A stretch of DNA of 64,000 nt from Lysobacterales bacterium (lineage in GTDB: Bacteria; Pseudomonadota; Gammaproteobacteria; Xanthomonadales; SZUA-36). The position numbers and the translations under genes are program-made. Numbering within the stretch: position 1 is the first letter of the stretch; every line of letters starts with the position of its first letter. Location: NCBI GenBank assembly GCA_013001885.1, contig JABDLD010000033.1, positions 709-64,708 of the forward strand, given 5' to 3'. Of this stretch, positions 1 through 64,000 are shown one piece after another. The notes beneath the pieces were generated by a model, which was not told the DNA's origin, did no database searches, and saw nothing but the letters and a program-made list of their open reading frames with translations.

Positions 1-57
1 ACCGCTGGCAGGAACTGGAAGGTAAAATGTCAGAATTCTGAACGCTGGAGATTCACA

Positions 58-492
58 ATGTCCAAAATCCACGTGACCTGTGCTAAATGCAACGCGATCA
101 ACGCTGTTCCCTCAAAGCGTCTGGAAGAAAATCCGCTGTGCGGTAAGTGCAAGAGCCCTGTTCTCAACGCTCACCCGGTGGAACTCAATACCGCCGGTTT
201 CGAAAGGTTCATTGCGAAAAACGACATGCCGGTTCTGGTCGACTTCTGGGCTCCATGGTGCGCTCCGTGCAGGACCATGGCGCCGGCCTTTGAACAGGCT
301 GCATCCGTGCTGGAACCCACCGTGCGGCTGGCCAAGCTGAACACGGAGGATGAGCAGATGATTGGAGCCCAGTATGGAATTCGAAGTATTCCAACCATGA
401 TCCTGTTTGATAAGGGCAGAGAAGTCGCCCGCCAGTCAGGTGCGCTGATGGCGGGCGACATTGTCCGCTGGACTAAATCAAAGATTGTTTGA
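58..492 (+). CDS. trxC: Thioredoxin 2 (zinc-finger N-terminal extension plus thioredoxin fold)
   Basis: N-terminal CxxC...CxxC (CAKC, CGKC) followed by the WCAPC active site in a thioredoxin-length domain. This is the typical Trx2 architecture. Confidence 0.9.
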   Translation: MSKIHVTCAKCNAINAVPSKRLEENPLCGKCKSPVLNAHPVELNTAGFERFIAKNDMPVLVDFWAPWCAPCRTMAPAFEQAASVLEPTVRLAKLNTEDEQMIGAQYGIRSIPTMILFDKGREVARQSGALMAGDIVRWTKSKIV

Positions 493-1509
493 TCAGAAGT
501 CCGCGCCGATTCCCACGGCCAGGGTCGTGTCGTATTTTTTCTTGCCCGCTGCCGGATCTGTTTCATAGTCGTAGCGGAAAGAAATACTCGTGTAGACACT
601 GCCGATTACGTCGAAGCGAAAGCCCGTATTGGTTTTCAGAATCGTGTTGTTATCCCCGTAAAACTGGTAGTTCAGATTGTGGTTATGAAAAAACGAAAGC
701 GCGCCTTCGCGAAAATCGTGCTCGTATATGAGGTTCCACAACCCTACAGCGCCACTGTCTGAAATGCCGGCCAGTTTTTCATCCGAGTAGCCGATGCCGA
801 TACTGGCGGTCAGGAAGCGATTGGAATCCTTGATAAAATCCCTGCCAAAGAGCACGCCCGCCATGTAGCGGTGATCCAGTTCCTTGATCGGATCACGTTC
901 GTAACTGGCGGTGGCGCCCAGATACCAGGGGTCGCTCAGCAGCCAGTTGTAGGAATAGCGAAACAGGTCCTGCTTCTTGGTCGTGACATCGTTGGTCTTG
1001 TCCCTGGCAATCGTGAGTTCCGCCAGGTGGCGATGGTCGCCCACACGAACCCGCGTGTCTGCGAACAACAGGTTGTTTTTGCTGTCCGTGTTGCCATCGT
1101 TCCAGGTCATGTTCAGATCGACGTGCGATGAACGCGAGTAGTAAGGCGCCGGCTGGGCAGCCTGGGTCAGCATCATCGTGTTGACGCTCATTTCGGCGCC
1201 GTCGGAAATTAGGGTCTGCTCGCCCTCAGCTGCCGATCCGGCAATCTGGGCGCTCATCTTGCGGCCGTCTTCCAACTCAACTTCGAAGACTTTTTCCGCG
1301 TTGATCGACACGACTTCGGCCAGGTCCACCGAGAATTCACTGCCATAGGCGGGTTTTATATACACCTTGTTGTTTTCGATCTTGCCAACGTCGCCGGTTA
1401 TGACGTCTCCGTTTTTCATCACCAGTTGGTCAGCTATTACGATGCCGGGCAGCAGAATGGCTGCCAGGAGCAAGGTGGTAAAAAGGTTACTCCGCGCCAG
1501 CTTGTTCAT
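493..1509 (-). CDS. Outer-membrane beta-barrel protein, DUF481/YdiY-like
   Basis: ORF 493-1545 trimmed to the ATG at 1509 (MNKLARS...), which gives a hydrophobic signal-like segment. The C-terminal half has an alternating beta-strand pattern ending in a terminal Phe (..GIGADF), typical of OM barrels. Family assignment is from memory only. Confidence 0.65.
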   Translation of the reverse strand: MNKLARSNLFTTLLLAAILLPGIVIADQLVMKNGDVITGDVGKIENNKVYIKPAYGSEFSVDLAEVVSINAEKVFEVELEDGRKMSAQIAGSAAEGEQTLISDGAEMSVNTMMLTQAAQPAPYYSRSSHVDLNMTWNDGNTDSKNNLLFADTRVRVGDHRHLAELTIARDKTNDVTTKKQDLFRYSYNWLLSDPWYLGATASYERDPIKELDHRYMAGVLFGRDFIKDSNRFLTASIGIGYSDEKLAGISDSGAVGLWNLIYEHDFREGALSFFHNHNLNYQFYGDNNTILKTNTGFRFDVIGSVYTSISFRYDYETDPAAGKKKYDTTLAVGIGADF

Positions 1510-1639
1510 GTTTTCTCTCCAGTTTTTGGGGTTCAGCTCAAGCAAAGCGCGGTATTATATAGATCAATGGGCTGTTGTGCGTAATTTTCGTCACGAGTTA
1601 TCATTGCAGGATGCTGTTTGAATCAGGGCAATCAAACCC

Positions 1640-2290
1640 ATGCACAGCCGTTTGAGAAACAGGCTGGGCTGGCTGGAAGCGGGTCTTTACCTTGGCGGCG
1701 TCGCTTTGCTCGCAGTGTTCTTCCAATTGAGGGCCGATGCCGAGCTACAGAGAGAGCAGGGTGTCAGGGCATTTGAGGCATCTCTCGCAGATAAGGCTGC
1801 GAGTCACTCGGGCTGGATACCCGACCAGGAACTCTGGTCCGACAAGCGCATTCGCGACTACGAAGAAAGCATCCAGGTAGATGCCGAACCGCCGTTAGCG
1901 TTGATGAAAATCGCACGCCTGGGTATCGAGGTGCCCGTTTATAACGGCACTGACGAATTCAACCTGAACCGCGGCGCCGGCCGGATCAAGGGGACAGCCT
2001 GGATCGATTCACCGGGGAACCTTGGCATTGCGGGACACCGTGATGGCTTTTTCAGAGGGCTGAAGGACATAGAAATTGGCGATGAAATCGAGTTAAGGAC
2101 CGCTGGTGGAGCCGTTAACTACCGTGTTTCATCGTTCCTGATCGTGGAACCGGATGATGTGTCAGTTTTGGGAAAGACGGCTGAAACGACCCTGACGTTA
2201 GTTACCTGCTATCCTTTTTATTACGTCGGGCACGCGCCAAAGCGGTTCATAGTAAAGGCCGAAGCCAGACATCCATCGTTGAAATTCTAA
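1640..2290 (+). CDS. Sortase-family cysteine transpeptidase (proteobacterial type), N-terminal membrane anchor
   Basis: N-terminal TM helix (LGWLEAGLYLGGVALLAVFF). Catalytic-triad context is present: GIAGHRDG (His), TLTLVTCYPF (TLxTC Cys) and KRFIVKAE (Arg). Confidence 0.85.
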   Translation: MHSRLRNRLGWLEAGLYLGGVALLAVFFQLRADAELQREQGVRAFEASLADKAASHSGWIPDQELWSDKRIRDYEESIQVDAEPPLALMKIARLGIEVPVYNGTDEFNLNRGAGRIKGTAWIDSPGNLGIAGHRDGFFRGLKDIEIGDEIELRTAGGAVNYRVSSFLIVEPDDVSVLGKTAETTLTLVTCYPFYYVGHAPKRFIVKAEARHPSLKF

Positions 2291-2302
2291 AGTGAGGAAG
2301 AT

Positions 2303-2881
2303 ATGAAAAAGACACTGTTACTCATCATGCTTGTGCTTGTGGGAACGCTTGGATTTACTGCCAGCGCACAAGCGGCGGAATGTTCAGAAGTCATCTATTC
2401 AGCTGAGTTGTTGGAAACGAACCCGAATATCGGCAATGCCTGCCTGGATATCGTTCAGAAAGAAGAAGCAATGTGGGTCAAGCTCACGGCCAGAGTGGTG
2501 CGCCAGAGCGTGAATTCCACCATCGTGCAATGGCAACTGCCGGATGGAACATGGACAGACTCTGAACGCAGGTATCCAGCGCGTGGCGCTACCGCCGAAA
2601 TTGGTGGCAAAACAGTCAGAATCCTTGACCTGGCGCCCCGACAGGAAGTGAACGTTTACATTCCGATGGCGAGTAACTGGAGCCTGCCGGCTGCCGCTGC
2701 CGCTACTGCCGCCCCGGCCCCCGCGCCCGCTCCGGCACCAGCACCAGCACCAGCACCCGCTGCTGAGCCGGAACCCGTCATGCTGCCGACCACGGCAACT
2801 CAGCTTCCCATGATCGCCCTGTTGGGCGGGCTGTTGTTGCTGTTGGGCGGCGCCGTCAGTTTCGCTCGGATGCGCCTCTGA
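2303..2881 (+). CDS. Secreted sortase-substrate candidate (signal peptide, about 120-aa domain, Pro-Ala linker, LPTTAT sorting signal)
   Basis: Sec signal peptide ends in ASAQA. The C-terminus reads ..VMLPTTATQLPMIALLGGLLLLLGGAVSFARMRL, an LPxT[AG]-like motif plus a hydrophobic helix and a basic tail. GAGGAA RBS lies upstream, and the gene sits 12 nt after the sortase stop. Confidence 0.75.
   Translation: MKKTLLLIMLVLVGTLGFTASAQAAECSEVIYSAELLETNPNIGNACLDIVQKEEAMWVKLTARVVRQSVNSTIVQWQLPDGTWTDSERRYPARGATAEIGGKTVRILDLAPRQEVNVYIPMASNWSLPAAAAATAAPAPAPAPAPAPAPAPAAEPEPVMLPTTATQLPMIALLGGLLLLLGGAVSFARMRL
2714..2761 (+). repeat. (Pro-Ala)8 coding low-complexity linker inside the sortase substrate
   Basis: Codons ccg gcc ccc gcg ccc gct ccg gca cca gca cca gca cca gca ccc gct, including a perfect gcacca x3 DNA tandem. 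Confidence 0.9.
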
Positions 2882-2925
2882 TTCTGGCAAGTACCGGTGT
2901 TTCGAACACCGGTCGTTTATCAACG

Positions 2926-2957
2926 ACAAAGAGCGCCGGGTGCGCTCTTTGTTTTTT
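2926..2957 (+). terminator. Rho-independent terminator after the sortase-substrate operon
   Basis: 11-bp stem acaaagagcgc / gcgctctttgt with a 5-nt loop, followed by a T-run (ttttt). A second hairpin lies at 2893-2913 (accggtgt ttcg a acaccggt). Confidence 0.7.
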
Positions 2958-2966
2958 CAAGCCTTC

Positions 2967-3401
2967 TCAGGCCGTCATTCCAAGTACTTCGATCAGTTTC
3001 GTGCGTGGTTTGAGCAGGTCCAGCAAGGTATAGCGTTCGAGCGTGCTCAAATAGGCCGTCAATGCCTGGCTGAGCACGTTTCTCAGCTGGCAAATGGGTT
3101 TGATGGCACAGCTTCCTTCTTCACAGAAACACTCGACCAGGTTGAGATCTTCCTCCATGTCGCGCACGACATCGGCAATGACAATTTCCCTGGGTGCACG
3201 GGCCAAAGCGATTCCCCCGCCGGGACCGCGGCGGGCGTCAAGATAACCCATGCGCGTCAGCAAGCTTACCACCTTCATCAGGTGATTGCGTGAGATTCCA
3301 TAAGCATCGGAGATTTCCCTGATGGTCACTCTGCCGTCATCCTTGAGGCCAAGATAAATCAGGACGCGAAGTGAATAGTCGGTGAATCTTGTTAGTTTCA
3401 T
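2967..3401 (-). CDS. nsrR: Rrf2-family transcriptional regulator, NsrR-like (Fe-S, NO-responsive)
   Basis: N-terminal MKLTRFTDYSLRVLIYL wHTH typical of Rrf2 proteins. A three-Cys cluster (CEEGSCAIKPIC) sits at the position of the NsrR/IscR Fe-S ligands. Confidence 0.7.
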   Translation of the reverse strand: MKLTRFTDYSLRVLIYLGLKDDGRVTIREISDAYGISRNHLMKVVSLLTRMGYLDARRGPGGGIALARAPREIVIADVVRDMEEDLNLVECFCEEGSCAIKPICQLRNVLSQALTAYLSTLERYTLLDLLKPRTKLIEVLGMTA

Positions 3402-3589
3402 GGTTTGACACCGTTACTTAATAGCTCCCTGCAGCTTATTGATGCGGGGAATAACTTTTAATCTAACAACTGGCATTCGTAAGCATATTGATTCACATCA
3501 AGGTTTTTTAATATGCAAACTACCCCGGAAAGATTGTTGCGGTATTAATGCTTCATTTATGATGCTTGTTTTAAACGGGAGATAGGTTC

Positions 3590-4072
3590 GTGGGCCAGCA
3601 CCGTTACATGCTTTTGAGCGCTTTTATCGTGGTGACACTGGCGGCCTGTGCCAAAGAGGAACCGGCCGCGCCGGACCAGACCGCCGGCAACACCGTTGCC
3701 GCGCCTGCGGACGGAGCGGGCGTTCGAACGCTCGCACAGCGAATGGCCAGGGGCGGAAAACTCTATGCTGCGCATTGTGCGGCCTGCCACCAGGCATCCG
3801 GTCAGGGCCTGGCCGGCGCTTTTCCTCCATTGGCGGGATCCGACTACCTCGAGGCAGGTCCGGCGGCGGTCACCGATGTCATCCTGAATGGACTGAAGGG
3901 CCCGATCACCGTCAACGGCATGGTTTACAACTCGGTGATGCCGAACATGTCCTATCTTGGAGACGGCGATGTGGCTGATGTCGTTACTTTCGTGATGAAT
4001 TCCTGGGGGAATCCCGGAGGCGAAGTGAGCGCGGGCGAAGTGAGCGCGGCGCGCTCAAAGGCAGTACCGTAA
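3590..4072 (+). CDS. Lipoprotein class I c-type cytochrome (single haem)
   Basis: GTG start with GGGAGA RBS. Lipobox LAAC is present, with one CAACH haem-binding motif and a distal Met region (SVMPNM). Confidence 0.8.
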   Translation: MGQHRYMLLSAFIVVTLAACAKEEPAAPDQTAGNTVAAPADGAGVRTLAQRMARGGKLYAAHCAACHQASGQGLAGAFPPLAGSDYLEAGPAAVTDVILNGLKGPITVNGMVYNSVMPNMSYLGDGDVADVVTFVMNSWGNPGGEVSAGEVSAARSKAVP

Positions 4073-4130
4073 AGCGCAATCCCGGCTGAAGCGTTCTATG
4101 ACAGGGCGCCGGGATAAACGGCCCCCGGTC

Positions 4131-4799
4131 TCAGGAAAACTCTTCGACGCCGTTCGAGGTCGCCATCAGGACGACATCCGCTGGCCGGATCGCCCACAGG
4201 CCGTTGGTCACGACACCCGGAAGGTTGTTCAACTCTTTCTCAACGGCAACCGGATCGACCAGGTCCATATTGTGAACATCAAGAATGACGTTGCCGTTAT
4301 CGGTGACAAAATCCTGTCTCAGCTCCGGTTGTCCGCCCATGGCAACCAGTTGGCGGGCCACGAAACTGCGGGCCATGGGAATGACTTCCACAGGGAGCGG
4401 GTACTTTCCGAGCACGCCTACTTTCTTGCTTTCGTCAACGATACAGACAAACTTGCGGCTGGCGGCCGTTACGATTTTTTCACGGGTGAGCGCTCCGCCT
4501 CCGCCCTTGATCAGGCGTCGGTGCGGATCGAATTCATCGGCGCCGTCAATATAGAGGTCGAGTGTGCCGGCAAGGTTGAGGTCCCGCACCGTGATGCCGT
4601 TCGATTCCAGCAATCGGGTAGAGGCGTCGGATGAAGACACGGCTGCTTCGATCCGCGTGCCGCTGGCGGCAAGCGCTTCGATAAAAAGATTGACCGTGCT
4701 GCCCGTTCCCACTCCCAAAACGGAGTCTGGGCGCACATAGCGGACCGCGGCTTCCGCTGCCCATTGTTTCTGAATTTGTTGGTCGACGGCTGATGTCAT
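4131..4799 (-). CDS. rpiA: Ribose-5-phosphate isomerase A
   Basis: GVGTGSTV and DGADE motifs. The start is set at the ATG at 4799 (MTSAVDQQ...), which aligns with enterobacterial RpiA N-termini. An alternative GTG lies at 4811. Confidence 0.9.
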
Positions 4800-4807
4800 G
4801 AATTGGT

Positions 4808-5269
4808 TCACTCCTGTGAGAGAATATAGTCCCAGTGCGCCTTGGAAACCGGCATGATCGACAGGCGATTGCCGCGCCGGATCAACGCTAAGCCCTCCAG
4901 TTTGCCGGCTTTTTCCTTTAACTCCGTCAGGCTGATCAGGCGTTTGGTTTTGCGGCGGTACTTTACGTCGCGCATCAGCCAGCGCGGGTCATCCGCCGGA
5001 CTGCCGGCATCGTAATAGCGGCTGTTCGAGTCAAACTGGGTATGGTCGGGGTAGGCATCCGAGACGACTTCACAGATTCCTACGATACCCGGTGTCTTGC
5101 AGTTGGAATGATAGAAAAAAGCGAGGTCGCCTTTTTGCATATCATCGCGAATGAAGTTTCTGGCCTGGTAGTTTCTGATTCCATCCCAGTGCTCTTTTTT
5201 ACCGGGCGCGTTTTTCAGGTCATCGATACTGAATTCTTCGGGCTCGCTCTTGATCAACCAGTAATTCAT
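4808..5269 (-). CDS. EVE (PUA-like) domain protein
   Basis: [18 protein letters not shown]...RNYQARNF...FYHSN is the typical EVE/DUF55 signature. The start is trimmed to the ATG at 5269. Confidence 0.8.
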
Positions 5270-5318
5270 ACGCAACTTCATTCCTGCAGTAACCGCTTGT
5301 TAACGGCATTGTCTCGCT

Positions 5319-5921
5319 TCAGCCCCCGCAGGTAAACCAGCCATTTTCGGTCAACATGCCGTGCAGCCGAATATCCCAGGGTTCCCGCGGAATGCGGCTC
5401 ACCTGCTGGAGCGCGTAGCCCACTCCCATGCGAACCGGCTTGTCGAGTTCGGCGAAAGGCTGAAACAGGCGGTCGTAAAAGCTGGCGCCCATACCCAGCC
5501 TGCCTCCTGATTTGTCCCACCCCACCAGCGGCACCAGTACAAGGTCGATGTCGATGATCCGAACGAGATCCGTCCCTGCCGGCTCGGCGATACCGTAGCG
5601 ATTCGGCCGCAAATCACTGTCGGGCTTCCACTGACTGAACGTAATGACCGACTTGCCTGGTGCATCACGAACCACCGGCAGGGCCAGCTTCGCTCCGTTT
5701 TCGTATAACGCGGTCAGCGTCGGAGCCAGGTCGGGCTCTCCGTCAAACGCCATGTAGGCCGCTACCGTCGCAGGGCGCGCCTGGCTTACATAGGCAAGCA
5801 GCTGGTGGTTGATAAGCGCGTCCCAGTGAGCCCGCTTTTTTTCATCAATTATCGCGCGCTTGCGCCTGATGTCTTTGCGGAGCTGGATTTTTTGGGATTT
5901 CTGACTGGCTTCGCTGTGCAT
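5319..5921 (-). CDS. ygfA: 5-formyltetrahydrofolate cyclo-ligase
   Basis: Length and conserved C-terminal motifs fit the family. The gene sits downstream of zapA-ssrS, the conserved gammaproteobacterial synteny. Confidence 0.85.
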   Translation of the reverse strand: MHSEASQKSQKIQLRKDIRRKRAIIDEKKRAHWDALINHQLLAYVSQARPATVAAYMAFDGEPDLAPTLTALYENGAKLALPVVRDAPGKSVITFSQWKPDSDLRPNRYGIAEPAGTDLVRIIDIDLVLVPLVGWDKSGGRLGMGASFYDRLFQPFAELDKPVRMGVGYALQQVSRIPREPWDIRLHGMLTENGWFTCGG

Positions 5922-5925
5922 CGGG

Positions 5926-5953
5926 TGAAACAGGAGTGAAACAGGAGTGAAAT
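5926..5953. repeat. 11-nt direct tandem repeat (gtgaaacagga x2 plus a partial third copy)
   Basis: Read directly: gtgaaacagga gtgaaacagga gtgaaa, between the 6S RNA 3' end and the ygfA start codon. Confidence 0.85.
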
Positions 5954-6141
5954 AAAGCCCTCCATGATGCCGCTACGGCCCGGTGACCTTGAACCAAAGG
6001 TTCAGGTGGGATGGCTTACGAGGCTTCAGGCTTTTCGCTAAAAGCGAACATGCACACCAGCACTCAGATCAGCTACCCCGTGGTCAATAAGTAGGGACAA
6101 GGCATTTAACGAGTCCGATGGCAAACACCACAGGGGGCAAA
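5940..6141 (-). ncRNA. ssrS: 6S RNA
   Basis: On the minus strand, ..ACCUGAACCUUUGGUUCAAGGUCACCGGGCCGUAGCGGCAUCAUGGAGGGCUU.. resembles the E. coli 6S 3' region (..CCUUGAACCAAGGGUUCAAGGGUUACAGCCUGCGGCGGCAUCUCGGAGAUU..). The 5' GCCCCCUGUGGUG can pair with the 3' CAUCAUGGAGGGC to form the closing stem. The position between zapA and ygfA matches conserved synteny. The ends are approximate. Confidence 0.75.
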
Positions 6142-6145
6142 AGTA

Positions 6146-6151
6146 ATTATA
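6146..6151 (-). promoter_or_regulatory. Candidate -10 element (perfect TATAAT) for ssrS
   Basis: The minus strand reads cgcgcTATAATtactttt immediately upstream of the predicted 6S 5' end. No convincing -35 is visible. Confidence 0.4.
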
Positions 6152-6157
6152 GCGCGA

Positions 6158-6454
6158 TCAACTTTTCAGCGCATCATCGATCTGATCGGCCAGTATGCGG
6201 ATCTTGCTGTCTATCTTTTCCTGCCGGTAATCTTCCGCCGCACGGAGCTTCATCAGCTCGGCACTAAAGTTGAGCGCTGCCTGCAGGGCAATCCGCTCCA
6301 GCGACATCAGCCGCCCGGTGTCCTTTATTTCAGTCATGCACTCGTCCAGATGGCGAGCGGCCTCAACCAGATCCTTGCGCTGATCCGGTTCACAGGCAAA
6401 TTGGTATTTTTTTTCCAGTATGATGACCGAGACTGGCTCAGGTGAATTGCTCAT
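6158..6454 (-). CDS. zapA: Cell division protein ZapA
   Basis: 98-aa protein with a VSVIILEKKYQFAC...ERIALQAALN pattern typical of ZapA. Synteny with ssrS and ygfA supports the call. Confidence 0.85.
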   Translation of the reverse strand: MSNSPEPVSVIILEKKYQFACEPDQRKDLVEAARHLDECMTEIKDTGRLMSLERIALQAALNFSAELMKLRAAEDYRQEKIDSKIRILADQIDDALKS

Positions 6455-6463
6455 GCAGCGGAC

Positions 6464-6685
6464 TCAGCTCTGTTCGAGTGCTTTTAGCCGGTTGATCATG
6501 GCCTCGACCTTGGTGCGGGCCTCTTCATTTTTTGCAACCAGTGATGCTCGTTCGGCTACGAGTGATTCCTGGCGGTTCTGCAGGGACAGATTTTCCTCGC
6601 GCAGTTTCCGCGCTTGGTCCAACAAAGCCTTAAGTTGCGCTTCGAGACGCTCCAGATCTTTTCCGGCCTGTTCCAGTGAATCCAT
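6464..6685 (-). CDS. Small coiled-coil protein (TIGR02449-like / ZapB-like)
   Basis: Heptad-rich sequence (LERLEAQLKALLDQARKLREENLSLQ...). It lies directly upstream of zapA, as in Pseudomonas-type loci. The start is set at the ATG at 6685; the ORF extends to 6721. Confidence 0.55.
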   Translation of the reverse strand: MDSLEQAGKDLERLEAQLKALLDQARKLREENLSLQNRQESLVAERASLVAKNEEARTKVEAMINRLKALEQS

Positions 6686-6767
6686 GGCGACAACTATAGA
6701 TTGAGCGGTTAAAACCGTCAATCAATTCCCTCAGGGATGGTAATATTCATCTATTTGGAGCGGCCAG

Positions 6768-7334
6768 ATGTCAGCGCCTTCATTACCTGATTTTGATCGG
6801 ACAGTCCGCTTGAGCCATGGCAACCTCGATGCGACGGAATTGTCAGAATGCCATGGCCTGCTGTGCGGCCTGTTGTGCCGGGAAGTCAGCAGCACACCTT
6901 CGGCGTTCATCAGCCATCTTGCGGCGATGCAACTGGTCGTAAACCCCGGGGCGGCCCTCAGCGCTGCTTTGTCTGATGTTTTCGAGCGTACGCAAAGCCA
7001 ACTCGAAGATGATGAATTCGGTTTCCAGCTGTGGTTACCGGATGATGAGGAAGCATTGGAAGACCGCACCGCAGCCCTTGCCCAGTGGTGTTCCGGTTTT
7101 CTCGCTGGGCTGGCCAGTGGCGGGCAACTCGATGCCTTGTCGGAAGAAGCCAGGGAGGCGATCGAGGACCTCCAGCAAATTGCACGGGCAGAGATTTCCC
7201 GGCCGGAACAGAATAAGGGAGAGAGCGAGGAAGATGAAACGGCCTTTATGGAGATTGTCGAATATGTGCGCGTGGTCGCCATGATGATGCGCGAAGATTT
7301 TCGCGGCCCAGGGCAACATGAGGCAATTCATTGA
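6768..7334 (+). CDS. ygfB: UPF0149 family protein YgfB
   Basis: ELSECHGLLCGLLC motif, acidic C-terminal half, and a position upstream of pepP-ubiH. Confidence 0.75.
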   Translation: MSAPSLPDFDRTVRLSHGNLDATELSECHGLLCGLLCREVSSTPSAFISHLAAMQLVVNPGAALSAALSDVFERTQSQLEDDEFGFQLWLPDDEEALEDRTAALAQWCSGFLAGLASGGQLDALSEEAREAIEDLQQIARAEISRPEQNKGESEEDETAFMEIVEYVRVVAMMMREDFRGPGQHEAIH

Positions 7335-7359
7335 GCACCGCAATAACAGAGAGCTTTAA

Positions 7360-8667
7360 GTGATCAAACAGAAAGAGTACGCCCGGCGCAGAAGGCAGCT
7401 GATGAAAATGGCCGGTGAGGACTCCATCGTCATCCTGCAGGCCGCACCAGCCAAGATCCGGAACAACGACGTACATTACCCCTATCGACAGGACAGCGAT
7501 TTTTTGTATCTGACCGGTTTTCGTGAGCACGAAGCCATATTGGCCTTGATTCCGGGCTCAGAGGGCGGAACCAGTATCCTGTTCTGCCGCGAGCGCGACC
7601 CGGAGCGGGAAATGTGGGATGGCCGCATGGTGGGCCTGGAGGCCGCGGTATCGGAATACGGGATGGACCAGGCGTATTGCATCAAGGAAGCCGAGACCCG
7701 GTTGCGCGAGCTGTTGCAGAACACGGAGCGGATATTTTACGACCTGGGCAAACACCCCCTGTTCGACCAGCGGCTTATCGGCTGGCTCAATGAATTCCGC
7801 GGGGAAGCGCGCAAGACGTTCCACGCGCCGGAGGAAATTCACGCGCTGGACCACATGCTTCACGATATGCGCCTGTATAAAAGTCGGGAAGAGCTTTCGG
7901 CCATGAGGCGCTCAGCCAAAGTGGCGATCGAGGCTCATCAGACGGCCATGCAAATCTGTCAGCCTGGAATGAACGAAGCCGAGATTTATGCCAGCCTGCT
8001 GCATTCCGTCACCCGCAACCAGTGTGAGATTTCCTATCTCCCGATCGTCGGGGGAGGCGCAAACGCCTGTGTTCTGCACTACATCGCCAACAACTCGGAG
8101 TTACACGATGGCGAACTGTTGCTGATCGACGCCGGCGCGGAATATGACGGTTACGCATCGGACATCACCCGGACCTTTCCAGTCAACGGAAAGTTTTCAC
8201 CGGATCAGCGCGCACTTTACGAGGTCGTGTTGGCCGCCCAGGCGGCCGCCATTGACAAAGCGCGAGCCGGAATCCAGTGGCAGGAAGTACACAATGCCGC
8301 CATTCGGGTGGCTACGGAAGGAATGATTGATCTCGGCATTCTGGGCGGGAGCGTGGATGAAGAGATCGAATCGGAGGGTTACAAGAAGTTCTATGTTCAC
8401 AACACCGGTCATTGGCTCGGGCTGGACGTGCACGATGTGGGTGAGTACACCATCGACGGCCATTCAAGGGAGTTGGAGCCGGGCATGGTTTTAACTGTTG
8501 AGCCGGGAATTTACATTCCCCCCGGCGAGGAAAGCGTTGAAGAGTCCTGGCGTGGTGTGGGAATCCGTATCGAAGACAATGTGGCCATCACCAGGGATGC
8601 CCCCCGCATCCTGACCGATGGGCTGGCCCGCACGGCGGATGAAGTTGAAGCCGCGATGGCGGCCTGA
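7360..8667 (+). CDS. pepP: Xaa-Pro aminopeptidase (aminopeptidase P)
   Basis: N-terminal AMP_N-like region (YPYRQDSDFLYLTGF). M24 metal ligand motifs are present: DAGAEYDGYASDITRT, HNTGHWLGLDVHD, VEPGIY, IRIED. Confidence 0.9.
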   Translation: MIKQKEYARRRRQLMKMAGEDSIVILQAAPAKIRNNDVHYPYRQDSDFLYLTGFREHEAILALIPGSEGGTSILFCRERDPEREMWDGRMVGLEAAVSEYGMDQAYCIKEAETRLRELLQNTERIFYDLGKHPLFDQRLIGWLNEFRGEARKTFHAPEEIHALDHMLHDMRLYKSREELSAMRRSAKVAIEAHQTAMQICQPGMNEAEIYASLLHSVTRNQCEISYLPIVGGGANACVLHYIANNSELHDGELLLIDAGAEYDGYASDITRTFPVNGKFSPDQRALYEVVLAAQAAAIDKARAGIQWQEVHNAAIRVATEGMIDLGILGGSVDEEIESEGYKKFYVHNTGHWLGLDVHDVGEYTIDGHSRELEPGMVLTVEPGIYIPPGEESVEESWRGVGIRIEDNVAITRDAPRILTDGLARTADEVEAAMAA

Positions 8668-8677
8668 AGGAGACTTG

Positions 8678-9904
8678 ATGACCAAGCGTTATGATGTCGC
8701 AATTGTGGGCGGTGGGCTGGTGGGCGCAAGCCTTGCCTGTGCCCTGGCGCCGCTGGGCTTGAGAGTAGCCCTGCTCGAATCGGTCAGGTTCAGCGTGGCC
8801 TCCCAACCGAGTTACGACGACCGGACGCTGGCCCTCAGCGCCAGCTCCTGCCGGATACTCCAGGCACTGGAAATCTGGCCGGCGGTTGCCGGCAGTGCGA
8901 CCCCGATCCGGGAAATACAGGTGCGCGAATTCGACCGGCCCGGCCGAGTACTGATGGAACCCGGAGAACTCGACCTGGACCGGTTCGGGCATGTGGTTGA
9001 AGCGAAGGTTTTCGGTGCGGCCGTGATGGCGCAGATTCCCCGCTGGGAAAATCTCGACTTCCTGTGCCCGGCCGCCGTGACGAAAATCGACGCCGGCGCA
9101 GAATTGGCTGTCATCCATTACACCGCAGACGGGCGTGACCACAGGATCCAGGCGTCGTTGCTGGTGGGCGCAGACGGCGCTGATTCATTTGTGCGGCAAT
9201 CCCTCGATATCGAGACGGAAAAGCACGATTACCGACAGACTGCGATTATTTGCAACATCACCCCCGAACAGGACCATCGGGGCCGGGCGTTCGAGTGTTT
9301 TACTCTGACCGGTCCTTTTGCCGTGATGCCTCACGTCAACGGTCGTTGTGGGCTCATCTGGTGTGTCTCCACAGACCAGGCTGCCCTGATGATGGAGATG
9401 CCCGAGACGGAATTCCTGCGCGAGGCGCACCGGCGTTTTGGCAACCACCTTGGAAAATTTCTGAAAATAGGTCGGCGCAGCAGCTATCCGCTGCGGTTGG
9501 TGCGGGCGCTGGAAGACGTTCGGCCGGGCGCGGTCATTCTCGGAAACGCGGCGCACGCAATCCATCCGGTCGGCGCGCAGGGGTTCAACCTCGGGTTGCG
9601 CGACGTCGCCGTACTTGCCGAACTGCTGCAGGATGAGTCCAGGAAGGGGGCTGATGCGAACTACGGCAACATCGACTTGCTGACGCGTTATAGCGATTGG
9701 CGCAAGCCGGACCAGGCCGGCACCATTGCCTATTCTGACGGACTGGCGAGAATATTCTCGAATCCTACGCGGCTGGCGGCGGCCGCTCGCACGGCCGGCA
9801 TTCTGGCGCATGCGTTTGTGCCGTCGTTGCGCCGGCAGCTCGCCGTCCGGTCGATGGGATACCGCGGGCGCACACCGCGGCTGGCTGCGGGTGAACCCTT
9901 ATGA
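8678..9904 (+). CDS. ubiH: FAD-dependent 2-octaprenyl-6-methoxyphenol hydroxylase
   Basis: ATG at 8678 with AAGGAG RBS. YDVAIVGGGLVGASLA dinucleotide fold, GADG and GNAAHAIHPVGAQGFNLGLRD motifs, and pepP-ubiH-ubiI synteny. Confidence 0.8.
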   Translation: MTKRYDVAIVGGGLVGASLACALAPLGLRVALLESVRFSVASQPSYDDRTLALSASSCRILQALEIWPAVAGSATPIREIQVREFDRPGRVLMEPGELDLDRFGHVVEAKVFGAAVMAQIPRWENLDFLCPAAVTKIDAGAELAVIHYTADGRDHRIQASLLVGADGADSFVRQSLDIETEKHDYRQTAIICNITPEQDHRGRAFECFTLTGPFAVMPHVNGRCGLIWCVSTDQAALMMEMPETEFLREAHRRFGNHLGKFLKIGRRSSYPLRLVRALEDVRPGAVILGNAAHAIHPVGAQGFNLGLRDVAVLAELLQDESRKGADANYGNIDLLTRYSDWRKPDQAGTIAYSDGLARIFSNPTRLAAAARTAGILAHAFVPSLRRQLAVRSMGYRGRTPRLAAGEPL

Positions 9905-11145
9905 AATACGACGTTGCGGTTATCGGGGCAGGCATGGTGGGCGCGGCCGCAGCATCGCTGCTGGCCAGGTCCGGTTTTTCGGTAGCCGTCGTGGACCACC
10001 AGGAACCCGGTCCGTTTGACGGTTCGCAGCCGGTGGGATTGAGGGTTTCCGCCATTTCACCGGGGTCGGCAGATATCCTTTCCGAGGCCGGCTCCTGGCG
10101 TCAGGTTGAACGGCAGCGGCACTGCCCCTATCGCAGGATGGCGGTCGAGGACCGGGATGAGAGCGTGTCGCTGCAGTTTGACGCGATGGAGTTTGGTCTT
10201 GAGCGCCTGGGCACGATAGTCGAGAACACACTGGTCCAGTGGTCGTTGTGGCAATCTCTGCTGACCATGAGTGCGGTGGAGCTGTTTTGTCCGGATCGCG
10301 TGACGAACCTGGAATACATCGATGGCGAGCCGCTGATCAGCCTGGAAAGCGGGACGAGTTTGCACTGCCGGCTGGTGGTGGGTGCAGACGGGGCAAATTC
10401 AGGAATTCGCAAATTGCTCGGCATTCGGCAAGACCATTGGGAGTACAGTCAGCAGGGGCTGGTCTCGGTGGTGCAAACCAGCACTCCCAATTCCGGCCTG
10501 GCCTGGCAGCGGTTTCTTGACGGTGGTCCGTTGGCGTTTCTGCCGCTCGATGACGGTTCTTCCTCGATTGTCTGGTCGCTGCCCGATGCCGAGGCAGCGA
10601 GGATGCTGGAGCTGGACGAAGCAGATTTCCTGGAGGAACTGAACCAGGCGATTGCGGGCGGTCCGGATCACTGGCCAGACCCCGTCACTTCCTGCGGGAA
10701 GCGCGCAGCATTTCCGCTCACGATGAGGCTGAGTGAGCGCTACTGGGCCAACCATGCCGTTTTGATCGGGGACGCGGCTCACGTCGTTCACCCGCTGGCG
10801 GGGCAGGGCGTCAACCTCGGCTTGCTGGACGCGGCGGGCCTCGTCGAAGTGCTGGTGGCTGCGCGCAACCGGCAGCTTAATTTTGCCGGTGAAAAGACGC
10901 TGGAGAAATACGGCAGGTGGCGTCGCTCGGAAGCTGAGGTGATGGCGCGTGGCATGCACGGCATTCGCGGAATTTTCATACCGGGAGAACTGGGTCCGTT
11001 ACGCCGTTTCGGGATCGGCCTGATCTCTTCGAGCTGGACCGTCAGGGAGGCCTTCATCAAGCGCGCCACCGGGCGGCACCGTAATTCTCCTGCGCTTGCC
11101 CGCGGGCAGGCGCTGACGGACTTGCTCAGAGCCGCACCTGCCTGA
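9901..11145 (+). CDS. ubiI: FAD-dependent ubiquinone-biosynthesis hydroxylase (UbiI/VisC-like)
   Basis: ATGA overlap with ubiH. YDVAVIGAGMVGAAAA and GDAAHVVHPLAGQGVNLGLLD motifs. Paralogue assignment is by gene order only. Confidence 0.7.
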   Translation: MKYDVAVIGAGMVGAAAASLLARSGFSVAVVDHQEPGPFDGSQPVGLRVSAISPGSADILSEAGSWRQVERQRHCPYRRMAVEDRDESVSLQFDAMEFGLERLGTIVENTLVQWSLWQSLLTMSAVELFCPDRVTNLEYIDGEPLISLESGTSLHCRLVVGADGANSGIRKLLGIRQDHWEYSQQGLVSVVQTSTPNSGLAWQRFLDGGPLAFLPLDDGSSSIVWSLPDAEAARMLELDEADFLEELNQAIAGGPDHWPDPVTSCGKRAAFPLTMRLSERYWANHAVLIGDAAHVVHPLAGQGVNLGLLDAAGLVEVLVAARNRQLNFAGEKTLEKYGRWRRSEAEVMARGMHGIRGIFIPGELGPLRRFGIGLISSSWTVREAFIKRATGRHRNSPALARGQALTDLLRAAPA

Positions 11146-11239
11146 TTATTGGACACCCCGGTGCCACCGGGAGTAGTCTTTGGTTTTCCATCGAACGCCG
11201 TTTGGGCTCGATGGTTGCTGAACCGCAAAGGACATCCAC

Positions 11240-12205
11240 ATGATCTTCGACACTATTCTCGATACGATCGGCAACACGCCGGTTATAAAAATTCAAAAAC
11301 TGGCGCCCGAAGGCGTGGAAATGTACGTAAAGGTAGAGGCCTTCAATCCGATGAGTTCGGTCAAGGACCGCCTCGCCCTGGGCATCATCCTCGATGCGGA
11401 AAAGCGCGGAGCACTGAAGCCCGGACAAACCGTGATCGAGGCGACTTCCGGCAACACCGGCATTGCGCTAGCCATGGTTTGCGCGGTTCGCGGTTATCCG
11501 TTCGTGTCCGTGATGGCTTCATCGTTCTCAATAGAACGACGCCGTCTGATGCGTTTCCTTGGCGCCAGGGTTGTTCTGACGCCTCCTGAAGAGCGCGCCA
11601 CGGGAATGGTGCGGGTCACCGAAGCGCTGGCAAAGAAGCACGGCTGGTTCATGACCCAGCAATTTGAAAACGAGGCCAATCCCGCATATCACCGCAATAC
11701 CACCGGACCTGAAATATTGCAGGACTTTGCCGACAGGCGCCTGGATTACTTTGTCAGTGGTTACGGCACGGGCGGCACCATCAGCGGCGTCGGCCAGATG
11801 ATTCGACAGGCTCGTCCGGACGTGAAGGTCATCTCCACCGAGCCGTCAGGGGCGGCTCTGCTCGAAGGCAAGGAGTGGCAACCTCATAAAATCCAGGGGT
11901 GGACGCCGGATTTCCTCCCGCAAACGCTGGACCGGAACGTGGCGCACCAAAATGTCCTGGTAACCGATCAAGAGTCGATTGACTGTTCGAAGGCACTGGC
12001 GCGCCAGGAAGGTATTTTCTGCGGCATATCCGCCGGCGGCACTTTCGCCGCCGCGCTTCAAGTAGCGCAACAGGCTGAGCCCGGCGCGGTAATCCTGGCG
12101 ATGTTGCCCGATACCGGGGAGCGGTACCTTTCTACCCCGTTGTTCGCGGATATTCCGGACGGCCCGGACGATGCACAGGACTTGCTCGACGACCTGGATG
12201 ACTGA
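11240..12205 (+). CDS. cysK: Cysteine synthase A (PLP-dependent O-acetylserine sulfhydrylase)
   Basis: IGNTP..., SVKDR (PLP lysine), TSGNTGIALA and GTGGT motifs. Confidence 0.85.
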   Translation: MIFDTILDTIGNTPVIKIQKLAPEGVEMYVKVEAFNPMSSVKDRLALGIILDAEKRGALKPGQTVIEATSGNTGIALAMVCAVRGYPFVSVMASSFSIERRRLMRFLGARVVLTPPEERATGMVRVTEALAKKHGWFMTQQFENEANPAYHRNTTGPEILQDFADRRLDYFVSGYGTGGTISGVGQMIRQARPDVKVISTEPSGAALLEGKEWQPHKIQGWTPDFLPQTLDRNVAHQNVLVTDQESIDCSKALARQEGIFCGISAGGTFAAALQVAQQAEPGAVILAMLPDTGERYLSTPLFADIPDGPDDAQDLLDDLDD

Positions 12206-12240
12206 CGCAGCAGGCGGGGCCCTGTTTACCCGATAGAGGC

Positions 12241-13143
12241 TTATTGCCGCAGCAGAGACGGCGGAAAGTCTTTCAGGCAGGAGCCCAGTTCTCTGAGAAA
12301 GGACGAAAGCGCTGAACTTCCTCTCCACACCAGCGCAATCGTGCGGCTCGGCGCAGGGTCTTCAAAGTGCCGTATCACCACATTTTCCGTGGCTGCCATC
12401 GGCGGTTTCACCGACAGGATCGGCATCAGGGTGATGCCGACGTCGGCGGCCACCATCTGGCGCAACGTCTCCATGCTGGTGGCATGAAAATCAACGCGCT
12501 CATGCGCATTGGCCAGCGCGCACACGGCCAGCGCGTGGTCACGCATGCAGTGCCCCTCTTCCAGCAACAGCAGTTCCGCGCCCTCCAGGTCTTCGGTAGT
12601 TATCCGGGGTCGTTGCACCAGCGGATGGTGTCCGTGAAGAGCCAGCACGAAAGGCTCTTCGAACAGGGTTTCCACCTCGAGGCCTTCGTCATTGATGGGC
12701 AGCGCGAGCAGCGCCGCGTCGAGCTCACCCTGTCGCAACATGCGCAGCAGGTCTTCAGTTTTTTCCTCGGCCAGCTGCAGGCGCAAATTGGGGTATTGCT
12801 TTCTGAGGGAGGGCACCACGTGAGGCAGAAAATAGGGTGCCAGTGTAGGAAACAAGCCAAGGCGCAGCGTGCCTTCAGCCGGGTTGCCGCTACGCCGTGC
12901 GACTGCCCTGATCTGGTCAATATCACTCAGTACCAGCCGTGCGCGGTCGGCGATCTCCTCGCCGACGGGGGTGAGCATGATGTTTTTTGGTGAACGTTCA
13001 ACCAGCTGCACGCCCAGCTCTTCCTCCAGTTTCTTGATTTGTGTGCTCAGCGTGGGCTGGCTGACAAAGCAAGCATCGGCAGCCTTGCTGAAATGCCGGA
13101 GTTCGGCCAGCTTGACGAAATATTGCAGCGCGCGCAGGTTCAT
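12241..13143 (-). CDS. oxyR: LysR-family hydrogen-peroxide sensor OxyR
   Basis: The start is trimmed to the ATG at 13143 (MNLRALQYFVKLAELRHFSKAADACFVSQPTLS, a LysR HTH). The redox Cys pair context EEGHCMRDHALAVC matches OxyR C199/C208 spacing. Confidence 0.8.
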   Translation of the reverse strand: MNLRALQYFVKLAELRHFSKAADACFVSQPTLSTQIKKLEEELGVQLVERSPKNIMLTPVGEEIADRARLVLSDIDQIRAVARRSGNPAEGTLRLGLFPTLAPYFLPHVVPSLRKQYPNLRLQLAEEKTEDLLRMLRQGELDAALLALPINDEGLEVETLFEEPFVLALHGHHPLVQRPRITTEDLEGAELLLLEEGHCMRDHALAVCALANAHERVDFHATSMETLRQMVAADVGITLMPILSVKPPMAATENVVIRHFEDPAPSRTIALVWRGSSALSSFLRELGSCLKDFPPSLLRQ

Positions 13144-13166
13144 CCGGCCATTATACTGATGGATCA

Positions 13167-13808
13167 ATGAAACTCTGCATTCCAGTAATATCTTTTTTTC
13201 TTCTGGGCCTGTCCTTTTTGGCATTTCCGGCGGAGCCCGATGTCGAAGCGATGCAGCGACTGCGAAGCGGCGAAATCCTGTTACTGGACGCACGTTCAGA
13301 CCAGTCAGGTGGATCCGCCCGGGTGCAGGCCATTATTGACGCCCCGGTAGAGTCGATATGGGATGTTATTGTGTCATGTGAGCTGTCTTTCGTGTTTGTC
13401 GACGGGCTGGAAAAATGCGAACTGATCGAATCCAGCGGTGACCGTGCGCTGGTGCACCAGGTAGTGGATAAAGGCTGGCTGGTTCCAACCCAGGATTTTA
13501 TATTCGAGTCGTTGCGCGAACCTCACCAGTCCATCCGGTTTCAACTGGTCGAGGGCAATATCAAAGCGATGCAGGGCCAGTGGGAGTTCAAGCAACTGCA
13601 GCAAGGCATCCTGGTGGATTACCGGATTCGGGTCCAGCCCAAGTTCCCGGTCCCCGGTTTTATCGTGAGTTACGTCATGCGCAAGGGGATGCCGGATCTG
13701 ATTGCATGTATCCGGGGGCTGGCCGGCGGTTCGGGCTCTGCCTACAACGAAAAATCGGATCTCGGCCGTTGCCGCGGCAGGGAGACAAAGTCGTTGTCTT
13801 TCCCGTAA
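13167..13808 (+). CDS. Signal-peptide-bearing SRPBCC/START-like protein
   Basis: N-terminal hydrophobic signal (VISFFLLGLSFLAFPA). The body resembles polyketide-cyclase/SRPBCC family members. Assignment is from memory; the C-terminal extent is uncertain. Confidence 0.5.
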   Translation: MKLCIPVISFFLLGLSFLAFPAEPDVEAMQRLRSGEILLLDARSDQSGGSARVQAIIDAPVESIWDVIVSCELSFVFVDGLEKCELIESSGDRALVHQVVDKGWLVPTQDFIFESLREPHQSIRFQLVEGNIKAMQGQWEFKQLQQGILVDYRIRVQPKFPVPGFIVSYVMRKGMPDLIACIRGLAGGSGSAYNEKSDLGRCRGRETKSLSFP

Positions 13809-13844
13809 AATACCGCATCGAATTGACGCAGCGGACATACCTTC

Positions 13845-14852
13845 ATGAGTAAGCGAACGGTCCTGACGGGCATTACCACCACCGGCACACCGCACCTGGG
13901 AAACTACGTCGGTGCGATCAAACCGTGCATCCAGGCAAGCCATGATCCGGACGTCCAGTCCTATTACTTCCTGGCGGATTTTCATTCCCTCGTAAAAAAC
14001 CAGGATCCAGACCGGATAAGGCAATCGACCCTGGAAATTGCAGCCACCTGGCTGGCACTTGGGCTCGACACCGAGCGGTCCGTGTTTTACCGGCAATCCG
14101 ATATACCGGAGATTCCTGAGCTGACATGGATCCTGACCTGCTCGACCGCCAAAGGTTTGATGAACCGCGCCCATGCCTACAAGGCGGCGGTGCAGGAGAA
14201 CCTTGACGCCGGGGAAGATGCCGATTTTGCCATCACCATGGGTCTGTTCAGTTATCCGGTGCTGATGGCCGCGGACATCCTGATGTTCAACTCAACGCAT
14301 GTGCCCGTGGGCAAAGATCAGGTACAGCACCTGGAGATGGCGCGCGATATCGCCCAGCGCTTCAATCACCATTACGGTGAGCTATTCGAATTGCCCGAGG
14401 CGGTAGTCGAGGATCACGTCGCCGTGCTTCCCGGCAAAGACGGGCGCAAGATGTCGAAAAGCTACAACAATACGATTCCGCTCTGGTTGCCGGAGAAACA
14501 GTTACGCAAAGCAATCATGAAAATCGTGACCAACTCCCTGGAGCCGGGTGAACCCAAGGACCCGGACGACTCAGCCCTGTTCGCCATCTACGCGGCATTT
14601 GCTTCCCGCGAGCAGCGTGGGGCGATGCGCCAGGCCTACCGGGACGGTATTGGATGGGGCCAGGCCAAACAGGAAACTTTCGACCTGATCAACCGCGAGT
14701 TGCTGCCCGGCCGGGAGCGTTACGAGGCTTTGATCGCCGAGCCTGCGCGGATTGAGGAGGCATTGCAGGAGGGCGCAGAAAAGGCACGCGCTTTCGCCAC
14801 GCCGTTTCTGCAAAAAATCAGGCGGTCGGTCGGTATTCGCCAGCTGGTATGA
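13845..14852 (+). CDS. trpS: Tryptophan--tRNA ligase
   Basis: Class I signatures TPHLGNY (HIGH-like) and KMSKS. Confidence 0.9.
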
Positions 14853-15556
14853 ATACGCCAAAGGCCGATTTCGATGGCTGTGTTTTCGAGCCTGCATCCT
14901 TGCCCAGGTTGCAGGTTCAGGGAACAGACGCGCTGTTCCCGGTCCATCGAGTGTATTGCGTCGGGCGTAATTACCGCGAGCATGCGCGTGAAATGGGCCT
15001 GTCGACACGCGAGCCCCCGTTCTTTTTTTCGAAGCCTGCGGACGCCGTTTGCACCGATGCTGAAGTACCTTACCCATCCATGACGGGGGAGCTTCATCAC
15101 GAGGTGGAGCTGGTGGTTGCGATTGGTGGCGGAGGAGCGGACATTCCACTGGAAGAAGCTCAGGCGCTCGTCTTTGGGTACGCCGTGGGTGTCGATCTGA
15201 CCCGGCGGGACCTGCAGGCCGCGGCGAAGAAACACGGTCGCCCCTGGACCACAGCAAAGGGCTTCGACCAGTCGGCGCCCGTGTCGGCCATTCGGCCAGT
15301 TTCGGCCAACGGCCATCCCGGCAGTGCCGCCATCAGACTGCAGGTGAACGGCCAATTGCGCCAGCAAGGCAACGTCCGCGACATGACCTGGTCCGTGCCT
15401 GAAGTGATTGCCGAACTGTCCCGTTATTTCGAGCTGAAAGCGGGCGACCTGATATTTACCGGCACGCCGTCGGGTGTTGGCAGCGTGTTGCCGGGCGACC
15501 GGATCGACTGCGCCATCGATTCGGTGGGCGCGTTGAGTTTTGTAATCAGGGAATGA
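14849..15556 (+). CDS. Fumarylacetoacetate hydrolase family protein
   Basis: ATGA overlap with trpS. Typical FAH-fold motifs are present ([36 protein letters not shown]). Confidence 0.8.
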
Positions 15557-15582
15557 CCCGCGGGGCATGCGCCCGCAACAGG

Positions 15583-17298
15583 TTAGCCCAGCCGTTCGAG
15601 CAGAGCTTCCACAGCCCCTTCCAGCGGGATTTCACCGTTTTCAGTATCGGTGCGTTTGCGGTACTCGAGTACGCCTTCATCCAGGCCCCGCTCCCCGATC
15701 ACCACGCGATGCGGTATTCCGATCAGTTCCATATCGTTGAACATCACGCCCGGCCGAACATTCCGGTCATCCAGCAACACTTCGACGCCTGCGGCCTGGA
15801 GATCGGCATATAGAAGCTCAGCGGCTTCGCGCACACGGTGTGATTTGCGGGCGTTCATCGGCAGAATCGCGACCTGGAACGGGGCGATCGGATCGGGCCA
15901 GCAAATGCCTTTTTCATCGTGGTTCTGCTCAATCGCCGCAGCGACGATGCGGGAAACGCCGATACCGTAACAACCCATCGGCATCACGTGCGATTTGCCG
16001 TCTTCACCCAGCACCACGGCGTTCATGGACTCACTGTACTTCGTTCCCAGTTGGAAGATATGGCCCACTTCGATACCGCGGGCCAATTGAAGGGTTCCCT
16101 CACCGTCCGGGCTGGGATCGCCTTCCGTCACGTTGCGCAGGTCCGCCTGTTCGGGCAGTTCCGTATCCCGCCCCCAGTTAACGCCAAAATAGTGCTTGCC
16201 GTCCTGGTTGGCGCCCGCGGCAAAATCAGACATCGCGGCCACAGTGCGGTCGACTACCGCCGGAATCTTCAGGCCAACCGGGCCAAGAGACCCCGGGCCG
16301 GCGCCGGTCGCGGCGTGAATTTCGTCTTCCGTTGCAAAACGGATTGGAGTGGCTACCTGCGGCAGGCGCGCCGCCTTGAACTCATTGAGTACATGATCGC
16401 CCCTGACCAGAAGCGCTACAAAACCGGACCCCGATTCTTCGGCAGCTTCCACGATCAGTGTTTTGACTGTTTTCTCGACGGGCAGACCGAACTGCTCCAC
16501 CAGGTCGTTGATGGTGTGGGCGTCCGGCGTATCGACGAGCAGCAGATCTTCCTTAGCCGGCGGCGTTGCTCCTGCCGGGGCGACCGCTTCCGCCAGTTCG
16601 ACGTTGGCCGCAAATTCAGAATCGGTCGAGAATGCGATCAAATCCTCGCCTGACTCCGCCAACACGTGGAATTCGTGCGACTGGCTTCCTCCGATGGCTC
16701 CGGAATCGGCCCGGACGGCGCGGAACATGAGCCCGGCACGCTCAAAGATCCGGGAATATACCTCGTACATTTCCCAGTATGTCTGATCGAGGCTGGCTTC
16801 ATCGATGTGGAAAGAGTAGGCGTCCTTCATCAGGAACTCGCGCGCGCGCATTACGCCGAAGCGCGGCCGGATTTCATCACGGAACTTGGTCTGAATCTGG
16901 TAGAAAGTTACCGGCAGCTGTTTGTAGCTGCGGAGTTCGTTTCGGGCAAGATCGGTGATGACTTCTTCGTGGGTCGGGCCGAACACGTACTCGCGCCCCG
17001 CGCGATCCAGGATCTTCAGCAACTGGCCGCCAAAATCTTCCCAACGACCGGTTTCCTTCCACAATTCGGCAGGCTGCACTGCGGGCATCAGCATTTCCAG
17101 GTAGCCGGCCCGGTCCATTTCCTCGCGGACAATCTGTTCCACTTTCTTCAGTACCCGCCAACCCAGCGGTGACCAACTGTATATTCCGGCCGTCAGTTTG
17201 CGAATCATGCCGCTGCGCAGCATGAGCTGGTGGCTGGCGATTTCTGCGTCCGCGGGGGTTTCCCGGGTCGTCATGATGTGGAATTTGCTGGTTTTCAT
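15583..17298 (-). CDS. proS: Proline--tRNA ligase (bacterial type with INS editing domain)
   Basis: 571 aa. N-terminal [10 protein letters not shown] and class II motifs ([19 protein letters not shown]). Confidence 0.95.
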
Positions 17299-17352
17299 GC
17301 GTTATAGGTTCACTGGTCCCAAACGACCGATTTTACCTGCATGAAACACGGA

Positions 17353-17874
17353 TTACCTGCAGTTTTTGGCGATGTAGTCTCGTGACTCCTCGATAAGCCC
17401 GATGCGCAGGTCATCATCCATCCGGATTTCTTCACCCGCTTCGTTCTTGTACATCACCCTGCGGGCAGGCTCCATCTGCTCCAGGCGCTTGCGGTGCCGC
17501 GCACATAATTCCTCGGCTTCTACCTGCGCTTCCCTGCGTTCCTGGCGGCTTTTCGCGATGTCCTCACGCCGCTGCTGGGCGGCGGACTTCGGACTTTCCG
17601 GGCTTTCTGCAGAGGCTGCGTCTGTACCCTGCGGGGCGGACGGGTAAGCGCCGGTCGTTCCGGGCTGGTACACGTCTTCTACCTCTATTTTCAGGGATCC
17701 GTTGCTCGGGGGCGGCGAGTCGCCAAAATGCACAACGCCTTTTTCGTCAGTCCACTTGTACACTTCCGTCGCATCGGCGCTGTTCAACCAGCCGCACGCG
17801 AGCACCAGGGTCATCGCGAGAAGCAGTTCAGTGCGATGACGGCTCAATTGCTGTTGCCAAATTCTGTGTTTCAT
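17353..17874 (-). CDS. DUF4124 domain protein (signal peptide, charged C-terminal helix)
   Basis: VYKWTDEKGVVHFGDSPP motif after a signal peptide. Confidence 0.65.
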   Translation of the reverse strand: MKHRIWQQQLSRHRTELLLAMTLVLACGWLNSADATEVYKWTDEKGVVHFGDSPPPSNGSLKIEVEDVYQPGTTGAYPSAPQGTDAASAESPESPKSAAQQRREDIAKSRQERREAQVEAEELCARHRKRLEQMEPARRVMYKNEAGEEIRMDDDLRIGLIEESRDYIAKNCR

Positions 17875-17988
17875 GGGCTATCCCTGCTATGAACCAGTTT
17901 TTCTTATAACATAGACGAAGTTCAACTGCCTTATTCGGGGCTTTATCCGGTGCTATGATGCGAAGCAGAAAACACAAGAGGATTCAGC

Positions 17989-18795
17989 GTGGAACCTGGT
18001 GAGAAAACAGTGCACAAGGGCATATTCCTGTTGCCGAATGCCCTGACCACAGGCGCCATGTTCGCAGGGTTCTACTCGATCATCGCCGGTATCAATGGCC
18101 ACTATGTTGCGGCGGCCGTGGCGGTAGTGGTGGCGGGGTTTCTCGATGGTCTCGATGGACGGGTAGCCCGGCTGACGAACACCCAGAGTGATTTTGGCGT
18201 CCAGTACGACAGTCTCTCTGACCTGATATCCTTCGGCCTCGCGCCGGCGCTGCTGGCATTCAACTGGTCACTTTCCTCCATGCGGGACATCAGCCCGCTT
18301 GCCGGAAAACTGGGTTGGCTCGCCGCATTTTTGTTTGTTGCCTGCGCCGCGTTGCGCCTCGCCCGCTTCAATACCCAGGTTTCGACAGTGGACAAGAGCT
18401 ATTTCCAGGGCCTCGCATCACCGGCGGCAGCGGGTACGCTGGTCGCCACCATCTGGTTTTTCAACGACCAGGGAATATCAGGCGAATCCATGCGCTGGCT
18501 GATCTGGTTCGAGACGGTCATCCTGGGGCTCCTGATGTTTTCCCGTGTCCGTTACTTCAGCGGGAAATCCTGGCCTTCCGGCGACCGCATACCGGCCGGG
18601 TTTCTGTTTCTCGTCGTGCTGGTTTTTGTTCTGTTGGCGATTGACCCGCCCACGGTCATGATGATCATTGGCGTTTTTTACGTGAGCTCCGGCCTGGTGA
18701 TGACGATTCTTGGCAGGAAAGCATGGAAAAACCGCCGCTTGAAGCGGCAGGCAAAAGGCAGGCAGTCAGCAGACAAGGATGAAGCCGAATCGTGA
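17989..18795 (+). CDS. pssA: CDP-diacylglycerol--serine O-phosphatidyltransferase
   Basis: CDP-alcohol phosphatidyltransferase motif DGLDGRVAR...DSLSD with multiple TM segments. Confidence 0.85.
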   Translation: MEPGEKTVHKGIFLLPNALTTGAMFAGFYSIIAGINGHYVAAAVAVVVAGFLDGLDGRVARLTNTQSDFGVQYDSLSDLISFGLAPALLAFNWSLSSMRDISPLAGKLGWLAAFLFVACAALRLARFNTQVSTVDKSYFQGLASPAAAGTLVATIWFFNDQGISGESMRWLIWFETVILGLLMFSRVRYFSGKSWPSGDRIPAGFLFLVVLVFVLLAIDPPTVMMIIGVFYVSSGLVMTILGRKAWKNRRLKRQAKGRQSADKDEAES

Positions 18796-19253
18796 TTGAG
18801 TTGCGTCGCCGCGCCTATCTGGACGCTATGGGGTTCGACGTCTGGGCCGTCAAGCCGCCGGCGGTGGCGACCAACCGGCTGATCCTGCAGGCGGGGGACG
18901 GCGATACGCTGCTGATCTGTGCGCAGCCAGATCACACCGCGAGCCGTTTCGCCGGAGATGTGGCAAGGACGCTGGGCGGCAGAGTGGTCTGGGCCTGGCC
19001 GGATCCTGAAGGCAGTTCGGACTGCCCGACGCTGGATGAAGCGGTCAGACAGTTCCTGTTCACTCGGGTCATGCTGTTTGGCACAGGCCTGGCGCGGCGG
19101 ATTGCCGGAGACGAGATTTCGCCGGTTGTCGGCTCAGCTTTCGTCCAGGTCACCGAGGATATGGAAGACCTGGCAGTCACGGGCCGGGCCAAACGCAAAT
19201 TCTGGAATCAGCTCTGCACAAGCGGCGCTGTGAACTCTACGGACGGGAAATGA
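18792..19253 (+). CDS. holD: DNA polymerase III psi-subunit-like protein
   Basis: Lies upstream of and overlaps rimI, the E. coli holD-rimI arrangement. N-terminal RRRAYLDAMGFDVWAVKPP resembles E. coli RRDWQLQQLGITQWSLRRP, and C-terminal KRKFWNQLC resembles AALWQQIC. The sequence is divergent. Confidence 0.5.
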   Translation: MIELRRRAYLDAMGFDVWAVKPPAVATNRLILQAGDGDTLLICAQPDHTASRFAGDVARTLGGRVVWAWPDPEGSSDCPTLDEAVRQFLFTRVMLFGTGLARRIAGDEISPVVGSAFVQVTEDMEDLAVTGRAKRKFWNQLCTSGAVNSTDGK

Positions 19254-19720
19254 GTGCAAATCCGTGCCCGGTCCACACCGTGGTCCGCCGTCTCGACGAT
19301 AGTGACCTCGATCGCATTATGGAAATTGAGCTCTCAGCCTATCCATATCCGTGGACCCGCGGCATTTTTGCGGACTGTATCCGGGTTGGTTACGACTGCT
19401 GGGGTTTGCAAGCCGGCGCAATACTGGCCGGGTACAGTGTTCAGACTCATGCCGCAGGTGAGAACCATCTGCTGAACCTGTGCATCGCGCCCGAGTTTCA
19501 GCGCCGGGGCATGGGAAGCATCTTGCTTGACAATGCCATCCGTACCGCTCGCATGCATCTTTGCGATTGCATCTTCCTCGAAGTCCGGCCAAGCAATCGG
19601 GCCGGCATTGAAATCTATCGCAAATACGGGTTTATCCCGGTCGGGGAGAGGCCGGATTATTACCGGTCTGACAGCGGCAAGGAGAGCGCCATCGTGATGC
19701 GGATGGAGCTCGGCAAGTAA
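19250..19720 (+). CDS. rimI: Ribosomal-protein-alanine N-acetyltransferase
   Basis: GNAT fold motif QRRGMGSILL and the RimI-typical N-terminus (IMEIELSAYPYPW). Confidence 0.8.
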   Translation: MSANPCPVHTVVRRLDDSDLDRIMEIELSAYPYPWTRGIFADCIRVGYDCWGLQAGAILAGYSVQTHAAGENHLLNLCIAPEFQRRGMGSILLDNAIRTARMHLCDCIFLEVRPSNRAGIEIYRKYGFIPVGERPDYYRSDSGKESAIVMRMELGK

Positions 19721-22471
19721 TCATTCGCGCAATGACTCAAGCTGGCTGATCTGCTCGTGTAGATTTTCTACCTTGGCTTCGTGCGCCAGCAGTCGTTCGC
19801 GTTCCTGTTCGACTACCGCTTCCGGCGCATTCTCGACAAACCTGCTGTTCCCCAGCTTGCCCTTTGATTTTTTCAGATCAGCGTTTTCGCGTTCCAACTG
19901 CTTGCCAAGGCGTGAAAGTTCCTCTTCCACATCGACCAATCCTTTGAGCGGTATCAGGATCTTCAGGTCGCCCACCAGCGCAACGGCGCACTGCGCCGTG
20001 TCTTCGCTCTGGTCGACCCAGGTCATCGAATGAATCCGCGCCAATTGGGACAGTACGCCGCTGAAACGCTGCTGACGACTGCGGTCGTCTTCGTTGCCGG
20101 CCTGGAACAGTACGTCCAGTTCTTTCGCAGGGGGCAAGTTCAGTTCGGAACGGACGCGACGGACGCCCTGGATGGTGCTCTTGATCCACTCCACATCCCG
20201 TTCGGCCTCTGAATCCCGGGGCCCGGACTGCGGAAATGGCTGCAGCATGATGCTGGCGCCTTCGATATCCAACGGGGTCTTGACCCGTTGCCAGATCTCT
20301 TCCGTGATAAACGGCATGATCGGATGCAGTGTTCTGAGGCAGGTTTCCAATACGGCCAGCAAGGTGTTCCGGGTGATGGCCTGTTGATCCTGCCCGGCTG
20401 ACTGCAATGTGGCCTTGGCAAATTCGAGGTACCAGTCGCAATATTCGTTCCAGATGAATTCATATAGCGCCTGTGCCGCAAGATCGAGACGGTAATCGCC
20501 GAAATGTGTTTCCACTTCGCTGATCATCCGGTTCATGCGGGATACGATCCACTGGTCGATTACATCAGGCTTGTCCGCTGCAGAGACAGGTTTTCCGTCC
20601 GTTTGCATCAGAACAAACCGCGTGGCGTTCCAGAGTTTGTTGCAGAAATTTCGATAGCCTTCGATCCGCCCGAGGTCGAATCGTATGTCACGTCCGGTGG
20701 TTGCCAGCGAGGCAAAGGTGAAACGCAGGGCGTCGGTTCCGAATGGCGGGATACCATCGGGAAACTCCTGCCGCGTGGTCTTCTCGATAGCCGGAGCCAT
20801 TTGCGGTTGCATTAATCCCGAGGTCCGTTTGGAGATCAGGGTCTGCAGGTCGATGCCGTCGATGAGATCCAGTGGATCCAGTACATTGCCTTTCGACTTT
20901 GACATTTTCTGACCGCTTCCGTCGCGGATCAGGCCGTGAATGTAAACGGTTCTGAAGGGAACGTCGTCCATGAACTTCAGACCCATCATGATCATCCGGG
21001 CGACCCAGAAAAAAATGATGTCGAAGCCGGTCACCAGCACACTGGTCGGATAGAAACGCTCCAGGTAATCGGTTTTTTCGGGCCAGCCAAGCGTGGAAAA
21101 AGGCCACAGGGCAGAAGAAAACCAGGTGTCGAGCACATCCTCATCCTGCCGCAGCAAGACGTCGGATGAGAGACCCGAGCGGCGCCTTGCGTCCTCTTCA
21201 CTGGTGCCGACATGAATGTTGCCTTCCGGGTCATACCAGGCTGGAATGCGATGCCCCCACCAGAGCTGCCGGCTGATGCACCAGTCTTCAATCCGGTGCA
21301 TCCAGTCAAAATAGGTTTTACTCCAGTTGGCCGGAACGAATTCAATCCGTCCGCTTTCCACCGCCTCGATAGCCGGCTGAGCGAGCGGTGCGATTTTTAC
21401 ATACCACTGGTCGGTCAGATAAGGCTCGACAATCTCGTGCGAACGGTCTCCGCGCGGAATCATCAGCTTGTGGTCGTCTATTTTTTCGAGCAGACCCAGC
21501 TTTTCGAGATCTTCCACGATGAGCTCACGCGCCGCGAACCGGGTCTTGCCCCGATATGCCTCGGGCGCGTTGTCGTTCAGACAGGCATTGATATCGAGTA
21601 CATTGATCAGTTCCAGATCATGTCTTTTGCCGATTTCGTAGTCATTGAAGTCGTGTGCGGGGGTGATTTTCACGCAGCCCGAACCGAATTCAGAGTCGAC
21701 GTATTCATCTGCGATAATCGGAATCGTGCGATCCGTCAGGGGCAGTTCGAGCTCTAACCCGACCAGTTCGGTATATCGTTCATCGGCCGGGTGAACCGCG
21801 ACCGCGGTATCGCCCAGCAGCGTTTCGGGCCGCGTGGTCGCCACGACCAGGTGACCGCGTCCATCTGCCCGGGGATAACGGATGTGCCACATCTTGCCCT
21901 GTTCTTCTTCCGAGATAACTTCAAGGTCGGACAGTGCGGTGTGCAGTACCGGGTCCCAGTTCACGAGTCGTTTGCCCCGGTAAATCAGCCCTTCCTCGTA
22001 CAGGGTGATGAAGACCTGCTGCACGGCTTTTGAGAGCCCTTCGTCCATGGTGAAACAATGACTGGACCAGTCAACCGATGCGCCCAGCCGGCGCATTTGC
22101 ATACCGATGGTGTCGCCGGAGTGTTCTTTCCAGTCCCACACCGCCTCGACGAAACGTTCCCGTCCAAGATCATGGCGGGACTTGCCCTCCGCCAGAAGCT
22201 GTCTTTCAACGACCATCTGGGTGGCTATCCCGGCGTGATCGGTTCCCGGCTGCCACAAGGTGTCGGCGCCTTTCATCCGTTGCCAGCGGGTGAGAGCGTC
22301 CATGATGGTGTCCTGAAATGCATGGCCCATGTGCAGGCTGCCGGTCACATTGGGGGGCGGCAGCATGATGCAGTAAGGGTGGCTGCCGCCGGCCGGTGCA
22401 TAGTAGCCATTTTCTTCCCAGTTGCGGTACCAGCGTTTTTCTAATTCGTGAGGGTTGTAGCTTTTATCCAT
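19721..22471 (-). CDS. valS: Valine--tRNA ligase
   Basis: The start is trimmed to the ATG at 22471 ([15 protein letters not shown]). [14 protein letters not shown] and KMSKSKGN motifs, with a C-terminal coiled coil. Confidence 0.95.
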
Positions 22472-22478
22472 TTTCCAG

Positions 22479-22913
22479 TCACTTTCCAATCTTATGGCTT
22501 GACGGTTCGAGACCGACCGCGCGATATTCACGGTATTTCTGCCGCGAAGCCAGGCGTTTCTGCTCTGCGCCCGGGACGATCTCGAGCAGGCGAGTGAACC
22601 GGGCAGGATCCTCGATGGCGTGGTCGGTCAGGTTGATCAACAGGTCGCGTCCAGTCGGTAATTCCTTGTCATCAGTACCGATGCTGACCGGTGCCTCCGC
22701 ATTTTCCTGGCCCGTGCCGTGGGGCAGGAACCTGCCGGCTGGAAAGTCCCACATGATCTCATCCAGGGCTGCAGCATCTTTTTCGCTGGCCGTCAGCACG
22801 GCGACTTTGTGGCCCTGCTCCCATGCCATCATGGCCAGCCGGCAGGCGAGGCGCTCTGCCGATTGCGCCGGGCTGGCCAGCACGTAGAAGTCGATCTGGC
22901 AGGTGCGGTTCAC
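22479..22913 (-). CDS. holC: DNA polymerase III chi subunit
   Basis: 144 aa with an IDFYVL... N-terminus typical of HolC. pepA-holC-valS synteny supports the call. Confidence 0.75.
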
Positions 22914-22917
22914 AAGC

Positions 22918-24393
22918 CTACTTCGAGCGATCCAGCATGTATTGGGCCAGCAGGCCGACCGGCCGGCCCGAGGCGCCGTCGTCGCCGCCCCATTTCCACG
23001 CCGAGCCGGCCACGTCCAGGTGAGCCCACCGCTGGTCTTCTGCGAAACGCGACAGGAAACACGAGGCCGTAACGACTCCGGCAGGCATTCCGCCGATGTT
23101 TTTCATGTCGGCAAACGGACTGTCGAGTTGTGATTGGTATTCCTCCCAGAGCGGAAGCCGCCACGCGCGGTCGACAATGGAGTCGCCGGCGGCGAGCAGA
23201 TCTTGCGCCAGGTCGTCGTCGTTGCTTATCAGGCCGGTGGCGTGATGGCCCAGCGCGACGACGCAGGCGCCGGTGAGCGTCGCGACATCGATGATGACGT
23301 CCGGATCGAATCGCTCGCTGTATGTGATGGCGTCACACAGAACCAGGCGGCCCTCTGCATCGGTATTGAGCACTTCAATGGTCTTGCCGGACATGCTGGT
23401 GATCACGTCACCGGGACGGCAGGCATCCCCGTCCGGCATGTTTTCAACGGCCGCCACTATGCAGATCAGATTGGCCTGTATCTGCAACCTGGCGCAGGTG
23501 ACGAATGCACCGATCACGCCGGCCGCTCCGCACATATCGTATTTCATCTGCATCATGTTTTCGCCGGACTTCAAGGACAGACCCCCCGAATCGAACGTGA
23601 CGCCTTTGCCTATGAACACCGCCGGTTTCTGGTCATCTTCCGCGCCCGAATATTTCAGGATGATCAGCTTGCCGCTATTGGCACTGCCCCGGGACACGGC
23701 GAGAAACGCGTCCATGCCCAGTTCCGCCATGTCATCTTCGTCGAGAATTTCCAGTTCAACCTGGTCGTACCGCGCAGCGATGTTGATCGCTTCCTGGGCG
23801 AGATAAGCCGGGTTGCAGATATTGGCGGGCAGGTCCCCCAGGATTTTTGCCTTTTCAAATCCGGCCGCGAAGGCATTGGCCTGCTCGAGTGCAGACTGTA
23901 GTTCTGTTCCGCCCTGCAGCGATGCCGACTGCATGGGGGCTGGCGAGTCGTCCTTGAGCGGCTTGGTGGTTGTATACAGATAATTGGCCCGATGGATGGC
24001 TAACGCGGCCTGCTTGAGCCGCCGGCTGATTTCTGTGTGTTCGAACTCCAGCTCGTGGACACAGATGTGGCAACTGGTGAGCGCATGATTGCGAAGTGCT
24101 TTTCCAGCCGCGATGCAACCGCGGTCGAAACGGGCGAGCGTCAGCTTTTCCTGTTTACCGAACCCTGCAACCAGTAAGCGCGTGGCGGCCAGGCCGGGCA
24201 GGCCGTGCAGGAAAACGGTCTTGCCGAGTCCGGTTTGAATATCCTTGCTTTCCAGCATGCGGCTGATGGTGCCCCCGCTGACTTTGTCGATCGCGGTCGC
24301 GGCCGGAGACAGGGGCCCGCCCTCCGTAACGCCGATAACCAGGCACTCGGTTTGGGCTTCAATGGGGGGGCTGTTGTCCAGGTTCATCTTCAT
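22918..24393 (-). CDS. pepA: Leucyl aminopeptidase (M17)
   Basis: M17 signature NTDAEGRLVLCD and GKGVTFDSGG. Confidence 0.9.
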   Translation of the reverse strand: MKMNLDNSPPIEAQTECLVIGVTEGGPLSPAATAIDKVSGGTISRMLESKDIQTGLGKTVFLHGLPGLAATRLLVAGFGKQEKLTLARFDRGCIAAGKALRNHALTSCHICVHELEFEHTEISRRLKQAALAIHRANYLYTTTKPLKDDSPAPMQSASLQGGTELQSALEQANAFAAGFEKAKILGDLPANICNPAYLAQEAINIAARYDQVELEILDEDDMAELGMDAFLAVSRGSANSGKLIILKYSGAEDDQKPAVFIGKGVTFDSGGLSLKSGENMMQMKYDMCGAAGVIGAFVTCARLQIQANLICIVAAVENMPDGDACRPGDVITSMSGKTIEVLNTDAEGRLVLCDAITYSERFDPDVIIDVATLTGACVVALGHHATGLISNDDDLAQDLLAAGDSIVDRAWRLPLWEEYQSQLDSPFADMKNIGGMPAGVVTASCFLSRFAEDQRWAHLDVAGSAWKWGGDDGASGRPVGLLAQYMLDRSK

Positions 24394-24499
24394 CAGGGTG
24401 TCCTTTAACTAGGTGATTGCCGGATCCGGGCTCCGGTAAATTTGCAAATATCAAACCAGCCATTCTACAAGAAATCGGCGTTCAATTAGCGTTTCATTT

Positions 24500-25639
24500 T
24501 TGATTGGAGGGATAACTGATAAACTGCTGCTCCGGTCACCTTTTTTTTGGCGCGATGAGGTCACTCTGAATATTTTACAGAAGTATATTTTTCGTGAATG
24601 GCTGTGGACCTTTTTCGCTGTCACGATAGTGCTGCTGGTTATCTTGATCGGCGTGGCGCTCGGCGAACTCTTGAGTGACATCGCCGGCGGGCGCATACCT
24701 TCCGGTCTCCTGTGGACTCTGATCATGCTGAAAATGCCGCAGGTGCTGGGCACCATTGTGCCGCTCAGTGTTTTCATATCTATCATCTGGGGGCTGGGCC
24801 GGTTATACCGGGACCAGGAGATGTCGGTTATGAGATCCAGCGGTTTCAAATGGCAAATGCTGTTGCGGCCACTGTTCAACCTGATCTTTCCGGTCGCTGT
24901 TGTGCTGATGTTTCTCGGTCTGTTCGTGGCGCCGTCTGCGGCATCACTGACACAGCAAAAGCTGCTGGACGCTTTTCGCAATGCTGCTGAATGGGGACTG
25001 CAGCCGGGACAATTTCATGTATTGAAAAGCGGAGACCTGGTGCTGTACGTCGAGTCCGTCGAGAAGGACGGGCGCACGTTGAACAACGTATTCATCCAAT
25101 TGAAGCAGGACGAACGCAAGCAGGTTTGGAGTGCGGAAAAAGGCTATTACTGGCTGGACAAGGATTCGGGAAACCGCTTTCTCACGCTGGAGAATGGCCA
25201 GATGACGGAAGGCGGATCAGAGACGCTCGATTTCGGGGTCATGCGTTTTTCACGCACGGACCTCAGGCTTCCGGAGGAGGAAGATCAGGTAGAACTTGAT
25301 TCGATCGAAACAAAACCAAGCGTGGATATTCTGTTCTCGTCCTCGCTCGAGGATATTGTCGAGGTGCAGTGGCGAATTGCACCCGTTTTCGTGGTGGTGG
25401 TGCTCGGGTTGATGGCCATACCACTGTCCCATGCCCCGCCCCGCGAGGGCCGCGGCGGACGGGCGCTGCTGGGTATTTTGGCTTACATGGTGTACGTCAA
25501 TACGCTTTACATGTCCCGAAACTGGCTGTTGAAGGGCGATATGCCGATCACCATCGGATTGTGGTGGATCCATTTGCTGGCGCTGGTGATTGCACTGATC
25601 TGGCTACGTCGCCAGGGCCGCATGGTAGGGGTGGGCTAA
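24500..25639 (+). CDS. lptF: LPS export ABC transporter permease LptF
   Basis: YjgP/YjgQ family pattern (ILQKYIFREWLWTF...) and divergence from pepA. The true start is uncertain: homologues usually begin near ..LQKYIFRE, and no canonical start codon is seen there, so the ATG at 24500 was kept. Confidence 0.8.
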   Translation: MIGGITDKLLLRSPFFWRDEVTLNILQKYIFREWLWTFFAVTIVLLVILIGVALGELLSDIAGGRIPSGLLWTLIMLKMPQVLGTIVPLSVFISIIWGLGRLYRDQEMSVMRSSGFKWQMLLRPLFNLIFPVAVVLMFLGLFVAPSAASLTQQKLLDAFRNAAEWGLQPGQFHVLKSGDLVLYVESVEKDGRTLNNVFIQLKQDERKQVWSAEKGYYWLDKDSGNRFLTLENGQMTEGGSETLDFGVMRFSRTDLRLPEEEDQVELDSIETKPSVDILFSSSLEDIVEVQWRIAPVFVVVVLGLMAIPLSHAPPREGRGGRALLGILAYMVYVNTLYMSRNWLLKGDMPITIGLWWIHLLALVIALIWLRRQGRMVGVG

Positions 25640-25642
25640 GGC

Positions 25643-26731
25643 ATGGTAAAGCTGGTTGATCTGTACATCGGACGCGCCGCCCTGCTGGGAACCATCGCGG
25701 TCTGGTTTGTCCTCACTTTGCTGTTTTTAGTCATCGACCTGTTGGACGAGTTGCGTAACGTGCAGGACGACTACAGTACCGTGGACGCCCTCTGGGTTCT
25801 TGTGCTGACCATACCCCGTCTGGCCTACAAGATTTTTCCGGTTTCAGCGCTCCTCGGCGCGCTGGTCGGTGTCGGCGGACTGGCCGCGGCAAACGAACTG
25901 GTTGTATTCCGAACCTCGGGAATCTCCCGCATTCGGCTGGCGCTGGCGGCGATTGCCGGCACCATGTCCATCACGGTTTTTGTGATGGTGATCGGCGAAT
26001 GGGTCGCTCCTGCGGCCGAACAACAGGCCCGGGCGTTCAAGCTGAGTGAGATGGTGGGGCAGGCGATCATCGGCGGTCCCAGCGGTATGTGGATACGGGA
26101 GGGAGCAGACTACGTCAATATCCAGCGGCCGGTGCTGACGGCTGATCGCGGTCAGCAATCTGTAGATTTCAAGGATGTCGTGATCTACAACTTCTCGGAT
26201 GAAGCCGACCTGCAGACGATCACGCGTGCTCAGACTGCTACGCATAATGGCACCAACTGGACCCTGGAGGGCGTTGAAAGTGTCCGGTTTTCAGCCGAGG
26301 GCGCAACGGAGACCGCGATTGATCGAATGGACTGGCTGACCGAATTGAAACCCGAATTACTGGATTCTGCGGTCTCACGGCCCAATCTGCTTTCGATCAG
26401 GTCTCTGTGGGATTATCTGGGTTACCTGGGCGAAAACGGTCTGGACGATTCGGTGTACCTGTCGGCGTTTTGGAAAAAGGTGCTGTTTCCCTTAACTGTC
26501 TTCGCGCTGGTATTGGCAGGTATGCCTTTCGTATTCGGATCGGCTCGATCCCAAAACGTCGGTGTGCGACTGTTTTTCGGAATGACTTTGGGCGGCGTCT
26601 TCATGATCGTGAGCCGGGCACTGGAGAAATTCGGAAATATCTACGAAATTGCACCGGTGTTGACGATCATGGCGCCTGTTGCAGCGCTGATCGTCGCCGC
26701 TATTTTGGTTCTGCGCCGCTCGACTTACTGA
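25643..26731 (+). CDS. lptG: LPS export ABC transporter permease LptG
   Basis: Starts 3 nt after lptF. LDLYIGRAALLGT N-terminus, with six TM segments plus a periplasmic beta-jellyroll region. Confidence 0.85.
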   Translation: MVKLVDLYIGRAALLGTIAVWFVLTLLFLVIDLLDELRNVQDDYSTVDALWVLVLTIPRLAYKIFPVSALLGALVGVGGLAAANELVVFRTSGISRIRLALAAIAGTMSITVFVMVIGEWVAPAAEQQARAFKLSEMVGQAIIGGPSGMWIREGADYVNIQRPVLTADRGQQSVDFKDVVIYNFSDEADLQTITRAQTATHNGTNWTLEGVESVRFSAEGATETAIDRMDWLTELKPELLDSAVSRPNLLSIRSLWDYLGYLGENGLDDSVYLSAFWKKVLFPLTVFALVLAGMPFVFGSARSQNVGVRLFFGMTLGGVFMIVSRALEKFGNIYEIAPVLTIMAPVAALIVAAILVLRRSTY

Positions 26732-26733
26732 CC

Positions 26734-27195
26734 TCAAATCCGCACCAGGCGGGTGGCGCTTGCGATGTCGTGCCAGGTACGCCTGTCGGTGTCCGCGAGT
26801 GACCACAGAAAGCCGGCTCCGGCAACAGCAGCAGACACCACTGCGACCAGCAATCGGATCATTGATCTTCCCCAGCCCGGTCTGTTGCCGTTGGCGTCTT
26901 CGATTTTTACCCTCCAGGCCCTCATCCCCACGGTCATTCCTCCGCGATGCCAGCACCAGCAAAAATAGGCAAACCAGAAGAGGGCCAGGTACAGCGTGTA
27001 CCAGGGATCTTTGAGCGCAACCTGGTTCTCGATGCCGGCGAGGATCGCCAGCAGGGCTGCCAACATCAGCAACGCAAGAACCACGACTGCGTCATACAGG
27101 ATGATCGCCAGGCGTCTGGGTAAGCCGCAGGGGCTGCCGCTGGTCTGGTTTTTCTTTTTCACTGCGTGAAAGGCCTTGTTGCACGAATCGCTCAT
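26734..27195 (-). CDS. RDD family membrane protein
   Basis: The start is trimmed to the ATG at 27195 (MSDSCNKAF...). RRLAIILYDAVVV, TVGMRAWRVKI and HDIASATRLV are typical of the RDD domain. Confidence 0.7.
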   Translation of the reverse strand: MSDSCNKAFHAVKKKNQTSGSPCGLPRRLAIILYDAVVVLALLMLAALLAILAGIENQVALKDPWYTLYLALFWFAYFCWCWHRGGMTVGMRAWRVKIEDANGNRPGWGRSMIRLLVAVVSAAVAGAGFLWSLADTDRRTWHDIASATRLVRI

Positions 27196-27328
27196 TATCG
27201 CCCAAAATGCCCCGGACTGTGGTAATGAACCGCCAGCTTCGGTTATCCTCTGCGGCCCTGCAAGAAAGTTTTTTTCTTTCTTTCGGTCGCCGCTAATTTG
27301 AACATTAAATGCAAATCTGGAACAGGCT

Positions 27329-28108
27329 ATGCCAAATAAAATGAAACACGGATCCGCACTGCAGGCTCTGAGCGCTCTCGCCCTGGGATGTTTGACCAGC
27401 ATGGCGTTTGCCCAGGCTCTGGACGCTCCCGTGCAGGTTGAAAGACAAATAAACGAAAAATCAGCCACGTCTCAGACCCGGGTTTCAAGTCTGGCGCGAC
27501 AGACACAGGACTTGCTTACTGAATACCGGTCGGTCGTTCGCGAGACGGACAGTTTGAAAATTTACAACGATAATCTCGAGAGAGTAGTAAACGATCAGCG
27601 AAGCGAGATCGAATCCATCAACCGCCAGCTTGCGGGACTGGAAGCGACCAACCGCGGGGTTGTGCCGTTGATGTTGGAGATGATCGAAACGCTGGACCAG
27701 ATCGTGGAAGCGGACGTGCCTTTCCGAATAGAGGAACGCCGCGCCCGGGTTGAGCGTTTGCGTGACATGATGGATCAGGCAGAAGTAACGGCCTCGGAGA
27801 AATACCGCCGGGTGATGGAAGCCTACCAGGGCGAGCTCGAGTTTGGCCGGACGACCGAAGCCTATTCAGATGTATTGCCGACCACCGGCCAGACCGTCGA
27901 TTTCCTGCGCGTCGGCCGGACCTTGCTGGTTTATCAAACGAGTGATAACTCAGTGACCGGCTGGTTTAACCCGGTCAACCGCCAATTCGAAGAACTGGAA
28001 GATGACCGCTTCCGCCTGGAAGTCAAAGAGGGCCTCGCTATCGCAAGGAACGAAAAAGCACCCGACCTCGTCATGCTGCCGGTACCGGCGCCGGAGGCAG
28101 CACAATGA
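27329..28108 (+). CDS. DUF3450 periplasmic coiled-coil protein (TtpB-like, TonB2-system accessory)
   Basis: Signal peptide plus long coiled coil. It is the first gene of a cluster with the same order as Vibrio TonB2 loci. Confidence 0.65.
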   Translation: MPNKMKHGSALQALSALALGCLTSMAFAQALDAPVQVERQINEKSATSQTRVSSLARQTQDLLTEYRSVVRETDSLKIYNDNLERVVNDQRSEIESINRQLAGLEATNRGVVPLMLEMIETLDQIVEADVPFRIEERRARVERLRDMMDQAEVTASEKYRRVMEAYQGELEFGRTTEAYSDVLPTTGQTVDFLRVGRTLLVYQTSDNSVTGWFNPVNRQFEELEDDRFRLEVKEGLAIARNEKAPDLVMLPVPAPEAAQ

Positions 28109-29454
28109 GAAAATCAGCGCTGATGATGTTCACAATGGTCCTTATTTCGACGAGCCTGCCCGTTGCTGCGCAGTCGCTTGAGGAACTGGCCCGTATCGTG
28201 CGCGAGGCGGCCACAACCGAGGCCAGCATCAACCAGGAACGAGAAGCGCGGTTCGTGCGGGAGCGCGACAACCAGCGGCAGTTGCTGGGGGAAGCGCGTC
28301 AGGAGCTGGCCAACGAGAATGCCCGATCCGACCGGCTGCGGGTGGAATATGACCAGAATGAGCGCACCCTGGCTGATCTGGAAACAACCCTGGCTGAGCG
28401 TATGGGTAATCTCGGAGAGTTGTTCGGTGTCGTGCGCCAGGCATCCGGTGACGTACAGGCTGCCCTGGATGATTCCATGGTCACTGCGCAGTTGCCCGAC
28501 CGCACCCAATTCCTGTCGGAACTCGCACAACGCCGCGAACTGCCGACCGTGCCCGAGCTCAGGGCGCTGTGGTCAGCGATGGTGACAGAAATTGCCGAAT
28601 CCGGACGGGTGGTCAAGTTCACGGCTCCGGTCGAGCGGACCAGCGGCCAGAAAGAAGAACTGGAAGTCGTTCGGCTGGGTGTATTCAATGCGGTCAGCGA
28701 CGGCATTTTTCTCGATTGGGACACCAGCAAAAGCAGGAAAAACTTCATTGAGCTTGCGCGTCAGCCTGCAGCCCGTTTCTCGGGCATGGCCAACGACCTG
28801 CAAGAGGCGTCTGCCGGTGAAATTGTACCGATGTCGGTCGATTTTACCCGCGGTCAGATATTGCGCGCCGTGGTGCAGTCCAAGACACCGATCGAACGGG
28901 TCAGAGAGGATGGCGGGCCGGTCGGTTACGTCATCATCGGTGTCGGACTTTTCGGGCTTCTCATGTGTCTGTGGAAAGCCATAGCGCTATTTTCCACTGG
29001 CGGAAAGATCACTCGCCAGATGAAGAAAGAGGAGCCGGACAAGCGGAATCCGCTCGGTCGTGTGCTGGCCGTATATGCGGATAACCCTGAAGCGGATATT
29101 GAAACCCTGGAGCTCAAGCTCGATGAATCCATCCTGCGCGAAACGGCTCCGATTGAAACCGGTCTGAGTTTCATCAAAGTACTGTATGTCGTGGCGCCGC
29201 TGCTTGGATTGCTGGGAACGGTCGTTGGCATGATCGCGACGTTCCAGATGATCACGCTGTTTGGCACCGGCGATCCCCGCATGATGGCTGGCGGTATTTC
29301 CACCGCTCTGGTCACCACGGTGCTCGGCCTGGTGGTTGCGATTCCGCTGACGCTAATCCACAGTTTCCTGCAGGGTAAGGCCAAATCTTTGATCCAGGTG
29401 CTCGAAGAACAGGCAGCGGGCATCATCGCCCGGATTGCGGAGCAGCGTGCATGA
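28105..29454 (+). CDS. Large MotA/TolQ/ExbB-family proton-channel protein (TtpC-like)
   Basis: 449 aa with an N-terminal periplasmic coiled-coil region. The C-terminal MotA/ExbB core contains LLGLLGTVVGMIATF. ATGA overlap with the upstream gene. Confidence 0.75.
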   Translation: MRKSALMMFTMVLISTSLPVAAQSLEELARIVREAATTEASINQEREARFVRERDNQRQLLGEARQELANENARSDRLRVEYDQNERTLADLETTLAERMGNLGELFGVVRQASGDVQAALDDSMVTAQLPDRTQFLSELAQRRELPTVPELRALWSAMVTEIAESGRVVKFTAPVERTSGQKEELEVVRLGVFNAVSDGIFLDWDTSKSRKNFIELARQPAARFSGMANDLQEASAGEIVPMSVDFTRGQILRAVVQSKTPIERVREDGGPVGYVIIGVGLFGLLMCLWKAIALFSTGGKITRQMKKEEPDKRNPLGRVLAVYADNPEADIETLELKLDESILRETAPIETGLSFIKVLYVVAPLLGLLGTVVGMIATFQMITLFGTGDPRMMAGGISTALVTTVLGLVVAIPLTLIHSFLQGKAKSLIQVLEEQAAGIIARIAEQRA

Positions 29455-29975
29455 TATGGTTCTATGAAGCCATGGGTTCTATCCGTGCCTTCATGGAACT
29501 TGGGGGCAATGTCCTCTGGGCCATTATGCTTGTTCTGTTCCTGATGTGGACGTTCATTCTGGAGCGCCTGTGGTATTTCTACCGCGTCCATCCGCAAAGA
29601 AAACAGCAAATACTGAACCTGTGGGATTCACGGTCGGATACGACGTCGTGGTATGCAAAGAGGATCAGGGAAGGGCTGGTGTCTGAAACATCGCTGTCGC
29701 TGAAACAGAATGTCGGGCTGATCAAGGTTCTCATCGCTATCTGTCCCTTGCTCGGTTTGCTGGGTACCGTGACCGGCATGATCACGGTATTCGACGTGAT
29801 GACCTACAGCGGCGGAGGCAATGCGCGTGCGATGGCCGGAGGTGTGTCGATGGCCACCGTTCCGACTATGGCTGGAATGGTTGCAGCGCTGTCCGGTGTC
29901 TACTTCGGCACCTGGCTGGAGCACAAGGCCCAGGTTGAAACTGAAAAGTTGGAAGACTTGCTGCAGCAACACTGA
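29451..29975 (+). CDS. exbB: ExbB (MotA/TolQ/ExbB proton channel)
   Basis: 174 aa with LLGLLGTVTGMITVF and three TM segments. Start overlaps the upstream stop. Confidence 0.8.
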   Translation: MIWFYEAMGSIRAFMELGGNVLWAIMLVLFLMWTFILERLWYFYRVHPQRKQQILNLWDSRSDTTSWYAKRIREGLVSETSLSLKQNVGLIKVLIAICPLLGLLGTVTGMITVFDVMTYSGGGNARAMAGGVSMATVPTMAGMVAALSGVYFGTWLEHKAQVETEKLEDLLQQH

Positions 29976-30018
29976 GCCGTAATTTATGGCGCCCAGGCGC
30001 CGGTAAAGAGGATTTAGC

Positions 30019-30423
30019 ATGGCCCGAAGGCATGCACAAACAGAAGAAGCCGAAATCAACATCACGCCGATGCTCGATATCGTTTTCATCATGTTGATCT
30101 TTTTTATTGTGACGACTTCGTTCACCAAGGAAACCGGCGCCATGATCATCAAGCCGCAGGCCGAACAGGCCGTGGCTCTGCAAAACGGCACCATTCTGAT
30201 CGGTGTCCGTCCCAACGACGATATCTGGATGGCCAAGCGGCAGATCGAACTGCGCGAGGTTCGCCAGATGGTTGAGCGTGCAAAGTCGGAAAACCCGGAA
30301 GGAAGCGTGGTGATCATCGCCGACAAAGGCTCCCGCATCGGAACCGTCACCCAGGTGATGGATCAGGTCAAACTGGCGGGGGTCGAGGGCATCGCCATCT
30401 CAGCTGAGAAACCGGGCGGGTAG
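30019..30423 (+). CDS. exbD: ExbD biopolymer transport protein
   Basis: INITPMLDIVFIMLIFFIV N-terminal TM motif; 134 aa. Confidence 0.85.
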   Translation: MARRHAQTEEAEINITPMLDIVFIMLIFFIVTTSFTKETGAMIIKPQAEQAVALQNGTILIGVRPNDDIWMAKRQIELREVRQMVERAKSENPEGSVVIIADKGSRIGTVTQVMDQVKLAGVEGIAISAEKPGG

Positions 30424-30428
30424 TGCGG

Positions 30429-31064
30429 ATGAAGAACCTGCGCGTAATACTTGCAGCTTTTGTGGCCGTTGGAGTCACTTTTGGCCTTTTTCTGTTCATG
30501 CATAAACTGATATCTTCGGGCAAAGACAAGCGAGCGGAGTTGGATGCAATCGCCGGCATTCATTTTGGCCCGGTCGAAATTCCTGATGAAATAATGACCA
30601 AGAGCCGGCGCAAGCCGCCGAAACCTCCGCCGCCAAAAGATCCTCCGCCGCCGCCTAAAATGCAGATCTCGAAAATGGATCAGCAGGTGCAGAATATGCC
30701 GCAAATGGACCTGCCTGACATCGATGTGCCAATGGCGGGCGGTGCAGGCATGTTTATCGGCAATTTTCAGAAAGTCGATCAGACCGCCGAGGGTGACATC
30801 ATCCCGGTGGTCGTGATCCGCCCGATGTATCCGAGGGAAGCCGCAATGAACGGCACCGAGGGTTGGGTCGAGGTGGAGTTCACGATCACCGAGGTCGGCA
30901 CGGTGAAAGACCCGCGGGTGATCGATGCCAAGCCGCCCAGGATTTTCAATCGGGAAGCTATTCGTGCAATTCTGAAATGGAAATTCAAGCCGCGCGTAAT
31001 CGACGGCGTGGCCGTGGAGCGGCGGGCAACGCAGATCATCGACTTCAATCTGGACGAGTCCTGA
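30429..31064 (+). CDS. tonB: Energy transducer TonB
   Basis: N-terminal TM anchor, a Pro-rich spacer (KPPKPPPPKDPPPPPK) and a C-terminal TonB domain (YPREAAMNGTEGWVEVEFTI). ATG at 30429; an alternative GTG lies at 30423. Confidence 0.8.
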   Translation: MKNLRVILAAFVAVGVTFGLFLFMHKLISSGKDKRAELDAIAGIHFGPVEIPDEIMTKSRRKPPKPPPPKDPPPPPKMQISKMDQQVQNMPQMDLPDIDVPMAGGAGMFIGNFQKVDQTAEGDIIPVVVIRPMYPREAAMNGTEGWVEVEFTITEVGTVKDPRVIDAKPPRIFNREAIRAILKWKFKPRVIDGVAVERRATQIIDFNLDES

Positions 31065-31071
31065 GGCCGGT

Positions 31072-32346
31072 ATGACGAAGCGCATTACGCTGAAGACAAT
31101 CACCGCTATCTGTTTGCTGATAGCCTCCTGTGGCGGGATCGGCGCTGTGCACGCCCAGTCGGACCTGTGCGGCGTGAAGCGCGATGTGGGAACCAAGGCG
31201 CTGGATGAAATCACCTGGAAACAGCTCAATGCTGTCTACGAGGACGTTGCCGAGGAAGAATACAATGAGGCCTACGATACTCTCCAGAGACTGCTGGGCC
31301 GTGCGGGGCGCGATACCTATCTGCAGGCTATCCTGAACCAGGCCCTGGCGCAGGTGGAGTGGTCCCGGGAGAATTACCTAGAGTCGCTGGCTTATTTCGA
31401 AAAAGCTGTCGAACTGGATGCGCTGCCCGACCAGACCCACTTCGCCCTGATGTATCAGATTGCACAGCTTTACTTCATGCAGGAACGGTACGACGAGGCT
31501 CTGGATCGCCTGGATTTGTGGTTCTGCAAGTCACCCGAGGACAAGATTACCTCGGCCGCATACGTGTTGCAGGCCTCGATCTATGCCGAGAAAGAAGACT
31601 ACAGCGGAGTGCTCACGGCGATCGACAAAGCCATTTCAATGGATGAGGATCCTCAGGAGTCGTGGTATCAGCTGAAGCTGGCCGCGCATTATGAACTGGA
31701 ACAGTACCCGCAAGCGGCAGAGACGCTTGAGGTCATGATCGCCCGGTGGCCCGACACGAAAATGTATTGGACCCAGCTTTCGCAGATCTACTATCGGCTT
31801 AAAAGAAACGAACGTTCCCTGGCCGTGATGGCCCTTGCGTACCGCAAAAGCCTGCTGGATAAACAGTCGGACCTGGTTTACCTGTCAAGCCTGTACAGCG
31901 GTTTAGACGTTCCTTTCAAGGCGGCGGAGGTCCTGCAAAAAGGAATCAGGGACGGGATCGTCGAGTCCGACAAATACCACTGGACCATCGTCGCGGAGTC
32001 CTGGTATGCCGCTGAAGAGCTGGAGCAATCGCTGGTCGCGTTCGAGCAGGCTGGGCGCGCTGCGGCTGACGGCGCTATTGACCTGCGCAGAGGTTTTATT
32101 CTGATCGACATGGAGCGCTGGCAGGCTGCGCTGGATGCACTCGACCGCGCGCTCGAAAAAGGCGGGCTGGATGAGCGCAAGACAGGTGAATCCTATCTTC
32201 TCAGGGGTATGGCCCAATTCAACCTGGGAAATTATGACAGCGCCAGCGCGGATTGGGGCAGGGCAGGACGTTACGAGAAAACCCGTGACGCGGCGCAGCA
32301 GTGGATGAATCATCTGAAGGAAGAGCGCAGGCGCCGCGCGTCGTGA
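31072..32346 (+). CDS. TPR-repeat periplasmic/lipoprotein (TtpD-like)
   Basis: Signal peptide with IASCGG, followed by repeated TPR-like helices. It is the terminal gene of the TonB2-type cluster. Confidence 0.6.
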   Translation: MTKRITLKTITAICLLIASCGGIGAVHAQSDLCGVKRDVGTKALDEITWKQLNAVYEDVAEEEYNEAYDTLQRLLGRAGRDTYLQAILNQALAQVEWSRENYLESLAYFEKAVELDALPDQTHFALMYQIAQLYFMQERYDEALDRLDLWFCKSPEDKITSAAYVLQASIYAEKEDYSGVLTAIDKAISMDEDPQESWYQLKLAAHYELEQYPQAAETLEVMIARWPDTKMYWTQLSQIYYRLKRNERSLAVMALAYRKSLLDKQSDLVYLSSLYSGLDVPFKAAEVLQKGIRDGIVESDKYHWTIVAESWYAAEELEQSLVAFEQAGRAAADGAIDLRRGFILIDMERWQAALDALDRALEKGGLDERKTGESYLLRGMAQFNLGNYDSASADWGRAGRYEKTRDAAQQWMNHLKEERRRRAS

Positions 32347-32394
32347 AGCCACACTCTCTGGTGTCACGCTGACCACTCCACGCAAAGACTGTTA

Positions 32395-33291
32395 ATGGCA
32401 AGCGGAGACGAACAACTGCTTGAACTTTTCCTCGATGCGGCCTGGGCCGAGCGCGGCCTGAGCAGCAACACGTTAAAAAGTTATCGTTACGACCTGGTCC
32501 AGCTCGCGCGGCATCTGGAATCCGCAAACAAGACGCTGATCGGCGCCAGCCGCGAGGATTTGCTGCATTTCCTGGCGGCGCAGGTACAGACCGGGCGGAG
32601 TCCCCGGTCCCTCTCCCGATACTTGTCCGGCTTCAGGCAGTTCTATCGCTGGCTGTTGCGCGAAGGCCGGATCAGGAAGGATCCTACCGCACTGATCGAA
32701 AGTCCCAAGCTGGGCAGGGGGCTGCCAAAAGCGCTGGACGAGACCCAGGTCGAGAAACTGCTGGAAGCGCCTGATACCGAAACTGCGCTGGGATTGCGTG
32801 ACCGCACCATGCTTGAGCTGATGTACGCGACGGGCCTCAGGGTCAGTGAATTAATCAAACTGGAAGCGGTGAACCTGAGCATGAACCAGGGCGTTGTGCG
32901 CGTCATGGGCAAGGGTGGAAAAGAGCGACTGGTGCCGCTCGGCGAAGAGGCGCTCGCATGGCTGCAACGGTATCTGCGGGAGTCCCGGCCCGAGATGATG
33001 CGAGGCGGAGATTGCCCGCAGGTGTTCGTGACGGGGCGGCGCGCAGGCATGACCCGGCAGGCTTTCTGGCACTCAATCCGCAAGCACGCCGCACAGGCCG
33101 GTATTGCCCGACCGGTATCTCCACACATGCTCAGGCACTCATTCGCCACCCATCTACTGAATCACGGGGCAGACCTCAGGGTTGTGCAATTGTTGCTCGG
33201 GCATAGTGATCTTTCGACCACTCAGATATATACTCACATCGCCCGCGAAGGGCTCAAGCGCCTGCACCGTGAACACCATCCAAGAGGTTGA
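32395..33291 (+). CDS. xerD: Tyrosine recombinase XerD
   Basis: Catalytic motifs ATGLRVSE, HMLRHSFATHLL and LLGHSDLSTTQIYTH. xerD-dsbC synteny indicates a housekeeping gene, not a mobile element. Confidence 0.85.
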   Translation: MASGDEQLLELFLDAAWAERGLSSNTLKSYRYDLVQLARHLESANKTLIGASREDLLHFLAAQVQTGRSPRSLSRYLSGFRQFYRWLLREGRIRKDPTALIESPKLGRGLPKALDETQVEKLLEAPDTETALGLRDRTMLELMYATGLRVSELIKLEAVNLSMNQGVVRVMGKGGKERLVPLGEEALAWLQRYLRESRPEMMRGGDCPQVFVTGRRAGMTRQAFWHSIRKHAAQAGIARPVSPHMLRHSFATHLLNHGADLRVVQLLLGHSDLSTTQIYTHIAREGLKRLHREHHPRG

Positions 33292-33428
33292 ACGATTTTC
33301 AAAAGAAGCGGTCTGTAGGAGAGCGCAAAGTACAGGCCGCTCCCAGGCGGGCCGCATGCGAGGTTGAGCGCAACAGACTCACGCCGCACAGGGCTGTGAG
33401 CGGGCACAAATACACAACGAGGTTAAAT

Positions 33429-34163
33429 ATGAGGCACTTCACAACCACAATAACAGGCTTGCTACTCGCCGTTTCCGCAACGGTCCACGCCCAGGATAAC
33501 TACAGCGCCGTCGAGGAAAAGATCAGAAGTCTCGCGCCGGGCGCTGAGTCTATTGCAATTTCAGAGACTCCCATCAACGGGATCCTGATGGTGCAGGTCA
33601 GCGGTGACGTCGTTTACATGACGGAGGACGGCAAGTTTCTGATCCAGGGCCGCGTGGTGAATACAGAGACGCGCGAAGACTTGACCGAAACCGCCAAGGC
33701 CGAAGGCCGACGGGAATTGCTGTCCGGAATCGAAACGGAAAAGCAGATCACTTTTTCGCCTGAAAACCCCGACTATGAATTGACCGTATTTACCGATATC
33801 GACTGCGGCTATTGCCGGAAACTCCACGCTCAGGTCGAGGAATACAAAGCCAACGGCATCGCGATTCATTACATGGCCTTTCCGCGGGCAGGCATCGGTT
33901 CGCGGTCCTATGAGAAAGCCGTATCGGTCTGGTGTGCAGACGACCAGCAGGATGCAATGACCCAGGCCAAGATGGGCGCCGATCCGGATCCGATGCAGTG
34001 TGAAAATCCAATCGCGGAACAGTACCAGCTCGGCATGGCTCTCGGCGTGACCGGAACGCCTGCCCTGTTGACCGCCGACGGGACCCTGATTCCGGGCTAC
34101 GTCCCACCGGAGCAGTTGCGTGAACGGCTCGATAAAATGGTTGCCGCTCCCGCCTCTGAGTAA
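33429..34163 (+). CDS. dsbC: Thiol:disulfide interchange protein DsbC
   Basis: The start is trimmed to the ATG at 33429, which gives a signal peptide ending in VHAQ. DCGYCRKLH (CxxC) active site and a GTPA cis-Pro loop. Confidence 0.8.
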   Translation: MRHFTTTITGLLLAVSATVHAQDNYSAVEEKIRSLAPGAESIAISETPINGILMVQVSGDVVYMTEDGKFLIQGRVVNTETREDLTETAKAEGRRELLSGIETEKQITFSPENPDYELTVFTDIDCGYCRKLHAQVEEYKANGIAIHYMAFPRAGIGSRSYEKAVSVWCADDQQDAMTQAKMGADPDPMQCENPIAEQYQLGMALGVTGTPALLTADGTLIPGYVPPEQLRERLDKMVAAPASE

Positions 34164-34249
34164 GCAAATAATTCGTTACTGGGTTAAACTTATTCTCCAG
34201 AAAGCCGGCGCCTAACGCCGGCTGGTTGCAATGATCCGGGAGTACTGTT

Positions 34250-37200
34250 TTGTCAGCATTCACCTGCCTGCTGGGAGAATCCGCCCTTTCTGACTTTCGT
34301 AAACGTAAACTGGTCCAAAGGATCAACGACGTCGCCGGATCCGCGCCGGCTTTGGAAGCTTTTTTTGTTTACCTTGTCGAATCGGATGAGCCGCTGACAG
34401 AGCCGGTGTCTGGCGCACTGCGCGACCTGCTGCACGGTGAGCCCGTGAAGGAGCTCGAACGTGATGGTTTGTTGCTCGTCGTGCCCAGGCTGGGCACTCA
34501 ATCCCCATGGTCTACCAAGGCCACCGATATTGCCCGTCGTTGCGGACTCGAAACCGTGCTCAGGATTGAACGCGGCGTCGCTTACTCTCTACCGGGTTTT
34601 TTCGGTACGAAACGCGCAGCAGCCAGCGGCGAGTTACACGACCGGATGACCCAGTCGGTGCTCGAGTCACTGCAGGATGCCCATGAGTTGTTCCGGCATA
34701 ATCCGCCCAGAAATCTCGGCTACATACCTGCATCTTCCGAGGGGGCTGCTGCCCTGCGAAAAGCGGATCGTGACCTGGGCCTTGCGCTGTCGGAGGATGA
34801 AATAGACTACCTGGTGGAGGCGTTCGGCAAGATGGGCCGGGATCCAAGCGATGCCGAGTTGATGATGTTTGCGCAGGCCAATTCAGAGCACTGCAGGCAC
34901 AAAATTTTCAATGCGAACTGGACCATCGACGGCGAGCAGCTGGACCAGACGCTGTTCGGGATGATTCGCAACACGTACAACTGTTCACCAAACGGCATTC
35001 TATCAGCGTATCACGATAATTCGGCTGTGCTCAGCGGGCCGGAGGGCGACCGGTTCATGATCGATCCCGACTCGGGGGTTTACGGCTGGACCCGTGAATC
35101 ACTGCCTTTCCAGATAAAGGTTGAGACGCATAATCATCCTACCGCCATATCGCCGTTTCCCGGTGCAGCGACGGGATCCGGTGGCGAAATTCGAGACGAA
35201 GCGGCTACCGGCCGCGGCGCGCGGCCCAAAGCGGGATTGACTGGATTTTCGGTCTCTCACCTGGATATTCCCGGTCACCGTTTTCCCTGGCGTCGCGATT
35301 TTGGCAAACCGGACCGCATCGCCAGTCCTCTGGAGATCATGATCGAAGGCCCAATAGGTGGCGCGTCCTTTAATAACGAGTTTGGGCGTCCGGCCCTGTG
35401 CGGCTATTTCCGCACTTTTGAACAGGAGATTGACGGGGCGGTATGGGGTTACCACAAGCCGATCATGATTGCGGGCGGCATGGGTACCATCCGTGAACAG
35501 CACGTGGATAAGCTGCCGTTGAAACCCGGCGCGCACGTCGTTGTACTTGGCGGGCCCGCGATGTTGATCGGTCTGGGCGGCGGAGCGGCTTCATCCGTCG
35601 GCAGCGGACAGGGGCAGGAAGAACTCGATTACGCCTCGGTGCAGCGGGGCAATCCCGAAATGGAGCGGCGCTGCCAGGAAGTGATCGATGCCTGCTGGGC
35701 CATGGGTGAAAACAATCCGGCCCTGTCGATTCATGATGTTGGCGCAGGCGGATTATCGAACGCGCTGCCCGAACTGCTCAATGACGGCGGCCACGGCGGT
35801 GAACTTGAGCTGCGCCGTGTTCCCAGCGCTGATTCGTCAATGTCGCCAATGGAGATTTGGTGCAACGAATCCCAGGAACGCTATGTGCTCGCCATTGAGC
35901 CGGCAAAGCTGGAAATTTTTGAAGCGATGTGCCGGCGCGAACGCTGCCCGTTTGCAGTACTGGGTCAGGCAACTGCGGCCCGGCAACTTAAACTGAATGA
36001 CGAATTACTCGGAAATTCACCGGTGGACATGCCGCTAGAGGTACTGCTGGGTAAGCCGCCACGGATGTTCCGCGAGGCAGAACGTCTGGCGTTCAGCGGC
36101 GATAATTTGAAAACATCGGAACTTGACCTGGCGGAGTCCCTGCGACGGGTGCTGCGGTTTCCTTGCGTCGGCAGCAAGTCGTTCCTTGTGACCATTGGAG
36201 ACCGCACCGTTGGCGGTCTGGTGACACGCGACCAGATGGTCGGGCCTTGGCAGGTTCCCGTGGCGGACACCGCGGTGACGCTCAGTGGTTTCAAGAGTGA
36301 CACAGGAGAAGCCATGGCGATGGGGGAGCGGACACCGCTTGCCGTATTGGATGCGCCCGCTTCCGGGCGCATGGCTGTTGCCGAAGCTCTGACCAACATT
36401 GCAGCCGCGTCAATCGAGGATATTTCCAGGGTTCGCCTGTCCGCTAACTGGATGGCGGCAGCCGGAGAACCGGGGCAGGAAGGCGCATTATTCGACACCG
36501 TCAAAGCGGTGGGACTCGACGTGTGCCCTGAACTGGGCGTGGCGATACCGGTCGGCAAGGACTCCTTGTCGATGAAAACAGTCTGGCACGACGAAACCGG
36601 TGAGCGGCGCATGCTGGCGCCGGTATCCCTGATCGTCTCGGCTTTTGCGCCGGTTGAAAACGTGCATCTCACTCTGACGCCTCAGTTGGATTGCACCGGG
36701 GAAGACACCCGGTTGCTGCTGCTGGACCTGGGCAATGGGCGCAATCGAATGGGCGGCTCCGCACTGGCGCAGGTTCACGGATTGTTCGGTCGGGAAGTCC
36801 CTGACCTCGACCATCCGGAACAGCTCAAGCGTTTTTTCAATGCCATCCAGTCGCTGAACCGGTCCGGCTTGCTCCGGGCCTATCACGACCGCTCCGACGG
36901 CGGCGCCGCTGCAACCCTTTGCGAGATGGCTTTCGCCTCGCACTGCGGCCTGCAATTGACGCCTGGCGTCCCCGCGAACCGGTTGCTGGACTTCCTGTTT
37001 ACCGAAGAGCCTGGTGCGGTGGTGCAGATTCGTGCTCGTGACCTGGCGGAAATCACGGCTCGCCTGACGGCCGCTGGCCTGGACGGAATCATGCACGATC
37101 TGGGACGTCCCGTTCCGGGCGACCGCCTGACCATCCATGTCGGCGATGACTGTGTCGTGGATGAGGATCTGCCGGGATTGCAGCGCCTGTGGTTCGAGAC

Positions 37201-38110
37201 CAGCCATGCGGTGCAGCGCATCAGGGATAACCCCGAGTGCGCCGACCAGGAACTGGAGTCTGCTTGTGACTGGCGCAAGCCGGGGATGAACCCCCGGCTC
37301 ACCTATGCTGCGGAAGAAAACCCCGCCGCACCCATGATCGCTCATGGCGCGAGGCCCGCAGTTGCCATCCTGAGAGAACAAGGCGTCAACGGCCACACAG
37401 AAATGGCGGCCGCATTCGATTTGGCCGGGTTCGATGCGACCGATGTTCATATGTCCGATATTGCGGAAGGCCGGAGAAGCCTGGACTCGTTCTCCGGTTT
37501 CGTCGCTTGCGGCGGTTTTTCCTACGGCGACGTGCTGGGCGCCGGCCGTGGTTGGGCCAAGTCGATTCTGTTCCAGGAATCACTGCGTGAGCAGTTCGGT
37601 GTTTTCCTGGCCGATCCTTCGCGGTTTGCTCTTGGCGTGTGTAACGGTTGCCAGATGTTGTCCGCGCTGAAAGAACTCATTCCGGGCGCTGAAGCTTGGC
37701 CTGATTTTATCGGCAATCGCTCGGAGCAGTTCGAGGGGCGGCTCAGCCTGGTCCGGGTTGAAGAATCCGCATCCCTCTTTCTGCGCGGCATGGCGGGGTC
37801 GGTTCTTCCGGTAGCAACCGCTCATGGCGAAGGGCGCGCAGTATTCGCAGGCGAAAGGCCGGATGAGAGTCTGATAGCCGTTCGTTACGTTGACAGCAGA
37901 GGCGGAGCAACCGAACATTACCCTGAAAACCCGAATGGATCCGAAGCGGGCGTGACGGGATTGTGCAATGAGGACGGACGGGTGACCATCTTGATGCCCC
38001 ATCCGGAAAGAGCACTCAGGAGCGTCAATTTTTCGTGGGCGCCCGGGGAGTGGAGCGATGTTTCCCCGTGGCGGAGAATGTTTTTGAATGCGCGCCGCTG
38101 GATCGGCTGA
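34250..38110 (+). CDS. purL: Phosphoribosylformylglycinamidine synthase (single-chain large PurL)
   Basis: 1286 aa with a TTG start. It has an FGAM synthase core and a C-terminal glutaminase domain (GVCNGCQM, catalytic Cys). Confidence 0.95.
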
Positions 38111-38113
38111 CCT

Positions 38114-38773
38114 ATGGTGGACGAAATGGAGAAAGCGCCGTCTGGCGAGCCAAAAGAAGAACTCAAGCTCAGTGAATTGCTGATTCTTGCATCCATGTGG
38201 ATGCTGTTCGGTTTCATGCTGTGGTTTTACCTTTCGGCGTTTCACGGTGCCCCGGCGCGCATGGCCGCTGACGCCATTCTCAGTTACCTTCTCGAAAGCG
38301 ATTTCTCACGCATCATCGTCGAACCGAATCAGCATTTTCTGTTCCAGGTAGAAACAGCGATCCAGTTCACCTTTAGGGACGGCACCACCGACGCGCTCGG
38401 TTTCGTGGTGAATCCGCTTATTTTCAGTTACGGCCTGCCGCTGTTGTTCGGCCTGGTCATGGGGTCGGACGTCAGCTGGCTGCGCAAGGCGGTCATCATG
38501 CTGATTGGTTATGGCGTGATCACGGCGGTACAGATCTGGGGTGTAGTGTTTGAATCGCTCAAGATGCTGGCATTCAACTTTGGTGAACCTACCCATGCCG
38601 TCGTCACCGCGCACGGTATTTCCGATACCACCATTGCACTGGGTTATCAGCTGGGCACGCTCATTTTTCCCGCGTTGGCGCCCATCTTCGTCTGGGTGTT
38701 GACTAACAGGCCGCTGGTGGAGCAGTTTGTCGGCTGGCAAGTGGGCGAGATGAACCAGAAGTGGAACCGATAA
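38114..38773 (+). CDS. Polytopic inner-membrane protein of unknown function
   Basis: 219 aa with about 4-5 hydrophobic helices and no motif I can assign. Starts 3 nt after the purL stop, immediately upstream of gspE. Confidence 0.5.
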   Translation: MVDEMEKAPSGEPKEELKLSELLILASMWMLFGFMLWFYLSAFHGAPARMAADAILSYLLESDFSRIIVEPNQHFLFQVETAIQFTFRDGTTDALGFVVNPLIFSYGLPLLFGLVMGSDVSWLRKAVIMLIGYGVITAVQIWGVVFESLKMLAFNFGEPTHAVVTAHGISDTTIALGYQLGTLIFPALAPIFVWVLTNRPLVEQFVGWQVGEMNQKWNR

Positions 38774-38827
38774 TTCATCCCGGTGTCTCTGCTGTGAGAC
38801 AATGAACGGTAAACAGGAAGTCCCCAA

Positions 38828-40567
38828 TTGCAGGCAAACGAAGAAACAATAGAATCCAGGCCGGCGGGCGTTAGCCCGGCGGAGGGCATGAACGACCCTG
38901 TCTGTGCCTACTTGCTGGACAATCGCAGGCTTAAGTCTGCCGACCTGAAGAGAGCGGTGAGCTACCAGGAGCAGCACGGCGGCAATCTGGTTACTCTACT
39001 GGTGCGTTTGGGCCTGGCCTCCGAGCACGATGTGGCCGAGGCTGAGTCAGCTTTGCTCGAAATACCGCTCATTCGCACCGCGGACTTGCCGGACGAGGCG
39101 CCGGAACTGCCCGGGATTTCAGTCCGCTATCTGAAACAGAACCTGATCCTGCCGATCGAAGAAACAAACGGCGATCTTGTCGTCGTCATGGCCAACCCCA
39201 GGGATGAATTTGCGCGCAAGGCACTGACCATGGCGAGTGGGAAAAACATCGTCCCCAGGGTCGGGATTGCATCCGAGATTGAAAACGGCATCGAGAAGTT
39301 GATGGGCGGCGGGCGTAGCGCAATGGGCCAGATCGTGGAGAGTCTGGGAGGTGAAGAAGACGGCGATATCGAGGATGTTGAACACCTCAGGGACCTCGCC
39401 TCGGAAGCCCCGGTTATCCGCCTGGTTAACCTGATCATGCAGCGGGCAGTCGAAGGTCGTGCCTCTGACATCCACATCGAACCGTTTGAAAACCGCCTGA
39501 AGGTCCGCTACCGGATAGATGGCGTTCTGCAGGAAGTCGAAGCCCCCCCGGCCAAATCTACCGCTGCGGTCATCAGCCGCATCAAGATCATGGCAAAATT
39601 GAATATTGCGGAAAGGCGCCTGCCGCAGGACGGTCGCATCATGCATCGCGTGCAGGGCAAGGAACTCGATCTGCGTGTCTCCACGGTGCCGACTTCGCAC
39701 GGAGAAAGCGTGGTCATGCGTATTCTCGACCGGGAAAGTGTCGTACTCGATTTCGACTCGCTCGGTTTCGATGATGAAATAAGGTCCGGATTCGTGCGCC
39801 ACCTGGAGATGCCGCACGGCATCATTCTCGTTACCGGCCCGACCGGGTCGGGTAAGACGACAACACTTTATACGGCGCTCAGCGCTCTGAACACGCCCGA
39901 GAGAAAAATCATCACGGTGGAAGATCCGGTTGAATACCAGCTTGAGGGGATCAACCAGATCCAGGCGAAAGCCTCGATCGGGCTGGATTTTGCCCACGCG
40001 CTCAGGTCCATCGTGAGGCAGGATCCCGACGTCATCATGATCGGTGAGATGCGCGATCTTGAAACTGCGCGAATCGCCATTCAGTCGGCGCTCACCGGCC
40101 ATCTCGTCCTGTCGACCATTCACACCAACGATGCGGCGGGCGGGGTAACGCGCATGCTGGACATGGGAGTGGAGGACTACCTCCTGACCTCCACCGTCAA
40201 TGCCATCCTGGCGCAAAGATTGGTCCGAACGCTGGATCCGGTCAGCCGGGAAGCTTACGAGCTGCTGCCTGAAGTCTCGCAGGAACTGGGCCTTGCGGAG
40301 CTCGAAGGTCAGGAGCGTTACCGGTTTTACCACGCTCGGGCTACTACGGAGAATCCAACCGGTTATCGCGGACGAACTTCGATCCTGGAATTGCTGGAGA
40401 TGTCCGACCCGGTCAGACGTCTTGTGATGCGGCACGCAACTTCCGGCGAAATACAGGACCAGGCGGTCGCTGAAGGCATGAGAACCATGTACGAGGATGG
40501 TTTGATCAAATGCCAGAAGGGCATTACGACGTTGGAAGAAGTGCTCAGGGTCACGCAGGAGTCCTGA
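38828..40567 (+). CDS. gspE: Type II secretion ATPase GspE (Xps-type, no tetracysteine motif)
   Basis: Walker A GPTGSGKTT, Asp box, Walker B (DPDVIMIGEMRD) and His box (GHLVLSTIHTN), with an N-terminal T2SSE_N-like domain. TTG start at 38828 with AGGAAG RBS; an alternative ATG lies at 38888. Confidence 0.9.
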   Translation: MQANEETIESRPAGVSPAEGMNDPVCAYLLDNRRLKSADLKRAVSYQEQHGGNLVTLLVRLGLASEHDVAEAESALLEIPLIRTADLPDEAPELPGISVRYLKQNLILPIEETNGDLVVVMANPRDEFARKALTMASGKNIVPRVGIASEIENGIEKLMGGGRSAMGQIVESLGGEEDGDIEDVEHLRDLASEAPVIRLVNLIMQRAVEGRASDIHIEPFENRLKVRYRIDGVLQEVEAPPAKSTAAVISRIKIMAKLNIAERRLPQDGRIMHRVQGKELDLRVSTVPTSHGESVVMRILDRESVVLDFDSLGFDDEIRSGFVRHLEMPHGIILVTGPTGSGKTTTLYTALSALNTPERKIITVEDPVEYQLEGINQIQAKASIGLDFAHALRSIVRQDPDVIMIGEMRDLETARIAIQSALTGHLVLSTIHTNDAAGGVTRMLDMGVEDYLLTSTVNAILAQRLVRTLDPVSREAYELLPEVSQELGLAELEGQERYRFYHARATTENPTGYRGRTSILELLEMSDPVRRLVMRHATSGEIQDQAVAEGMRTMYEDGLIKCQKGITTLEEVLRVTQES

Positions 40568-41781
40568 TGCCGCTTTTTGAATACAAAGCCGTGGCGCCCA
40601 GCGGTGAAACCGTCCAGGGCACGATGGAAGCGGGATCGCTGGACATGGTCGTCCTGAAGTTGCAGGAAGCCGGGAATATCCCGCTGCACGCCCGAGAGCA
40701 GGGCGCCGGTGGCTTCAGCCTGTCTGCTCTGCGAATGGGCCGGCGCGGGATGAATGCGCGTGAAGTGGGTGAATTTACCCAGCAGTTGTCCACGCTACTG
40801 GTTGCCGGCCTGCCGCTTGACCGCTCTCTTCAGGTCATGCTGGAGCTGTCGGAAAACGAGCGGGTTAATCGTACGGTGACCGAGATACGGGACCGCGTAA
40901 GGAGCGGCGGCAGCCTGTCAGATGCGCTGGAGGAGCAACACGGCGCATTCAACCGGCTGTTCGTCAATATGGTTCGGGCCGGTGAAGTAGGCGGCACGCT
41001 TGATGTCACGCTGTCGCGTTTGACGGATTATCTCGAGCGGTCGCGCGATCTGAAGGACAGTATCATTTCGGCACTGATTTACCCGATATTGCTGCTGGTG
41101 CTGGCGGCAGGCTCGTTGATACTGCTGCTGGTTTACGTCATTCCGCAGTTCACCCCTATCTTCGAGGAACTGGGTGGCGACCTGCCGCTCATTACCAAGC
41201 TGGTGCTGGGTGTGGGTTCGATACTGCAAAATTTCTGGTGGGCGATTGTGCTGGTTACGTTCCTGGTCGTGATGCAGTTCCGCCGGATGCTGGCCGACCC
41301 GGAAAAGCGGTTTGCGTGGGACACCCGTGTGCTGTCGATGAAGTGGGTGGGTGACCTGGTAGGCAAAATTGAAATTGCGCGACTCAGCCGCACGCTGGGC
41401 ACTCTGCTGACCAATGGCGTGCCGTTGCTCGGGGCACTTTCCATCGCGCGTAATGTCCTAAGCAATACGGTTTTGAGAAAAGACGTCACCGATGCGTCTC
41501 GCGAAGTGAAAACCGGCGGCAGCCTGGCCCATAATCTGGCCAAAAGCGGACGTTTCCCCCGCCTGGCGCTGCAGATGATCAGCGTCGGGGAAGAAACCGG
41601 GCAACTGGACGCGATGCTGCTCAAGGTTTCGGACACCTACGATGTCGAGGTCCGGAACACCATTGACCGGCTTTTGTCGGTTTTTACTCCGGTTGTTACG
41701 CTTTTGCTCGCTGTGTTGATCGGCACGATCGTTTTGTCTGTGCTGGTGGCGATACTGAGCATCAATGACCTCGTGGGCTGA
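40567..41781 (+). CDS. gspF: Type II secretion inner-membrane platform protein GspF
   Basis: ATGA overlap with gspE. MPLFEYKAV start, a duplicated T2SSF domain and three TM segments. Confidence 0.9.
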   Translation: MPLFEYKAVAPSGETVQGTMEAGSLDMVVLKLQEAGNIPLHAREQGAGGFSLSALRMGRRGMNAREVGEFTQQLSTLLVAGLPLDRSLQVMLELSENERVNRTVTEIRDRVRSGGSLSDALEEQHGAFNRLFVNMVRAGEVGGTLDVTLSRLTDYLERSRDLKDSIISALIYPILLLVLAAGSLILLLVYVIPQFTPIFEELGGDLPLITKLVLGVGSILQNFWWAIVLVTFLVVMQFRRMLADPEKRFAWDTRVLSMKWVGDLVGKIEIARLSRTLGTLLTNGVPLLGALSIARNVLSNTVLRKDVTDASREVKTGGSLAHNLAKSGRFPRLALQMISVGEETGQLDAMLLKVSDTYDVEVRNTIDRLLSVFTPVVTLLLAVLIGTIVLSVLVAILSINDLVG

Positions 41782-41823
41782 GTCGTACTTGGCTTCAGGG
41801 TTGGAACAGAGGAATCAGAGATC

Positions 41824-42276
41824 ATGGATCTGGACAGAATGAACATCATAATATCGCAACGTGGTTCAAATCCGCGCAGAACGTCCGACGGCTTCACTCT
41901 TGTCGAGTTGTTGCTGGTGCTGGTCATTCTCGCCCTGATCGGCGGGCTGGTTCTGCCCGGCATCATCGGTAAAGCCGAAGGCGCAAAGGTCAAGGCAGCC
42001 GGATCACAGATCAACCGCCTGGCGATGGCGGTCGAAAGTTTTTACCTCGACACCGGGAGCACTCCGGACAGCCTCGACGCGCTGGTCAGTGAGTCCGGCG
42101 GTGTCGAGGGGTGGAACGGCCCTTACGTCAAAGGATCGAGCCTGAAGGACCCCTGGGGCAGAGAATATGTCTATGAATACCCGGGTGAGCACGGTGATTT
42201 TGATATCTATTCACTGGGGGCCGACGGTCAACCGGGCGGTGAAGGCAAAAACGCGGACATCAACAGCTGGGACTGA
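41824..42276 (+). CDS. gspG: Major pseudopilin GspG
   Basis: Prepilin site G|FTLVELLLVL (Glu+5). GspG hallmark segments are present (GWNGPYVK, DPWGREYVY, SLGADGQPGGEG). Confidence 0.9.
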   Translation: MDLDRMNIIISQRGSNPRRTSDGFTLVELLLVLVILALIGGLVLPGIIGKAEGAKVKAAGSQINRLAMAVESFYLDTGSTPDSLDALVSESGGVEGWNGPYVKGSSLKDPWGREYVYEYPGEHGDFDIYSLGADGQPGGEGKNADINSWD

Positions 42277-42282
42277 TTTCAG

Positions 42283-42768
42283 TTGAGCGGCCACGGTAAA
42301 GGACGGCCTCTGGGAAAATGCGACGGGGCCGCAACCGGTTTCACACTGGTCGAAATGCTGGTCGTGCTGGTCATCGTCTCGCTGATGCTGGCGCTGGTGG
42401 GAACTTCGATTTCCCGCAACATCAGCGGAGCCGAAATGCGCACGGCGGCCAGCAAGATTGCCTCTTCATTGCGCTACACCCGAACCCAGGCGATCTTGAC
42501 CAAGTCAGAACAGGTTTTCGTGGTGGATACCGAGGCGCTCACTTACCAGGCCGGAAGCAGAAAAGCTGAAAAACTGCCTAAAGACATGAAAGTCGAATTG
42601 AATACCGCCCGTTCTGAGTTGACCTCGGAAACGGCCGGCGGTATCCGCTTCTACCCGGATGGAGGATCGACCGGCGGTAATGTCCGTCTTGAAGCCAATG
42701 GCCGTATCTACCTGGTCAACGTGGCCTGGTTGACGGGTGAAGCGTCCGTCGAGCGGCCCGAAGACTGA
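42283..42768 (+). CDS. gspH: Minor pseudopilin GspH
   Basis: TTG start and prepilin site G|FTLVEMLVVL. Size and gene order support the call. Confidence 0.75.
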   Translation: MSGHGKGRPLGKCDGAATGFTLVEMLVVLVIVSLMLALVGTSISRNISGAEMRTAASKIASSLRYTRTQAILTKSEQVFVVDTEALTYQAGSRKAEKLPKDMKVELNTARSELTSETAGGIRFYPDGGSTGGNVRLEANGRIYLVNVAWLTGEASVERPED

Positions 42769-42772
42769 ACTC

Positions 42773-43222
42773 ATGATCAAGCGAATTTCATCAAAGGCAC
42801 CCCCACGCGGAAATGGCGGCTTTACGCTGCTGGAACTGCTGCTGGCCTTCGTCGTATTCGCGCTGAGCTTTGCAACCGTGCTTGAAATCCTTTCCGGCTC
42901 AATGCGTAACACGGTCCGCGCGAGGCATTATTCCGAGGCGGCCCTGACTGCACAGTCACTGATGGACCAAGTGGGCCTGGAAATTCCGCTGGAAGCTGGG
43001 TTTGCTGCCAATGGGGAAAGCGGAGAATACGAATGGGAGATCCAGGTTTACGAATACTCCAGCACCGGCGAGAATCCCTATAGCGTGGAGTTGTCAGAGC
43101 TCACTGGCATTTTGCTGCTGCAGGTCGACCTGGCGATTTCATGGGGCGAACGCCCGCGCGAACAGACCCGTTATTTCAGCACCGTAAAAGCGATTTTGGC
43201 CAGCACGGTGCAGCAGCCATGA
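42773..43222 (+). CDS. gspI: Minor pseudopilin GspI
   Basis: ATG at 42773 and prepilin site GG|FTLLELLL. Size and order support the call. Confidence 0.75.
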   Translation: MIKRISSKAPPRGNGGFTLLELLLAFVVFALSFATVLEILSGSMRNTVRARHYSEAALTAQSLMDQVGLEIPLEAGFAANGESGEYEWEIQVYEYSSTGENPYSVELSELTGILLLQVDLAISWGERPREQTRYFSTVKAILASTVQQP

Positions 43223-43926
43223 AGCTCGGACGAGGCTTTACACTGGTAGAATTGCTGCTGGCACTGGGCTTGATGAGCATGCTGCTGGCGCTGGCTTACG
43301 GCGGGTTGCGGGCATCCACCCGGGCCGCAGATAAAGGCCAGGCCATTCTGGAAGACAGCAGCCGGATCAGGATGGCGCATCAATTCGTCAGGAAACAGCT
43401 GAACCAGATGATTCCGATCGCGTATCTCGAAGACCCTGACACCGGGGAGCGGGTTGTATTCGAGGGTTCTTCCAAGATTATCCGGTTTGTCGCCCCGATG
43501 CCCGGATACCTCGGTTTTGGCGGGCCCCAGGTGCAGGAGTTGGCGGTGGTTCCCGGTGACGAAGGCGAGATGCTGGTTCTTTCGCATGCGCTTTTGCAGG
43601 GTTTCGAGGAACAGAACCTATACTTCCGCGACCCGATTGTGCTGCTGGAAAAGGTCGGTAACGCAGAGTTCAGTTTCCTGGGCCGGGATGAAACCGGGGA
43701 ACTCACCGGCTGGACCAACCAGTGGGATCTGCCGGATGTCCTGCCGGAATCCGTATCTCTGGATGTCGAATTTGCAGATGAAGTTTACATTCAATGGCCG
43801 TTGTTGACGGCCTCGGTCCGCGTTGACCCGGCAGCTCTGCAGGGACTGGAGTCCAACATGGGAATCCGCGAGGACTACAGCACCACCATTCGTGACATGA
43901 TCAATAAACGGAGGCAGCAAAATTGA
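43219..43926 (+). CDS. gspJ: Minor pseudopilin GspJ
   Basis: ATGA overlap with gspI. The sequence begins MKLGRG|FTLVELLL. Confidence 0.75.
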   Translation: MKLGRGFTLVELLLALGLMSMLLALAYGGLRASTRAADKGQAILEDSSRIRMAHQFVRKQLNQMIPIAYLEDPDTGERVVFEGSSKIIRFVAPMPGYLGFGGPQVQELAVVPGDEGEMLVLSHALLQGFEEQNLYFRDPIVLLEKVGNAEFSFLGRDETGELTGWTNQWDLPDVLPESVSLDVEFADEVYIQWPLLTASVRVDPAALQGLESNMGIREDYSTTIRDMINKRRQQN

Positions 43927-44843
43927 AAGCCTCTCGATTAGCTGCTTTTTCCTTGAGTCCTCCCGGGCACCAGCGGGGTATCGCGCTGGTCATCGTTCTC
44001 TGGATATTGCTGCTGGTCACCATTTCAACCGGCGCCTACACCCTGATGGCGCGGATGGATCAGCTCGAGGCGCACACGGTCATCTCCAGCACGCGGGCGA
44101 GAATGGCTGCCGAATCCGGAATAAACCTTGCAGTGTTGTCGCTGCGGGATCCGGATGAACTCAACCGGCTGATTCCGGACGGCCGCCCCTACGCGTTCCA
44201 GGTCCAGGATATCTTCGTCGAAATTGAAGTAACGGACGAACGCGGCAAAGTAGACATCAACTCCGTCAACGAGCAGACCTTGTTGCAGTTGCTTCAAGGC
44301 CATGGGCTGCAGGCGGGCGACGCCGAGTACCTCGCTGCCGCCATTCTGGACTGGGTCGACGTGGACGAGATCGAGCGGGCCAGTGGTGCGGAGCTGCCTG
44401 CATACGAGTCGGCAGGTCTGGGCGTGGGTCCCGCCAACCGTCCGTTTGTCATGATTGAAGAGCTGCTGCAGGTGTTGGGAATGCCGTGGGATCTGTTCAA
44501 GAAAATGGAACCGGGATTGACCGTATTTTCCAAGTTAGGTGTGCCCGATGCCGCCTACGCGCCGCTGGAGGCGCTGCTGGCGATACCGGACATGACCGAG
44601 GAAGATGCGTTGAACTTCATTGCAGAACGGCAATCTGAGGATGCGTCAGGCGGGATGGGCGCAACGCTTCCAAACGGGCAGGTTGCCGTGGCGCGAGGCC
44701 GGGGGCTGACGTATAGTGTGCTCGCCAAAGCGACGCTGCCCAACGGGATCTGGGACCAGGTGGAAGCCACGATACGTTTAGGCGGAGGCGGGGACGGCCG
44801 GCCGTACACCGTATTGAAGTGGCAGGAAGGATTTCATAATTGA
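43923..44843 (+). CDS. gspK: Minor pseudopilin GspK
   Basis: The QRG|IALVIVLWIL N-terminus lacks Glu+5, as in GspK. About 300 aa, in the expected order. Confidence 0.75.
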   Translation: MKASRLAAFSLSPPGHQRGIALVIVLWILLLVTISTGAYTLMARMDQLEAHTVISSTRARMAAESGINLAVLSLRDPDELNRLIPDGRPYAFQVQDIFVEIEVTDERGKVDINSVNEQTLLQLLQGHGLQAGDAEYLAAAILDWVDVDEIERASGAELPAYESAGLGVGPANRPFVMIEELLQVLGMPWDLFKKMEPGLTVFSKLGVPDAAYAPLEALLAIPDMTEEDALNFIAERQSEDASGGMGATLPNGQVAVARGRGLTYSVLAKATLPNGIWDQVEATIRLGGGGDGRPYTVLKWQEGFHN

Positions 44844-44850
44844 GAACACC

Positions 44851-45969
44851 ATGCTGAAAGTTTTAGAGGATAAATTGCTGCAACTTCTCAGCTGGCTGCG
44901 GGCCGGGCCGGCCGGTAAGTTTCTGCGCTGGTGGACAGGGGAACTCCGGCAGGCGATGCCCTCTTCCTGGCAGCAAAAATTACAGCATGCGCTGCGCCGC
45001 ACGACCCTGAAGGTCAAAGATGAGTCGTTGCTCGTCGGTGTGGACGAGAACCGGGCGTTGCGAAACCTCGAAGTGTTTTCCATGGCCCAGGCGGCTTCCG
45101 TGCAGAAGCAACAGGTCGAGGACCTGTTGCTCAACAACGAACTGCAGGAGGCGCCCCGGGTTCTCCTGCTGGATTTGGAGACTGTCCTCAACCGGGAGAT
45201 GAAGCTGCCGCTGGCGGCTGAATCCAACCTGGCGCAGGTTCTGACTTTCGAGATGGACCGCCAGACCCCGTTCAGGGCATCCGATGTTTACTTCGACTGG
45301 AAAATCACCGGACGCGATACTGAAAGCAATCAACTTCACCTGCACCTGTATGTGATCCCGCGCACGGAAGCTGACCGGATTATGAGTTCAGTCACGGATC
45401 GCGGGTTCAACCTGACAGGTGTCGACATCGTCGACGGCGACCGGACTCTGGGGCTCAACCTCCTGCCCGCCGAGCGGCGGTTCCGGATGGTTAACAGGAA
45501 GGCCAGGATGAACCTTGCACTCGGCGCGGCCTGTGTCGTCTTGCTGGTGCTGGTGATGGCGCAATCACTGTATCTGCGCGCCCATCAGGTTACGGAACTC
45601 GAGGCCGCGATAACCGACGTCCAGGGCCAGGCGCGTGAAGTCATGGAGATCAAGCAACAGATCGATGAAACCAGCGAGGCGGCTGGATTTCTCGCCACCC
45701 GGCGCGCCGAGGTGCCGTTGGCTATCGAGGTCCTCGCGGACATCACGGAAATTCTGCCGGATGATACTTATCTCGACCGGCTGGTGATCACCAACTCGTC
45801 CGTTCAGCTGCAGGGCAAGTCACAAAATGCACAGCGCTTAATTGAACTGGTGAACGAATCTGCTTTACTGGACGATGCAGCATTCAGAGGCTCAACCCGC
45901 CTGGATGCCCGCAGCGGGCTGGAAATATTTGAAGTTAACGCCACGATTGTGAAGGCAGGCACGAACTGA
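44851..45969 (+). CDS. gspL: Type II secretion assembly protein GspL (PilN-like periplasmic part)
   Basis: 372 aa with a single central TM (LALGAACVVLLVLVMA). Positioned between gspK and gspM. Confidence 0.6.
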   Translation: MLKVLEDKLLQLLSWLRAGPAGKFLRWWTGELRQAMPSSWQQKLQHALRRTTLKVKDESLLVGVDENRALRNLEVFSMAQAASVQKQQVEDLLLNNELQEAPRVLLLDLETVLNREMKLPLAAESNLAQVLTFEMDRQTPFRASDVYFDWKITGRDTESNQLHLHLYVIPRTEADRIMSSVTDRGFNLTGVDIVDGDRTLGLNLLPAERRFRMVNRKARMNLALGAACVVLLVLVMAQSLYLRAHQVTELEAAITDVQGQAREVMEIKQQIDETSEAAGFLATRRAEVPLAIEVLADITEILPDDTYLDRLVITNSSVQLQGKSQNAQRLIELVNESALLDDAAFRGSTRLDARSGLEIFEVNATIVKAGTN

Positions 45970-46568
45970 TGGCGCTGATTGCAGAACAGGGAAATAATCG
46001 CCTGACAGCAATTTTGCTGTTCGTCATCGCCGTTATTTTTGTGTATCTCGTGTGCTTTCACTGGTTCATCCTGCGGCATGTGGAGTATTCCGCCGAAATT
46101 TCGGAATTGTCCACTCAACTGGGCCGGTACGAGAGAGTCGCCGCACAGAAAACACAGTACGAATCATTGCTGCAGAGTCTCGATGACCGAAAATCTGATC
46201 AGAACCTGTTTCTCGAGGGCGGCGATTTTAATGAGGCCGCGGCGGAGATGTCGGAACGCCTCAGTGTAATGGTCAACACCCAGGCAGACGACACCTGTCA
46301 GATTGTCAGCCGGCAGCCGGTGCGCCCGCGCGTGCAGGAACGATTCCAAAAGGTGACCGTCAACGTGCGTATGCGCTGTGAAATTGATGATTTGCAGAAG
46401 GTGCTGTACTCGCTTGAATCCGGCGTGCCGATGGTGATCGCTGATGAGGTCACCGTGATCAAACCAAGAACGCGGCGGCGCACGAGGAACGCCAACCCGC
46501 GTGCGACGTCCGCTCTTGATGTCCGCTTCAATATGTCCGGATATCTGAGCGCGGGAAGTGATTCGTGA
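45969..46568 (+). CDS. gspM: Type II secretion protein GspM
   Basis: ATGA overlap with gspL. N-terminal TM followed by a periplasmic ferredoxin-like-sized domain; assigned by order. Confidence 0.6.
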   Translation: MALIAEQGNNRLTAILLFVIAVIFVYLVCFHWFILRHVEYSAEISELSTQLGRYERVAAQKTQYESLLQSLDDRKSDQNLFLEGGDFNEAAAEMSERLSVMVNTQADDTCQIVSRQPVRPRVQERFQKVTVNVRMRCEIDDLQKVLYSLESGVPMVIADEVTVIKPRTRRRTRNANPRATSALDVRFNMSGYLSAGSDS

Positions 46569-47353
46569 GCCGCTGGTTTGAAGGCAATCCCCTGGCCATG
46601 GTCCTTGCTTCCGCCTGCGGTTTTCTGCTGTTGATTGCGGTTGTGCTTGGCGTGTTACGGTCTTTGCCGCCCTCAACGCCGGGCACGGGCGGGGACGGCC
46701 AGTCCGCCGATCTGGTGCTGGAAGTGCCCCAGCTGGGAGAAGCTGAACCCCTCGACAGGTACGCGGTCATAACGGAACGCCCGGTGTTCAATGAAGGCCG
46801 CCAGCCGCAACTCGAGGGTCTGGATGAAGGCGAGGGCGAGGGCGACGAACTGGCCGAAGAAGAGGTCGATGCGCCTGAGCTGGAACTGGCCGGCGTGGTT
46901 ATTACGCCTTCGATCCGCATGGTGACGCTCAAGAGCAAGGACAGTTCCGAGTCACTGGTCGCTTTTGAGGGCAAACCGCTCGAGGGAAATTACGGCACCT
47001 GGCAGGTGAGCCGGATCGAACCGAGGCAAATCACGTTATCATCAGGTGCGGGCGAGGAGAAACTGCTGAAGCTCCAGGTGCATGACGCCAAAATCGCAGA
47101 GCCACCCAAAATGGAGGTGGCGAAAGATGATGAAGCGGAACAGTCGGCCGATGCCGGTGACGCCCAAAGCGACCAGCCTCTCTCCCGTGCGGAAGAAATC
47201 CGCCAGCGCATTGCGGAACGCAGAGAGGAACTCAGGCGCGCTGCGGAAGAAAAGCAGGACGGCGAAGAGAAGCCGCAGGATTACCGGTCAGCGATACAGT
47301 CGATGATAAAGTCGTCGCGCCAAAAAGAACAAACAGATGAAAACGATTCGTAA
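46565..47353 (+). CDS. GspC/XpsN-like secretin-interacting protein
   Basis: GTG start overlaps the gspM stop. N-terminal TM, acidic low-complexity stretch, then an HR-like segment (LELAGVVITPSIRMVTLKSKDSSESLVAFEGKPL...WQVSRIEPRQITL). It sits immediately before the secretin, as xpsN does. Confidence 0.5.
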   Translation: MSRWFEGNPLAMVLASACGFLLLIAVVLGVLRSLPPSTPGTGGDGQSADLVLEVPQLGEAEPLDRYAVITERPVFNEGRQPQLEGLDEGEGEGDELAEEEVDAPELELAGVVITPSIRMVTLKSKDSSESLVAFEGKPLEGNYGTWQVSRIEPRQITLSSGAGEEKLLKLQVHDAKIAEPPKMEVAKDDEAEQSADAGDAQSDQPLSRAEEIRQRIAERREELRRAAEEKQDGEEKPQDYRSAIQSMIKSSRQKEQTDENDS

Positions 47354-49658
47354 AAGGATATCGGGCATGAGATCGATTAATCAGTTTGCACGGAACAGGA
47401 GATACTCCCCGTCGCGATGGCCGGCACACCCTCCTTCAAAGTGGGCCAGGCGGCTGGCATTGATCGTGGCGACCGTGTTTGTCGTTGCTGCGTGCTCGAC
47501 GACCACGCGTGCTCCGATGAGGCCGATGAGCACCGGTAAAACGATCAAATCCGCCGCGAGCAACGTGCCGGAGCAGCGGCCGATTACGACCGCTCCGCAG
47601 ACCGTGGATCCGGGCGTGACCGATATTGAAATTTATCAGGGCACCGGCGAATTCATCAACCAGGAGGCTGCGCGCCGGGCGCCGGAGGTGGTCGCAGAGG
47701 ACGGTGAAATCGTGCTCAATTTCGAGGGCGAATCAATCCAGTCCGTGGTTCACACGATCCTCGGTGAAGTGCTGCAGGAGACTTTCGTCATTGGGCCGGG
47801 TGTGAGTGGTGAAGTGACTTTTTCGACCTCCAAGCCGATCAACCGCGACCAGTTGATGCCGATCCTGGAATTGCTGCTGCGCTGGAATGGCGCGACGATG
47901 GTGTTCAACGAGGGCCGTTACAACATCCTGCCCGTTTCGGACGCCATCCGCGGAAACCTCTTTCCGGAAGTCGGTGCGGCTGACCAGGCGCGGGGCTACT
48001 CGGTACGGGCCGTGCCGTTGCGTTACATATCGGCGCCTGAAATGGCAAAAATACTGGAGCCCTATGTCAGGGACGGTGGAATTATCAACTCGGATGAATT
48101 CCGGCAGATGATTTTCCTGGCCGGCACGCCGGAAGAATTGAGGAATTACCTCAAGACCGTGGCGATCTTCGACGTCGACTGGCTGGAAGGGATGTCGGTT
48201 GGCATTTATCCGTTGCAAACGGTAGACGTCGATTCAATCATCCTGGAGCTTGAGGGCATTTTCGGCTCGAACGCGGAATCGCCGCTGGCCGGGATGTTCC
48301 GTTTTGTGCCGCTGGAGCGCCTCGCCTCGGTGATGGTGATCACGTTTGAGCAGTCCTACCTTTACAAGGCGGAGGAGTGGATCAAAATTCTTGACCGCGG
48401 AGCAGCCGGTGCGGGAACCCAGTTATATGTTTACCGGGTCAAAAACCTCGAGGCCCCCATTCTGGCCGGGTATCTGACCCAGCTATTTGGTGGCGAAGGT
48501 GGGCAGCCCACGCAAAATACGCCCAGGGGCACGTTGGCGCCGGGGCTGGAGCCCGCGACCGTGGGCAGCGTTTCGGACTTCAATCAAAACCGCCTGGGCT
48601 CGCAGCAGCAACAAAACCGGCAGTCAGGCGTCCAGTCGGGAGCGCTGGACATGGGGTCCGGTGACATCCGCATCACTTCGGTACTCGAGACCAACTCGTT
48701 GCTCATCCAGTCCACCCAGGCCGAATACAACGCGGTGCTTGCCGCCATCGAACGCATAGACATCGAGCCGTTGCAGGTGCTGATCGAGTCGCAGGTGCTC
48801 GATGTGGAGCTGAATGAAGAGCTTCAATTTGGTGTCAATTGGTTCCTGACAAACAATCCCGACCTGATTCCCTCAGGTATCGGAGACATCAGCGAATATG
48901 TTCAGAGTGCCGCTTTCGGTAGCGGCAGCGCCGAGTCCGGCGGGTTCAATTTGCTTACTACGCTGGCCACACCCCTGAGCAACGGCATGCCGTTTGTCCA
49001 GGCGACGATAGCCGCCCTGGACGAGGTAACCGATGTTCGAGCCCTGGCGGCACCGTCGCTGCTGGTCAGAAACAATGCCACGGCCACGATTACCGTCGGC
49101 ACGCAGGTTCCGGTGCAGTCGTCTTCAATCTCGACGGGGAACAATAACGTTGTCAGCAGTGCCCAGTACGTATCCACCGGCGTCACCCTGACAGTTACGC
49201 CGAGAATCAATCCGGGAGGACTGGTCTACATGGATATTACCCAGGACGTCAGCCGTCCAGGCGCCCGTGATCCGGACATATCGACCAGCGGCAACCCGCC
49301 TATCAACAACAAATCCGTCTCCAGCCAGGTGGCGGTGCAGTCCGGCCAGACCGTTTTCCTCGGCGGGCTCATTTCCGAACAGGATTCAAGAGGGCGTTCC
49401 GGAGTCCCGTTCCTGAGCCGGGTGCCGCTGATCGGGCCGCTGTTCGGATCCAAGACGAAGGCCACTTCGCGCAGCGAGACCCTGGTGATGATTACGCCCA
49501 CGGTGATCGAAACGGCTGTCGATTTGCAGGAAATCAGCGAGGACATGGAACGGGAGTTCTCCCGCATACCGCCGTTGAAGATCAGCAGCCTGAACCCGGT
49601 CGACCGCGAGTATCAAAAACAACAGAAAGATGAATCGGCCAACGAACCCGAAAATTAA
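47337..49658 (+). CDS. gspD: Type II secretion secretin GspD with N-terminal lipobox (liposecretin-like)
   Basis: N0 domain (IVLNFEGESIQSVVHTILGE), repeated N domains and a C-terminal secretin domain (GVPFLSRVPLIGPLFG...ETLVMITPTVI). The signal sequence ends VFVVAAC|STT (lipobox). The start may be 47337 or the ATG at 47367. Confidence 0.9.
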   Translation: MKTIRKRISGMRSINQFARNRRYSPSRWPAHPPSKWARRLALIVATVFVVAACSTTTRAPMRPMSTGKTIKSAASNVPEQRPITTAPQTVDPGVTDIEIYQGTGEFINQEAARRAPEVVAEDGEIVLNFEGESIQSVVHTILGEVLQETFVIGPGVSGEVTFSTSKPINRDQLMPILELLLRWNGATMVFNEGRYNILPVSDAIRGNLFPEVGAADQARGYSVRAVPLRYISAPEMAKILEPYVRDGGIINSDEFRQMIFLAGTPEELRNYLKTVAIFDVDWLEGMSVGIYPLQTVDVDSIILELEGIFGSNAESPLAGMFRFVPLERLASVMVITFEQSYLYKAEEWIKILDRGAAGAGTQLYVYRVKNLEAPILAGYLTQLFGGEGGQPTQNTPRGTLAPGLEPATVGSVSDFNQNRLGSQQQQNRQSGVQSGALDMGSGDIRITSVLETNSLLIQSTQAEYNAVLAAIERIDIEPLQVLIESQVLDVELNEELQFGVNWFLTNNPDLIPSGIGDISEYVQSAAFGSGSAESGGFNLLTTLATPLSNGMPFVQATIAALDEVTDVRALAAPSLLVRNNATATITVGTQVPVQSSSISTGNNNVVSSAQYVSTGVTLTVTPRINPGGLVYMDITQDVSRPGARDPDISTSGNPPINNKSVSSQVAVQSGQTVFLGGLISEQDSRGRSGVPFLSRVPLIGPLFGSKTKATSRSETLVMITPTVIETAVDLQEISEDMEREFSRIPPLKISSLNPVDREYQKQQKDESANEPEN

Positions 49659-49684
49659 ACCCGGCAGGACCTGTAGATAAAAGC

Positions 49685-50125
49685 ATGAAAATTTTTGAAA
49701 TAATCAAGGCGCGAAATCTGAAACACGCCGTAAGCTTCACGTTGCTGGCCTTGTTGTCACTGGTGCTCGGTGGTTGCGCAGGCACCAGTCCCGCCGGAGA
49801 CTCGCTGCTGGAGCGGGCGCAGCTGCGCTGGGACAGCATTCTCTCGCGGGATCTCGACACGGCCTACAGCCTTTACTCACCGGGTTACCGCTCAAAACAC
49901 TCGCGCGTAGACTTCGAGATCGAATTACGGACCAAACGCGTAAAATGGACCTCGGCCGAGTACATCGACCGGGAGTGCTCGGAAAACCGCTGCCTGGTCA
50001 ATTTCAACGTCGGATTTACCGTGCAGAGACCGGTACCGGGTCTCGATGAGTTCAAGAGTTCCAACCTCATCCAGGACACCTGGGTCAAAACCCGCGGAGA
50101 GTGGTGGTATGTGCCGCCAAAATAG
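49685..50125 (+). CDS. Small lipoprotein of unknown function
   Basis: Lipobox LVLGGC|AGT with a mature part of about 115 aa. Starts 26 nt after the gspD stop. Confidence 0.6.
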   Translation: MKIFEIIKARNLKHAVSFTLLALLSLVLGGCAGTSPAGDSLLERAQLRWDSILSRDLDTAYSLYSPGYRSKHSRVDFEIELRTKRVKWTSAEYIDRECSENRCLVNFNVGFTVQRPVPGLDEFKSSNLIQDTWVKTRGEWWYVPPK

Positions 50126-50170
50126 TGAAATCTGAATCCCGAAACTTGCCTGTATTTACATTGGGTTTTG

Positions 50171-50199
50171 TTGCTTTACCCCCCTTATTATCGTAATAT
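50171..50199 (+). promoter_or_regulatory. Candidate sigma70 promoter for the 548-aa secreted protein gene
   Basis: TTGCTT (50171-50176), a 17-nt spacer, then TAATAT (50194-50199). Lies about 110 nt upstream of the ATG at 50311, in a locally AT-richer intergenic region. Confidence 0.4.
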
Positions 50200-50310
50200 T
50201 GTGCCGCGAATAGTCTGAGTGTCGACGTGCGCGCCTGTGAAAATCAGACGGGTATCGGAGAGTTCAGTTTTTTTGCAAAGCCCTGTGTACACAACTTTAG
50301 GAGTGTTGTA

Positions 50311-51957
50311 ATGAATAGAAAAAATTTGACATGTGCCGTATTGGCCGGTCTGGCAGGTGTTGCCGGACTTGCTGCTACCGCACAAGCAGTCAACCTGAAT
50401 CCGGATGGATTGGGACAAGTTCTCGTTTATCCGTATTACACCGCCAATGATGGCAACCAGACCGTTCTGTCGGTGGTTAACACCACCAACAATGCGAAAG
50501 CAGTCAAGGTCCGGTTCCTCGAAGGCTTCAATTCACGTGAAGTTCTTGACTTCAACCTGTATATGTCGGAACACGATGTGTGGGTAGCTTCTATCGCCGC
50601 TGGCGAGAACGCACCTACGCTGTTTATTCCTGACTCTTCCTGCACCGTTCCCTACCTCTACGGTATGGGTAAGGCTGCTGGTCTGGACTACGGCATGCAG
50701 CCGTTCCTGACTCTCGCTTACACCGGTGACAATGAGGATGGCGGGCCGACCGCAATCCAGCGTGCCGCTGAAGGTCATTTTGAAATGATCGAAATGGGCG
50801 TACTGACCGGCGATTCTGCTGATGACGTGCGTCATGACAATTCAGACGGTGGCACCGGCGAGCCGGCTGACTGCATGGAACTCAGCGACAAATGGTCAGA
50901 AGTGATCAACGGCACCAACGGTATCTGGTTCGACGAAGCAAACTTTGGCACCGATGATTGCACGATCGACGATCAGGCCTGCACCGACACCGACCGCGCC
51001 AGCGGCGGACTGTTCGGCGGCGCTGCGGTGGTTAACGCAACCAACGGCACCATGTACAGCTATGACGCCAAGGCCATTCAGGGCTTCGACAAGACTGACA
51101 ACGGTCTGCACTACGAGCCCGGCACCATCTTCCCGTCACTGCGTAGCGGTAGCGAGTCTGATGCATGGGTCTTCTTTGGTGTTCCGCAGAATACTGCAGT
51201 TCAGCTTGATTACTCTGACGAAGATGACCTCAGCGTTGACGCGGTTTCAGCCGTGTTCATGCACGAAAACCTGATGAACGAGTACACCACCGAGGACGAC
51301 CTGTCGGCCGGAACCGAGTGGATCATCACGTTCCCGACCAAGGCTTTCTACGCTGACGCAGCCCTGATGGTTTCATTGGGTATCGATGAAGAAGCTTGCA
51401 CAGGTGATGGTGACGATGAAGTGTGCGTTACCACTCCTCGCGCTCCTTTCACCCAGTTGTTTGGTGATGAAAGTGCCGACGGCGACCGTCTGTGCGAAGT
51501 CGTATCCCTGAAGACCTGGGATCGCGAAGAGAAGACGTTCGTACCCGAAGGTCCGGGCACCGGCGTAATTCCTCCGCAGGTTTCACCGGCTCCGCCGCGT
51601 GAGTGCATCACCGGCCTCGAGCCCGCTTGCACGGAGTCGACCGTATTCCAGCTGTGTAACGAAGTCAACGTCCTTCGCTTTGGTGAAAGGTCAGTCTTCG
51701 GTACTCCGGACTTCGGTGCTGACGGCAGCCTGCTGCTTTCCGTTCAGGACGAGTTCGAGAACGGCTGGGGCAAGATCAACCTGGGTGTTGACGGTGACGG
51801 CGATCTGCGCACCGACAGAGAAGGCCTGGTTGGCTTGCCGGTTGCTGGCTTTGCCGCTTACGAATTCGAAAACGATTTCGTGGACAATGACGGCATCAAG
51901 GCCTTCTACGGCGGCCTGTTCGGCCACAAGGGCAACGTGCGTCGCGTTAACGACTAA
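50311..51957 (+). CDS. Secreted acidic Cys-containing protein of unknown function (candidate T2SS cargo or surface-layer protein)
   Basis: ATG at 50311 is preceded by a strong SD (TTAGGAGTGTTGTAATG). The Sec signal peptide ends in ATAQA|VNL. The mature protein is rich in D/E/G/T with 10 Cys and no C-terminal TM or sorting signal. I recognise no family. Confidence 0.7.
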   Translation: MNRKNLTCAVLAGLAGVAGLAATAQAVNLNPDGLGQVLVYPYYTANDGNQTVLSVVNTTNNAKAVKVRFLEGFNSREVLDFNLYMSEHDVWVASIAAGENAPTLFIPDSSCTVPYLYGMGKAAGLDYGMQPFLTLAYTGDNEDGGPTAIQRAAEGHFEMIEMGVLTGDSADDVRHDNSDGGTGEPADCMELSDKWSEVINGTNGIWFDEANFGTDDCTIDDQACTDTDRASGGLFGGAAVVNATNGTMYSYDAKAIQGFDKTDNGLHYEPGTIFPSLRSGSESDAWVFFGVPQNTAVQLDYSDEDDLSVDAVSAVFMHENLMNEYTTEDDLSAGTEWIITFPTKAFYADAALMVSLGIDEEACTGDGDDEVCVTTPRAPFTQLFGDESADGDRLCEVVSLKTWDREEKTFVPEGPGTGVIPPQVSPAPPRECITGLEPACTESTVFQLCNEVNVLRFGERSVFGTPDFGADGSLLLSVQDEFENGWGKINLGVDGDGDLRTDREGLVGLPVAGFAAYEFENDFVDNDGIKAFYGGLFGHKGNVRRVND

Positions 51958-51999
51958 ACGTACTTGCCATAAAGAAATCATAGCTTCGGCGATGATGAG

Positions 52000-52030
52000 G
52001 AAGGGGCTGCATTCGCAGCCCCTTCTTTTA
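52000..52030 (+). terminator. Rho-independent terminator after the 548-aa protein gene
   Basis: Perfect 11-bp stem gaaggggctgc / gcagccccttc with loop attc, followed by tttta. Confidence 0.8.
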
Positions 52031-52068
52031 TCCCGCCCTATTTTTTAACTTGTATAACCTGGAAATCA

Positions 52069-53022
52069 ATGACCATTCGATCCATTAAATCCCTAGTGGT
52101 GATATTGACCGTCCTGACGCAGAGCGCGATATTTGCCCAGCAAGAGTCAACGGACACCAAGGCCAGCTCATCAAACGACATTTTTGCCCGCCAGGGTAGT
52201 GTCGTGCTGACCCATAGTGAGCTCGACGCCGCCTTTTCCCGTATACCGCCGGAATTCCGTCTGGCCTTCATTCGTGACGGAGCGAAGGTGGATGACCTGG
52301 TAAAGTCCCTGCTGCGTCTGAAGCTGGTCGCCGCTGATGCCTCCCGTTCCGGTTTTGACCAGCAACCCATGATTGCTGAACGAATGCAGCTTGCGGCCGA
52401 AAAGGAGCTGGCGGAAGCGTGGGTGGGCAACCTGATTGAAAACGCGCCGGAGGCTGATTACGAGGCCCTGGCGCTGGAATACTACCTGGCTCACCCGGAT
52501 GAGTTCAAAATGCCGGAAAGGGTCGATGTTTCGCACATCCTGATTTCTTCAGAAACCCGATCCGAGGAAAAAGCGCTGGCGCTTGCCACCCGGCTGCATG
52601 ATGACTTGCGCACTGATCCGTCGCAGTTTGATGGATACGTCACAGAATATTCTGAAGACCCCGCGAAAACCAGCAACGCCGGCCGTTACCCCGGCATGCA
52701 GCGCGGCCAGATGGTCAAGCGATTTGAAGAGGCGGCTTTTACGCTGCAGCAACCGGGGGACATCACGGAGCCGGTGAAAACGTCTTACGGCTACCACATA
52801 ATACGGCTGAACCAGGCCAAGCCCTCCGCGCCAATCCCGTTTGAGCAAATCAAGGAACAGGCGTCTGAAATGGCAAAGGAGCAGTATCTGTCGGAATACC
52901 GCGCACGGTATATCAAACAGCAGATTGCAGAACCCATCGAACTGGCTGATGGAGCGGCTGAGGCGATGGTTAAACGGTATTTTGGAGAAGAACTGGAATT
53001 GATTCCGGAATTTCCAGAGTGA
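52069..53022 (+). CDS. Periplasmic parvulin-type peptidyl-prolyl cis-trans isomerase (SurA/PpiD-like N-domain)
   Basis: Signal peptide (..SAIFAQQ). Parvulin core VSHILI...MVKRFEEAAF...PVKTSYGYHIIRL. Confidence 0.8.
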   Translation: MTIRSIKSLVVILTVLTQSAIFAQQESTDTKASSSNDIFARQGSVVLTHSELDAAFSRIPPEFRLAFIRDGAKVDDLVKSLLRLKLVAADASRSGFDQQPMIAERMQLAAEKELAEAWVGNLIENAPEADYEALALEYYLAHPDEFKMPERVDVSHILISSETRSEEKALALATRLHDDLRTDPSQFDGYVTEYSEDPAKTSNAGRYPGMQRGQMVKRFEEAAFTLQQPGDITEPVKTSYGYHIIRLNQAKPSAPIPFEQIKEQASEMAKEQYLSEYRARYIKQQIAEPIELADGAAEAMVKRYFGEELELIPEFPE

Positions 53023-53054
53023 ACCGCAGGGACAGGCGCCGGGTCGCATAACAG

Positions 53055-53831
53055 GTGAATTTGCTGACCAATAATGTCTTCCGCCAGTTGGTTTCGCGCG
53101 CCATCAGGACGGACTATCTCGAGAACCTGACGGGTTTTGCCTGGCTGATACTACAGCCGCTGGTTCTTCTGGCTGTTTACGCTTTCGTATTCACGACGAT
53201 TTTTACCGCCAGGGTGCCGGATTCCGGCGCCGGCGGCTTTGTTCCGTATCTTGCGGTCGCGTTTTGGCCCTGGACTGCATTTTCCGAAGCGGTTTTACGC
53301 TCGTCCAACTGTGTCAGCGCCAATGCCGCGCTGATCGGCAAAGTGGCTTTTCCCAGCGAGTTGCTGCCTTTGTCTGCAGTAACTGCCACGTTCCTGATGA
53401 ACCTGGCAGGCTACCTGGCCGTGCTGGTCGTTCTGCAGTTACTGGGAACACCGATCCATTGGCTCGGCGTAATACCGGCTTTGCCGGTGCTGCTACTGCT
53501 CTACCTGTTTGCGAACGGACTGGCGCTGTTTTTCAGTGCCCTGCAGGTATTTATCCGGGACGTTTCCCAAATTTTGCCGCCGCTGATGACCTTCTGGTTT
53601 TTCACCACGCCCATCCTCTATAGCTCGAGCCTGCTGCCGGAACAGTTCGCTACGCTGATGAAGTTCAACCCGATGTCCTGGTACGTTGAGCGGCTCCGTG
53701 ATTTCCTGTTGCTCGGTAACTATGACCTCTCCCCTTACGATGCTGTGGTGCCTGTGCTCACGGTGATCGTGTTTTGGGCGGCGCTGCGGTTCTTCCGCAA
53801 GTTCAGCGCGCATTTCGAGGATTTTCTCTGA
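53055..53831 (+). CDS. wzm: ABC-2 type polysaccharide exporter permease (Wzm-like)
   Basis: GTG start. Six TM segments with an ABC-2 pattern (FAWLILQPLVLLAVYAFVF, NPMSWYVE). Confidence 0.8.
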   Translation: MNLLTNNVFRQLVSRAIRTDYLENLTGFAWLILQPLVLLAVYAFVFTTIFTARVPDSGAGGFVPYLAVAFWPWTAFSEAVLRSSNCVSANAALIGKVAFPSELLPLSAVTATFLMNLAGYLAVLVVLQLLGTPIHWLGVIPALPVLLLLYLFANGLALFFSALQVFIRDVSQILPPLMTFWFFTTPILYSSSLLPEQFATLMKFNPMSWYVERLRDFLLLGNYDLSPYDAVVPVLTVIVFWAALRFFRKFSAHFEDFL

Positions 53832-55018
53832 TGAAGCCATTGGTGAGAATAAGGGGCGTATCCAAATTCTACCCAAGGGTGCACCGGCCGCGGGAGCGCT
53901 TGCGGGCGTTTGCTTCGCTGATGGCCGGCAGCAGGATACGCGAGGGGGCAGAGGTCCTGCATGACGTCAGCCTGGAAGTAACCGCCGGCCAGTCGTTTGG
54001 AATCATCGGGGAGAACGGCGCCGGAAAATCGACCTTGCTCAAGATTCTGACGGGTGTGATCAGCCCCAGCCGGGGAAGTGTAGAGGTCAACGCCCGCATC
54101 GCCGCCTTGCTGGAACTGGGAGCGGGCTTTCAACCTGAGTTTTCCGGTATCGATAACGTCAGGATGAAGTCTGCACTGCTGGGCATGAGCGCAAGCCATC
54201 TCGACGCGCACATGGATGAAATCCTCGCCTTTGCAGATATCGGTGATTACGTGTACGAGCCGGTCAAGCACTACTCGTCCGGCATGGTGGTCCGGCTTGG
54301 GTTCGCAGTCGTGGCGGCTTCCGATCCCCAACTGCTGATCACTGACGAGGTACTGGCCGTTGGTGATGAGGCGTTTCAGAAAAAGTGCATTCGCTGGATC
54401 GAGTCTTTTCTCGATCGGGGCAATACGCTGTTGATGGTTTCCCACAGCATGTACCTGGTGCAAAAGCTTTGCCGCCAGGCTTTGTGGCTGCACGACGGCC
54501 GCATGCGGGAGATCGGGGACGTGTTTCCGGTCACGCAGTCTTACCTGGCCTACAGCGAGGAGCGTACCTCGGCGGAAAGGCGGCACCGCAGGGAACAAAG
54601 CGGTGACAGCGGACTTTATCGAATTAAGGATTTTGCCCTGCCTGATCAGGAAGGGGAGCGGGATCTTGTGATCGGGTTCGGCGGCGATCTAAGAGCGGAA
54701 CTGGTGCTGCACTCTCCGGATGGCCAGCCTCCGGTCGCCTTGTTTGGCGTCATGCGCGCCGACGGCACGCCTGTCTATGGAGTCGCCTCCGATTTCGATG
54801 AAATCGAAGCAGAGAAGCTCGATCAAAACCATTTTCGCTTCCGCATCTGTTTTGACCAACTGCCTCTGCTGCCAGGCAGCTATTCACTTCGGGGTCACGC
54901 AATGGATTCCCAGGGTATCCGCTTGTGCGACACGGCCGAACTGCGGTTCAGCGTAGCGGGTGAATCCCGGGAGATGGGAATGATTCGATTGCCTCACAGT
55001 TGGAACGGGCAAGAGTAA
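53831..55018 (+). CDS. wzt: Polysaccharide ABC exporter ATP-binding protein (Wzt-like) with C-terminal beta-sandwich extension
   Basis: TGATG overlap with wzm. Walker A GENGAGKST, signature YSSGMVVRL and Walker B LLITDE. An extra domain of about 140 aa follows the NBD (..LLPGSYSLRGHAMD..), as in Wzt carbohydrate-binding domains. Confidence 0.85.
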   Translation: MKPLVRIRGVSKFYPRVHRPRERLRAFASLMAGSRIREGAEVLHDVSLEVTAGQSFGIIGENGAGKSTLLKILTGVISPSRGSVEVNARIAALLELGAGFQPEFSGIDNVRMKSALLGMSASHLDAHMDEILAFADIGDYVYEPVKHYSSGMVVRLGFAVVAASDPQLLITDEVLAVGDEAFQKKCIRWIESFLDRGNTLLMVSHSMYLVQKLCRQALWLHDGRMREIGDVFPVTQSYLAYSEERTSAERRHRREQSGDSGLYRIKDFALPDQEGERDLVIGFGGDLRAELVLHSPDGQPPVALFGVMRADGTPVYGVASDFDEIEAEKLDQNHFRFRICFDQLPLLPGSYSLRGHAMDSQGIRLCDTAELRFSVAGESREMGMIRLPHSWNGQE

Positions 55019-55025
55019 TCTTCGC

Positions 55026-55871
55026 ATGACCGGCGCAGCCGAAAAAATCTCCGTTGTGATCCCGGCGTACAACGCCGCCGAGGAACTGGCGTGCTGCCTG
55101 GAAAGCGTATTCGCGACTACCCCGATGAGCACGGAAGTCTTGATTATTGACGATGCGTCACCCGATCCGGCAACGCAAAGGGTGCTGGACGATTGGCGGG
55201 AAAAAGCTCCGGCAGGCTGGACCTTCACCCGCCACGAGCAAAACCTGGGTTTCGTCGCAACGGCCAACCGGGGTATGCGCGCAACGCATGGCGACGTTGT
55301 GTTGCTCAATTCGGACACGCTGGTCACGCCTCGCTGGCTGGAAGGCTTGCAGCGATGTCTGGCATCCGGTTCAGAGATCGCCACGGCCACGCCTTGGACC
55401 AACAACGGCGAAATTGCCTCCATTCCGCTGTTCTGCGAATCCAACCCGGTGCCTCCGGACGTTGATGCAGTTGCTGCCGCCATCGCGCAGGCTGGATCCC
55501 GCGGGTATCCTGAGCTGCCGACCGCGGTAGGTTTTTGCATGGCCGTATCCCGGAGAGCCATTGAGCGGGTCGGTGTCTTCAACGCCGAACAGTTCGGCAA
55601 GGGCTACGGCGAGGAGAACGATTTTTCGCTGCGGGCCGCCGCCGCGGGAATGCGTAACGTGTTGTGTGACGACGTATACGTTGCTCACCTGGGCGGCCGG
55701 TCGTTCGGCCCTGCCGGGCTGAAGCCCGACGAGTCGTCAATGCAGCGGCTGCTAGCCCTCCATCCCGGCTACCTGCAGCTGGTACAGTCATTTATCGAAA
55801 CGGACCCGCTTTTTGCCAGGCGAACGCTTGTTTTGGAAGCATTGGAGCGGGCCGGGGTCTCGATGGGTTAA
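55026..55871 (+). CDS. Glycosyltransferase family 2
   Basis: ISVVIPAYNAAEEL...IIDDASPD...LNSDT GT-A (DxD-type) motifs. Confidence 0.8.
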   Translation: MTGAAEKISVVIPAYNAAEELACCLESVFATTPMSTEVLIIDDASPDPATQRVLDDWREKAPAGWTFTRHEQNLGFVATANRGMRATHGDVVLLNSDTLVTPRWLEGLQRCLASGSEIATATPWTNNGEIASIPLFCESNPVPPDVDAVAAAIAQAGSRGYPELPTAVGFCMAVSRRAIERVGVFNAEQFGKGYGEENDFSLRAAAAGMRNVLCDDVYVAHLGGRSFGPAGLKPDESSMQRLLALHPGYLQLVQSFIETDPLFARRTLVLEALERAGVSMG

Positions 55872-55876
55872 AATCT

Positions 55877-56794
55877 ATGCCACACGGACATTCCACGGAG
55901 ATCGACTTGTCCCAATCCCTCGACTTTACCGGTGAACGCTTTACCCCCGAGTGTGTGCGGGAAATCTGGTACGAGCATCTGCATCGTTACGTCTTCGCTC
56001 GTGAGCTGGTTGCCGGGCTGAACGTTCTGGATGCCGCTTGCGGCGAAGGTTACGGCGCGGCCATACTGGCGGGACCGGCCGCTTCGGTGACCGGCGTGGA
56101 TCTGTCCCCCTCCGCGATTGACCATGCCTGTAAACGTTACCGAGTGAAAAATCTCGATTTTCAGGTGGCCGACTGCCTGTCTTTGCCGTTTGCAGACGAG
56201 CAATTCGATTGCATCGTCTCATTCGAGACCCTCGAGCATCTCGAGGACCACCAGGGTTTGATGAATGAGTTCAGGCGGGTGTTGAGGCCGCAGGGAATCC
56301 TGTTGCTGTCTTCTCCCGACCGGGCGGTGTACACGGACCGGCAAAACAACCGAAATGAGTATCACGTCCGGGAGCTGTACCGGGACGAATTCGAGGCGCT
56401 TTTGCAGACGCATTTTCCGGCGTACCGTCTTTGGGGCCAAAAACTGCTTTTCCAGTCGGCCATCTGGTCGCTCAGCGAGAATCCCGGCGTCGGCTTTCAC
56501 CAGGAGGACGGCGGGCAGATTGAAAAGTACGCCTCTCCCCGCCACGACCCGGTTTATTTCATTGCGGTATGCGCTGCGGCCGAGGACTTACTGCCCTCGA
56601 TACGGCCGGGCCTGAGCTTGTTCGATGATGCTGCCGAATCGGTGTACGAGCATTACTATCACGAGATTCGTAAGAATATGGCTGCTGGCGAAATCCTTGC
56701 GAAAAAAGAGCGGGAACTGGCGGAACTGAAGGCAGCGTTGCAAAAAAGCAAAAGCGCAGCTCGCTGGTGGAGCCGTCTGCTGGGTAAAAGCTGA
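55877..56794 (+). CDS. Class I SAM-dependent methyltransferase with C-terminal coiled coil
   Basis: SAM motif I VLDAACGEGYG and post-I GVDLS. A C-terminal helical tail is present (AAGEILAKKERELAELKAALQKSK). Confidence 0.8.
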   Translation: MPHGHSTEIDLSQSLDFTGERFTPECVREIWYEHLHRYVFARELVAGLNVLDAACGEGYGAAILAGPAASVTGVDLSPSAIDHACKRYRVKNLDFQVADCLSLPFADEQFDCIVSFETLEHLEDHQGLMNEFRRVLRPQGILLLSSPDRAVYTDRQNNRNEYHVRELYRDEFEALLQTHFPAYRLWGQKLLFQSAIWSLSENPGVGFHQEDGGQIEKYASPRHDPVYFIAVCAAAEDLLPSIRPGLSLFDDAAESVYEHYYHEIRKNMAAGEILAKKERELAELKAALQKSKSAARWWSRLLGKS

Positions 56795-57684
56795 TGCAGG
56801 AAGCCGGAGTCAAACCGGCGGTGGAAGTCATCGTGGTTAATTTCAACGCTGGATCCGCACTGGTTCGCTGTATTCAATCCATCCTGGCGCAACAGCAACC
56901 GGTCAACATCACGGTTGCGGATAATGCCTCGACTGACGGCAGTATCAGCCGGCTGCTGGAATCCCTCGGGCCGCTGGACAACCTGGCCGTGCTGGCTAAT
57001 GACCAGAACCTGGGTTTCGCCAGCGCCATCAATGAAGCCGCCCGTTTGCGCGAGCTGCGCGGGCGTTACCTGCTCATCCTGAATCCGGATTGTGAAATGT
57101 TGCCCGGTTCTCTGGCCGCGATGATTGAAGCGCTGGAACAGGACGAACAGGCCGGCCTGGCCGGGCCGATGGTCGTGAATCGTGAGCACCAGCCCATGCG
57201 CGGAACCTTGCGCCGGTTTCCGGGCCCGGGCTCCGCCTTTCTGACGTTTTCCGGATTGTGGCGGCTGGCCCGGTGGTTTCCTTTCTTCAGCGGGGTGGAA
57301 ATGATGGACCGGCTACCCGCGGAAACAGCCACCGCTGAGGCCGTATCGGGTGCCTGCATGCTGCTGAGGGTGTCTGACTTTTTGAGCGTCGGCGGCATGG
57401 ACGGGGATTACGGCCTTCATTGCGAAGACCTCGACCTGATGTACCGGCTGCGGCAGAAGGGCCGTCATTGCCTGTTCGTTCCGGCAGCACAGGTCTTTCA
57501 TGCCCAGGGAGTCTCAAGCAGCGGGCGGCCGGTCTGGGTGCATTGGCAGAAACATCTGGGGATGCAGCGTTTTTTCAAAAAATTCCAGGCCGGGCAGACT
57601 TTTTTGCTGCTTCGCTGGCTGGTGCTCGCAGGTATCTGGCTGCGCTTTGTCGTAACACTCCCGCTGGTATGGATACGGCGCTGA
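56794..57684 (+). CDS. Glycosyltransferase family 2 (rhamnosyltransferase-like)
   Basis: ATGA overlap with the methyltransferase. VIVVNFNAGSAL...VADNASTDGS...LNPDC motifs. Confidence 0.8.
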   Translation: MQEAGVKPAVEVIVVNFNAGSALVRCIQSILAQQQPVNITVADNASTDGSISRLLESLGPLDNLAVLANDQNLGFASAINEAARLRELRGRYLLILNPDCEMLPGSLAAMIEALEQDEQAGLAGPMVVNREHQPMRGTLRRFPGPGSAFLTFSGLWRLARWFPFFSGVEMMDRLPAETATAEAVSGACMLLRVSDFLSVGGMDGDYGLHCEDLDLMYRLRQKGRHCLFVPAAQVFHAQGVSSSGRPVWVHWQKHLGMQRFFKKFQAGQTFLLLRWLVLAGIWLRFVVTLPLVWIRR

Positions 57685-58580
57685 ATACCGGCCGCCGGGA
57701 TCGGGTGATTGTCACCGGAGCAAGCAGTCAACTGGGTGTGTTCCTGTTGCCCAGACTGCAGGCCGCGGGATTCAGAGTTCTTGCGCTCAGCCGGAATGCG
57801 CCGGCGTCACCGGTCGACATATCGGAGAGCGTTCGTTGGTTGAGGTCTGATAAGGCATTGGCCCCGGCCTGTTGCCTCGTTTCCTGTGGGCCGCTTGAGC
57901 TTGCGCGCACGCTGGCCGAGCAGACTTCGGGCCTGCAGCGCGTTGTCGCGTTCAGCACAAGCAGTGTCCTGACCAAAGCCCGTTCAGACAATCCTGAAGA
58001 AAGCCGTCAGATGGCAGAAATACTCGCTCACGAGCGGCTACTGCGCGCAACCTGCGACATACAGGGTATCGCACTGGCATTGATTCGGCCCACGATGATT
58101 TACGGCTGCGGGCTGGACCGAAACATCAGCCTGCTGGCGGCTTTTGGGCGGCGCTTCGGTTTTATTCCAGTATCCTCGTCGGCAGGGGGTTTACGCCAGC
58201 CGGTTCATGCAGACGATCTGGCGGCGCTTGCGCTAGCCTGTCTGTCAAGTGAAACGGCGCTCAGTTTGGAAAGCGTCGCCTGCGGCGGCAGCACTCTAAG
58301 CTACTGCAAAATGATGGAAAAAACGGCTGCGGCAGGTGGAAAAGACGTTTCCATATTAAAGCTCAATCCGCGTTTGTTCAGTTTCGCGGCAAGCCTTGCC
58401 TCGTTGGTGCCGGGATTCAAAGGTCTGAATCCGGAGATGGTTCGCCGACAGGGAAGAGACATGGTATTCGATGACTCTGAACTGAGAGAAAAACTGAATT
58501 ATCAACCCCGGCCGTTCGAGCCGGCCCCGGCCGATCTGCAGGTTCCAGGTTTTGCCCGAGAACTGCAGTTAACCGGATAG
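57669..58580 (+). CDS. NAD(P)-binding SDR/epimerase-family protein
   Basis: The start is trimmed to the ATG at 57669. Rossmann motif [11 protein letters not shown]. The function within the glycan cluster is not assignable from sequence. Confidence 0.55.
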
Positions 58581-60242
58581 CGGCCGATATTTGACTCGAT
58601 GCGGTGTATCCGCGTCCGCTCCGATGCGCCTTTTCAGGTCCGCCTCGTACTCTGAATAATTTCCCTCGAACCACTCGACCTGGCTGTCGCCTTCAAAAGC
58701 CAGCATGTGGGTTGCGATGCGATCAAGAAACCAACGGTCATGGGAGATCACGACCGCGCAGCCTGGAAATTCGAGTAAAGCCTCTTCCAGAGCACGCAAG
58801 GTCTCAACATCGAGGTCGTTGGTCGGCTCGTCGAGCAACAGCACATTGCCGCCCGACTTCAGAAGCTTGGCCAGGTGAACCCGGTTGCGTTCACCGCCTG
58901 ACAGGTCCATGACCCGTTTCTGCTGGTCGGAACCACGGAAATTAAAACGCCCCACATAGGCGCGGGACTGGGTTTTGTAGTTACCAACCTGGATCAGTTC
59001 CTCGCCGTCGGCAATTTCCTCCCATACGCTGCGTTCGCCGTCGAGGCTGTCGCGGCTCTGGTCGACATAGGCGAGATCAACCGTTGGGCCAATGATGATC
59101 TGGCCCGAGTCCGGCTGTTCTTCACCGGTGAGCATGCGGAATAGAGTCGATTTGCCGGCGCCGTTTCCGCCAATAACGCCCACTATGGCGCCTGGGGGGA
59201 TGTTGAAGCTCAAATCATCGATCAGCAGGCGGTCGCCAAACCCTTTGCTGATGTTCTGCGCCTCGATGACCTGGTTGCCCAGGCGCGGGCCCGGCGGTAT
59301 GAAAAGCTCGTGGGTTTCATTGCGTTTTTGATGTTCCTGGGAAGTCAGCTCCTCAAACCGCTGCAGGCGGGCCTTGCTCTTTGCCCGCCGTCCTTTTGGA
59401 TTGGACCGGACCCATTCCAGCTCAGCATGGATGGAGCGCTTGCGCGCCTGCTCGCGGCTGTCTTCCTGTTTCAGGCGCTGTTCCTTCTGCTCCAGCCAGG
59501 ACGAATAATTGCCTTTCCAGGGAATGCCGTAACCGCGGTCCAGTTCCAGGATCCACTGCGCGGCGTTGTCGAGAAAATAGCGGTCGTGCGTGATCGCAAC
59601 GACGGTGCCGGAAAATTCGGTCAGGAAGCGCTCCAGCCATCCGACCGACTCTGCATCGAGATGGTTGGTGGGTTCGTCCAGCAGCAGCATGTCGGGACTG
59701 GCAAGCAGCAGCCTGCACAAAGCAACCCTCCTGCGCTCGCCGCCGGACAGGTGCGAAATTGAAGCATCCCATTCAGGCAGGCGCAACGCGTCGGCCGCTA
59801 CCTCAAGCGTGCGATCCAGCTCCCAGCCATTGGAGACTTCGATGGCCTCCTGCAATTCAGCCTGCTCGGCCAGCAGGGCATTCATCGCATCATCCTCCAT
59901 CGGTTCTGCGAATTTCATGCTGATTTCATCGAAACGTGTCAGCAGGTCACGCACTTCGGCCACGCCCTCCTCGACGATCTCCCTGACCGTCTTGCTGTTG
60001 TCCAGTTCCGGCTCCTGCGGCAGGTACCCGATCCGGATCCCGGGTTGCGGCCTGGCTTCGCCTTCGAATTCGGTATCGACGCCCGCCATGATCCGCAGCA
60101 CGGTCGACTTGCCGGCCCCGTTCAGGCCCAGCAGGCCAATCTTTGCGCCAGGAAAGAAGGACAGTGAAATGTCCTTGATGATGGTCCGGTTGGGGGGCAC
60201 GATTTTGCTTACCCCGATCATTGTGTAGATGAATTGAGACAT
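58569..60242 (-). CDS. ettA: Energy-dependent translational throttle protein EttA (ABC-F)
   Basis: MSQFIYTM start, two NBDs ([18 protein letters not shown]) and an arm/linker region. 557 aa. Confidence 0.9.
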
Positions 60243-60411
60243 GGATTCGCCCGGCAGGTCGATGAGTGATCTGGAGCCAGATTATGCGTGAAGGCCGTCT
60301 CCGGGTCCAGACGTGGTTATGCACGATTATTGCTTTAAAAATGGTAGAATAATCCGCTGAATTTTTGAAACCTTTCCAATCAGCTTTCCAACACAGGATA
60401 CGGGACCAGGA

Positions 60412-61665
60412 ATGTTTGACCAGAGCTTCCGCGTACGCGGATTTGATGATGAACTGGCCGATGCCATCGCGGCAGAACGGGTCAGGCAGGAAGAGCACGT
60501 GGAGCTTATCGCTTCAGAAAACTACGCCAGCCCCAGAGTTCTCGAAGTGCAGGGTTCTGTGCTGACCAACAAATATGCAGAAGGTTACCCCGGGAAGCGG
60601 TACTACGGCGGTTGCGAATACGTCGATATTGCCGAACGCCTGGCCGTCGACCGAGCCATGGAGTTGTTCGGCGCCAATTACGCCAACGTGCAGCCCCACT
60701 CGGGCTCACAGGCCAACGCTGCGGTCTACCACGCCCTGTTGGACCCGGGCGATACCATCCTGGGTATGAGCCTGAACGAAGGCGGACACCTGACTCACGG
60801 CAGTCCGGTGAACTTTTCTGGAAAGCTTTTCAACGCAGTTCAGTACGGAATCAATACAGATACCGGCATGATCGACTACGATCTGATCGACTCATTGGCA
60901 CAGGAACATAACCCCAAGATGTTGATCGGCGGCTTTTCAGCCTATTCGCGGCGTGTCGACTGGGCGCGTATGCGGGAGATTGCCGACCGGGTCGGTGCAT
61001 GGTTCCTGGTGGACATGGCTCACGTGGCCGGCCTGATCGCTGCCGGCGTGTATCCCAACCCGCTGCCACACGCACACGTGGTGACATCGACAACGCACAA
61101 GACTCTGCGTGGCCCCCGGGGCGGCATCATTTTGTCGAACGCGGACGACAAAATGAAAAAAGCCCTCAATTCGGTTGTATTTCCAGGAACCCAGGGCGGC
61201 CCCCAGATGCATACGATCGCGGCGAAAGCGGTTGCGTTCAAAGAAGCTCTCGATCCCGATTTCAAGGTCTATCAGCGGGACGTGATCGACAACGCCCGGG
61301 CCATGGCTGCCGTCTTGATGACGCGGGGATACCGGATAGTCTCCGGCGGTACCGACAATCACCTGTTCCTGGTCGACCTGATCGGAAAGGAATTTACCGG
61401 TAAGGACGCAGAGGAATCTCTCGGTCGTGCCTTCATCACGGTCAACAAGAATACCGTGCCGGGCGAGCCGCGTTCGCCGTTCGTAACGAGCGGGTTGCGT
61501 ATCGGAACCCCGGCAATCACTACGCGTGGTTTCAACGTAGCGGACTGCGAGCAATTGGCGTCGATCATCTGCGACGTTCTGGATAACGTCGGTGACGCCG
61601 AAGTTGAGCAAAGGGCGAAAGACGGCGCCCTGGCACTGTGCAGCCAGCACCCGGTTTACTCCTGA
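60412..61665 (+). CDS. glyA: Serine hydroxymethyltransferase
   Basis: [22 protein letters not shown] and [12 protein letters not shown] (PLP lysine) motifs. Confidence 0.95.
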
Positions 61666-62193
61666 ATGTGGTGCCCGTTCTGCAGGCATGAGGACACCCG
61701 GGTGGTTGATTCGCGCCTGACACGTGACGGCATGCAGATACGCCGGCGCCGGCAGTGTGAAAGCTGTGGGTCGCGGTTCAACACCTATGAAGGCCCGGAG
61801 CTGAAAGCACCGCGAATCATCAAGGCCGGAGGCGCCAGGGAAGCTTTTTCAGAGAAAAAGCTACGCGCCGGCATGTTGCGCGCGCTGGAAAAGCGGCCGG
61901 TGGAAACCCGTGAGGTTGAGCGAGCCATACGTTCCCTGTTGCGGGAAATATCCAGTGTCGAGGATTCTGAAATTCCAAGCTCACTGCTCGGCGAGTGGGT
62001 CATGCGCGAACTGAGCAAGCTGGATCAGGTTGCCTACGTTCGTTTTGCCTCGGTTTACAAACGCTTCGAGGATGTGCAGGCCTTCCGGGACGTGATCGAG
62101 AACCTGGAGCGGGACTCTCCGGCAGATGGCGACCGGCGACAGATTTCGCTGCTGGATGCCGGCGGAAAGCCCGGTAAACGGCCCAGGAAGTGA
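61666..62193 (+). CDS. nrdR: Transcriptional repressor NrdR
   Basis: MWCPFCRHEDTRVVDSR zinc ribbon plus an ATP-cone. Confidence 0.9.
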   Translation: MWCPFCRHEDTRVVDSRLTRDGMQIRRRRQCESCGSRFNTYEGPELKAPRIIKAGGAREAFSEKKLRAGMLRALEKRPVETREVERAIRSLLREISSVEDSEIPSSLLGEWVMRELSKLDQVAYVRFASVYKRFEDVQAFRDVIENLERDSPADGDRRQISLLDAGGKPGKRPRK

Positions 62194-63287
62194 GGTTTAC
62201 ACGGTTCGACCACGAGTGCATGGCGGCCGCTCTGCGGCTGGCGCGGAAAGGGCTGTATACAACGGACCCCAATCCGAGAGTCGGATGTGTCCTGGCCCAT
62301 GACGAGCGCGTCATTGGCAACGGCTGGCACCGGCGTGCGGGTGGTGCGCACGCGGAAATAGCCGCAATGCGGGACGCGGACAGCTCCGTTGCCGGATCTA
62401 CCGTCTATGTAACGCTGGAGCCCTGCAGCATCCACGGCCGGACTCCGCCCTGCGCGAAGGCACTGATCGAGGCCCGGGTAGCTCGAGTCATAGTAGCGGC
62501 CCAGGACCCAAATCCGGCCGTAAACGGCGGCGGGATGAAATACCTGCGGGACGCCGGCGTGACGGTTGAATCCGGGTTGATGGCGGAGGAGGCGGAGACC
62601 CTGAACGTGGGGTTCAGCTCCCGAATGAAGAGCGGGCGGCCCTGGATCAGGGTCAAAACCGCGATCAGCCTGGACGGCCGGACGGCCCTGCGCACTGGCG
62701 AAAGCCAGTGGATCAGCGGCGAGGCTTCGCGCGCAGATGTCCAGCGCTGGCGGGCCCGCTCATCGGCCATCCTGACCGGCATAGGGACAGTCCTGGCAGA
62801 TAATCCGTCGATGAACGCCCGTGTGGACCAGCCTGTTGTTCAGCCATTGCGGGTGGTCGTTGACCGTCAGTGGCGAACGCCTCCGGACAGCCGGATCGTG
62901 GCGGGTCAGGGCGATGTGCTGATCGCCGGAGACCGCTCCATTTCGGTACCGGCCGCTCTGACCTCATCAAAAGCAGAGTGCCTTGGTCTTCCGGCGAAAG
63001 ACGGCCGGGTCAATTTACGGGCTTTGTTCAACGCATTGGCTGAACGCGAAGTGAACGAAGTCCAGGTCGAGGCGGGCTCCCGTCTGTGCGGGTCACTGTA
63101 CAATGAGCGCCTGGTCGATGAAATTTTGATTTACCAGGCGCCCGTGCTGCTGGGTGATGGCGGACCAGGTCCTTTTGCGCTCGGCCCGCTTGAATCCATG
63201 GCCGATAGAGCGCACTTTAAAGTATTGGAGGTATCTCATCTCGGAAACGACTTGAGATACCGGTTACAGCCCGAATTCAGGTCTTAA
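62190..63287 (+). CDS. ribD: Bifunctional riboflavin biosynthesis protein RibD (deaminase/reductase)
   Basis: GTG start overlaps the nrdR stop. Deaminase zinc motifs HAEIAA and TLEPCSIHGRTPPC, with a C-terminal reductase domain. Confidence 0.9.
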   Translation: MRFTRFDHECMAAALRLARKGLYTTDPNPRVGCVLAHDERVIGNGWHRRAGGAHAEIAAMRDADSSVAGSTVYVTLEPCSIHGRTPPCAKALIEARVARVIVAAQDPNPAVNGGGMKYLRDAGVTVESGLMAEEAETLNVGFSSRMKSGRPWIRVKTAISLDGRTALRTGESQWISGEASRADVQRWRARSSAILTGIGTVLADNPSMNARVDQPVVQPLRVVVDRQWRTPPDSRIVAGQGDVLIAGDRSISVPAALTSSKAECLGLPAKDGRVNLRALFNALAEREVNEVQVEAGSRLCGSLYNERLVDEILIYQAPVLLGDGGPGPFALGPLESMADRAHFKVLEVSHLGNDLRYRLQPEFRS

Positions 63288-63290
63288 AAA

Positions 63291-63911
63291 ATGTTTACCG
63301 GTATCGTTGAAACTACAGGAAAGCTCGAACAGAAAGTCTCCATGGGCGGCGACTGCCGTTTACACATCAGTTGCAGTGATTTGAACCTCGAGACGTTGCG
63401 GGCCGGTGACAGCATTTCTGTTTCCGGCGCTTGCCTCACGATGCTCGAACCGGATGCGTCCGGTTTTTTTGCAGACGTCTCCACCGAAACGCTTGCGCTG
63501 ACCACGCTGGGACAGCTCAGGGAGGGGCAGCGACTGAATCTTGAACTGGCGCTGGGCGTGAAGGCCCGGTTGGGCGGCCACATGGTCACCGGCCACGTCG
63601 ACGGCAAGGCCCGGCTGATCTCCCGCAATGAAGACGCCCGTGCAGAGCGCTTTGAATTTGAAGTTCCTGCCAGCCTCGCGCGTTATGTGGCGAAGAAAGG
63701 TTCTGTTTGCCTCGATGGAGTCAGCTTGACAGTCAATGAAGTGGATGGCCGGACATTCACTGTATGCCTGATTCCCCATACGCTTGAAATCACCACGTTG
63801 GGAAACCTCGCCCCGGGGGATGAGGTCAATCTCGAAGTCGACCTGATCGCCCGATATCTCGAGCGGCTGCTGGATCCGGACCTCGAGGAGCGGCAACAGC
63901 CCGAGGAATAA
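63291..63911 (+). CDS. ribE: Riboflavin synthase
   Basis: MFTGIVE start and the duplicated lumazine-binding repeat (GDSISVSGACLT / GSVCLDGVSLTV). Confidence 0.9.
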   Translation: MFTGIVETTGKLEQKVSMGGDCRLHISCSDLNLETLRAGDSISVSGACLTMLEPDASGFFADVSTETLALTTLGQLREGQRLNLELALGVKARLGGHMVTGHVDGKARLISRNEDARAERFEFEVPASLARYVAKKGSVCLDGVSLTVNEVDGRTFTVCLIPHTLEITTLGNLAPGDEVNLEVDLIARYLERLLDPDLEERQQPEE

Positions 63912-63913
63912 GC

Positions 63914-64000
63914 CATGCCAGGTAAATCGAAAGTCAATACGATCCCGGAACTGCTGGAGGATCTGCGCGCCGGGCGCATGATCGTCATGATGGACGACGA
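63914..64000 (+). CDS. ribB: 3,4-dihydroxy-2-butanone-4-phosphate synthase (RibB/RibBA), 5' fragment running off the window
   Basis: ATG at 63914. IPELLEDLRAGRMIVMMDD matches the RibB N-terminal pattern. Only 29 codons are visible. Confidence 0.6.

Follow-up and report, generated by a model that had tools for sequence, protein, structure and literature searches.

The block of genes at positions 38114 to 58580 of the window (the whole stretch of 64,000 nucleotides that was analysed) is probably an NpdA-type S-layer biogenesis locus, in which a type II secretion system (T2SS) would export NpdA, and an ABC transporter the O-polysaccharide to which the NpdA lattice is anchored. The genes of the block all have + orientation and, as read from the window, neighbours are separated by short gaps or overlap slightly. 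The co-directional order over about 20 kb described in an earlier note on this DNA is real, and most of its gene calls are backed by Pfam or NCBIfam; of the distal genes, the two GT2 enzymes, the methyltransferase and the SDR are all present, in the corrected order GT2, methyltransferase, GT2, SDR. The idea of an S-layer served by a T2SS has good support, the 548-aa protein being a full-length homologue of the experimentally established S-layer protein NpdA. The idea is right but not new, since the 2023 survey of NpdA, which names orthologues in Wenzhouxiangella, Rudaea, Chiayiivirga and Lysobacter, places a gsp cluster upstream of each of those from Wenzhouxiangella, Rudaea and Lysobacter (PMC10765051). 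What was taken for an undescribed system was in print, as NpdA with its upstream gsp cluster, in 2011 and 2023 (PMC3110197, PMC10765051). The protein family is thus already known; the conserved link between npdA and a sugar pathway seems to be unreported, as the searchable literature, including both NpdA papers, makes no mention of lipoprotein, PPIase, Wzm/Wzt or glycosyltransferase genes beside npdA.

NpdA (nanopod protein A) was described in Delftia acidovorans Cs1-4 (Shetty 2011, PMC3110197) and Paracidovorax citrulli AAC00-1 (Gajbhiye 2023, PMC10765051), and its role as an S-layer protein comes from deletion, proteomics and cryo-EM in P. citrulli and Delftia (PMC10765051, PMC3110197). Its counterpart in the window and the signals around the gene are:
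50171..50199, + strand: sigma-70-like promoter of npdA (-35 TTGCTT, 17-nt spacer, -10 TAATAT)
50285..50303, + strand: invariant 3' part of the npdA leader (palindrome TGTGTACACA at 50285-50294, Shine-Dalgarno AGGAG at 50299-50303)
50311..51957, + strand: npdA, S-layer protein (548 aa; NpdA-family homology)
52000..52031, + strand: intrinsic terminator after npdA (11-bp GC-rich stem, 4-nt loop, run UUUUAU)

The encoded protein (ATG at 50311, pI 4.05, 11 Cys, a 26-aa Sec signal peptide ending in AQA) aligns over its full length with NpdA of P. citrulli (BLASTP E=3e-21), at about 25% identity to the validated proteins, and with the NpdA family (hhalign probability 100%, E=3e-41, 441 columns). At the level of homology these comparisons place the protein, for which the note had recognised no family, in the NpdA family over its whole length. 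It has no Pfam or NCBIfam match, nor any match to an enzyme family. In the NpdA alignment the N-terminus and core are conserved, most of all the N-terminal domain (residues 27-115), and three indel-rich loop regions vary in length (29-95, 18-107 and 10-37 aa), a pattern that would fit an exposed lattice protein. Many charged residues (K63, K66, R68, R76, D89, D108, D143, R151, E154, K344, R405) are invariant and four Cys are conserved, which is unusual among S-layer proteins. These residues, together with an AF2 fold that has no known S-layer relative (model pLDDT 89.6; no PDB match at E<=1e-3), would suit a soluble secreted enzyme or a monomeric adhesin rather than a lattice former. Such a role is nevertheless highly improbable given the full-length homology to an S-layer protein validated by genetics and structure, the lack of any enzyme-family match, and the S-layers seen by cryo-EM in 15 of 16 npdA-bearing cultures, Rudaea among them (PMC10765051). 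Rudaea cellulosilytica, which has a visible S-layer (PMC10765051), carries an NpdA orthologue of the same synteny group as the window locus.

The surrounding signals mark npdA out as a separate transcription unit: a conserved predicted promoter precedes a leader of about 104 nt with a strong ribosome-binding site, and a hairpin terminator closes the unit. Among 10 loci with NpdA proteins just 43-85% identical, the -35 and -10 hexamers vary hardly or not at all, and the palindrome and AGGAG are invariant in all 10 aligned loci. The terminator is predicted at -26.2 kcal/mol (z=-6.3), a stability equalled by 0 of 200 shuffles; the leader as a whole has no unusual structure (z=-0.41).

Upstream of npdA lie the genes of the T2SS, preceded by one membrane protein:
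38114..38773, + strand: XrtH_assoc, four-TM inner-membrane protein (NF041730 E=4e-38, 130.9 bits, cut-off 35)
38828..40567, + strand: gspE, T2SS ATPase (PF00437 E=4e-140; MshEN domain)
40567..41781, + strand: gspF, inner-membrane platform (PF00482 E=1e-59, two stretches; start overlaps gspE stop)
41824..42276, + strand: gspG, major pseudopilin (PF08334 E=8e-34; N_methyl motif)
42283-42768, + strand: gspH, minor pseudopilin (PF12019; N_methyl motif)
42737-43222, + strand: gspI, minor pseudopilin (N_methyl motif only; named by position)
43141-43926, + strand: gspJ, minor pseudopilin (N_methyl motif only; named by position)
43923..44843, + strand: gspK (PF21687 E=7e-16)
44851..45969, + strand: gspL-like assembly protein, PilN domain (PF05137 E=2e-8)
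45969..46568, + strand: gspM, XpsM type (NF040576 E=1.5e-38, 132 bits, cut-off 60; PF10741)
46565..47353, + strand: XpsN-like, equivalent of GspC without PDZ domain (NF041470 E=2e-13, a weak match below cut-off)
47337..49658, + strand: gspD, liposecretin (TIGR02517 E=1e-130, 437 bits, cut-off 351)

The first of these, an unknown membrane protein in the earlier note, can be assigned to the exosortase H-associated membrane proteins, which are a named family (NF041730; PF28117, precomputed for its homologues). It starts 3 nt past the purL stop, and the order purL, XrtH_assoc, gspE recurs in L081 and in Wenzhouxiangella AB-CW3; the gene is missing upstream of gspE in Comamonas and may lie outside the S-layer module. 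A TM scan of the window, in which no further multi-TM ORF was found, and a family scan of one upstream candidate brought no exosortase-like ORF to light. Within the T2SS cluster, the true start of gspE may be the ATG at 38888. The Comamonas counterpart of the gspL-like gene is annotated as "PilN domain-containing protein", and the L081 orthologue of the XpsN-like protein has PF28060 (XpsN) on record. In the translations GspD has an N-terminal lipobox, which reads VAAC in the window and LAGC in the Rudaea protein.

On either side of npdA are two further genes:
49685..50125, + strand: small lipoprotein, 146 aa (lipobox LGGC, read from the translation)
52069..53022, + strand: periplasmic parvulin foldase/chaperone of the PEB4/HP0175/PrsA type (Rotamase Pfam families; signal peptide)

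The lipoprotein has no family match in Pfam or NCBIfam; its homologue in Comamonas (E=1e-9) is an ORF of 122 aa in the corresponding place. The best PDB relatives of the PPIase are C. jejuni Cbf2 (3rfw) and H. pylori HP0175, over residues 30-280, and it matches the Comamonas PPIase at E=2e-24.

These genes are followed by those for glycan export and modification:
53055..53831, + strand: wzm, ABC-2 permease of a polysaccharide exporter (PF01061, ABC2_membrane, E=9e-14)
53831..55018, + strand: wzt, exporter ATPase with C-terminal carbohydrate-binding domain (ABC_tran; Wzt_C 31.5 bits, cut-off 30.4)
55026..55871, + strand: first GT2 glycosyltransferase (PF00535 E=1e-21)
55877..56794, + strand: class I SAM methyltransferase with C-terminal coiled-coil-like tail (Methyltransf_11 E=8e-26)
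56794..57684, + strand: second GT2 glycosyltransferase (PF00535 E=1.5e-18)
57669..58580, + strand: NAD-dependent epimerase/SDR-like protein (PF01370 E=1e-6, over the N-terminal Rossmann part alone)

Essentially all of 80 Lysobacterales-type loci have T2SS, small lipoprotein, npdA, parvulin foldase, Wzm and Wzt in this order, and so do 36 Comamonadaceae-type loci, whose flanking housekeeping genes are different (the betaproteobacterial loci do not share ettA and glyA). Counted over the loci testable for each gene (54-73 gammaproteobacterial and 24-33 betaproteobacterial), gspD is conserved in 68/69 and 33/33, the small lipoprotein, placed between gspD and npdA, is present in 72/73 and 30/33, the PPIase follows npdA in 58/58 and 28/28, and wzm and wzt are conserved in 54/55 and 26/26, and in 54/54 and 24/24, respectively. 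As to the comparative-genomics check proposed in the earlier note, npdA homologues are accompanied by a T2SS and wzm/wzt in both classes. In Comamonas the block sits within a rhamnose O-antigen cluster, and the Comamonas odontotermitis record reads rfbBDAC, gspE to gspD, hypothetical protein, "cell surface protein", PPIase, ABC permease, ABC ATPase, methyltransferases and glycosyltransferases.

As purL, ettA and glyA are also syntenic within Lysobacterales, synteny among gammaproteobacteria is by itself a weak argument, and the betaproteobacterial loci carry the case. Linkage of T2SS and Wzm/Wzt that is kept across two proteobacterial classes, although the flanking genes differ, means that the adjacency is not the coincidence that had been allowed for, and the arrangement of T2SS, npdA and Wzm/Wzt is far from chance. 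The genes could still form an envelope island, co-located and not interdependent, with a general secretion system and an ordinary O-antigen. The equally syntenic unrelated flanks would suit such an island, as would the XpsM and XpsN family matches, which make this T2SS of the type that is the general one of Xanthomonas. So would the only moderate abundance of NpdA in Wenzhouxiangella AB-CW3, whose proteome shows the equivalent locus to be expressed (NpdA 0.25-0.34, an abundant PPIase at 0.25-0.51, lipoprotein 0.13-0.19, GspE 0.014): there the NpdA orthologue is well expressed, yet not dominant, unlike classical S-layer proteins. SDS-resistant NpdA oligomers may have been under-counted in that proteome. 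We consider such an island unlikely, since the order persists in Comamonadaceae with proteins only 22-55% identical and different flanks, another T2SS is present in AB-CW3 (GspC(PDZ)-D-E-F) and in P. citrulli (two gsp clusters in the genome), and the small lipoprotein and PPIase, without an assigned general role, are beside npdA in nearly every locus.

The best PDB match of Wzt, a 404-aa "ABC transporter" chain (8dku/7k2t, E=1e-57, residues 5-354), extends beyond the ATPase domain; we interpret this chain as the Wzt of Aquifex aeolicus, carbohydrate-binding domain included. The first GT2 gene is downstream in 45 of 50 gammaproteobacterial loci, and homologues 38-49% identical to it are found near the betaproteobacterial loci on the opposite strand. 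Methyltransferase domains are present in the betaproteobacterial loci too, and the window methyltransferase is a candidate chain-capping enzyme; its PDB matches are to generic methyltransferases alone, and a WbdD-like terminator signature was not found in it. The ATG of the SDR-like gene (57669) lies inside the end of the second GT2 gene, and the AB-CW3 gene at this position is annotated as "NAD dependent epimerase/dehydratase family".

Genes for a WecA/WbaP-type initiating transferase, a WaaL ligase or sugar nucleotides are absent from the locus, so that the glycan could be LPS, a capsule-like polymer or a protein glycan. In Geobacillus and Paenibacillus, S-layer glycan clusters have Wzm/Wzt with methyl-capped chains. 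With this precedent, and with glycan genes directly after npdA in every locus, NpdA could itself bear the exported glycan as an S-layer glycoprotein, in place of an LPS anchor. This seems quite improbable: the locus has no oligosaccharyltransferase or Wzy_C-type gene, the npdA-linked exporter of AB-CW3 is the sole one annotated as an O-antigen exporter among the table rows listed, Delftia NpdA made in E. coli has the predicted size (PMC3110197), and the D. acidovorans S-layer protein needed LPS, not protein-bound glycan, for reassembly in vitro (Engelhardt, as cited in PMC3110197). The sugar-polymer export pathway more probably fixes the S-layer to the cell, an anchoring step that we infer from the synteny and this older report.

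Under this anchoring model, Sec would carry pre-NpdA over the inner membrane, and NpdA would fold in the periplasm with formation of two conserved disulfides, assisted by the PEB4-like foldase, before the adjacent T2SS drove it out via the liposecretin. In parallel, the GT2 enzymes would assemble a polysaccharide on undecaprenyl phosphate, the methyltransferase would cap the chain, the C-terminal domain of Wzt would recognise the cap for export by Wzm/Wzt, and functions encoded elsewhere would ligate the product to lipid A-core. The resulting O-polysaccharide of defined length would be bound by the NpdA N-terminal domain (residues 27-115), so that lattice and outer membrane would stay a fixed distance apart.

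Among known systems, the NpdA proteins of Delftia and P. citrulli resemble that of the window in having a Sec signal peptide (about 25 aa), a mature protein of 52-58 kDa and no annotated domains, and in the Xps-order T2SS directly upstream; the window protein differs in its clade-specific Cys-rich insertions and is only about 25% identical to them. The T2SS resembles Xanthomonas Xps in its order E-F-G-H-I-J-K-L-M-N-D, its XpsM/XpsN-type components and its lipoprotein secretin. Xps is a general T2SS that exports degradative enzymes, and we know of no linkage of it to npdA, whereas the window cluster is joined to an S-layer gene and glycan genes. In Caulobacter crescentus, as in the window, the S-layer gene (that of RsaA) is clustered with its own secretion system. 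An O-antigen of defined length from an ABC-transporter-dependent pathway anchors the RsaA lattice by way of the protein's N-terminal domain; RsaA is exported by type I and not type II secretion and, as a protein that carries calcium-binding RTX-like repeats, is unrelated to NpdA. Slr4 of Pseudoalteromonas tunicata is likewise an S-layer protein of marine Gammaproteobacteria, whose gene directly follows a conserved T2SS cluster and for which dedicated export by a T2SS has been proposed; it is described as a separate family, modelled on RsaA, in a paper that does not mention NpdA (PMC7821379).

The analogy to the Aeromonas A-layer drawn in the earlier note is accurate, the order being wzm, sps T2SS genes with vapA, and wzt (PMC4483657). 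As in the window, the A. salmonicida/hydrophila locus has a T2SS cluster ending in the S-layer gene, with wzm/wzt and glycosyltransferases of an ABC-dependent O-antigen alongside (PMC4483657). The Sps/Aps T2SS in this ABC-2 O-antigen cluster is a dedicated one, and the genome encodes another, general T2SS at a different place. The likeness is one of architectural logic; the Aeromonas S-layer genes lie between wzm and wzt and that of the window precedes both, and a PPIase or small lipoprotein, present in the window, is not described for the A-layer locus. With S-layer gene, secretion system and O-antigen genes linked in both, the Aeromonas and Caulobacter precedents count in favour of the proposed anchoring of NpdA.

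P. citrulli NpdA ("nanopod protein A", WP_011797163; sequence from the supplement of PMC10765051) and the 548-aa acidic secreted protein of the window align over their full length by BLASTP (E=3e-21, residues 14-540 vs 28-526), and comparison of a 125-sequence profile with P. citrulli NpdA by hhalign gives a probability of 100% (E=3.3e-41, 441 columns). Identity to the validated NpdA proteins is ~25%, and the motifs GxGxxLxxPY(Y/F), KAVKVRF, DREE and GLP are common to both proteins in the alignments. On the basis of the BLASTP and hhalign matches the protein, for which the earlier note recognised no family, is by homology a member of the NpdA family of S-layer proteins. Gene deletion, proteomic and cryo-EM evidence identified NpdA as the S-layer protein of P. 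citrulli AAC00-1 (Gajbhiye et al. 2023, PMC10765051), and the S-layer protein of Delftia Cs1-4 is also NpdA (Shetty 2011, PMC3110197). Published NpdA is annotated as hypothetical, with a 25-aa signal peptide and without any domain, and its gene lies downstream of a gsp cluster (PMC10765051). The window protein likewise has an N-terminal Sec signal peptide of ~25 aa (read from the translation as MNRKNLTCAVLAGLAGVAGLAATAQA, followed by VNLN), a mature mass of ~50-60 kDa and a domain-free annotation, with no match in Pfam or NCBIfam; searched against PDB sequences, its family profile returned noise alone (E>0.2). The cluster gspE-gspD (38828-49658) lies directly upstream of its gene, with one small ORF between. 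A system of NpdA with an upstream gsp cluster is already published, and the locus can no longer be called undescribed, as had been proposed.

The clade of the window locus is covered by the same 2023 survey, which names 62 beta- and 49 gammaproteobacterial species with an NpdA orthologue, including Wenzhouxiangella limi, W. marina, strain AB-CW3, Rudaea cellulosilytica, Chiayiivirga, Rhodanobacter and Lysobacter (PMC10765051); these are the same organisms that our genome scan returned. S-layers were seen by cryo-EM in 15 of 16 npdA-bearing cultures, among them Rudaea cellulosilytica (PMC10765051), whose orthologue sits in the same synteny group as the window locus. Homologues of the 548-aa protein number in the thousands in genomes of Lysobacterales, Xanthomonadales and Wenzhouxiangellaceae, all of them annotated "hypothetical". 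An exhaustive profile search gives a family of 4,411 representative clusters, and a pattern scan a clade-specific set from 557 GTDB species. Nitrifiers, sulfur oxidisers and plant pathogens carry members, as do abundant Lysobacterales of sediment and soil.

Among the best 150 NpdA representatives, about 20 have two full NpdA repeats in a length of 830-1650 aa (including P0361-P0371, P0373, P0375, P0381, P0382, P0397 and P0435), being either tandem fusions or merged gene calls of adjacent paralogues; two paralogues, P0233 and P0234, lie on one 504-kb contig. Small plasmids of Nitratiruptor (Campylobacterota) encode hypothetical proteins (NZ_AP023066.1 8268-8720; NZ_AP023064.1 / NZ_AP023060.1 26064-26288) that match the conserved NpdA N-terminal domain alone (residues 28-100 or 32-201, 30-44% identity), a hint that this domain occurs by itself outside the Proteobacteria proper.

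The co-directional gene order described in the earlier note for 38114-58580 was borne out by ORF layout and family scans, with three corrections. All genes are on the + strand, separated by gaps of 0-183 nt or overlapping at stop and start codons. The last four genes run GT2 (glycosyltransferase), methyltransferase, GT2, SDR, rather than with the two GT2 genes side by side.

Features of the block, in order
38114-38773, +, membrane protein with four TM segments
38828-49658, +, GspE-F-G-H-I-J-K, PilN-domain GspL, XpsM-type GspM, XpsN-like protein, GspD
49685-50125, +, small lipoprotein of 146 aa
50171-50199, +, npdA promoter, sigma-70-like (TTGCTT, 17 nt, TAATAT), invariant or nearly so across 10 loci
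~104 nt, +, npdA leader, with an invariant palindrome and a Shine-Dalgarno sequence (AGGAG) at its end
50311-51957, +, npdA, the 548-aa secreted acidic protein
52069-53022, +, parvulin PPIase with signal peptide
from there to 58580, +, Wzm, Wzt (with Wzt_C), GT2, methyltransferase, GT2, epimerase/SDR-like protein

Lipoboxes are present on GspD and on the small 146-aa protein. The block is flanked by purL and dsbC upstream, and by ettA (on the - strand) followed by glyA, nrdR and ribD downstream. The region 1-34163 is ordinary housekeeping sequence, largely syntenic with Wenzhouxiangella AB-CW3 (genes for DUF481, PepP, two UbiH/F-like monooxygenases, CysK, a LysR regulator, TrpRS, FAA hydrolase, ProRS, CDP-alcohol phosphatidyltransferase, ValRS, PepA, LptF/LptG, an ExbB/ExbD/TonB set, XerD and DsbC).

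Homologues of the 548-aa protein co-occur with a T2SS and wzm/wzt in other genomes of both classes. In 80 Lysobacterales-type loci from GTDB (gamma loci; homologue identity 36-71%), the gene order gspF-gspD, lipoprotein, npdA, PPIase, wzm, wzt, GT2, methyltransferase, GT2, SDR is retained with hardly an exception. Since the housekeeping flanks are equally conserved within this clade, gamma synteny by itself carries little weight. A metagenome scan with the validated P. citrulli NpdA provided 36 long Comamonadaceae-type loci (beta loci), and here too the core is retained: lipoprotein in 30/33, gspD in 33/33, PPIase in 28/28, wzm in 26/26 and wzt in 24/24. A gsp cluster directly precedes npdA in 68/69 gamma and 33/33 beta loci. 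Protein identity in the beta loci is only 22-55%, and ettA and glyA are not co-conserved. The earlier note had allowed that the adjacency might be coincidental; because the same core persists at such divergence without the shared flanks, NpdA and its T2SS, lipoprotein, foldase and Wzm/Wzt neighbours form, judged by comparison of sequences across both groups, a conserved module and are not linked by accident.

The annotated replicon of Comamonas odontotermitis gives an example of the beta arrangement: rfbBDAC; gspE-gspM, a hypothetical protein and gspD; a 122-aa hypothetical protein; a "cell surface protein"; peptidylprolyl isomerase; ABC permease and ABC ATPase; then methyltransferases and glycosyltransferases. 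Its small lipoprotein and PPIase are true homologues of those in the window (E=1e-9 and 2e-24). The Comamonas S-layer module sits inside a rhamnan-type O-antigen cluster. The region upstream of the npdA-linked T2SS (positions 1-8079 of our locus L163; NZ_CP083452.1 292020-301429) contains the dTDP-rhamnose genes rfbBDAC, together with genes for a 952-aa methyltransferase and a second ABC-transporter ATPase. NZ_CP083452.1 is labelled a 373-kb non-mobilizable plasmid, yet carries argB, slmA and coaX-like core genes, which gives it the look of a chromid or of a wrongly assigned chromosome piece. L057 (CAYZLS010000086.1) is the sole gamma locus in which homologues of gspD and of the lipoprotein are both missing from the 5.8 kb before the npdA homologue (5834-7351), which may be a second, unlinked copy.

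In 48 of the 80 gamma loci an extra secreted protein of 310-770 aa is encoded between npdA and the PPIase gene (within loci L014-L080; for example L080:11691-12755 and L016:11875-14091). It is absent from the window, where 51958-52068 contains terminator and spacer only. BLAST clustering places the extra proteins in a single family, with a C-terminal motif of roughly C.L..NT.YY.N..FT...C and no match in Pfam or NCBIfam. The member in Wenzhouxiangella AB-CW3 (abcw3|00740) is expressed, and the family may represent a second surface-layer component.

The gene npdA is a separate transcription unit. Its promoter and terminator (-26 kcal/mol) were missed by a consensus scanner and were located by sequence reading, locus alignment and folding; the genes from PPIase to SDR downstream form a tightly packed set. 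The middle of the npdA leader is variable among the aligned loci, and folding of the leader RNA gave no significant structure. Just upstream of the Shine-Dalgarno sequence, at 50285-50294, is a perfect 10-bp palindrome, TGTGTACACA, invariant in 10/10 aligned loci, which could serve as the binding site of a regulator or in the control of translation. Codon bias is indecisive on expression, npdA having the lowest Nc of 28 genes (42.6) yet being no outlier. In the proteome table of Wenzhouxiangella AB-CW3 the identical locus, purL-ettA, is expressed, with values of 0.25-0.34 for the NpdA orthologue, 0.25-0.51 for the PPIase, 0.13-0.19 for the lipoprotein and 0.014 for GspE (PMC7691419 supplement); the NpdA level is high, not dominant.

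An AlphaFold2 model of the window NpdA, built from 125 diverse sequences, is mostly beta (pLDDT 89.6, pTM 0.90); an earlier alignment of 31 close homologues had given a model too poor for use (pLDDT 54.7). Foldseek searches of PDB and BFVD returned no match at E<=1e-3 and generic galectin-like beta-sandwich similarity only. A confident model with no relative in PDB suggests that NpdA may have a new S-layer fold. Conservation peaks in the N-terminal domain (residues 27-115) and in strands of the core; lengths differ widely in three regions (167-231, 351-394 and 411-446), and cysteines 111, 188, 395 and 449 are kept in at least 96% of sequences. This pattern suits, without proving, an assembled and surface-exposed protein.

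The Xps-type core set of E, F, G-K, L/M, C/N component and D is present in the block. GspE, F, G, H, K, M and D match Pfam or NCBIfam families, L is recognised by its PilN domain, N matches XpsN weakly, and I and J have the N_methyl motif only; the locus does not encode the prepilin peptidase GspO. Wenzhouxiangella AB-CW3 has a second T2SS, GspC(PDZ)-GspD-GspE-GspF (abcw3|01235-01240; PMC7691419 supplement table), and P. citrulli has two gsp clusters (PMC10765051). By analogy with Aeromonas, the second T2SS in these two organisms fits, and does not prove, an exporter dedicated to npdA.

In the glycan half of the block, Wzm belongs to PF01061 and Wzt consists of ABC_tran and Wzt_C (31.5 bits vs a cut-off of 30.4), giving the permease and the ATPase with C-terminal carbohydrate-binding domain of an ABC-transporter-dependent pathway; the best PDB match of Wzt is 8dku (E=1e-57, residues 5-354). 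For polymerisation and chain capping the candidates are, respectively, the two GT2 enzymes and a methyltransferase of class I that bears a coiled-coil-like tail. The PDB matches of the methyltransferase are generic methyltransferases only, and lend no support to a WbdD-like identity. One beta locus has a 1283-aa methyltransferase-GT2-GT4 fusion enzyme adjoining wzt. There are no sugar-nucleotide genes in the locus, and an initiating phosphoglycosyltransferase and WaaL ligase are absent among the ORFs scanned, and may be encoded elsewhere in the genome; a scan of the upstream ORFs at 1-19 kb for WaaL, WecA or an exosortase gave housekeeping genes throughout. The small lipoprotein has no match in Pfam or NCBIfam, and the PPIase resembles the PEB4/HP0175-like foldases.

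The first gene of the block, previously taken for an unknown membrane protein, encodes a protein that falls squarely within the exosortase H-associated family (E=4e-38 to NF041730; PF28117), and because of this match an exosortase and its substrates were sought. Exosortase H sorting at the locus was rejected: a six-frame scan of the window found no IPTLxxWG or PEP C-terminal motif save one chance PEP, no exosortase-like ORF was seen in the window, where a TM scan showed no further multi-TM ORF, and NpdA has no C-terminal TM anchor. The exosortase follow-up yielded no plasmid homologues, a literature search on XrtH found nothing, and there is no exosortase annotation in the examined part of the AB-CW3 table. 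The gene starts 3 nt past the purL stop (38110-38114), and its product shows an identity of 76% or more among many metagenomic relatives, far more conserved than NpdA. The gene is absent upstream of gspE in Comamonas, and its membership of the S-layer module is not taken as proven.

In the pathway that we propose, pre-NpdA would be exported by Sec, fold in the periplasm with the PEB4/HP0175-like foldase, be secreted via the linked T2SS, and become anchored through its conserved N-terminal domain on an O-polysaccharide whose length would be set by capping, the cap being recognised by the C-terminal domain of Wzt. More broadly, we tentatively suggest, at somewhat short of an even chance, that NpdA S-layers are built by a self-contained ~20-kb module that passes as one unit, by inheritance or transfer, among Beta- and Gammaproteobacteria and is made up of an Xps-type T2SS dedicated to it, a small lipoprotein of the outer membrane, a periplasmic foldase of the PEB4 type and a capped, length-controlled O-polysaccharide serving mainly as the S-layer anchor, and that the general Xps T2SS of Xanthomonas could descend from such an exporter.

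The NpdA survey makes no mention of glycosyltransferases, LPS, O-antigen, isomerase or ABC transporters (PMC10765051), no paper in the searchable literature ties NpdA to Wzt, and the NpdA literature searched holds no accessory links to a foldase, lipoprotein or glycan. What appears to be new here is the conserved accessory set of lipoprotein, foldase, and Wzm/Wzt with modifying enzymes, spread over two classes. NpdA is a large and hardly studied S-layer family, and its conserved neighbours (T2SS, lipoprotein, foldase, Wzm/Wzt and the putative capping and glycosyltransferase genes) make up a short gene list that renders its export and anchoring directly testable. The window protein and thousands of "hypothetical" homologues can now be named.

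The closest known system is NpdA with its gsp cluster, of which the window locus is a divergent member, at ~25% identity to the validated proteins. With respect to anchoring, the S-layer protein of D. acidovorans needs LPS for reassembly, according to work cited in PMC3110197. In Aeromonas the A-layer genes and their own T2SS lie within an ABC-2 O-antigen cluster (PMC4483657), and Slr4 of Pseudoalteromonas is another T2SS-linked S-layer gene (PMC7821379). The window locus would work like the VapA/Sps/O-antigen locus of Aeromonas, and would be alike to the RsaA system of Caulobacter apart from the type of secretion.

Follow-up and report, generated by a model that had tools for sequence, protein, structure and literature searches.

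A gene of the NpdA S-layer family behind a T2SS operon in an uncultured Lysobacterales bacterium

What protein is encoded directly behind the T2SS operon of a deep-branching Lysobacterales bacterium, and where does this protein end up? The gene lies in a stretch of 64,000 nucleotides of contig JABDLD010000033.1 (assembly GCA_013001885.1), hereafter called the window. From its letters it had been described as a gene for a secreted protein of no recognisable family and a candidate cargo of the adjacent T2SS. Our analysis of homology and gene order shows that its product belongs to NpdA, a family of S-layer proteins known from the literature; an S-layer (surface layer) is a crystalline protein coat around the cell. 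The protein is thus of a known kind, although domain databases do not yet recognise it.

The ORF occupies positions 50311-51957 of the plus strand, starts with ATG and encodes 548 aa. A longer frame for the same ORF starts with GTG at 50227; the ATG at 50311 is the start retained in all relatives and is preceded by a conserved SD. The product consists of the following parts.

50311..50388, plus strand: Sec signal peptide of 26 aa, MNRKNLTCAVLAGLAGVAGLAATAQA, with predicted cleavage before VNLNPDG (inspection and alignment A1)
50389..51957, plus strand: mature NpdA-family S-layer protein, assigned by homology to NpdA, and stop codon; 522 aa, 10 Cys

As predicted, the protein is acidic and carries a Sec signal. 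The mature part has a pI of ~4.05 (Asp and Glu 90 vs Lys and Arg 28), and the signal peptide, followed by VN, displays n-, h- and c-regions and an AxA motif on inspection. The signal peptide is almost invariant in alignment A1, and the orthologue in Wenzhouxiangella AB-CW3 is flagged as signal-peptide-bearing. For P. citrulli NpdA, the supplement of the NpdA paper gives a SignalP 6 likelihood of 0.9989 (PMC10765051). The precursor contains 11 Cys, one of which (C8) belongs to the signal peptide, so that the even count of 10 noted earlier is true of the mature protein. Only C111, C188, C372, C395 and C449 are invariant among the 37 sequences of alignment A1, and P. citrulli NpdA has a Cys at the matching position for four of these five. 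No family-library model matched the 548-aa protein, and hence no annotated sorting domain such as PEP-CTERM was detected, in line with the sorting motif reported as absent; a TM segment and a lipobox are likewise lacking as judged by inspection of the sequence.

Scans of the protein against Pfam and NCBIfam returned no family (NCBIfam even at E up to 10), and PDB searches with the single sequence and with a profile gave chance matches only (E ≥ 0.3). Even so, the protein does belong to a recognisable family, as it is a member of the NpdA S-layer family described in the literature (PMC3110197; PMC10765051). P. citrulli NpdA (WP_011797163) aligns over its full length in BLASTP (E 3e-21, 25% identity, residues 14-540 against 28-526), with the identity concentrated in the N-terminal 100 residues (44%), and it reaches 118 bits in an hmmsearch with the profile of alignment A1 (E 2.4e-32, Z = 1e6). 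This reference protein, named 'cell surface protein' at NCBI, has no NCBIfam HMM match either. Closer relatives are WP_164210386 of W. limi (38% identity, E 4e-94), whose genome locus is a syntenic match to the one studied here, and WP_190975830 of Wenzhouxiangella AB-CW3 (39% identity); both are listed as NpdA orthologues in the supplement of Gajbhiye et al. (2023; PMC10765051). Thus, full-length homology, orthology with assigned members, a signal peptide without any other domain and the order gsp-ORF-npdA are all found at this locus. The family is very large: clustering at 50% identity leaves 3807 clusters, and species-level genomes contribute 557 loci. Nevertheless, it has no Pfam model, NCBIfam model or solved structure.

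The AF2 model of the protein is mostly beta (pTM 0.83). Foldseek searches with this model gave best E values of 0.039 in the PDB and 0.009 in BFVD, with query-normalised TM-scores of at most 0.16, and thus no structural neighbour. A galectin or jelly-roll relationship was rejected, as these matches cover ~150 residues, have a query-normalised TM-score of ~0.13 and are non-significant. An enzyme identity was also rejected, since neither Pfam nor NCBIfam detected a domain or catalytic motif. Of the checks that had been proposed, BLAST and profile search led to NpdA, and neither these nor the structure prediction matched a known enzyme family. Within the protein, the N-terminal beta module (~residues 27-95) is nearly invariant and is the best candidate for a conserved anchoring or lattice contact, while the insertion-rich segments at ~165-225 and ~355-375 are probably surface-exposed loops.

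P. citrulli NpdA is a proven S-layer protein by deletion, proteomics and cryo-EM (PMC10765051), and deletion of npdA removes the S-layer in both Delftia Cs1-4 and P. citrulli (PMC3110197; PMC10765051). Among 16 further cultures, all picked because they carry an npdA orthologue, 15 had an NpdA-like S-layer by cryo-EM and one had no S-layer of the NpdA type (PMC10765051). Rudaea cellulosilytica, which belongs to the Lysobacterales and carries an npdA orthologue, has an S-layer by cryo-EM and S-layer-coated vesicles (PMC10765051). NpdA forms SDS-resistant oligomers, and assembly of the Delftia protein needs LPS (PMC3110197; PMC10765051).

The genes around npdA are all on the same strand and can be divided into the exporter, a small lipoprotein, a foldase and a glycan cluster.

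38828..49658, plus strand: Xps-type T2SS operon gspE, F, G, H, I, J, K, L, M, N, D (NCBIfam), the presumed S-layer exporter
49685..50125, plus strand: lipoprotein X, 146 aa, lipobox LGGC, the 'X' of the NpdA paper
52069..53022, plus strand: secreted parvulin-type PPIase (Pfam Rotamase families), the presumed periplasmic foldase for NpdA
53055..58580, plus strand: ABC-transporter-dependent glycan cluster (NCBIfam and Pfam), the presumed source of an anchoring LPS O-polysaccharide
53055-53831, plus strand: wzm, glycan cluster
53831-55018, plus strand: wzt with Wzt_C domain, glycan cluster
55026-55871, plus strand: GT2, glycan cluster
~55877-56794, plus strand: methyltransferase, glycan cluster
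56794-57684, plus strand: second GT2, glycan cluster
57669-58580, plus strand: epimerase-like gene, glycan cluster

This order, T2SS-X-npdA-PPIase-wzm/wzt-GT/MT, recurs with local variations in 83 Lysobacterales loci as far as each extends, at NpdA identities of 36-100%. Wherever a related locus extends far enough, the npdA homologue is preceded by the T2SS, and the same is true of P. citrulli, Nitrosococcus and Nitrincola; the placement of the gene right after a T2SS operon, pointed out in the original prediction, is thus kept across two proteobacterial classes. With three exceptions, the 83 loci have lipoprotein X between gspD and npdA, and in two of the three the DNA starts too near npdA to show it. 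Lipoprotein X has 25% identity to the P. citrulli ORF (E 7e-13) and aligns across four lineages, and its single-sequence structure model is unusable (pLDDT 42). A pilotin role for lipoprotein X was judged less likely, given that the secretin appears to have a lipobox of its own.

Downstream, the PPIase follows npdA in every Lysobacterales locus extending far enough and in three outgroup lineages, with an extra ORF or insertions in the interval in some loci. The glycan cluster is also conserved downstream of npdA in Lysobacterales, and the whole block of PPIase, Wzm/Wzt and GT/MT is present in most of the 83 loci reaching that far. The P. citrulli locus has the same order, and X, PPIase, Wzm, Wzt, GT and MT each have a homologue there. 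Pfam annotation gives the same order in Nitrosococcus halophilus and Nitrincola, with wzm, wzt and a methyltransferase downstream in both genera and glycosyltransferases in Nitrincola. The published npdA neighbourhood consists of the gsp cluster, the small ORF 'X' and then npdA (PMC10765051), and the available portions of the NpdA papers do not mention the PPIase, Wzm/Wzt or GT/MT components (PMC3110197; PMC10765051). A mobile or horizontally acquired island was rejected since the window is core chromosome, with valS, proS, trpS, lptFG, purL and glyA.

Such linkage might also be inherited gene order. In that case the protein would be a structural component of the envelope that gets to the surface or outer membrane independently of the adjacent T2SS, and the Xps system would serve general exoenzyme secretion. 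The T2SS is indeed Xps-like, the housekeeping type of Xanthomonadales, and lies in a core chromosomal region. Furthermore, T2SS dependence is putative for any NpdA protein, the reference NpdA included, and according to the NpdA paper no more than a portion of the gsp cluster has been retained beside npdA in Thiothrix and Nitrosococcus (PMC10765051). However, the gsp-npdA adjacency spans Beta- and Gammaproteobacteria despite an NpdA identity of 25%, which is hard to explain without functional coupling, and Pfam and NCBIfam indicated no other secretion signal (T1SS C-terminal signal, autotransporter domain or sorting tag). To our knowledge, no sequence motif defines T2SS substrates. On balance, we regard export without the adjacent T2SS as very unlikely, and favor export of the NpdA-family protein through it.

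The gene also appears to be self-contained, as had been claimed, with its own conserved promoter, 5'UTR and terminator.

50171..50199, plus strand: putative promoter, -35 TTGCTT at 50171-50176, 17-nt spacer, -10 TAATAT at 50194-50199
50200..50310, plus strand: 5'UTR of ~105 nt (alignments A2 and A3)
51994..52029, plus strand: intrinsic terminator, perfect 11-bp stem 52000-52010/52015-52025, loop ATTC, TTTT tract

The 185-bp gap at 50126-50310 is AT-richer than its surroundings, as first observed, with a GC of 0.44 vs 0.58 for the window. The promoter in it had been called near-consensus, which overstates the match, as the two hexamers agree with the sigma-70 consensus at 7 of 12 positions; its existence is on firmer ground. 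In 16 related loci, the two hexamers are preserved and the spacer is fixed in length but variable in sequence, which is good comparative evidence for a real promoter. A consensus scan for promoters and terminators reported neither the TTGCTT-TAATAT promoter nor the terminator at 52000-52025. The terminator is nevertheless as perfect as described, and its fold energy of -35 kcal/mol (z = -4.9) was reached by none of 200 shuffles. The strong SD AGGAG is found at 50299-50303, 7 nt upstream of the ATG, and is invariant in relatives. Within the 5'UTR, alignments A2 and A3 reveal a conserved block, GCAAAGCCCTGTGTACACAACTTTAGGAGTGTTGTA, containing the 13-mer CCTGTGTACACAA (50282-50294). This 13-mer occurs a single time in the window, and 45 of 87 loci have one copy of it 15-30 nt upstream of the start codon. 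Among the other Lysobacterales loci, most have AGCCCTGT, 8-14 nt and TTAGGAGTGTTGT(A/G)ATG, or a close variant. An Rfam search of 49600-52200 gave no match.

The codon usage points in the same direction. Among the 47 genes of the window, the npdA ORF shows the highest T3, CGT, GCT and GTT values and the lowest G3. In the relatives, the homologue exceeds its neighbours in GGT in all 77 loci and in CGT in 76 of them. Hence, the reported shift toward T-ending codons holds for CGT, GCT and GTT in the window and for GGT and CGT in the relatives, but not for ACT (0.12 vs 0.12). AB-CW3 is the one relative with proteome data. There, the NpdA orthologue has values of 0.25-0.34, compared with 0.02-0.08 for the secretin, 0.13-0.19 for the lipoprotein X orthologue and 0.25-0.51 for the PPIase orthologue, which equals NpdA in abundance. 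Values in the first part of the table go up to 0.29. Taken together, the codon outlier among 47 genes, the conserved promoter and 5'UTR, the strong terminator and the orthologue in the AB-CW3 proteome bear out the suggested high-expression signature, and high expression of npdA is supported on these sequence and comparative grounds. The orthologue is abundant without being at the top, as a TonB-dependent receptor is the most abundant protein, and its level (~0.3) is below what is typical of S-layer proteins. The SDS-resistant oligomers that NpdA forms may be under-sampled.

The abundant but far from dominant AB-CW3 orthologue would also fit a soluble or loosely attached T2SS exoprotein, such as a lectin, an adhesin or an enzyme of unknown class that would be exported in large amounts but form no lattice, which is essentially how the gene was first read. 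This agrees with the position of the gene directly after the T2SS operon, and the sole structural resemblance, although non-significant, is to galectin-like beta sandwiches. On the other hand, the protein is homologous over its full length to NpdA, and two genera lose their S-layer when npdA is deleted (PMC10765051). Pfam and NCBIfam detected no catalytic domain or motif, and close linkage with an LPS glycan cluster and a foldase gene suits a cell-bound array better than a released enzyme. We therefore consider a released exoprotein unlikely. Given its NpdA family membership, the protein is most likely a subunit of a cell-surface lattice and not merely T2SS cargo released into the medium.

Our main reading, to which we assign a probability of about 0.8, is that the NpdA-family protein is the S-layer protein of this deep-branching Lysobacterales MAG and that it follows a pathway of five steps. 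First, sequence and comparative evidence supports strong transcription of the gene from a promoter of its own, giving an mRNA with a conserved ~105-nt 5'UTR, a strong SD, optimal codons and a strong terminator. Second, the signal peptide indicates that the precursor would cross the inner membrane via Sec and be cleaved after AQA. Third, the protein would fold and form disulfides in the periplasm, probably with help from the co-encoded parvulin PPIase. Fourth, the folded protein would leave through the adjacent Xps-type T2SS, as suggested by the conserved synteny and by the precedent of Aeromonas VapA. Finally, it would bind LPS carrying the O-polysaccharide from the adjacent Wzm/Wzt cluster and form a 2D lattice on the outer membrane, in keeping with the LPS-dependent assembly of Delftia NpdA and the conserved gene linkage. 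For the target protein, whose host is represented by a MAG alone, T2SS dependence and LPS anchoring are thus inferred from gene linkage and from the Aeromonas and Delftia precedents. The glycan cluster may equally be nothing more than the O-antigen locus of the organism, with no specific anchoring role.

Compared with NpdA of Delftia acidovorans Cs1-4 and P. citrulli AAC00-1 (Shetty, 2011, PMC3110197; Gajbhiye, 2023, PMC10765051), the target is homologous over its full length. It resembles P. citrulli NpdA in length (548 vs 533 aa), Sec signal, lack of database domains and four common Cys positions, and the P. citrulli locus likewise has the gsp cluster, ORF 'X', npdA, PPIase, wzm/wzt and MT/GT. 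The target differs in being much more acidic, with 10 vs 4 Cys, Asp/Gly-rich insertions and 25% identity overall. The target comes from an uncultured Lysobacterales MAG of marine or saline origin, for which lattice, nanopods and SDS-resistant oligomers are putative. NpdA orthologues in its bacterial family, the Wenzhouxiangellaceae, are already listed in the 2023 paper (PMC10765051).

Other Gram-negative S-layer systems are similar in architecture. The A-layer of Aeromonas salmonicida and A. hydrophila (VapA/AhsA) also has its S-layer gene beside a T2SS and inside a Wzm/Wzt O-antigen cluster, and its subunit of ~50 kDa forms an LPS-tethered tetragonal array (PMC4483657). However, Aeromonas uses a second, dedicated T2SS (Sps/Aps) whereas the T2SS of the target is Xps-type; the likeness to VapA is drawn from locus architecture. 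NpdA is presented as a new family in the NpdA paper (PMC10765051), and a PPIase linkage is not mentioned for the A-layer locus in the accessible part of its description (PMC4483657). Slr4 of Pseudoalteromonas tunicata is a further gammaproteobacterial S-layer protein with its gene beside a T2SS cluster (cited in PMC10765051). The literature assigns Slr4 to a different protein family. RsaA of Caulobacter crescentus is, like the target, an acidic Gram-negative S-layer protein whose gene is clustered with its own secretion system. Its N-terminal domain binds LPS O-antigen and its assembly is Ca2+-dependent. Unlike the target, RsaA lacks a Sec signal peptide and leaves the cell through a type I system by means of a C-terminal signal; its sequence is unrelated, the NpdA profile having no PDB match.

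More tentatively, and at somewhat less than even odds, the 20-kb block T2SS-X-npdA-PPIase-Wzm/Wzt-GT/MT may be one S-layer biogenesis module of Beta- and Gammaproteobacteria; in many lineages, the block adds a further secreted Cys-rich protein. If so, the methyl-capped O-polysaccharide would be a dedicated anchor, the PPIase and lipoprotein X would be dedicated assembly factors, and the Xps-type T2SS of deep-branching Lysobacterales would primarily be an S-layer exporter. Expression in Lysobacterales would then be governed by a deeply conserved 5'UTR element, consisting of AGCCCTGTG, a short variable stretch and UAGGAGUGUUGUAAUG.

The main identification will not surprise a specialist, but a protein that all annotations call 'hypothetical' thereby receives a name and a likely function, and its family is widespread in marine, saline and soil Lysobacterales. 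Beyond the published upstream T2SS, our results show that npdA is accompanied in two proteobacterial classes by genes for a foldase and a small lipoprotein and by an ABC-type O-polysaccharide cluster. The neighbourhood is thereby a testable parts list for the folding, export and anchoring of a Gram-negative S-layer, with parallels to the Aeromonas A-layer locus. S-layers affect phage susceptibility, predation, vesicle formation and mineral interactions, and an S-layer gene in abundant sediment and soda-lake bacteria is useful for their ecological context.

Homology places the 548-aa protein, so far without annotation, in the NpdA family of S-layer proteins. It aligns end to end with NpdA of Paracidovorax citrulli (E 3e-21; 25% identity, 44% over the N-terminal 100 residues), and the profile of its own family scores 118 bits against that protein, so the original prediction that it has no recognisable family is superseded. 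Comparison sequences were taken from the supplement of PMC10765051. Four of the five invariant cysteines of its clade are matched by cysteines in P. citrulli NpdA, and identity is 38% with the Wenzhouxiangella limi orthologue (E 4e-94) and 39% with that of Wenzhouxiangella strain AB-CW3. The databases are silent on the protein because no model has been built for the NpdA family. Scans with Pfam and NCBIfam returned zero matches, and PDB sequence searches with the single protein and with the profile found no solved relative. A confident AF2 model from 37 homologues (pLDDT 77.9, pTM 0.83) is mostly beta and had no significant Foldseek neighbour in PDB or BFVD. The best Foldseek matches, galectin-like sandwiches that span about 150 residues and reach a query-normalised TM-score of about 0.13, were not accepted.

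NpdA is known as an S-layer subunit in two betaproteobacteria. For P. citrulli, the assignment was made by deletion, proteomics and cryo-EM (Gajbhiye et al., 2023, PMC10765051), and in Delftia Cs1-4, where NpdA was first defined, the knockout is without S-layer and "nanopods" (PMC3110197). Earlier work quoted in the latter paper describes a tetragonal lattice of the Delftia protein and a need for LPS in its assembly. NpdA-like layers were reported in 15 of 16 further cultures, all picked for an npdA orthologue, and vesicles coated by S-layer were described for Rudaea (PMC10765051). Orthologues are listed there in 62 beta- and 49 gammaproteobacterial species, including W. limi, W. marina, AB-CW3, Chiayiivirga, Rudaea, Dokdonella and Lysobacter. 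Our word-indexed search gave more than 2387 homologues, all "hypothetical" or without name, the exhaustive profile search gave 3807 clusters at 50% identity, and species-representative genomes gave 557 loci. The best 80 of these 557 are nearly all from Lysobacterales (Wenzhouxiangella, Elongatibacter, Rudaea, Chiayiivirga, Aquimonas, Ahniellaceae and many MAGs). Some homologues in the representative library (P0136, P0137, P0140, P0141, P0147, P0155, P0156, P0166 and others) reach 830-1650 aa, with at least four stretches that match the NpdA profile; such proteins look like tandem duplications of the S-layer protein or fusions of it.

The published hallmark of npdA is an upstream gsp (T2SS) cluster with a hypothetical ORF "X" between them (PMC10765051), and the window shows exactly this order:

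38828-49658: Xps-type T2SS operon, gspE through gspN plus gspD
49685-50125: lipoprotein ORF X, 146 aa, lipobox LGGC
50171-50199, + strand: putative promoter (TTGCTT, 17-nt spacer, TAATAT), from comparative conservation
50311-51957, + strand: npdA ORF, ATG start, 548 aa
52000-52025, + strand: terminator, perfect 11-bp stem, loop ATTC, then TTTT
52069-53022: secreted parvulin-type peptidyl-prolyl isomerase (PPIase), 3' of npdA
Downstream: glycan genes wzm, wzt (Wzt_C domain), GT2, methyltransferase, second GT2 and an epimerase-like gene

The ORF list also holds a longer frame with a GTG start at 50227; the ATG at 50311 is the start common to all relatives, and an invariant AGGAG ends 7 nt upstream of it. 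When the window proteins were compared with 83 related loci by tblastn, the gene order was kept as far as the loci extend, down to 36% NpdA identity. The P. citrulli locus (NpdA P0270; loci L084 and L085) shares this architecture, with homologues of X (E 7e-13), PPIase (E 3e-23), Wzt (E 6e-70) and glycosyltransferase (E 2e-59) as well as Wzm and the methyltransferase. Pfam annotation indicates a similar arrangement in Nitrosococcus halophilus and Nitrincola. The npdA locus mirrors the A-layer locus of Aeromonas salmonicida, in which the gene order is wzm, sps T2SS, vapA, wzt and whose layer is tetragonal and LPS-tethered (PMC4483657).

In many NpdA loci, npdA and the PPIase gene are separated by an additional ORF of 200-740 aa, again for a secreted protein rich in Cys. 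Among its carriers are Nitrosococcus, Nitrincola, Wenzhouxiangella, Chiayiivirga and other Lysobacterales, and it is absent from the window and from P. citrulli. Positions within individual loci (L065 is W. limi) are:

L086: 11716-12330
L087: 11643-12320
L065: 11848-12996
L046: 12052-13128
L017: 11778-13727
L019: 11872-14088
L027: 11701-13119
L055: 12020-13234

These ORFs share a C-terminal motif, ...CPGDF...C...YYLNI..., and the AB-CW3 orthologue abcw3|00740 is expressed at 0.09-0.12 (PMC7691419). The product may be an accessory S-layer component.

By inspection, the GspD N-terminus (47337-47500) has an apparent lipoprotein signal, …RRLALIVATVFVVAAC, with lipobox VAAC. A lipid-tagged GspD would be a "liposecretin" for which a pilotin may be dispensable, which bears on the role of the neighbouring lipoprotein X. 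AB-CW3 carries a second gspC-D-E-F set elsewhere in its genome (abcw3|01235-01240; PMC7691419 supplementary table); two or more T2SS-like systems thus occur in at least some Lysobacterales with NpdA, which is relevant to whether the npdA-linked T2SS is dedicated. A 219-aa protein directly between purL and gspE (38114-38773) matches NCBIfam NF041730, "exosortase H-associated membrane protein", above cut-off (E 4e-38); the window ORFs that were annotated showed no exosortase gene. A class D/GN-like sortase homologue lies at 1640-2290 (E 6e-39) in this Gram-negative genome.

The N-terminus, MNRKNLTCAVLAGLAGVAGLAATAQA followed by VNLNPDG, has the look of a typical Sec signal peptide, including an AxA motif for cleavage. 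The predicted mature form has 522 aa (~56 kDa, pI ~4.05), 90 acidic versus 28 basic residues and 10 cysteines, an eleventh lying inside the signal peptide. Conservation peaks at residues 1-80 (0.86-0.95) and is lowest, with most insertions, at residues ~165-225 and ~355-375; such a profile would suit a conserved module for anchoring or contact combined with variable exposed loops. We propose that the precursor would be exported by Sec and cleaved after AQA, fold and form disulfides in the periplasm with help from the PPIase, and cross the outer membrane via the adjacent T2SS. The anchor would be O-polysaccharide from the neighbouring Wzm/Wzt pathway, whose methyltransferase and Wzt_C domain point to a methyl-capped chain, and the anchored protein would form a lattice on the cell. 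Alternatively, the protein could be a soluble exoprotein or reach the surface without the T2SS, but neither option suits the homology and conserved linkage as well as an S-layer subunit does.

The 185-bp gap upstream of npdA has a GC content of 0.44, against 0.58 window-wide. The putative promoter in it had been called near-consensus; it matches the sigma-70 consensus at just 7 of 12 positions and was not reported by the promoter scan of the window. Across 16 aligned related loci, both hexamers are kept while the spacer varies in sequence and is constant in length, as would be expected if the promoter is real. The terminator matches its original description (-35 kcal/mol, z = -4.9). At DNA level, the first codons ATGAATAGAAAAAAT and the Shine-Dalgarno (SD) context TTAGGAGTGTTGTAATG are conserved across the order. 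Additionally, a deeply conserved 5'UTR element at 50276-50310, AGCCCTGTGTACACAA, contains the perfect palindrome TGTGTACACA and precedes TTAGGAGTGTTGTAATG; in L001-L061 it likewise lies 15-30 nt before npdA begins. In 45 of the 87 loci, its 13-mer CCTGTGTACACAA occurs exactly once, 15-30 nt 5' of the start, and the 64-kb window has no other copy; more distant Lysobacterales mostly retain AGCCCTGT, 8-14 nt and then TAGGAGTGTTGT. A possible CCUG/UAGG pairing, at sites that show no covariation, would partly occlude the SD. The element matched no Rfam family and could be a translational-regulator binding site or an mRNA-stability element. Over 50205-50275, where the 5'UTR is variable, RNAalifold predicts a long-range stem of weak energy (-5.8 kcal/mol) between CGCGAAU... 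and ...AUUUGC, with compensatory changes at six pairs among 16 loci.

The proposed codon shift is real: among 47 window genes, the ORF ranks first for T-ending codons, CGT, GCT and GTT and last for G-ending codons, while ACT, which had been included, is not enriched. Apart from this point and the promoter consensus, the original observations on the gene were accurate overall. Compared with neighbouring genes, the NpdA homologue has higher GGT in 77/77 loci, higher CGT in 76/77 and fewer G-ending codons in 77/77, with p-values that are not independent as the loci share ancestry. Since synonymous sites are saturated at 36-70% protein identity, the bias must be maintained by selection. In the AB-CW3 proteome (PMC7691419), the NpdA orthologue abcw3|00738 reads 0.25-0.34 over three conditions, next to 0.25-0.51 for the PPIase, 0.13-0.19 for lipoprotein X and 0.02-0.08 for the secretin; the top value in the first part of the proteome table is 0.29. 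The most abundant protein according to that paper is a TonB-dependent receptor and not the NpdA orthologue, so "abundant" is supported for the orthologue and "dominant" is not. NpdA may be under-sampled in proteomes, given its SDS-resistant oligomers. Signals of high expression are present, and the functional view of the protein as an abundant secreted cargo, putatively of the T2SS, was largely right.

The 2023 paper does not use the terms LPS, isomerase or glycosyl in its text, nor "downstream" for such flanking genes (PMC10765051), so the downstream conservation appears to add to published knowledge. What is gained for the NpdA family is a set of conserved downstream genes with presumed roles in assembly and anchoring, together with a conserved 5'UTR.
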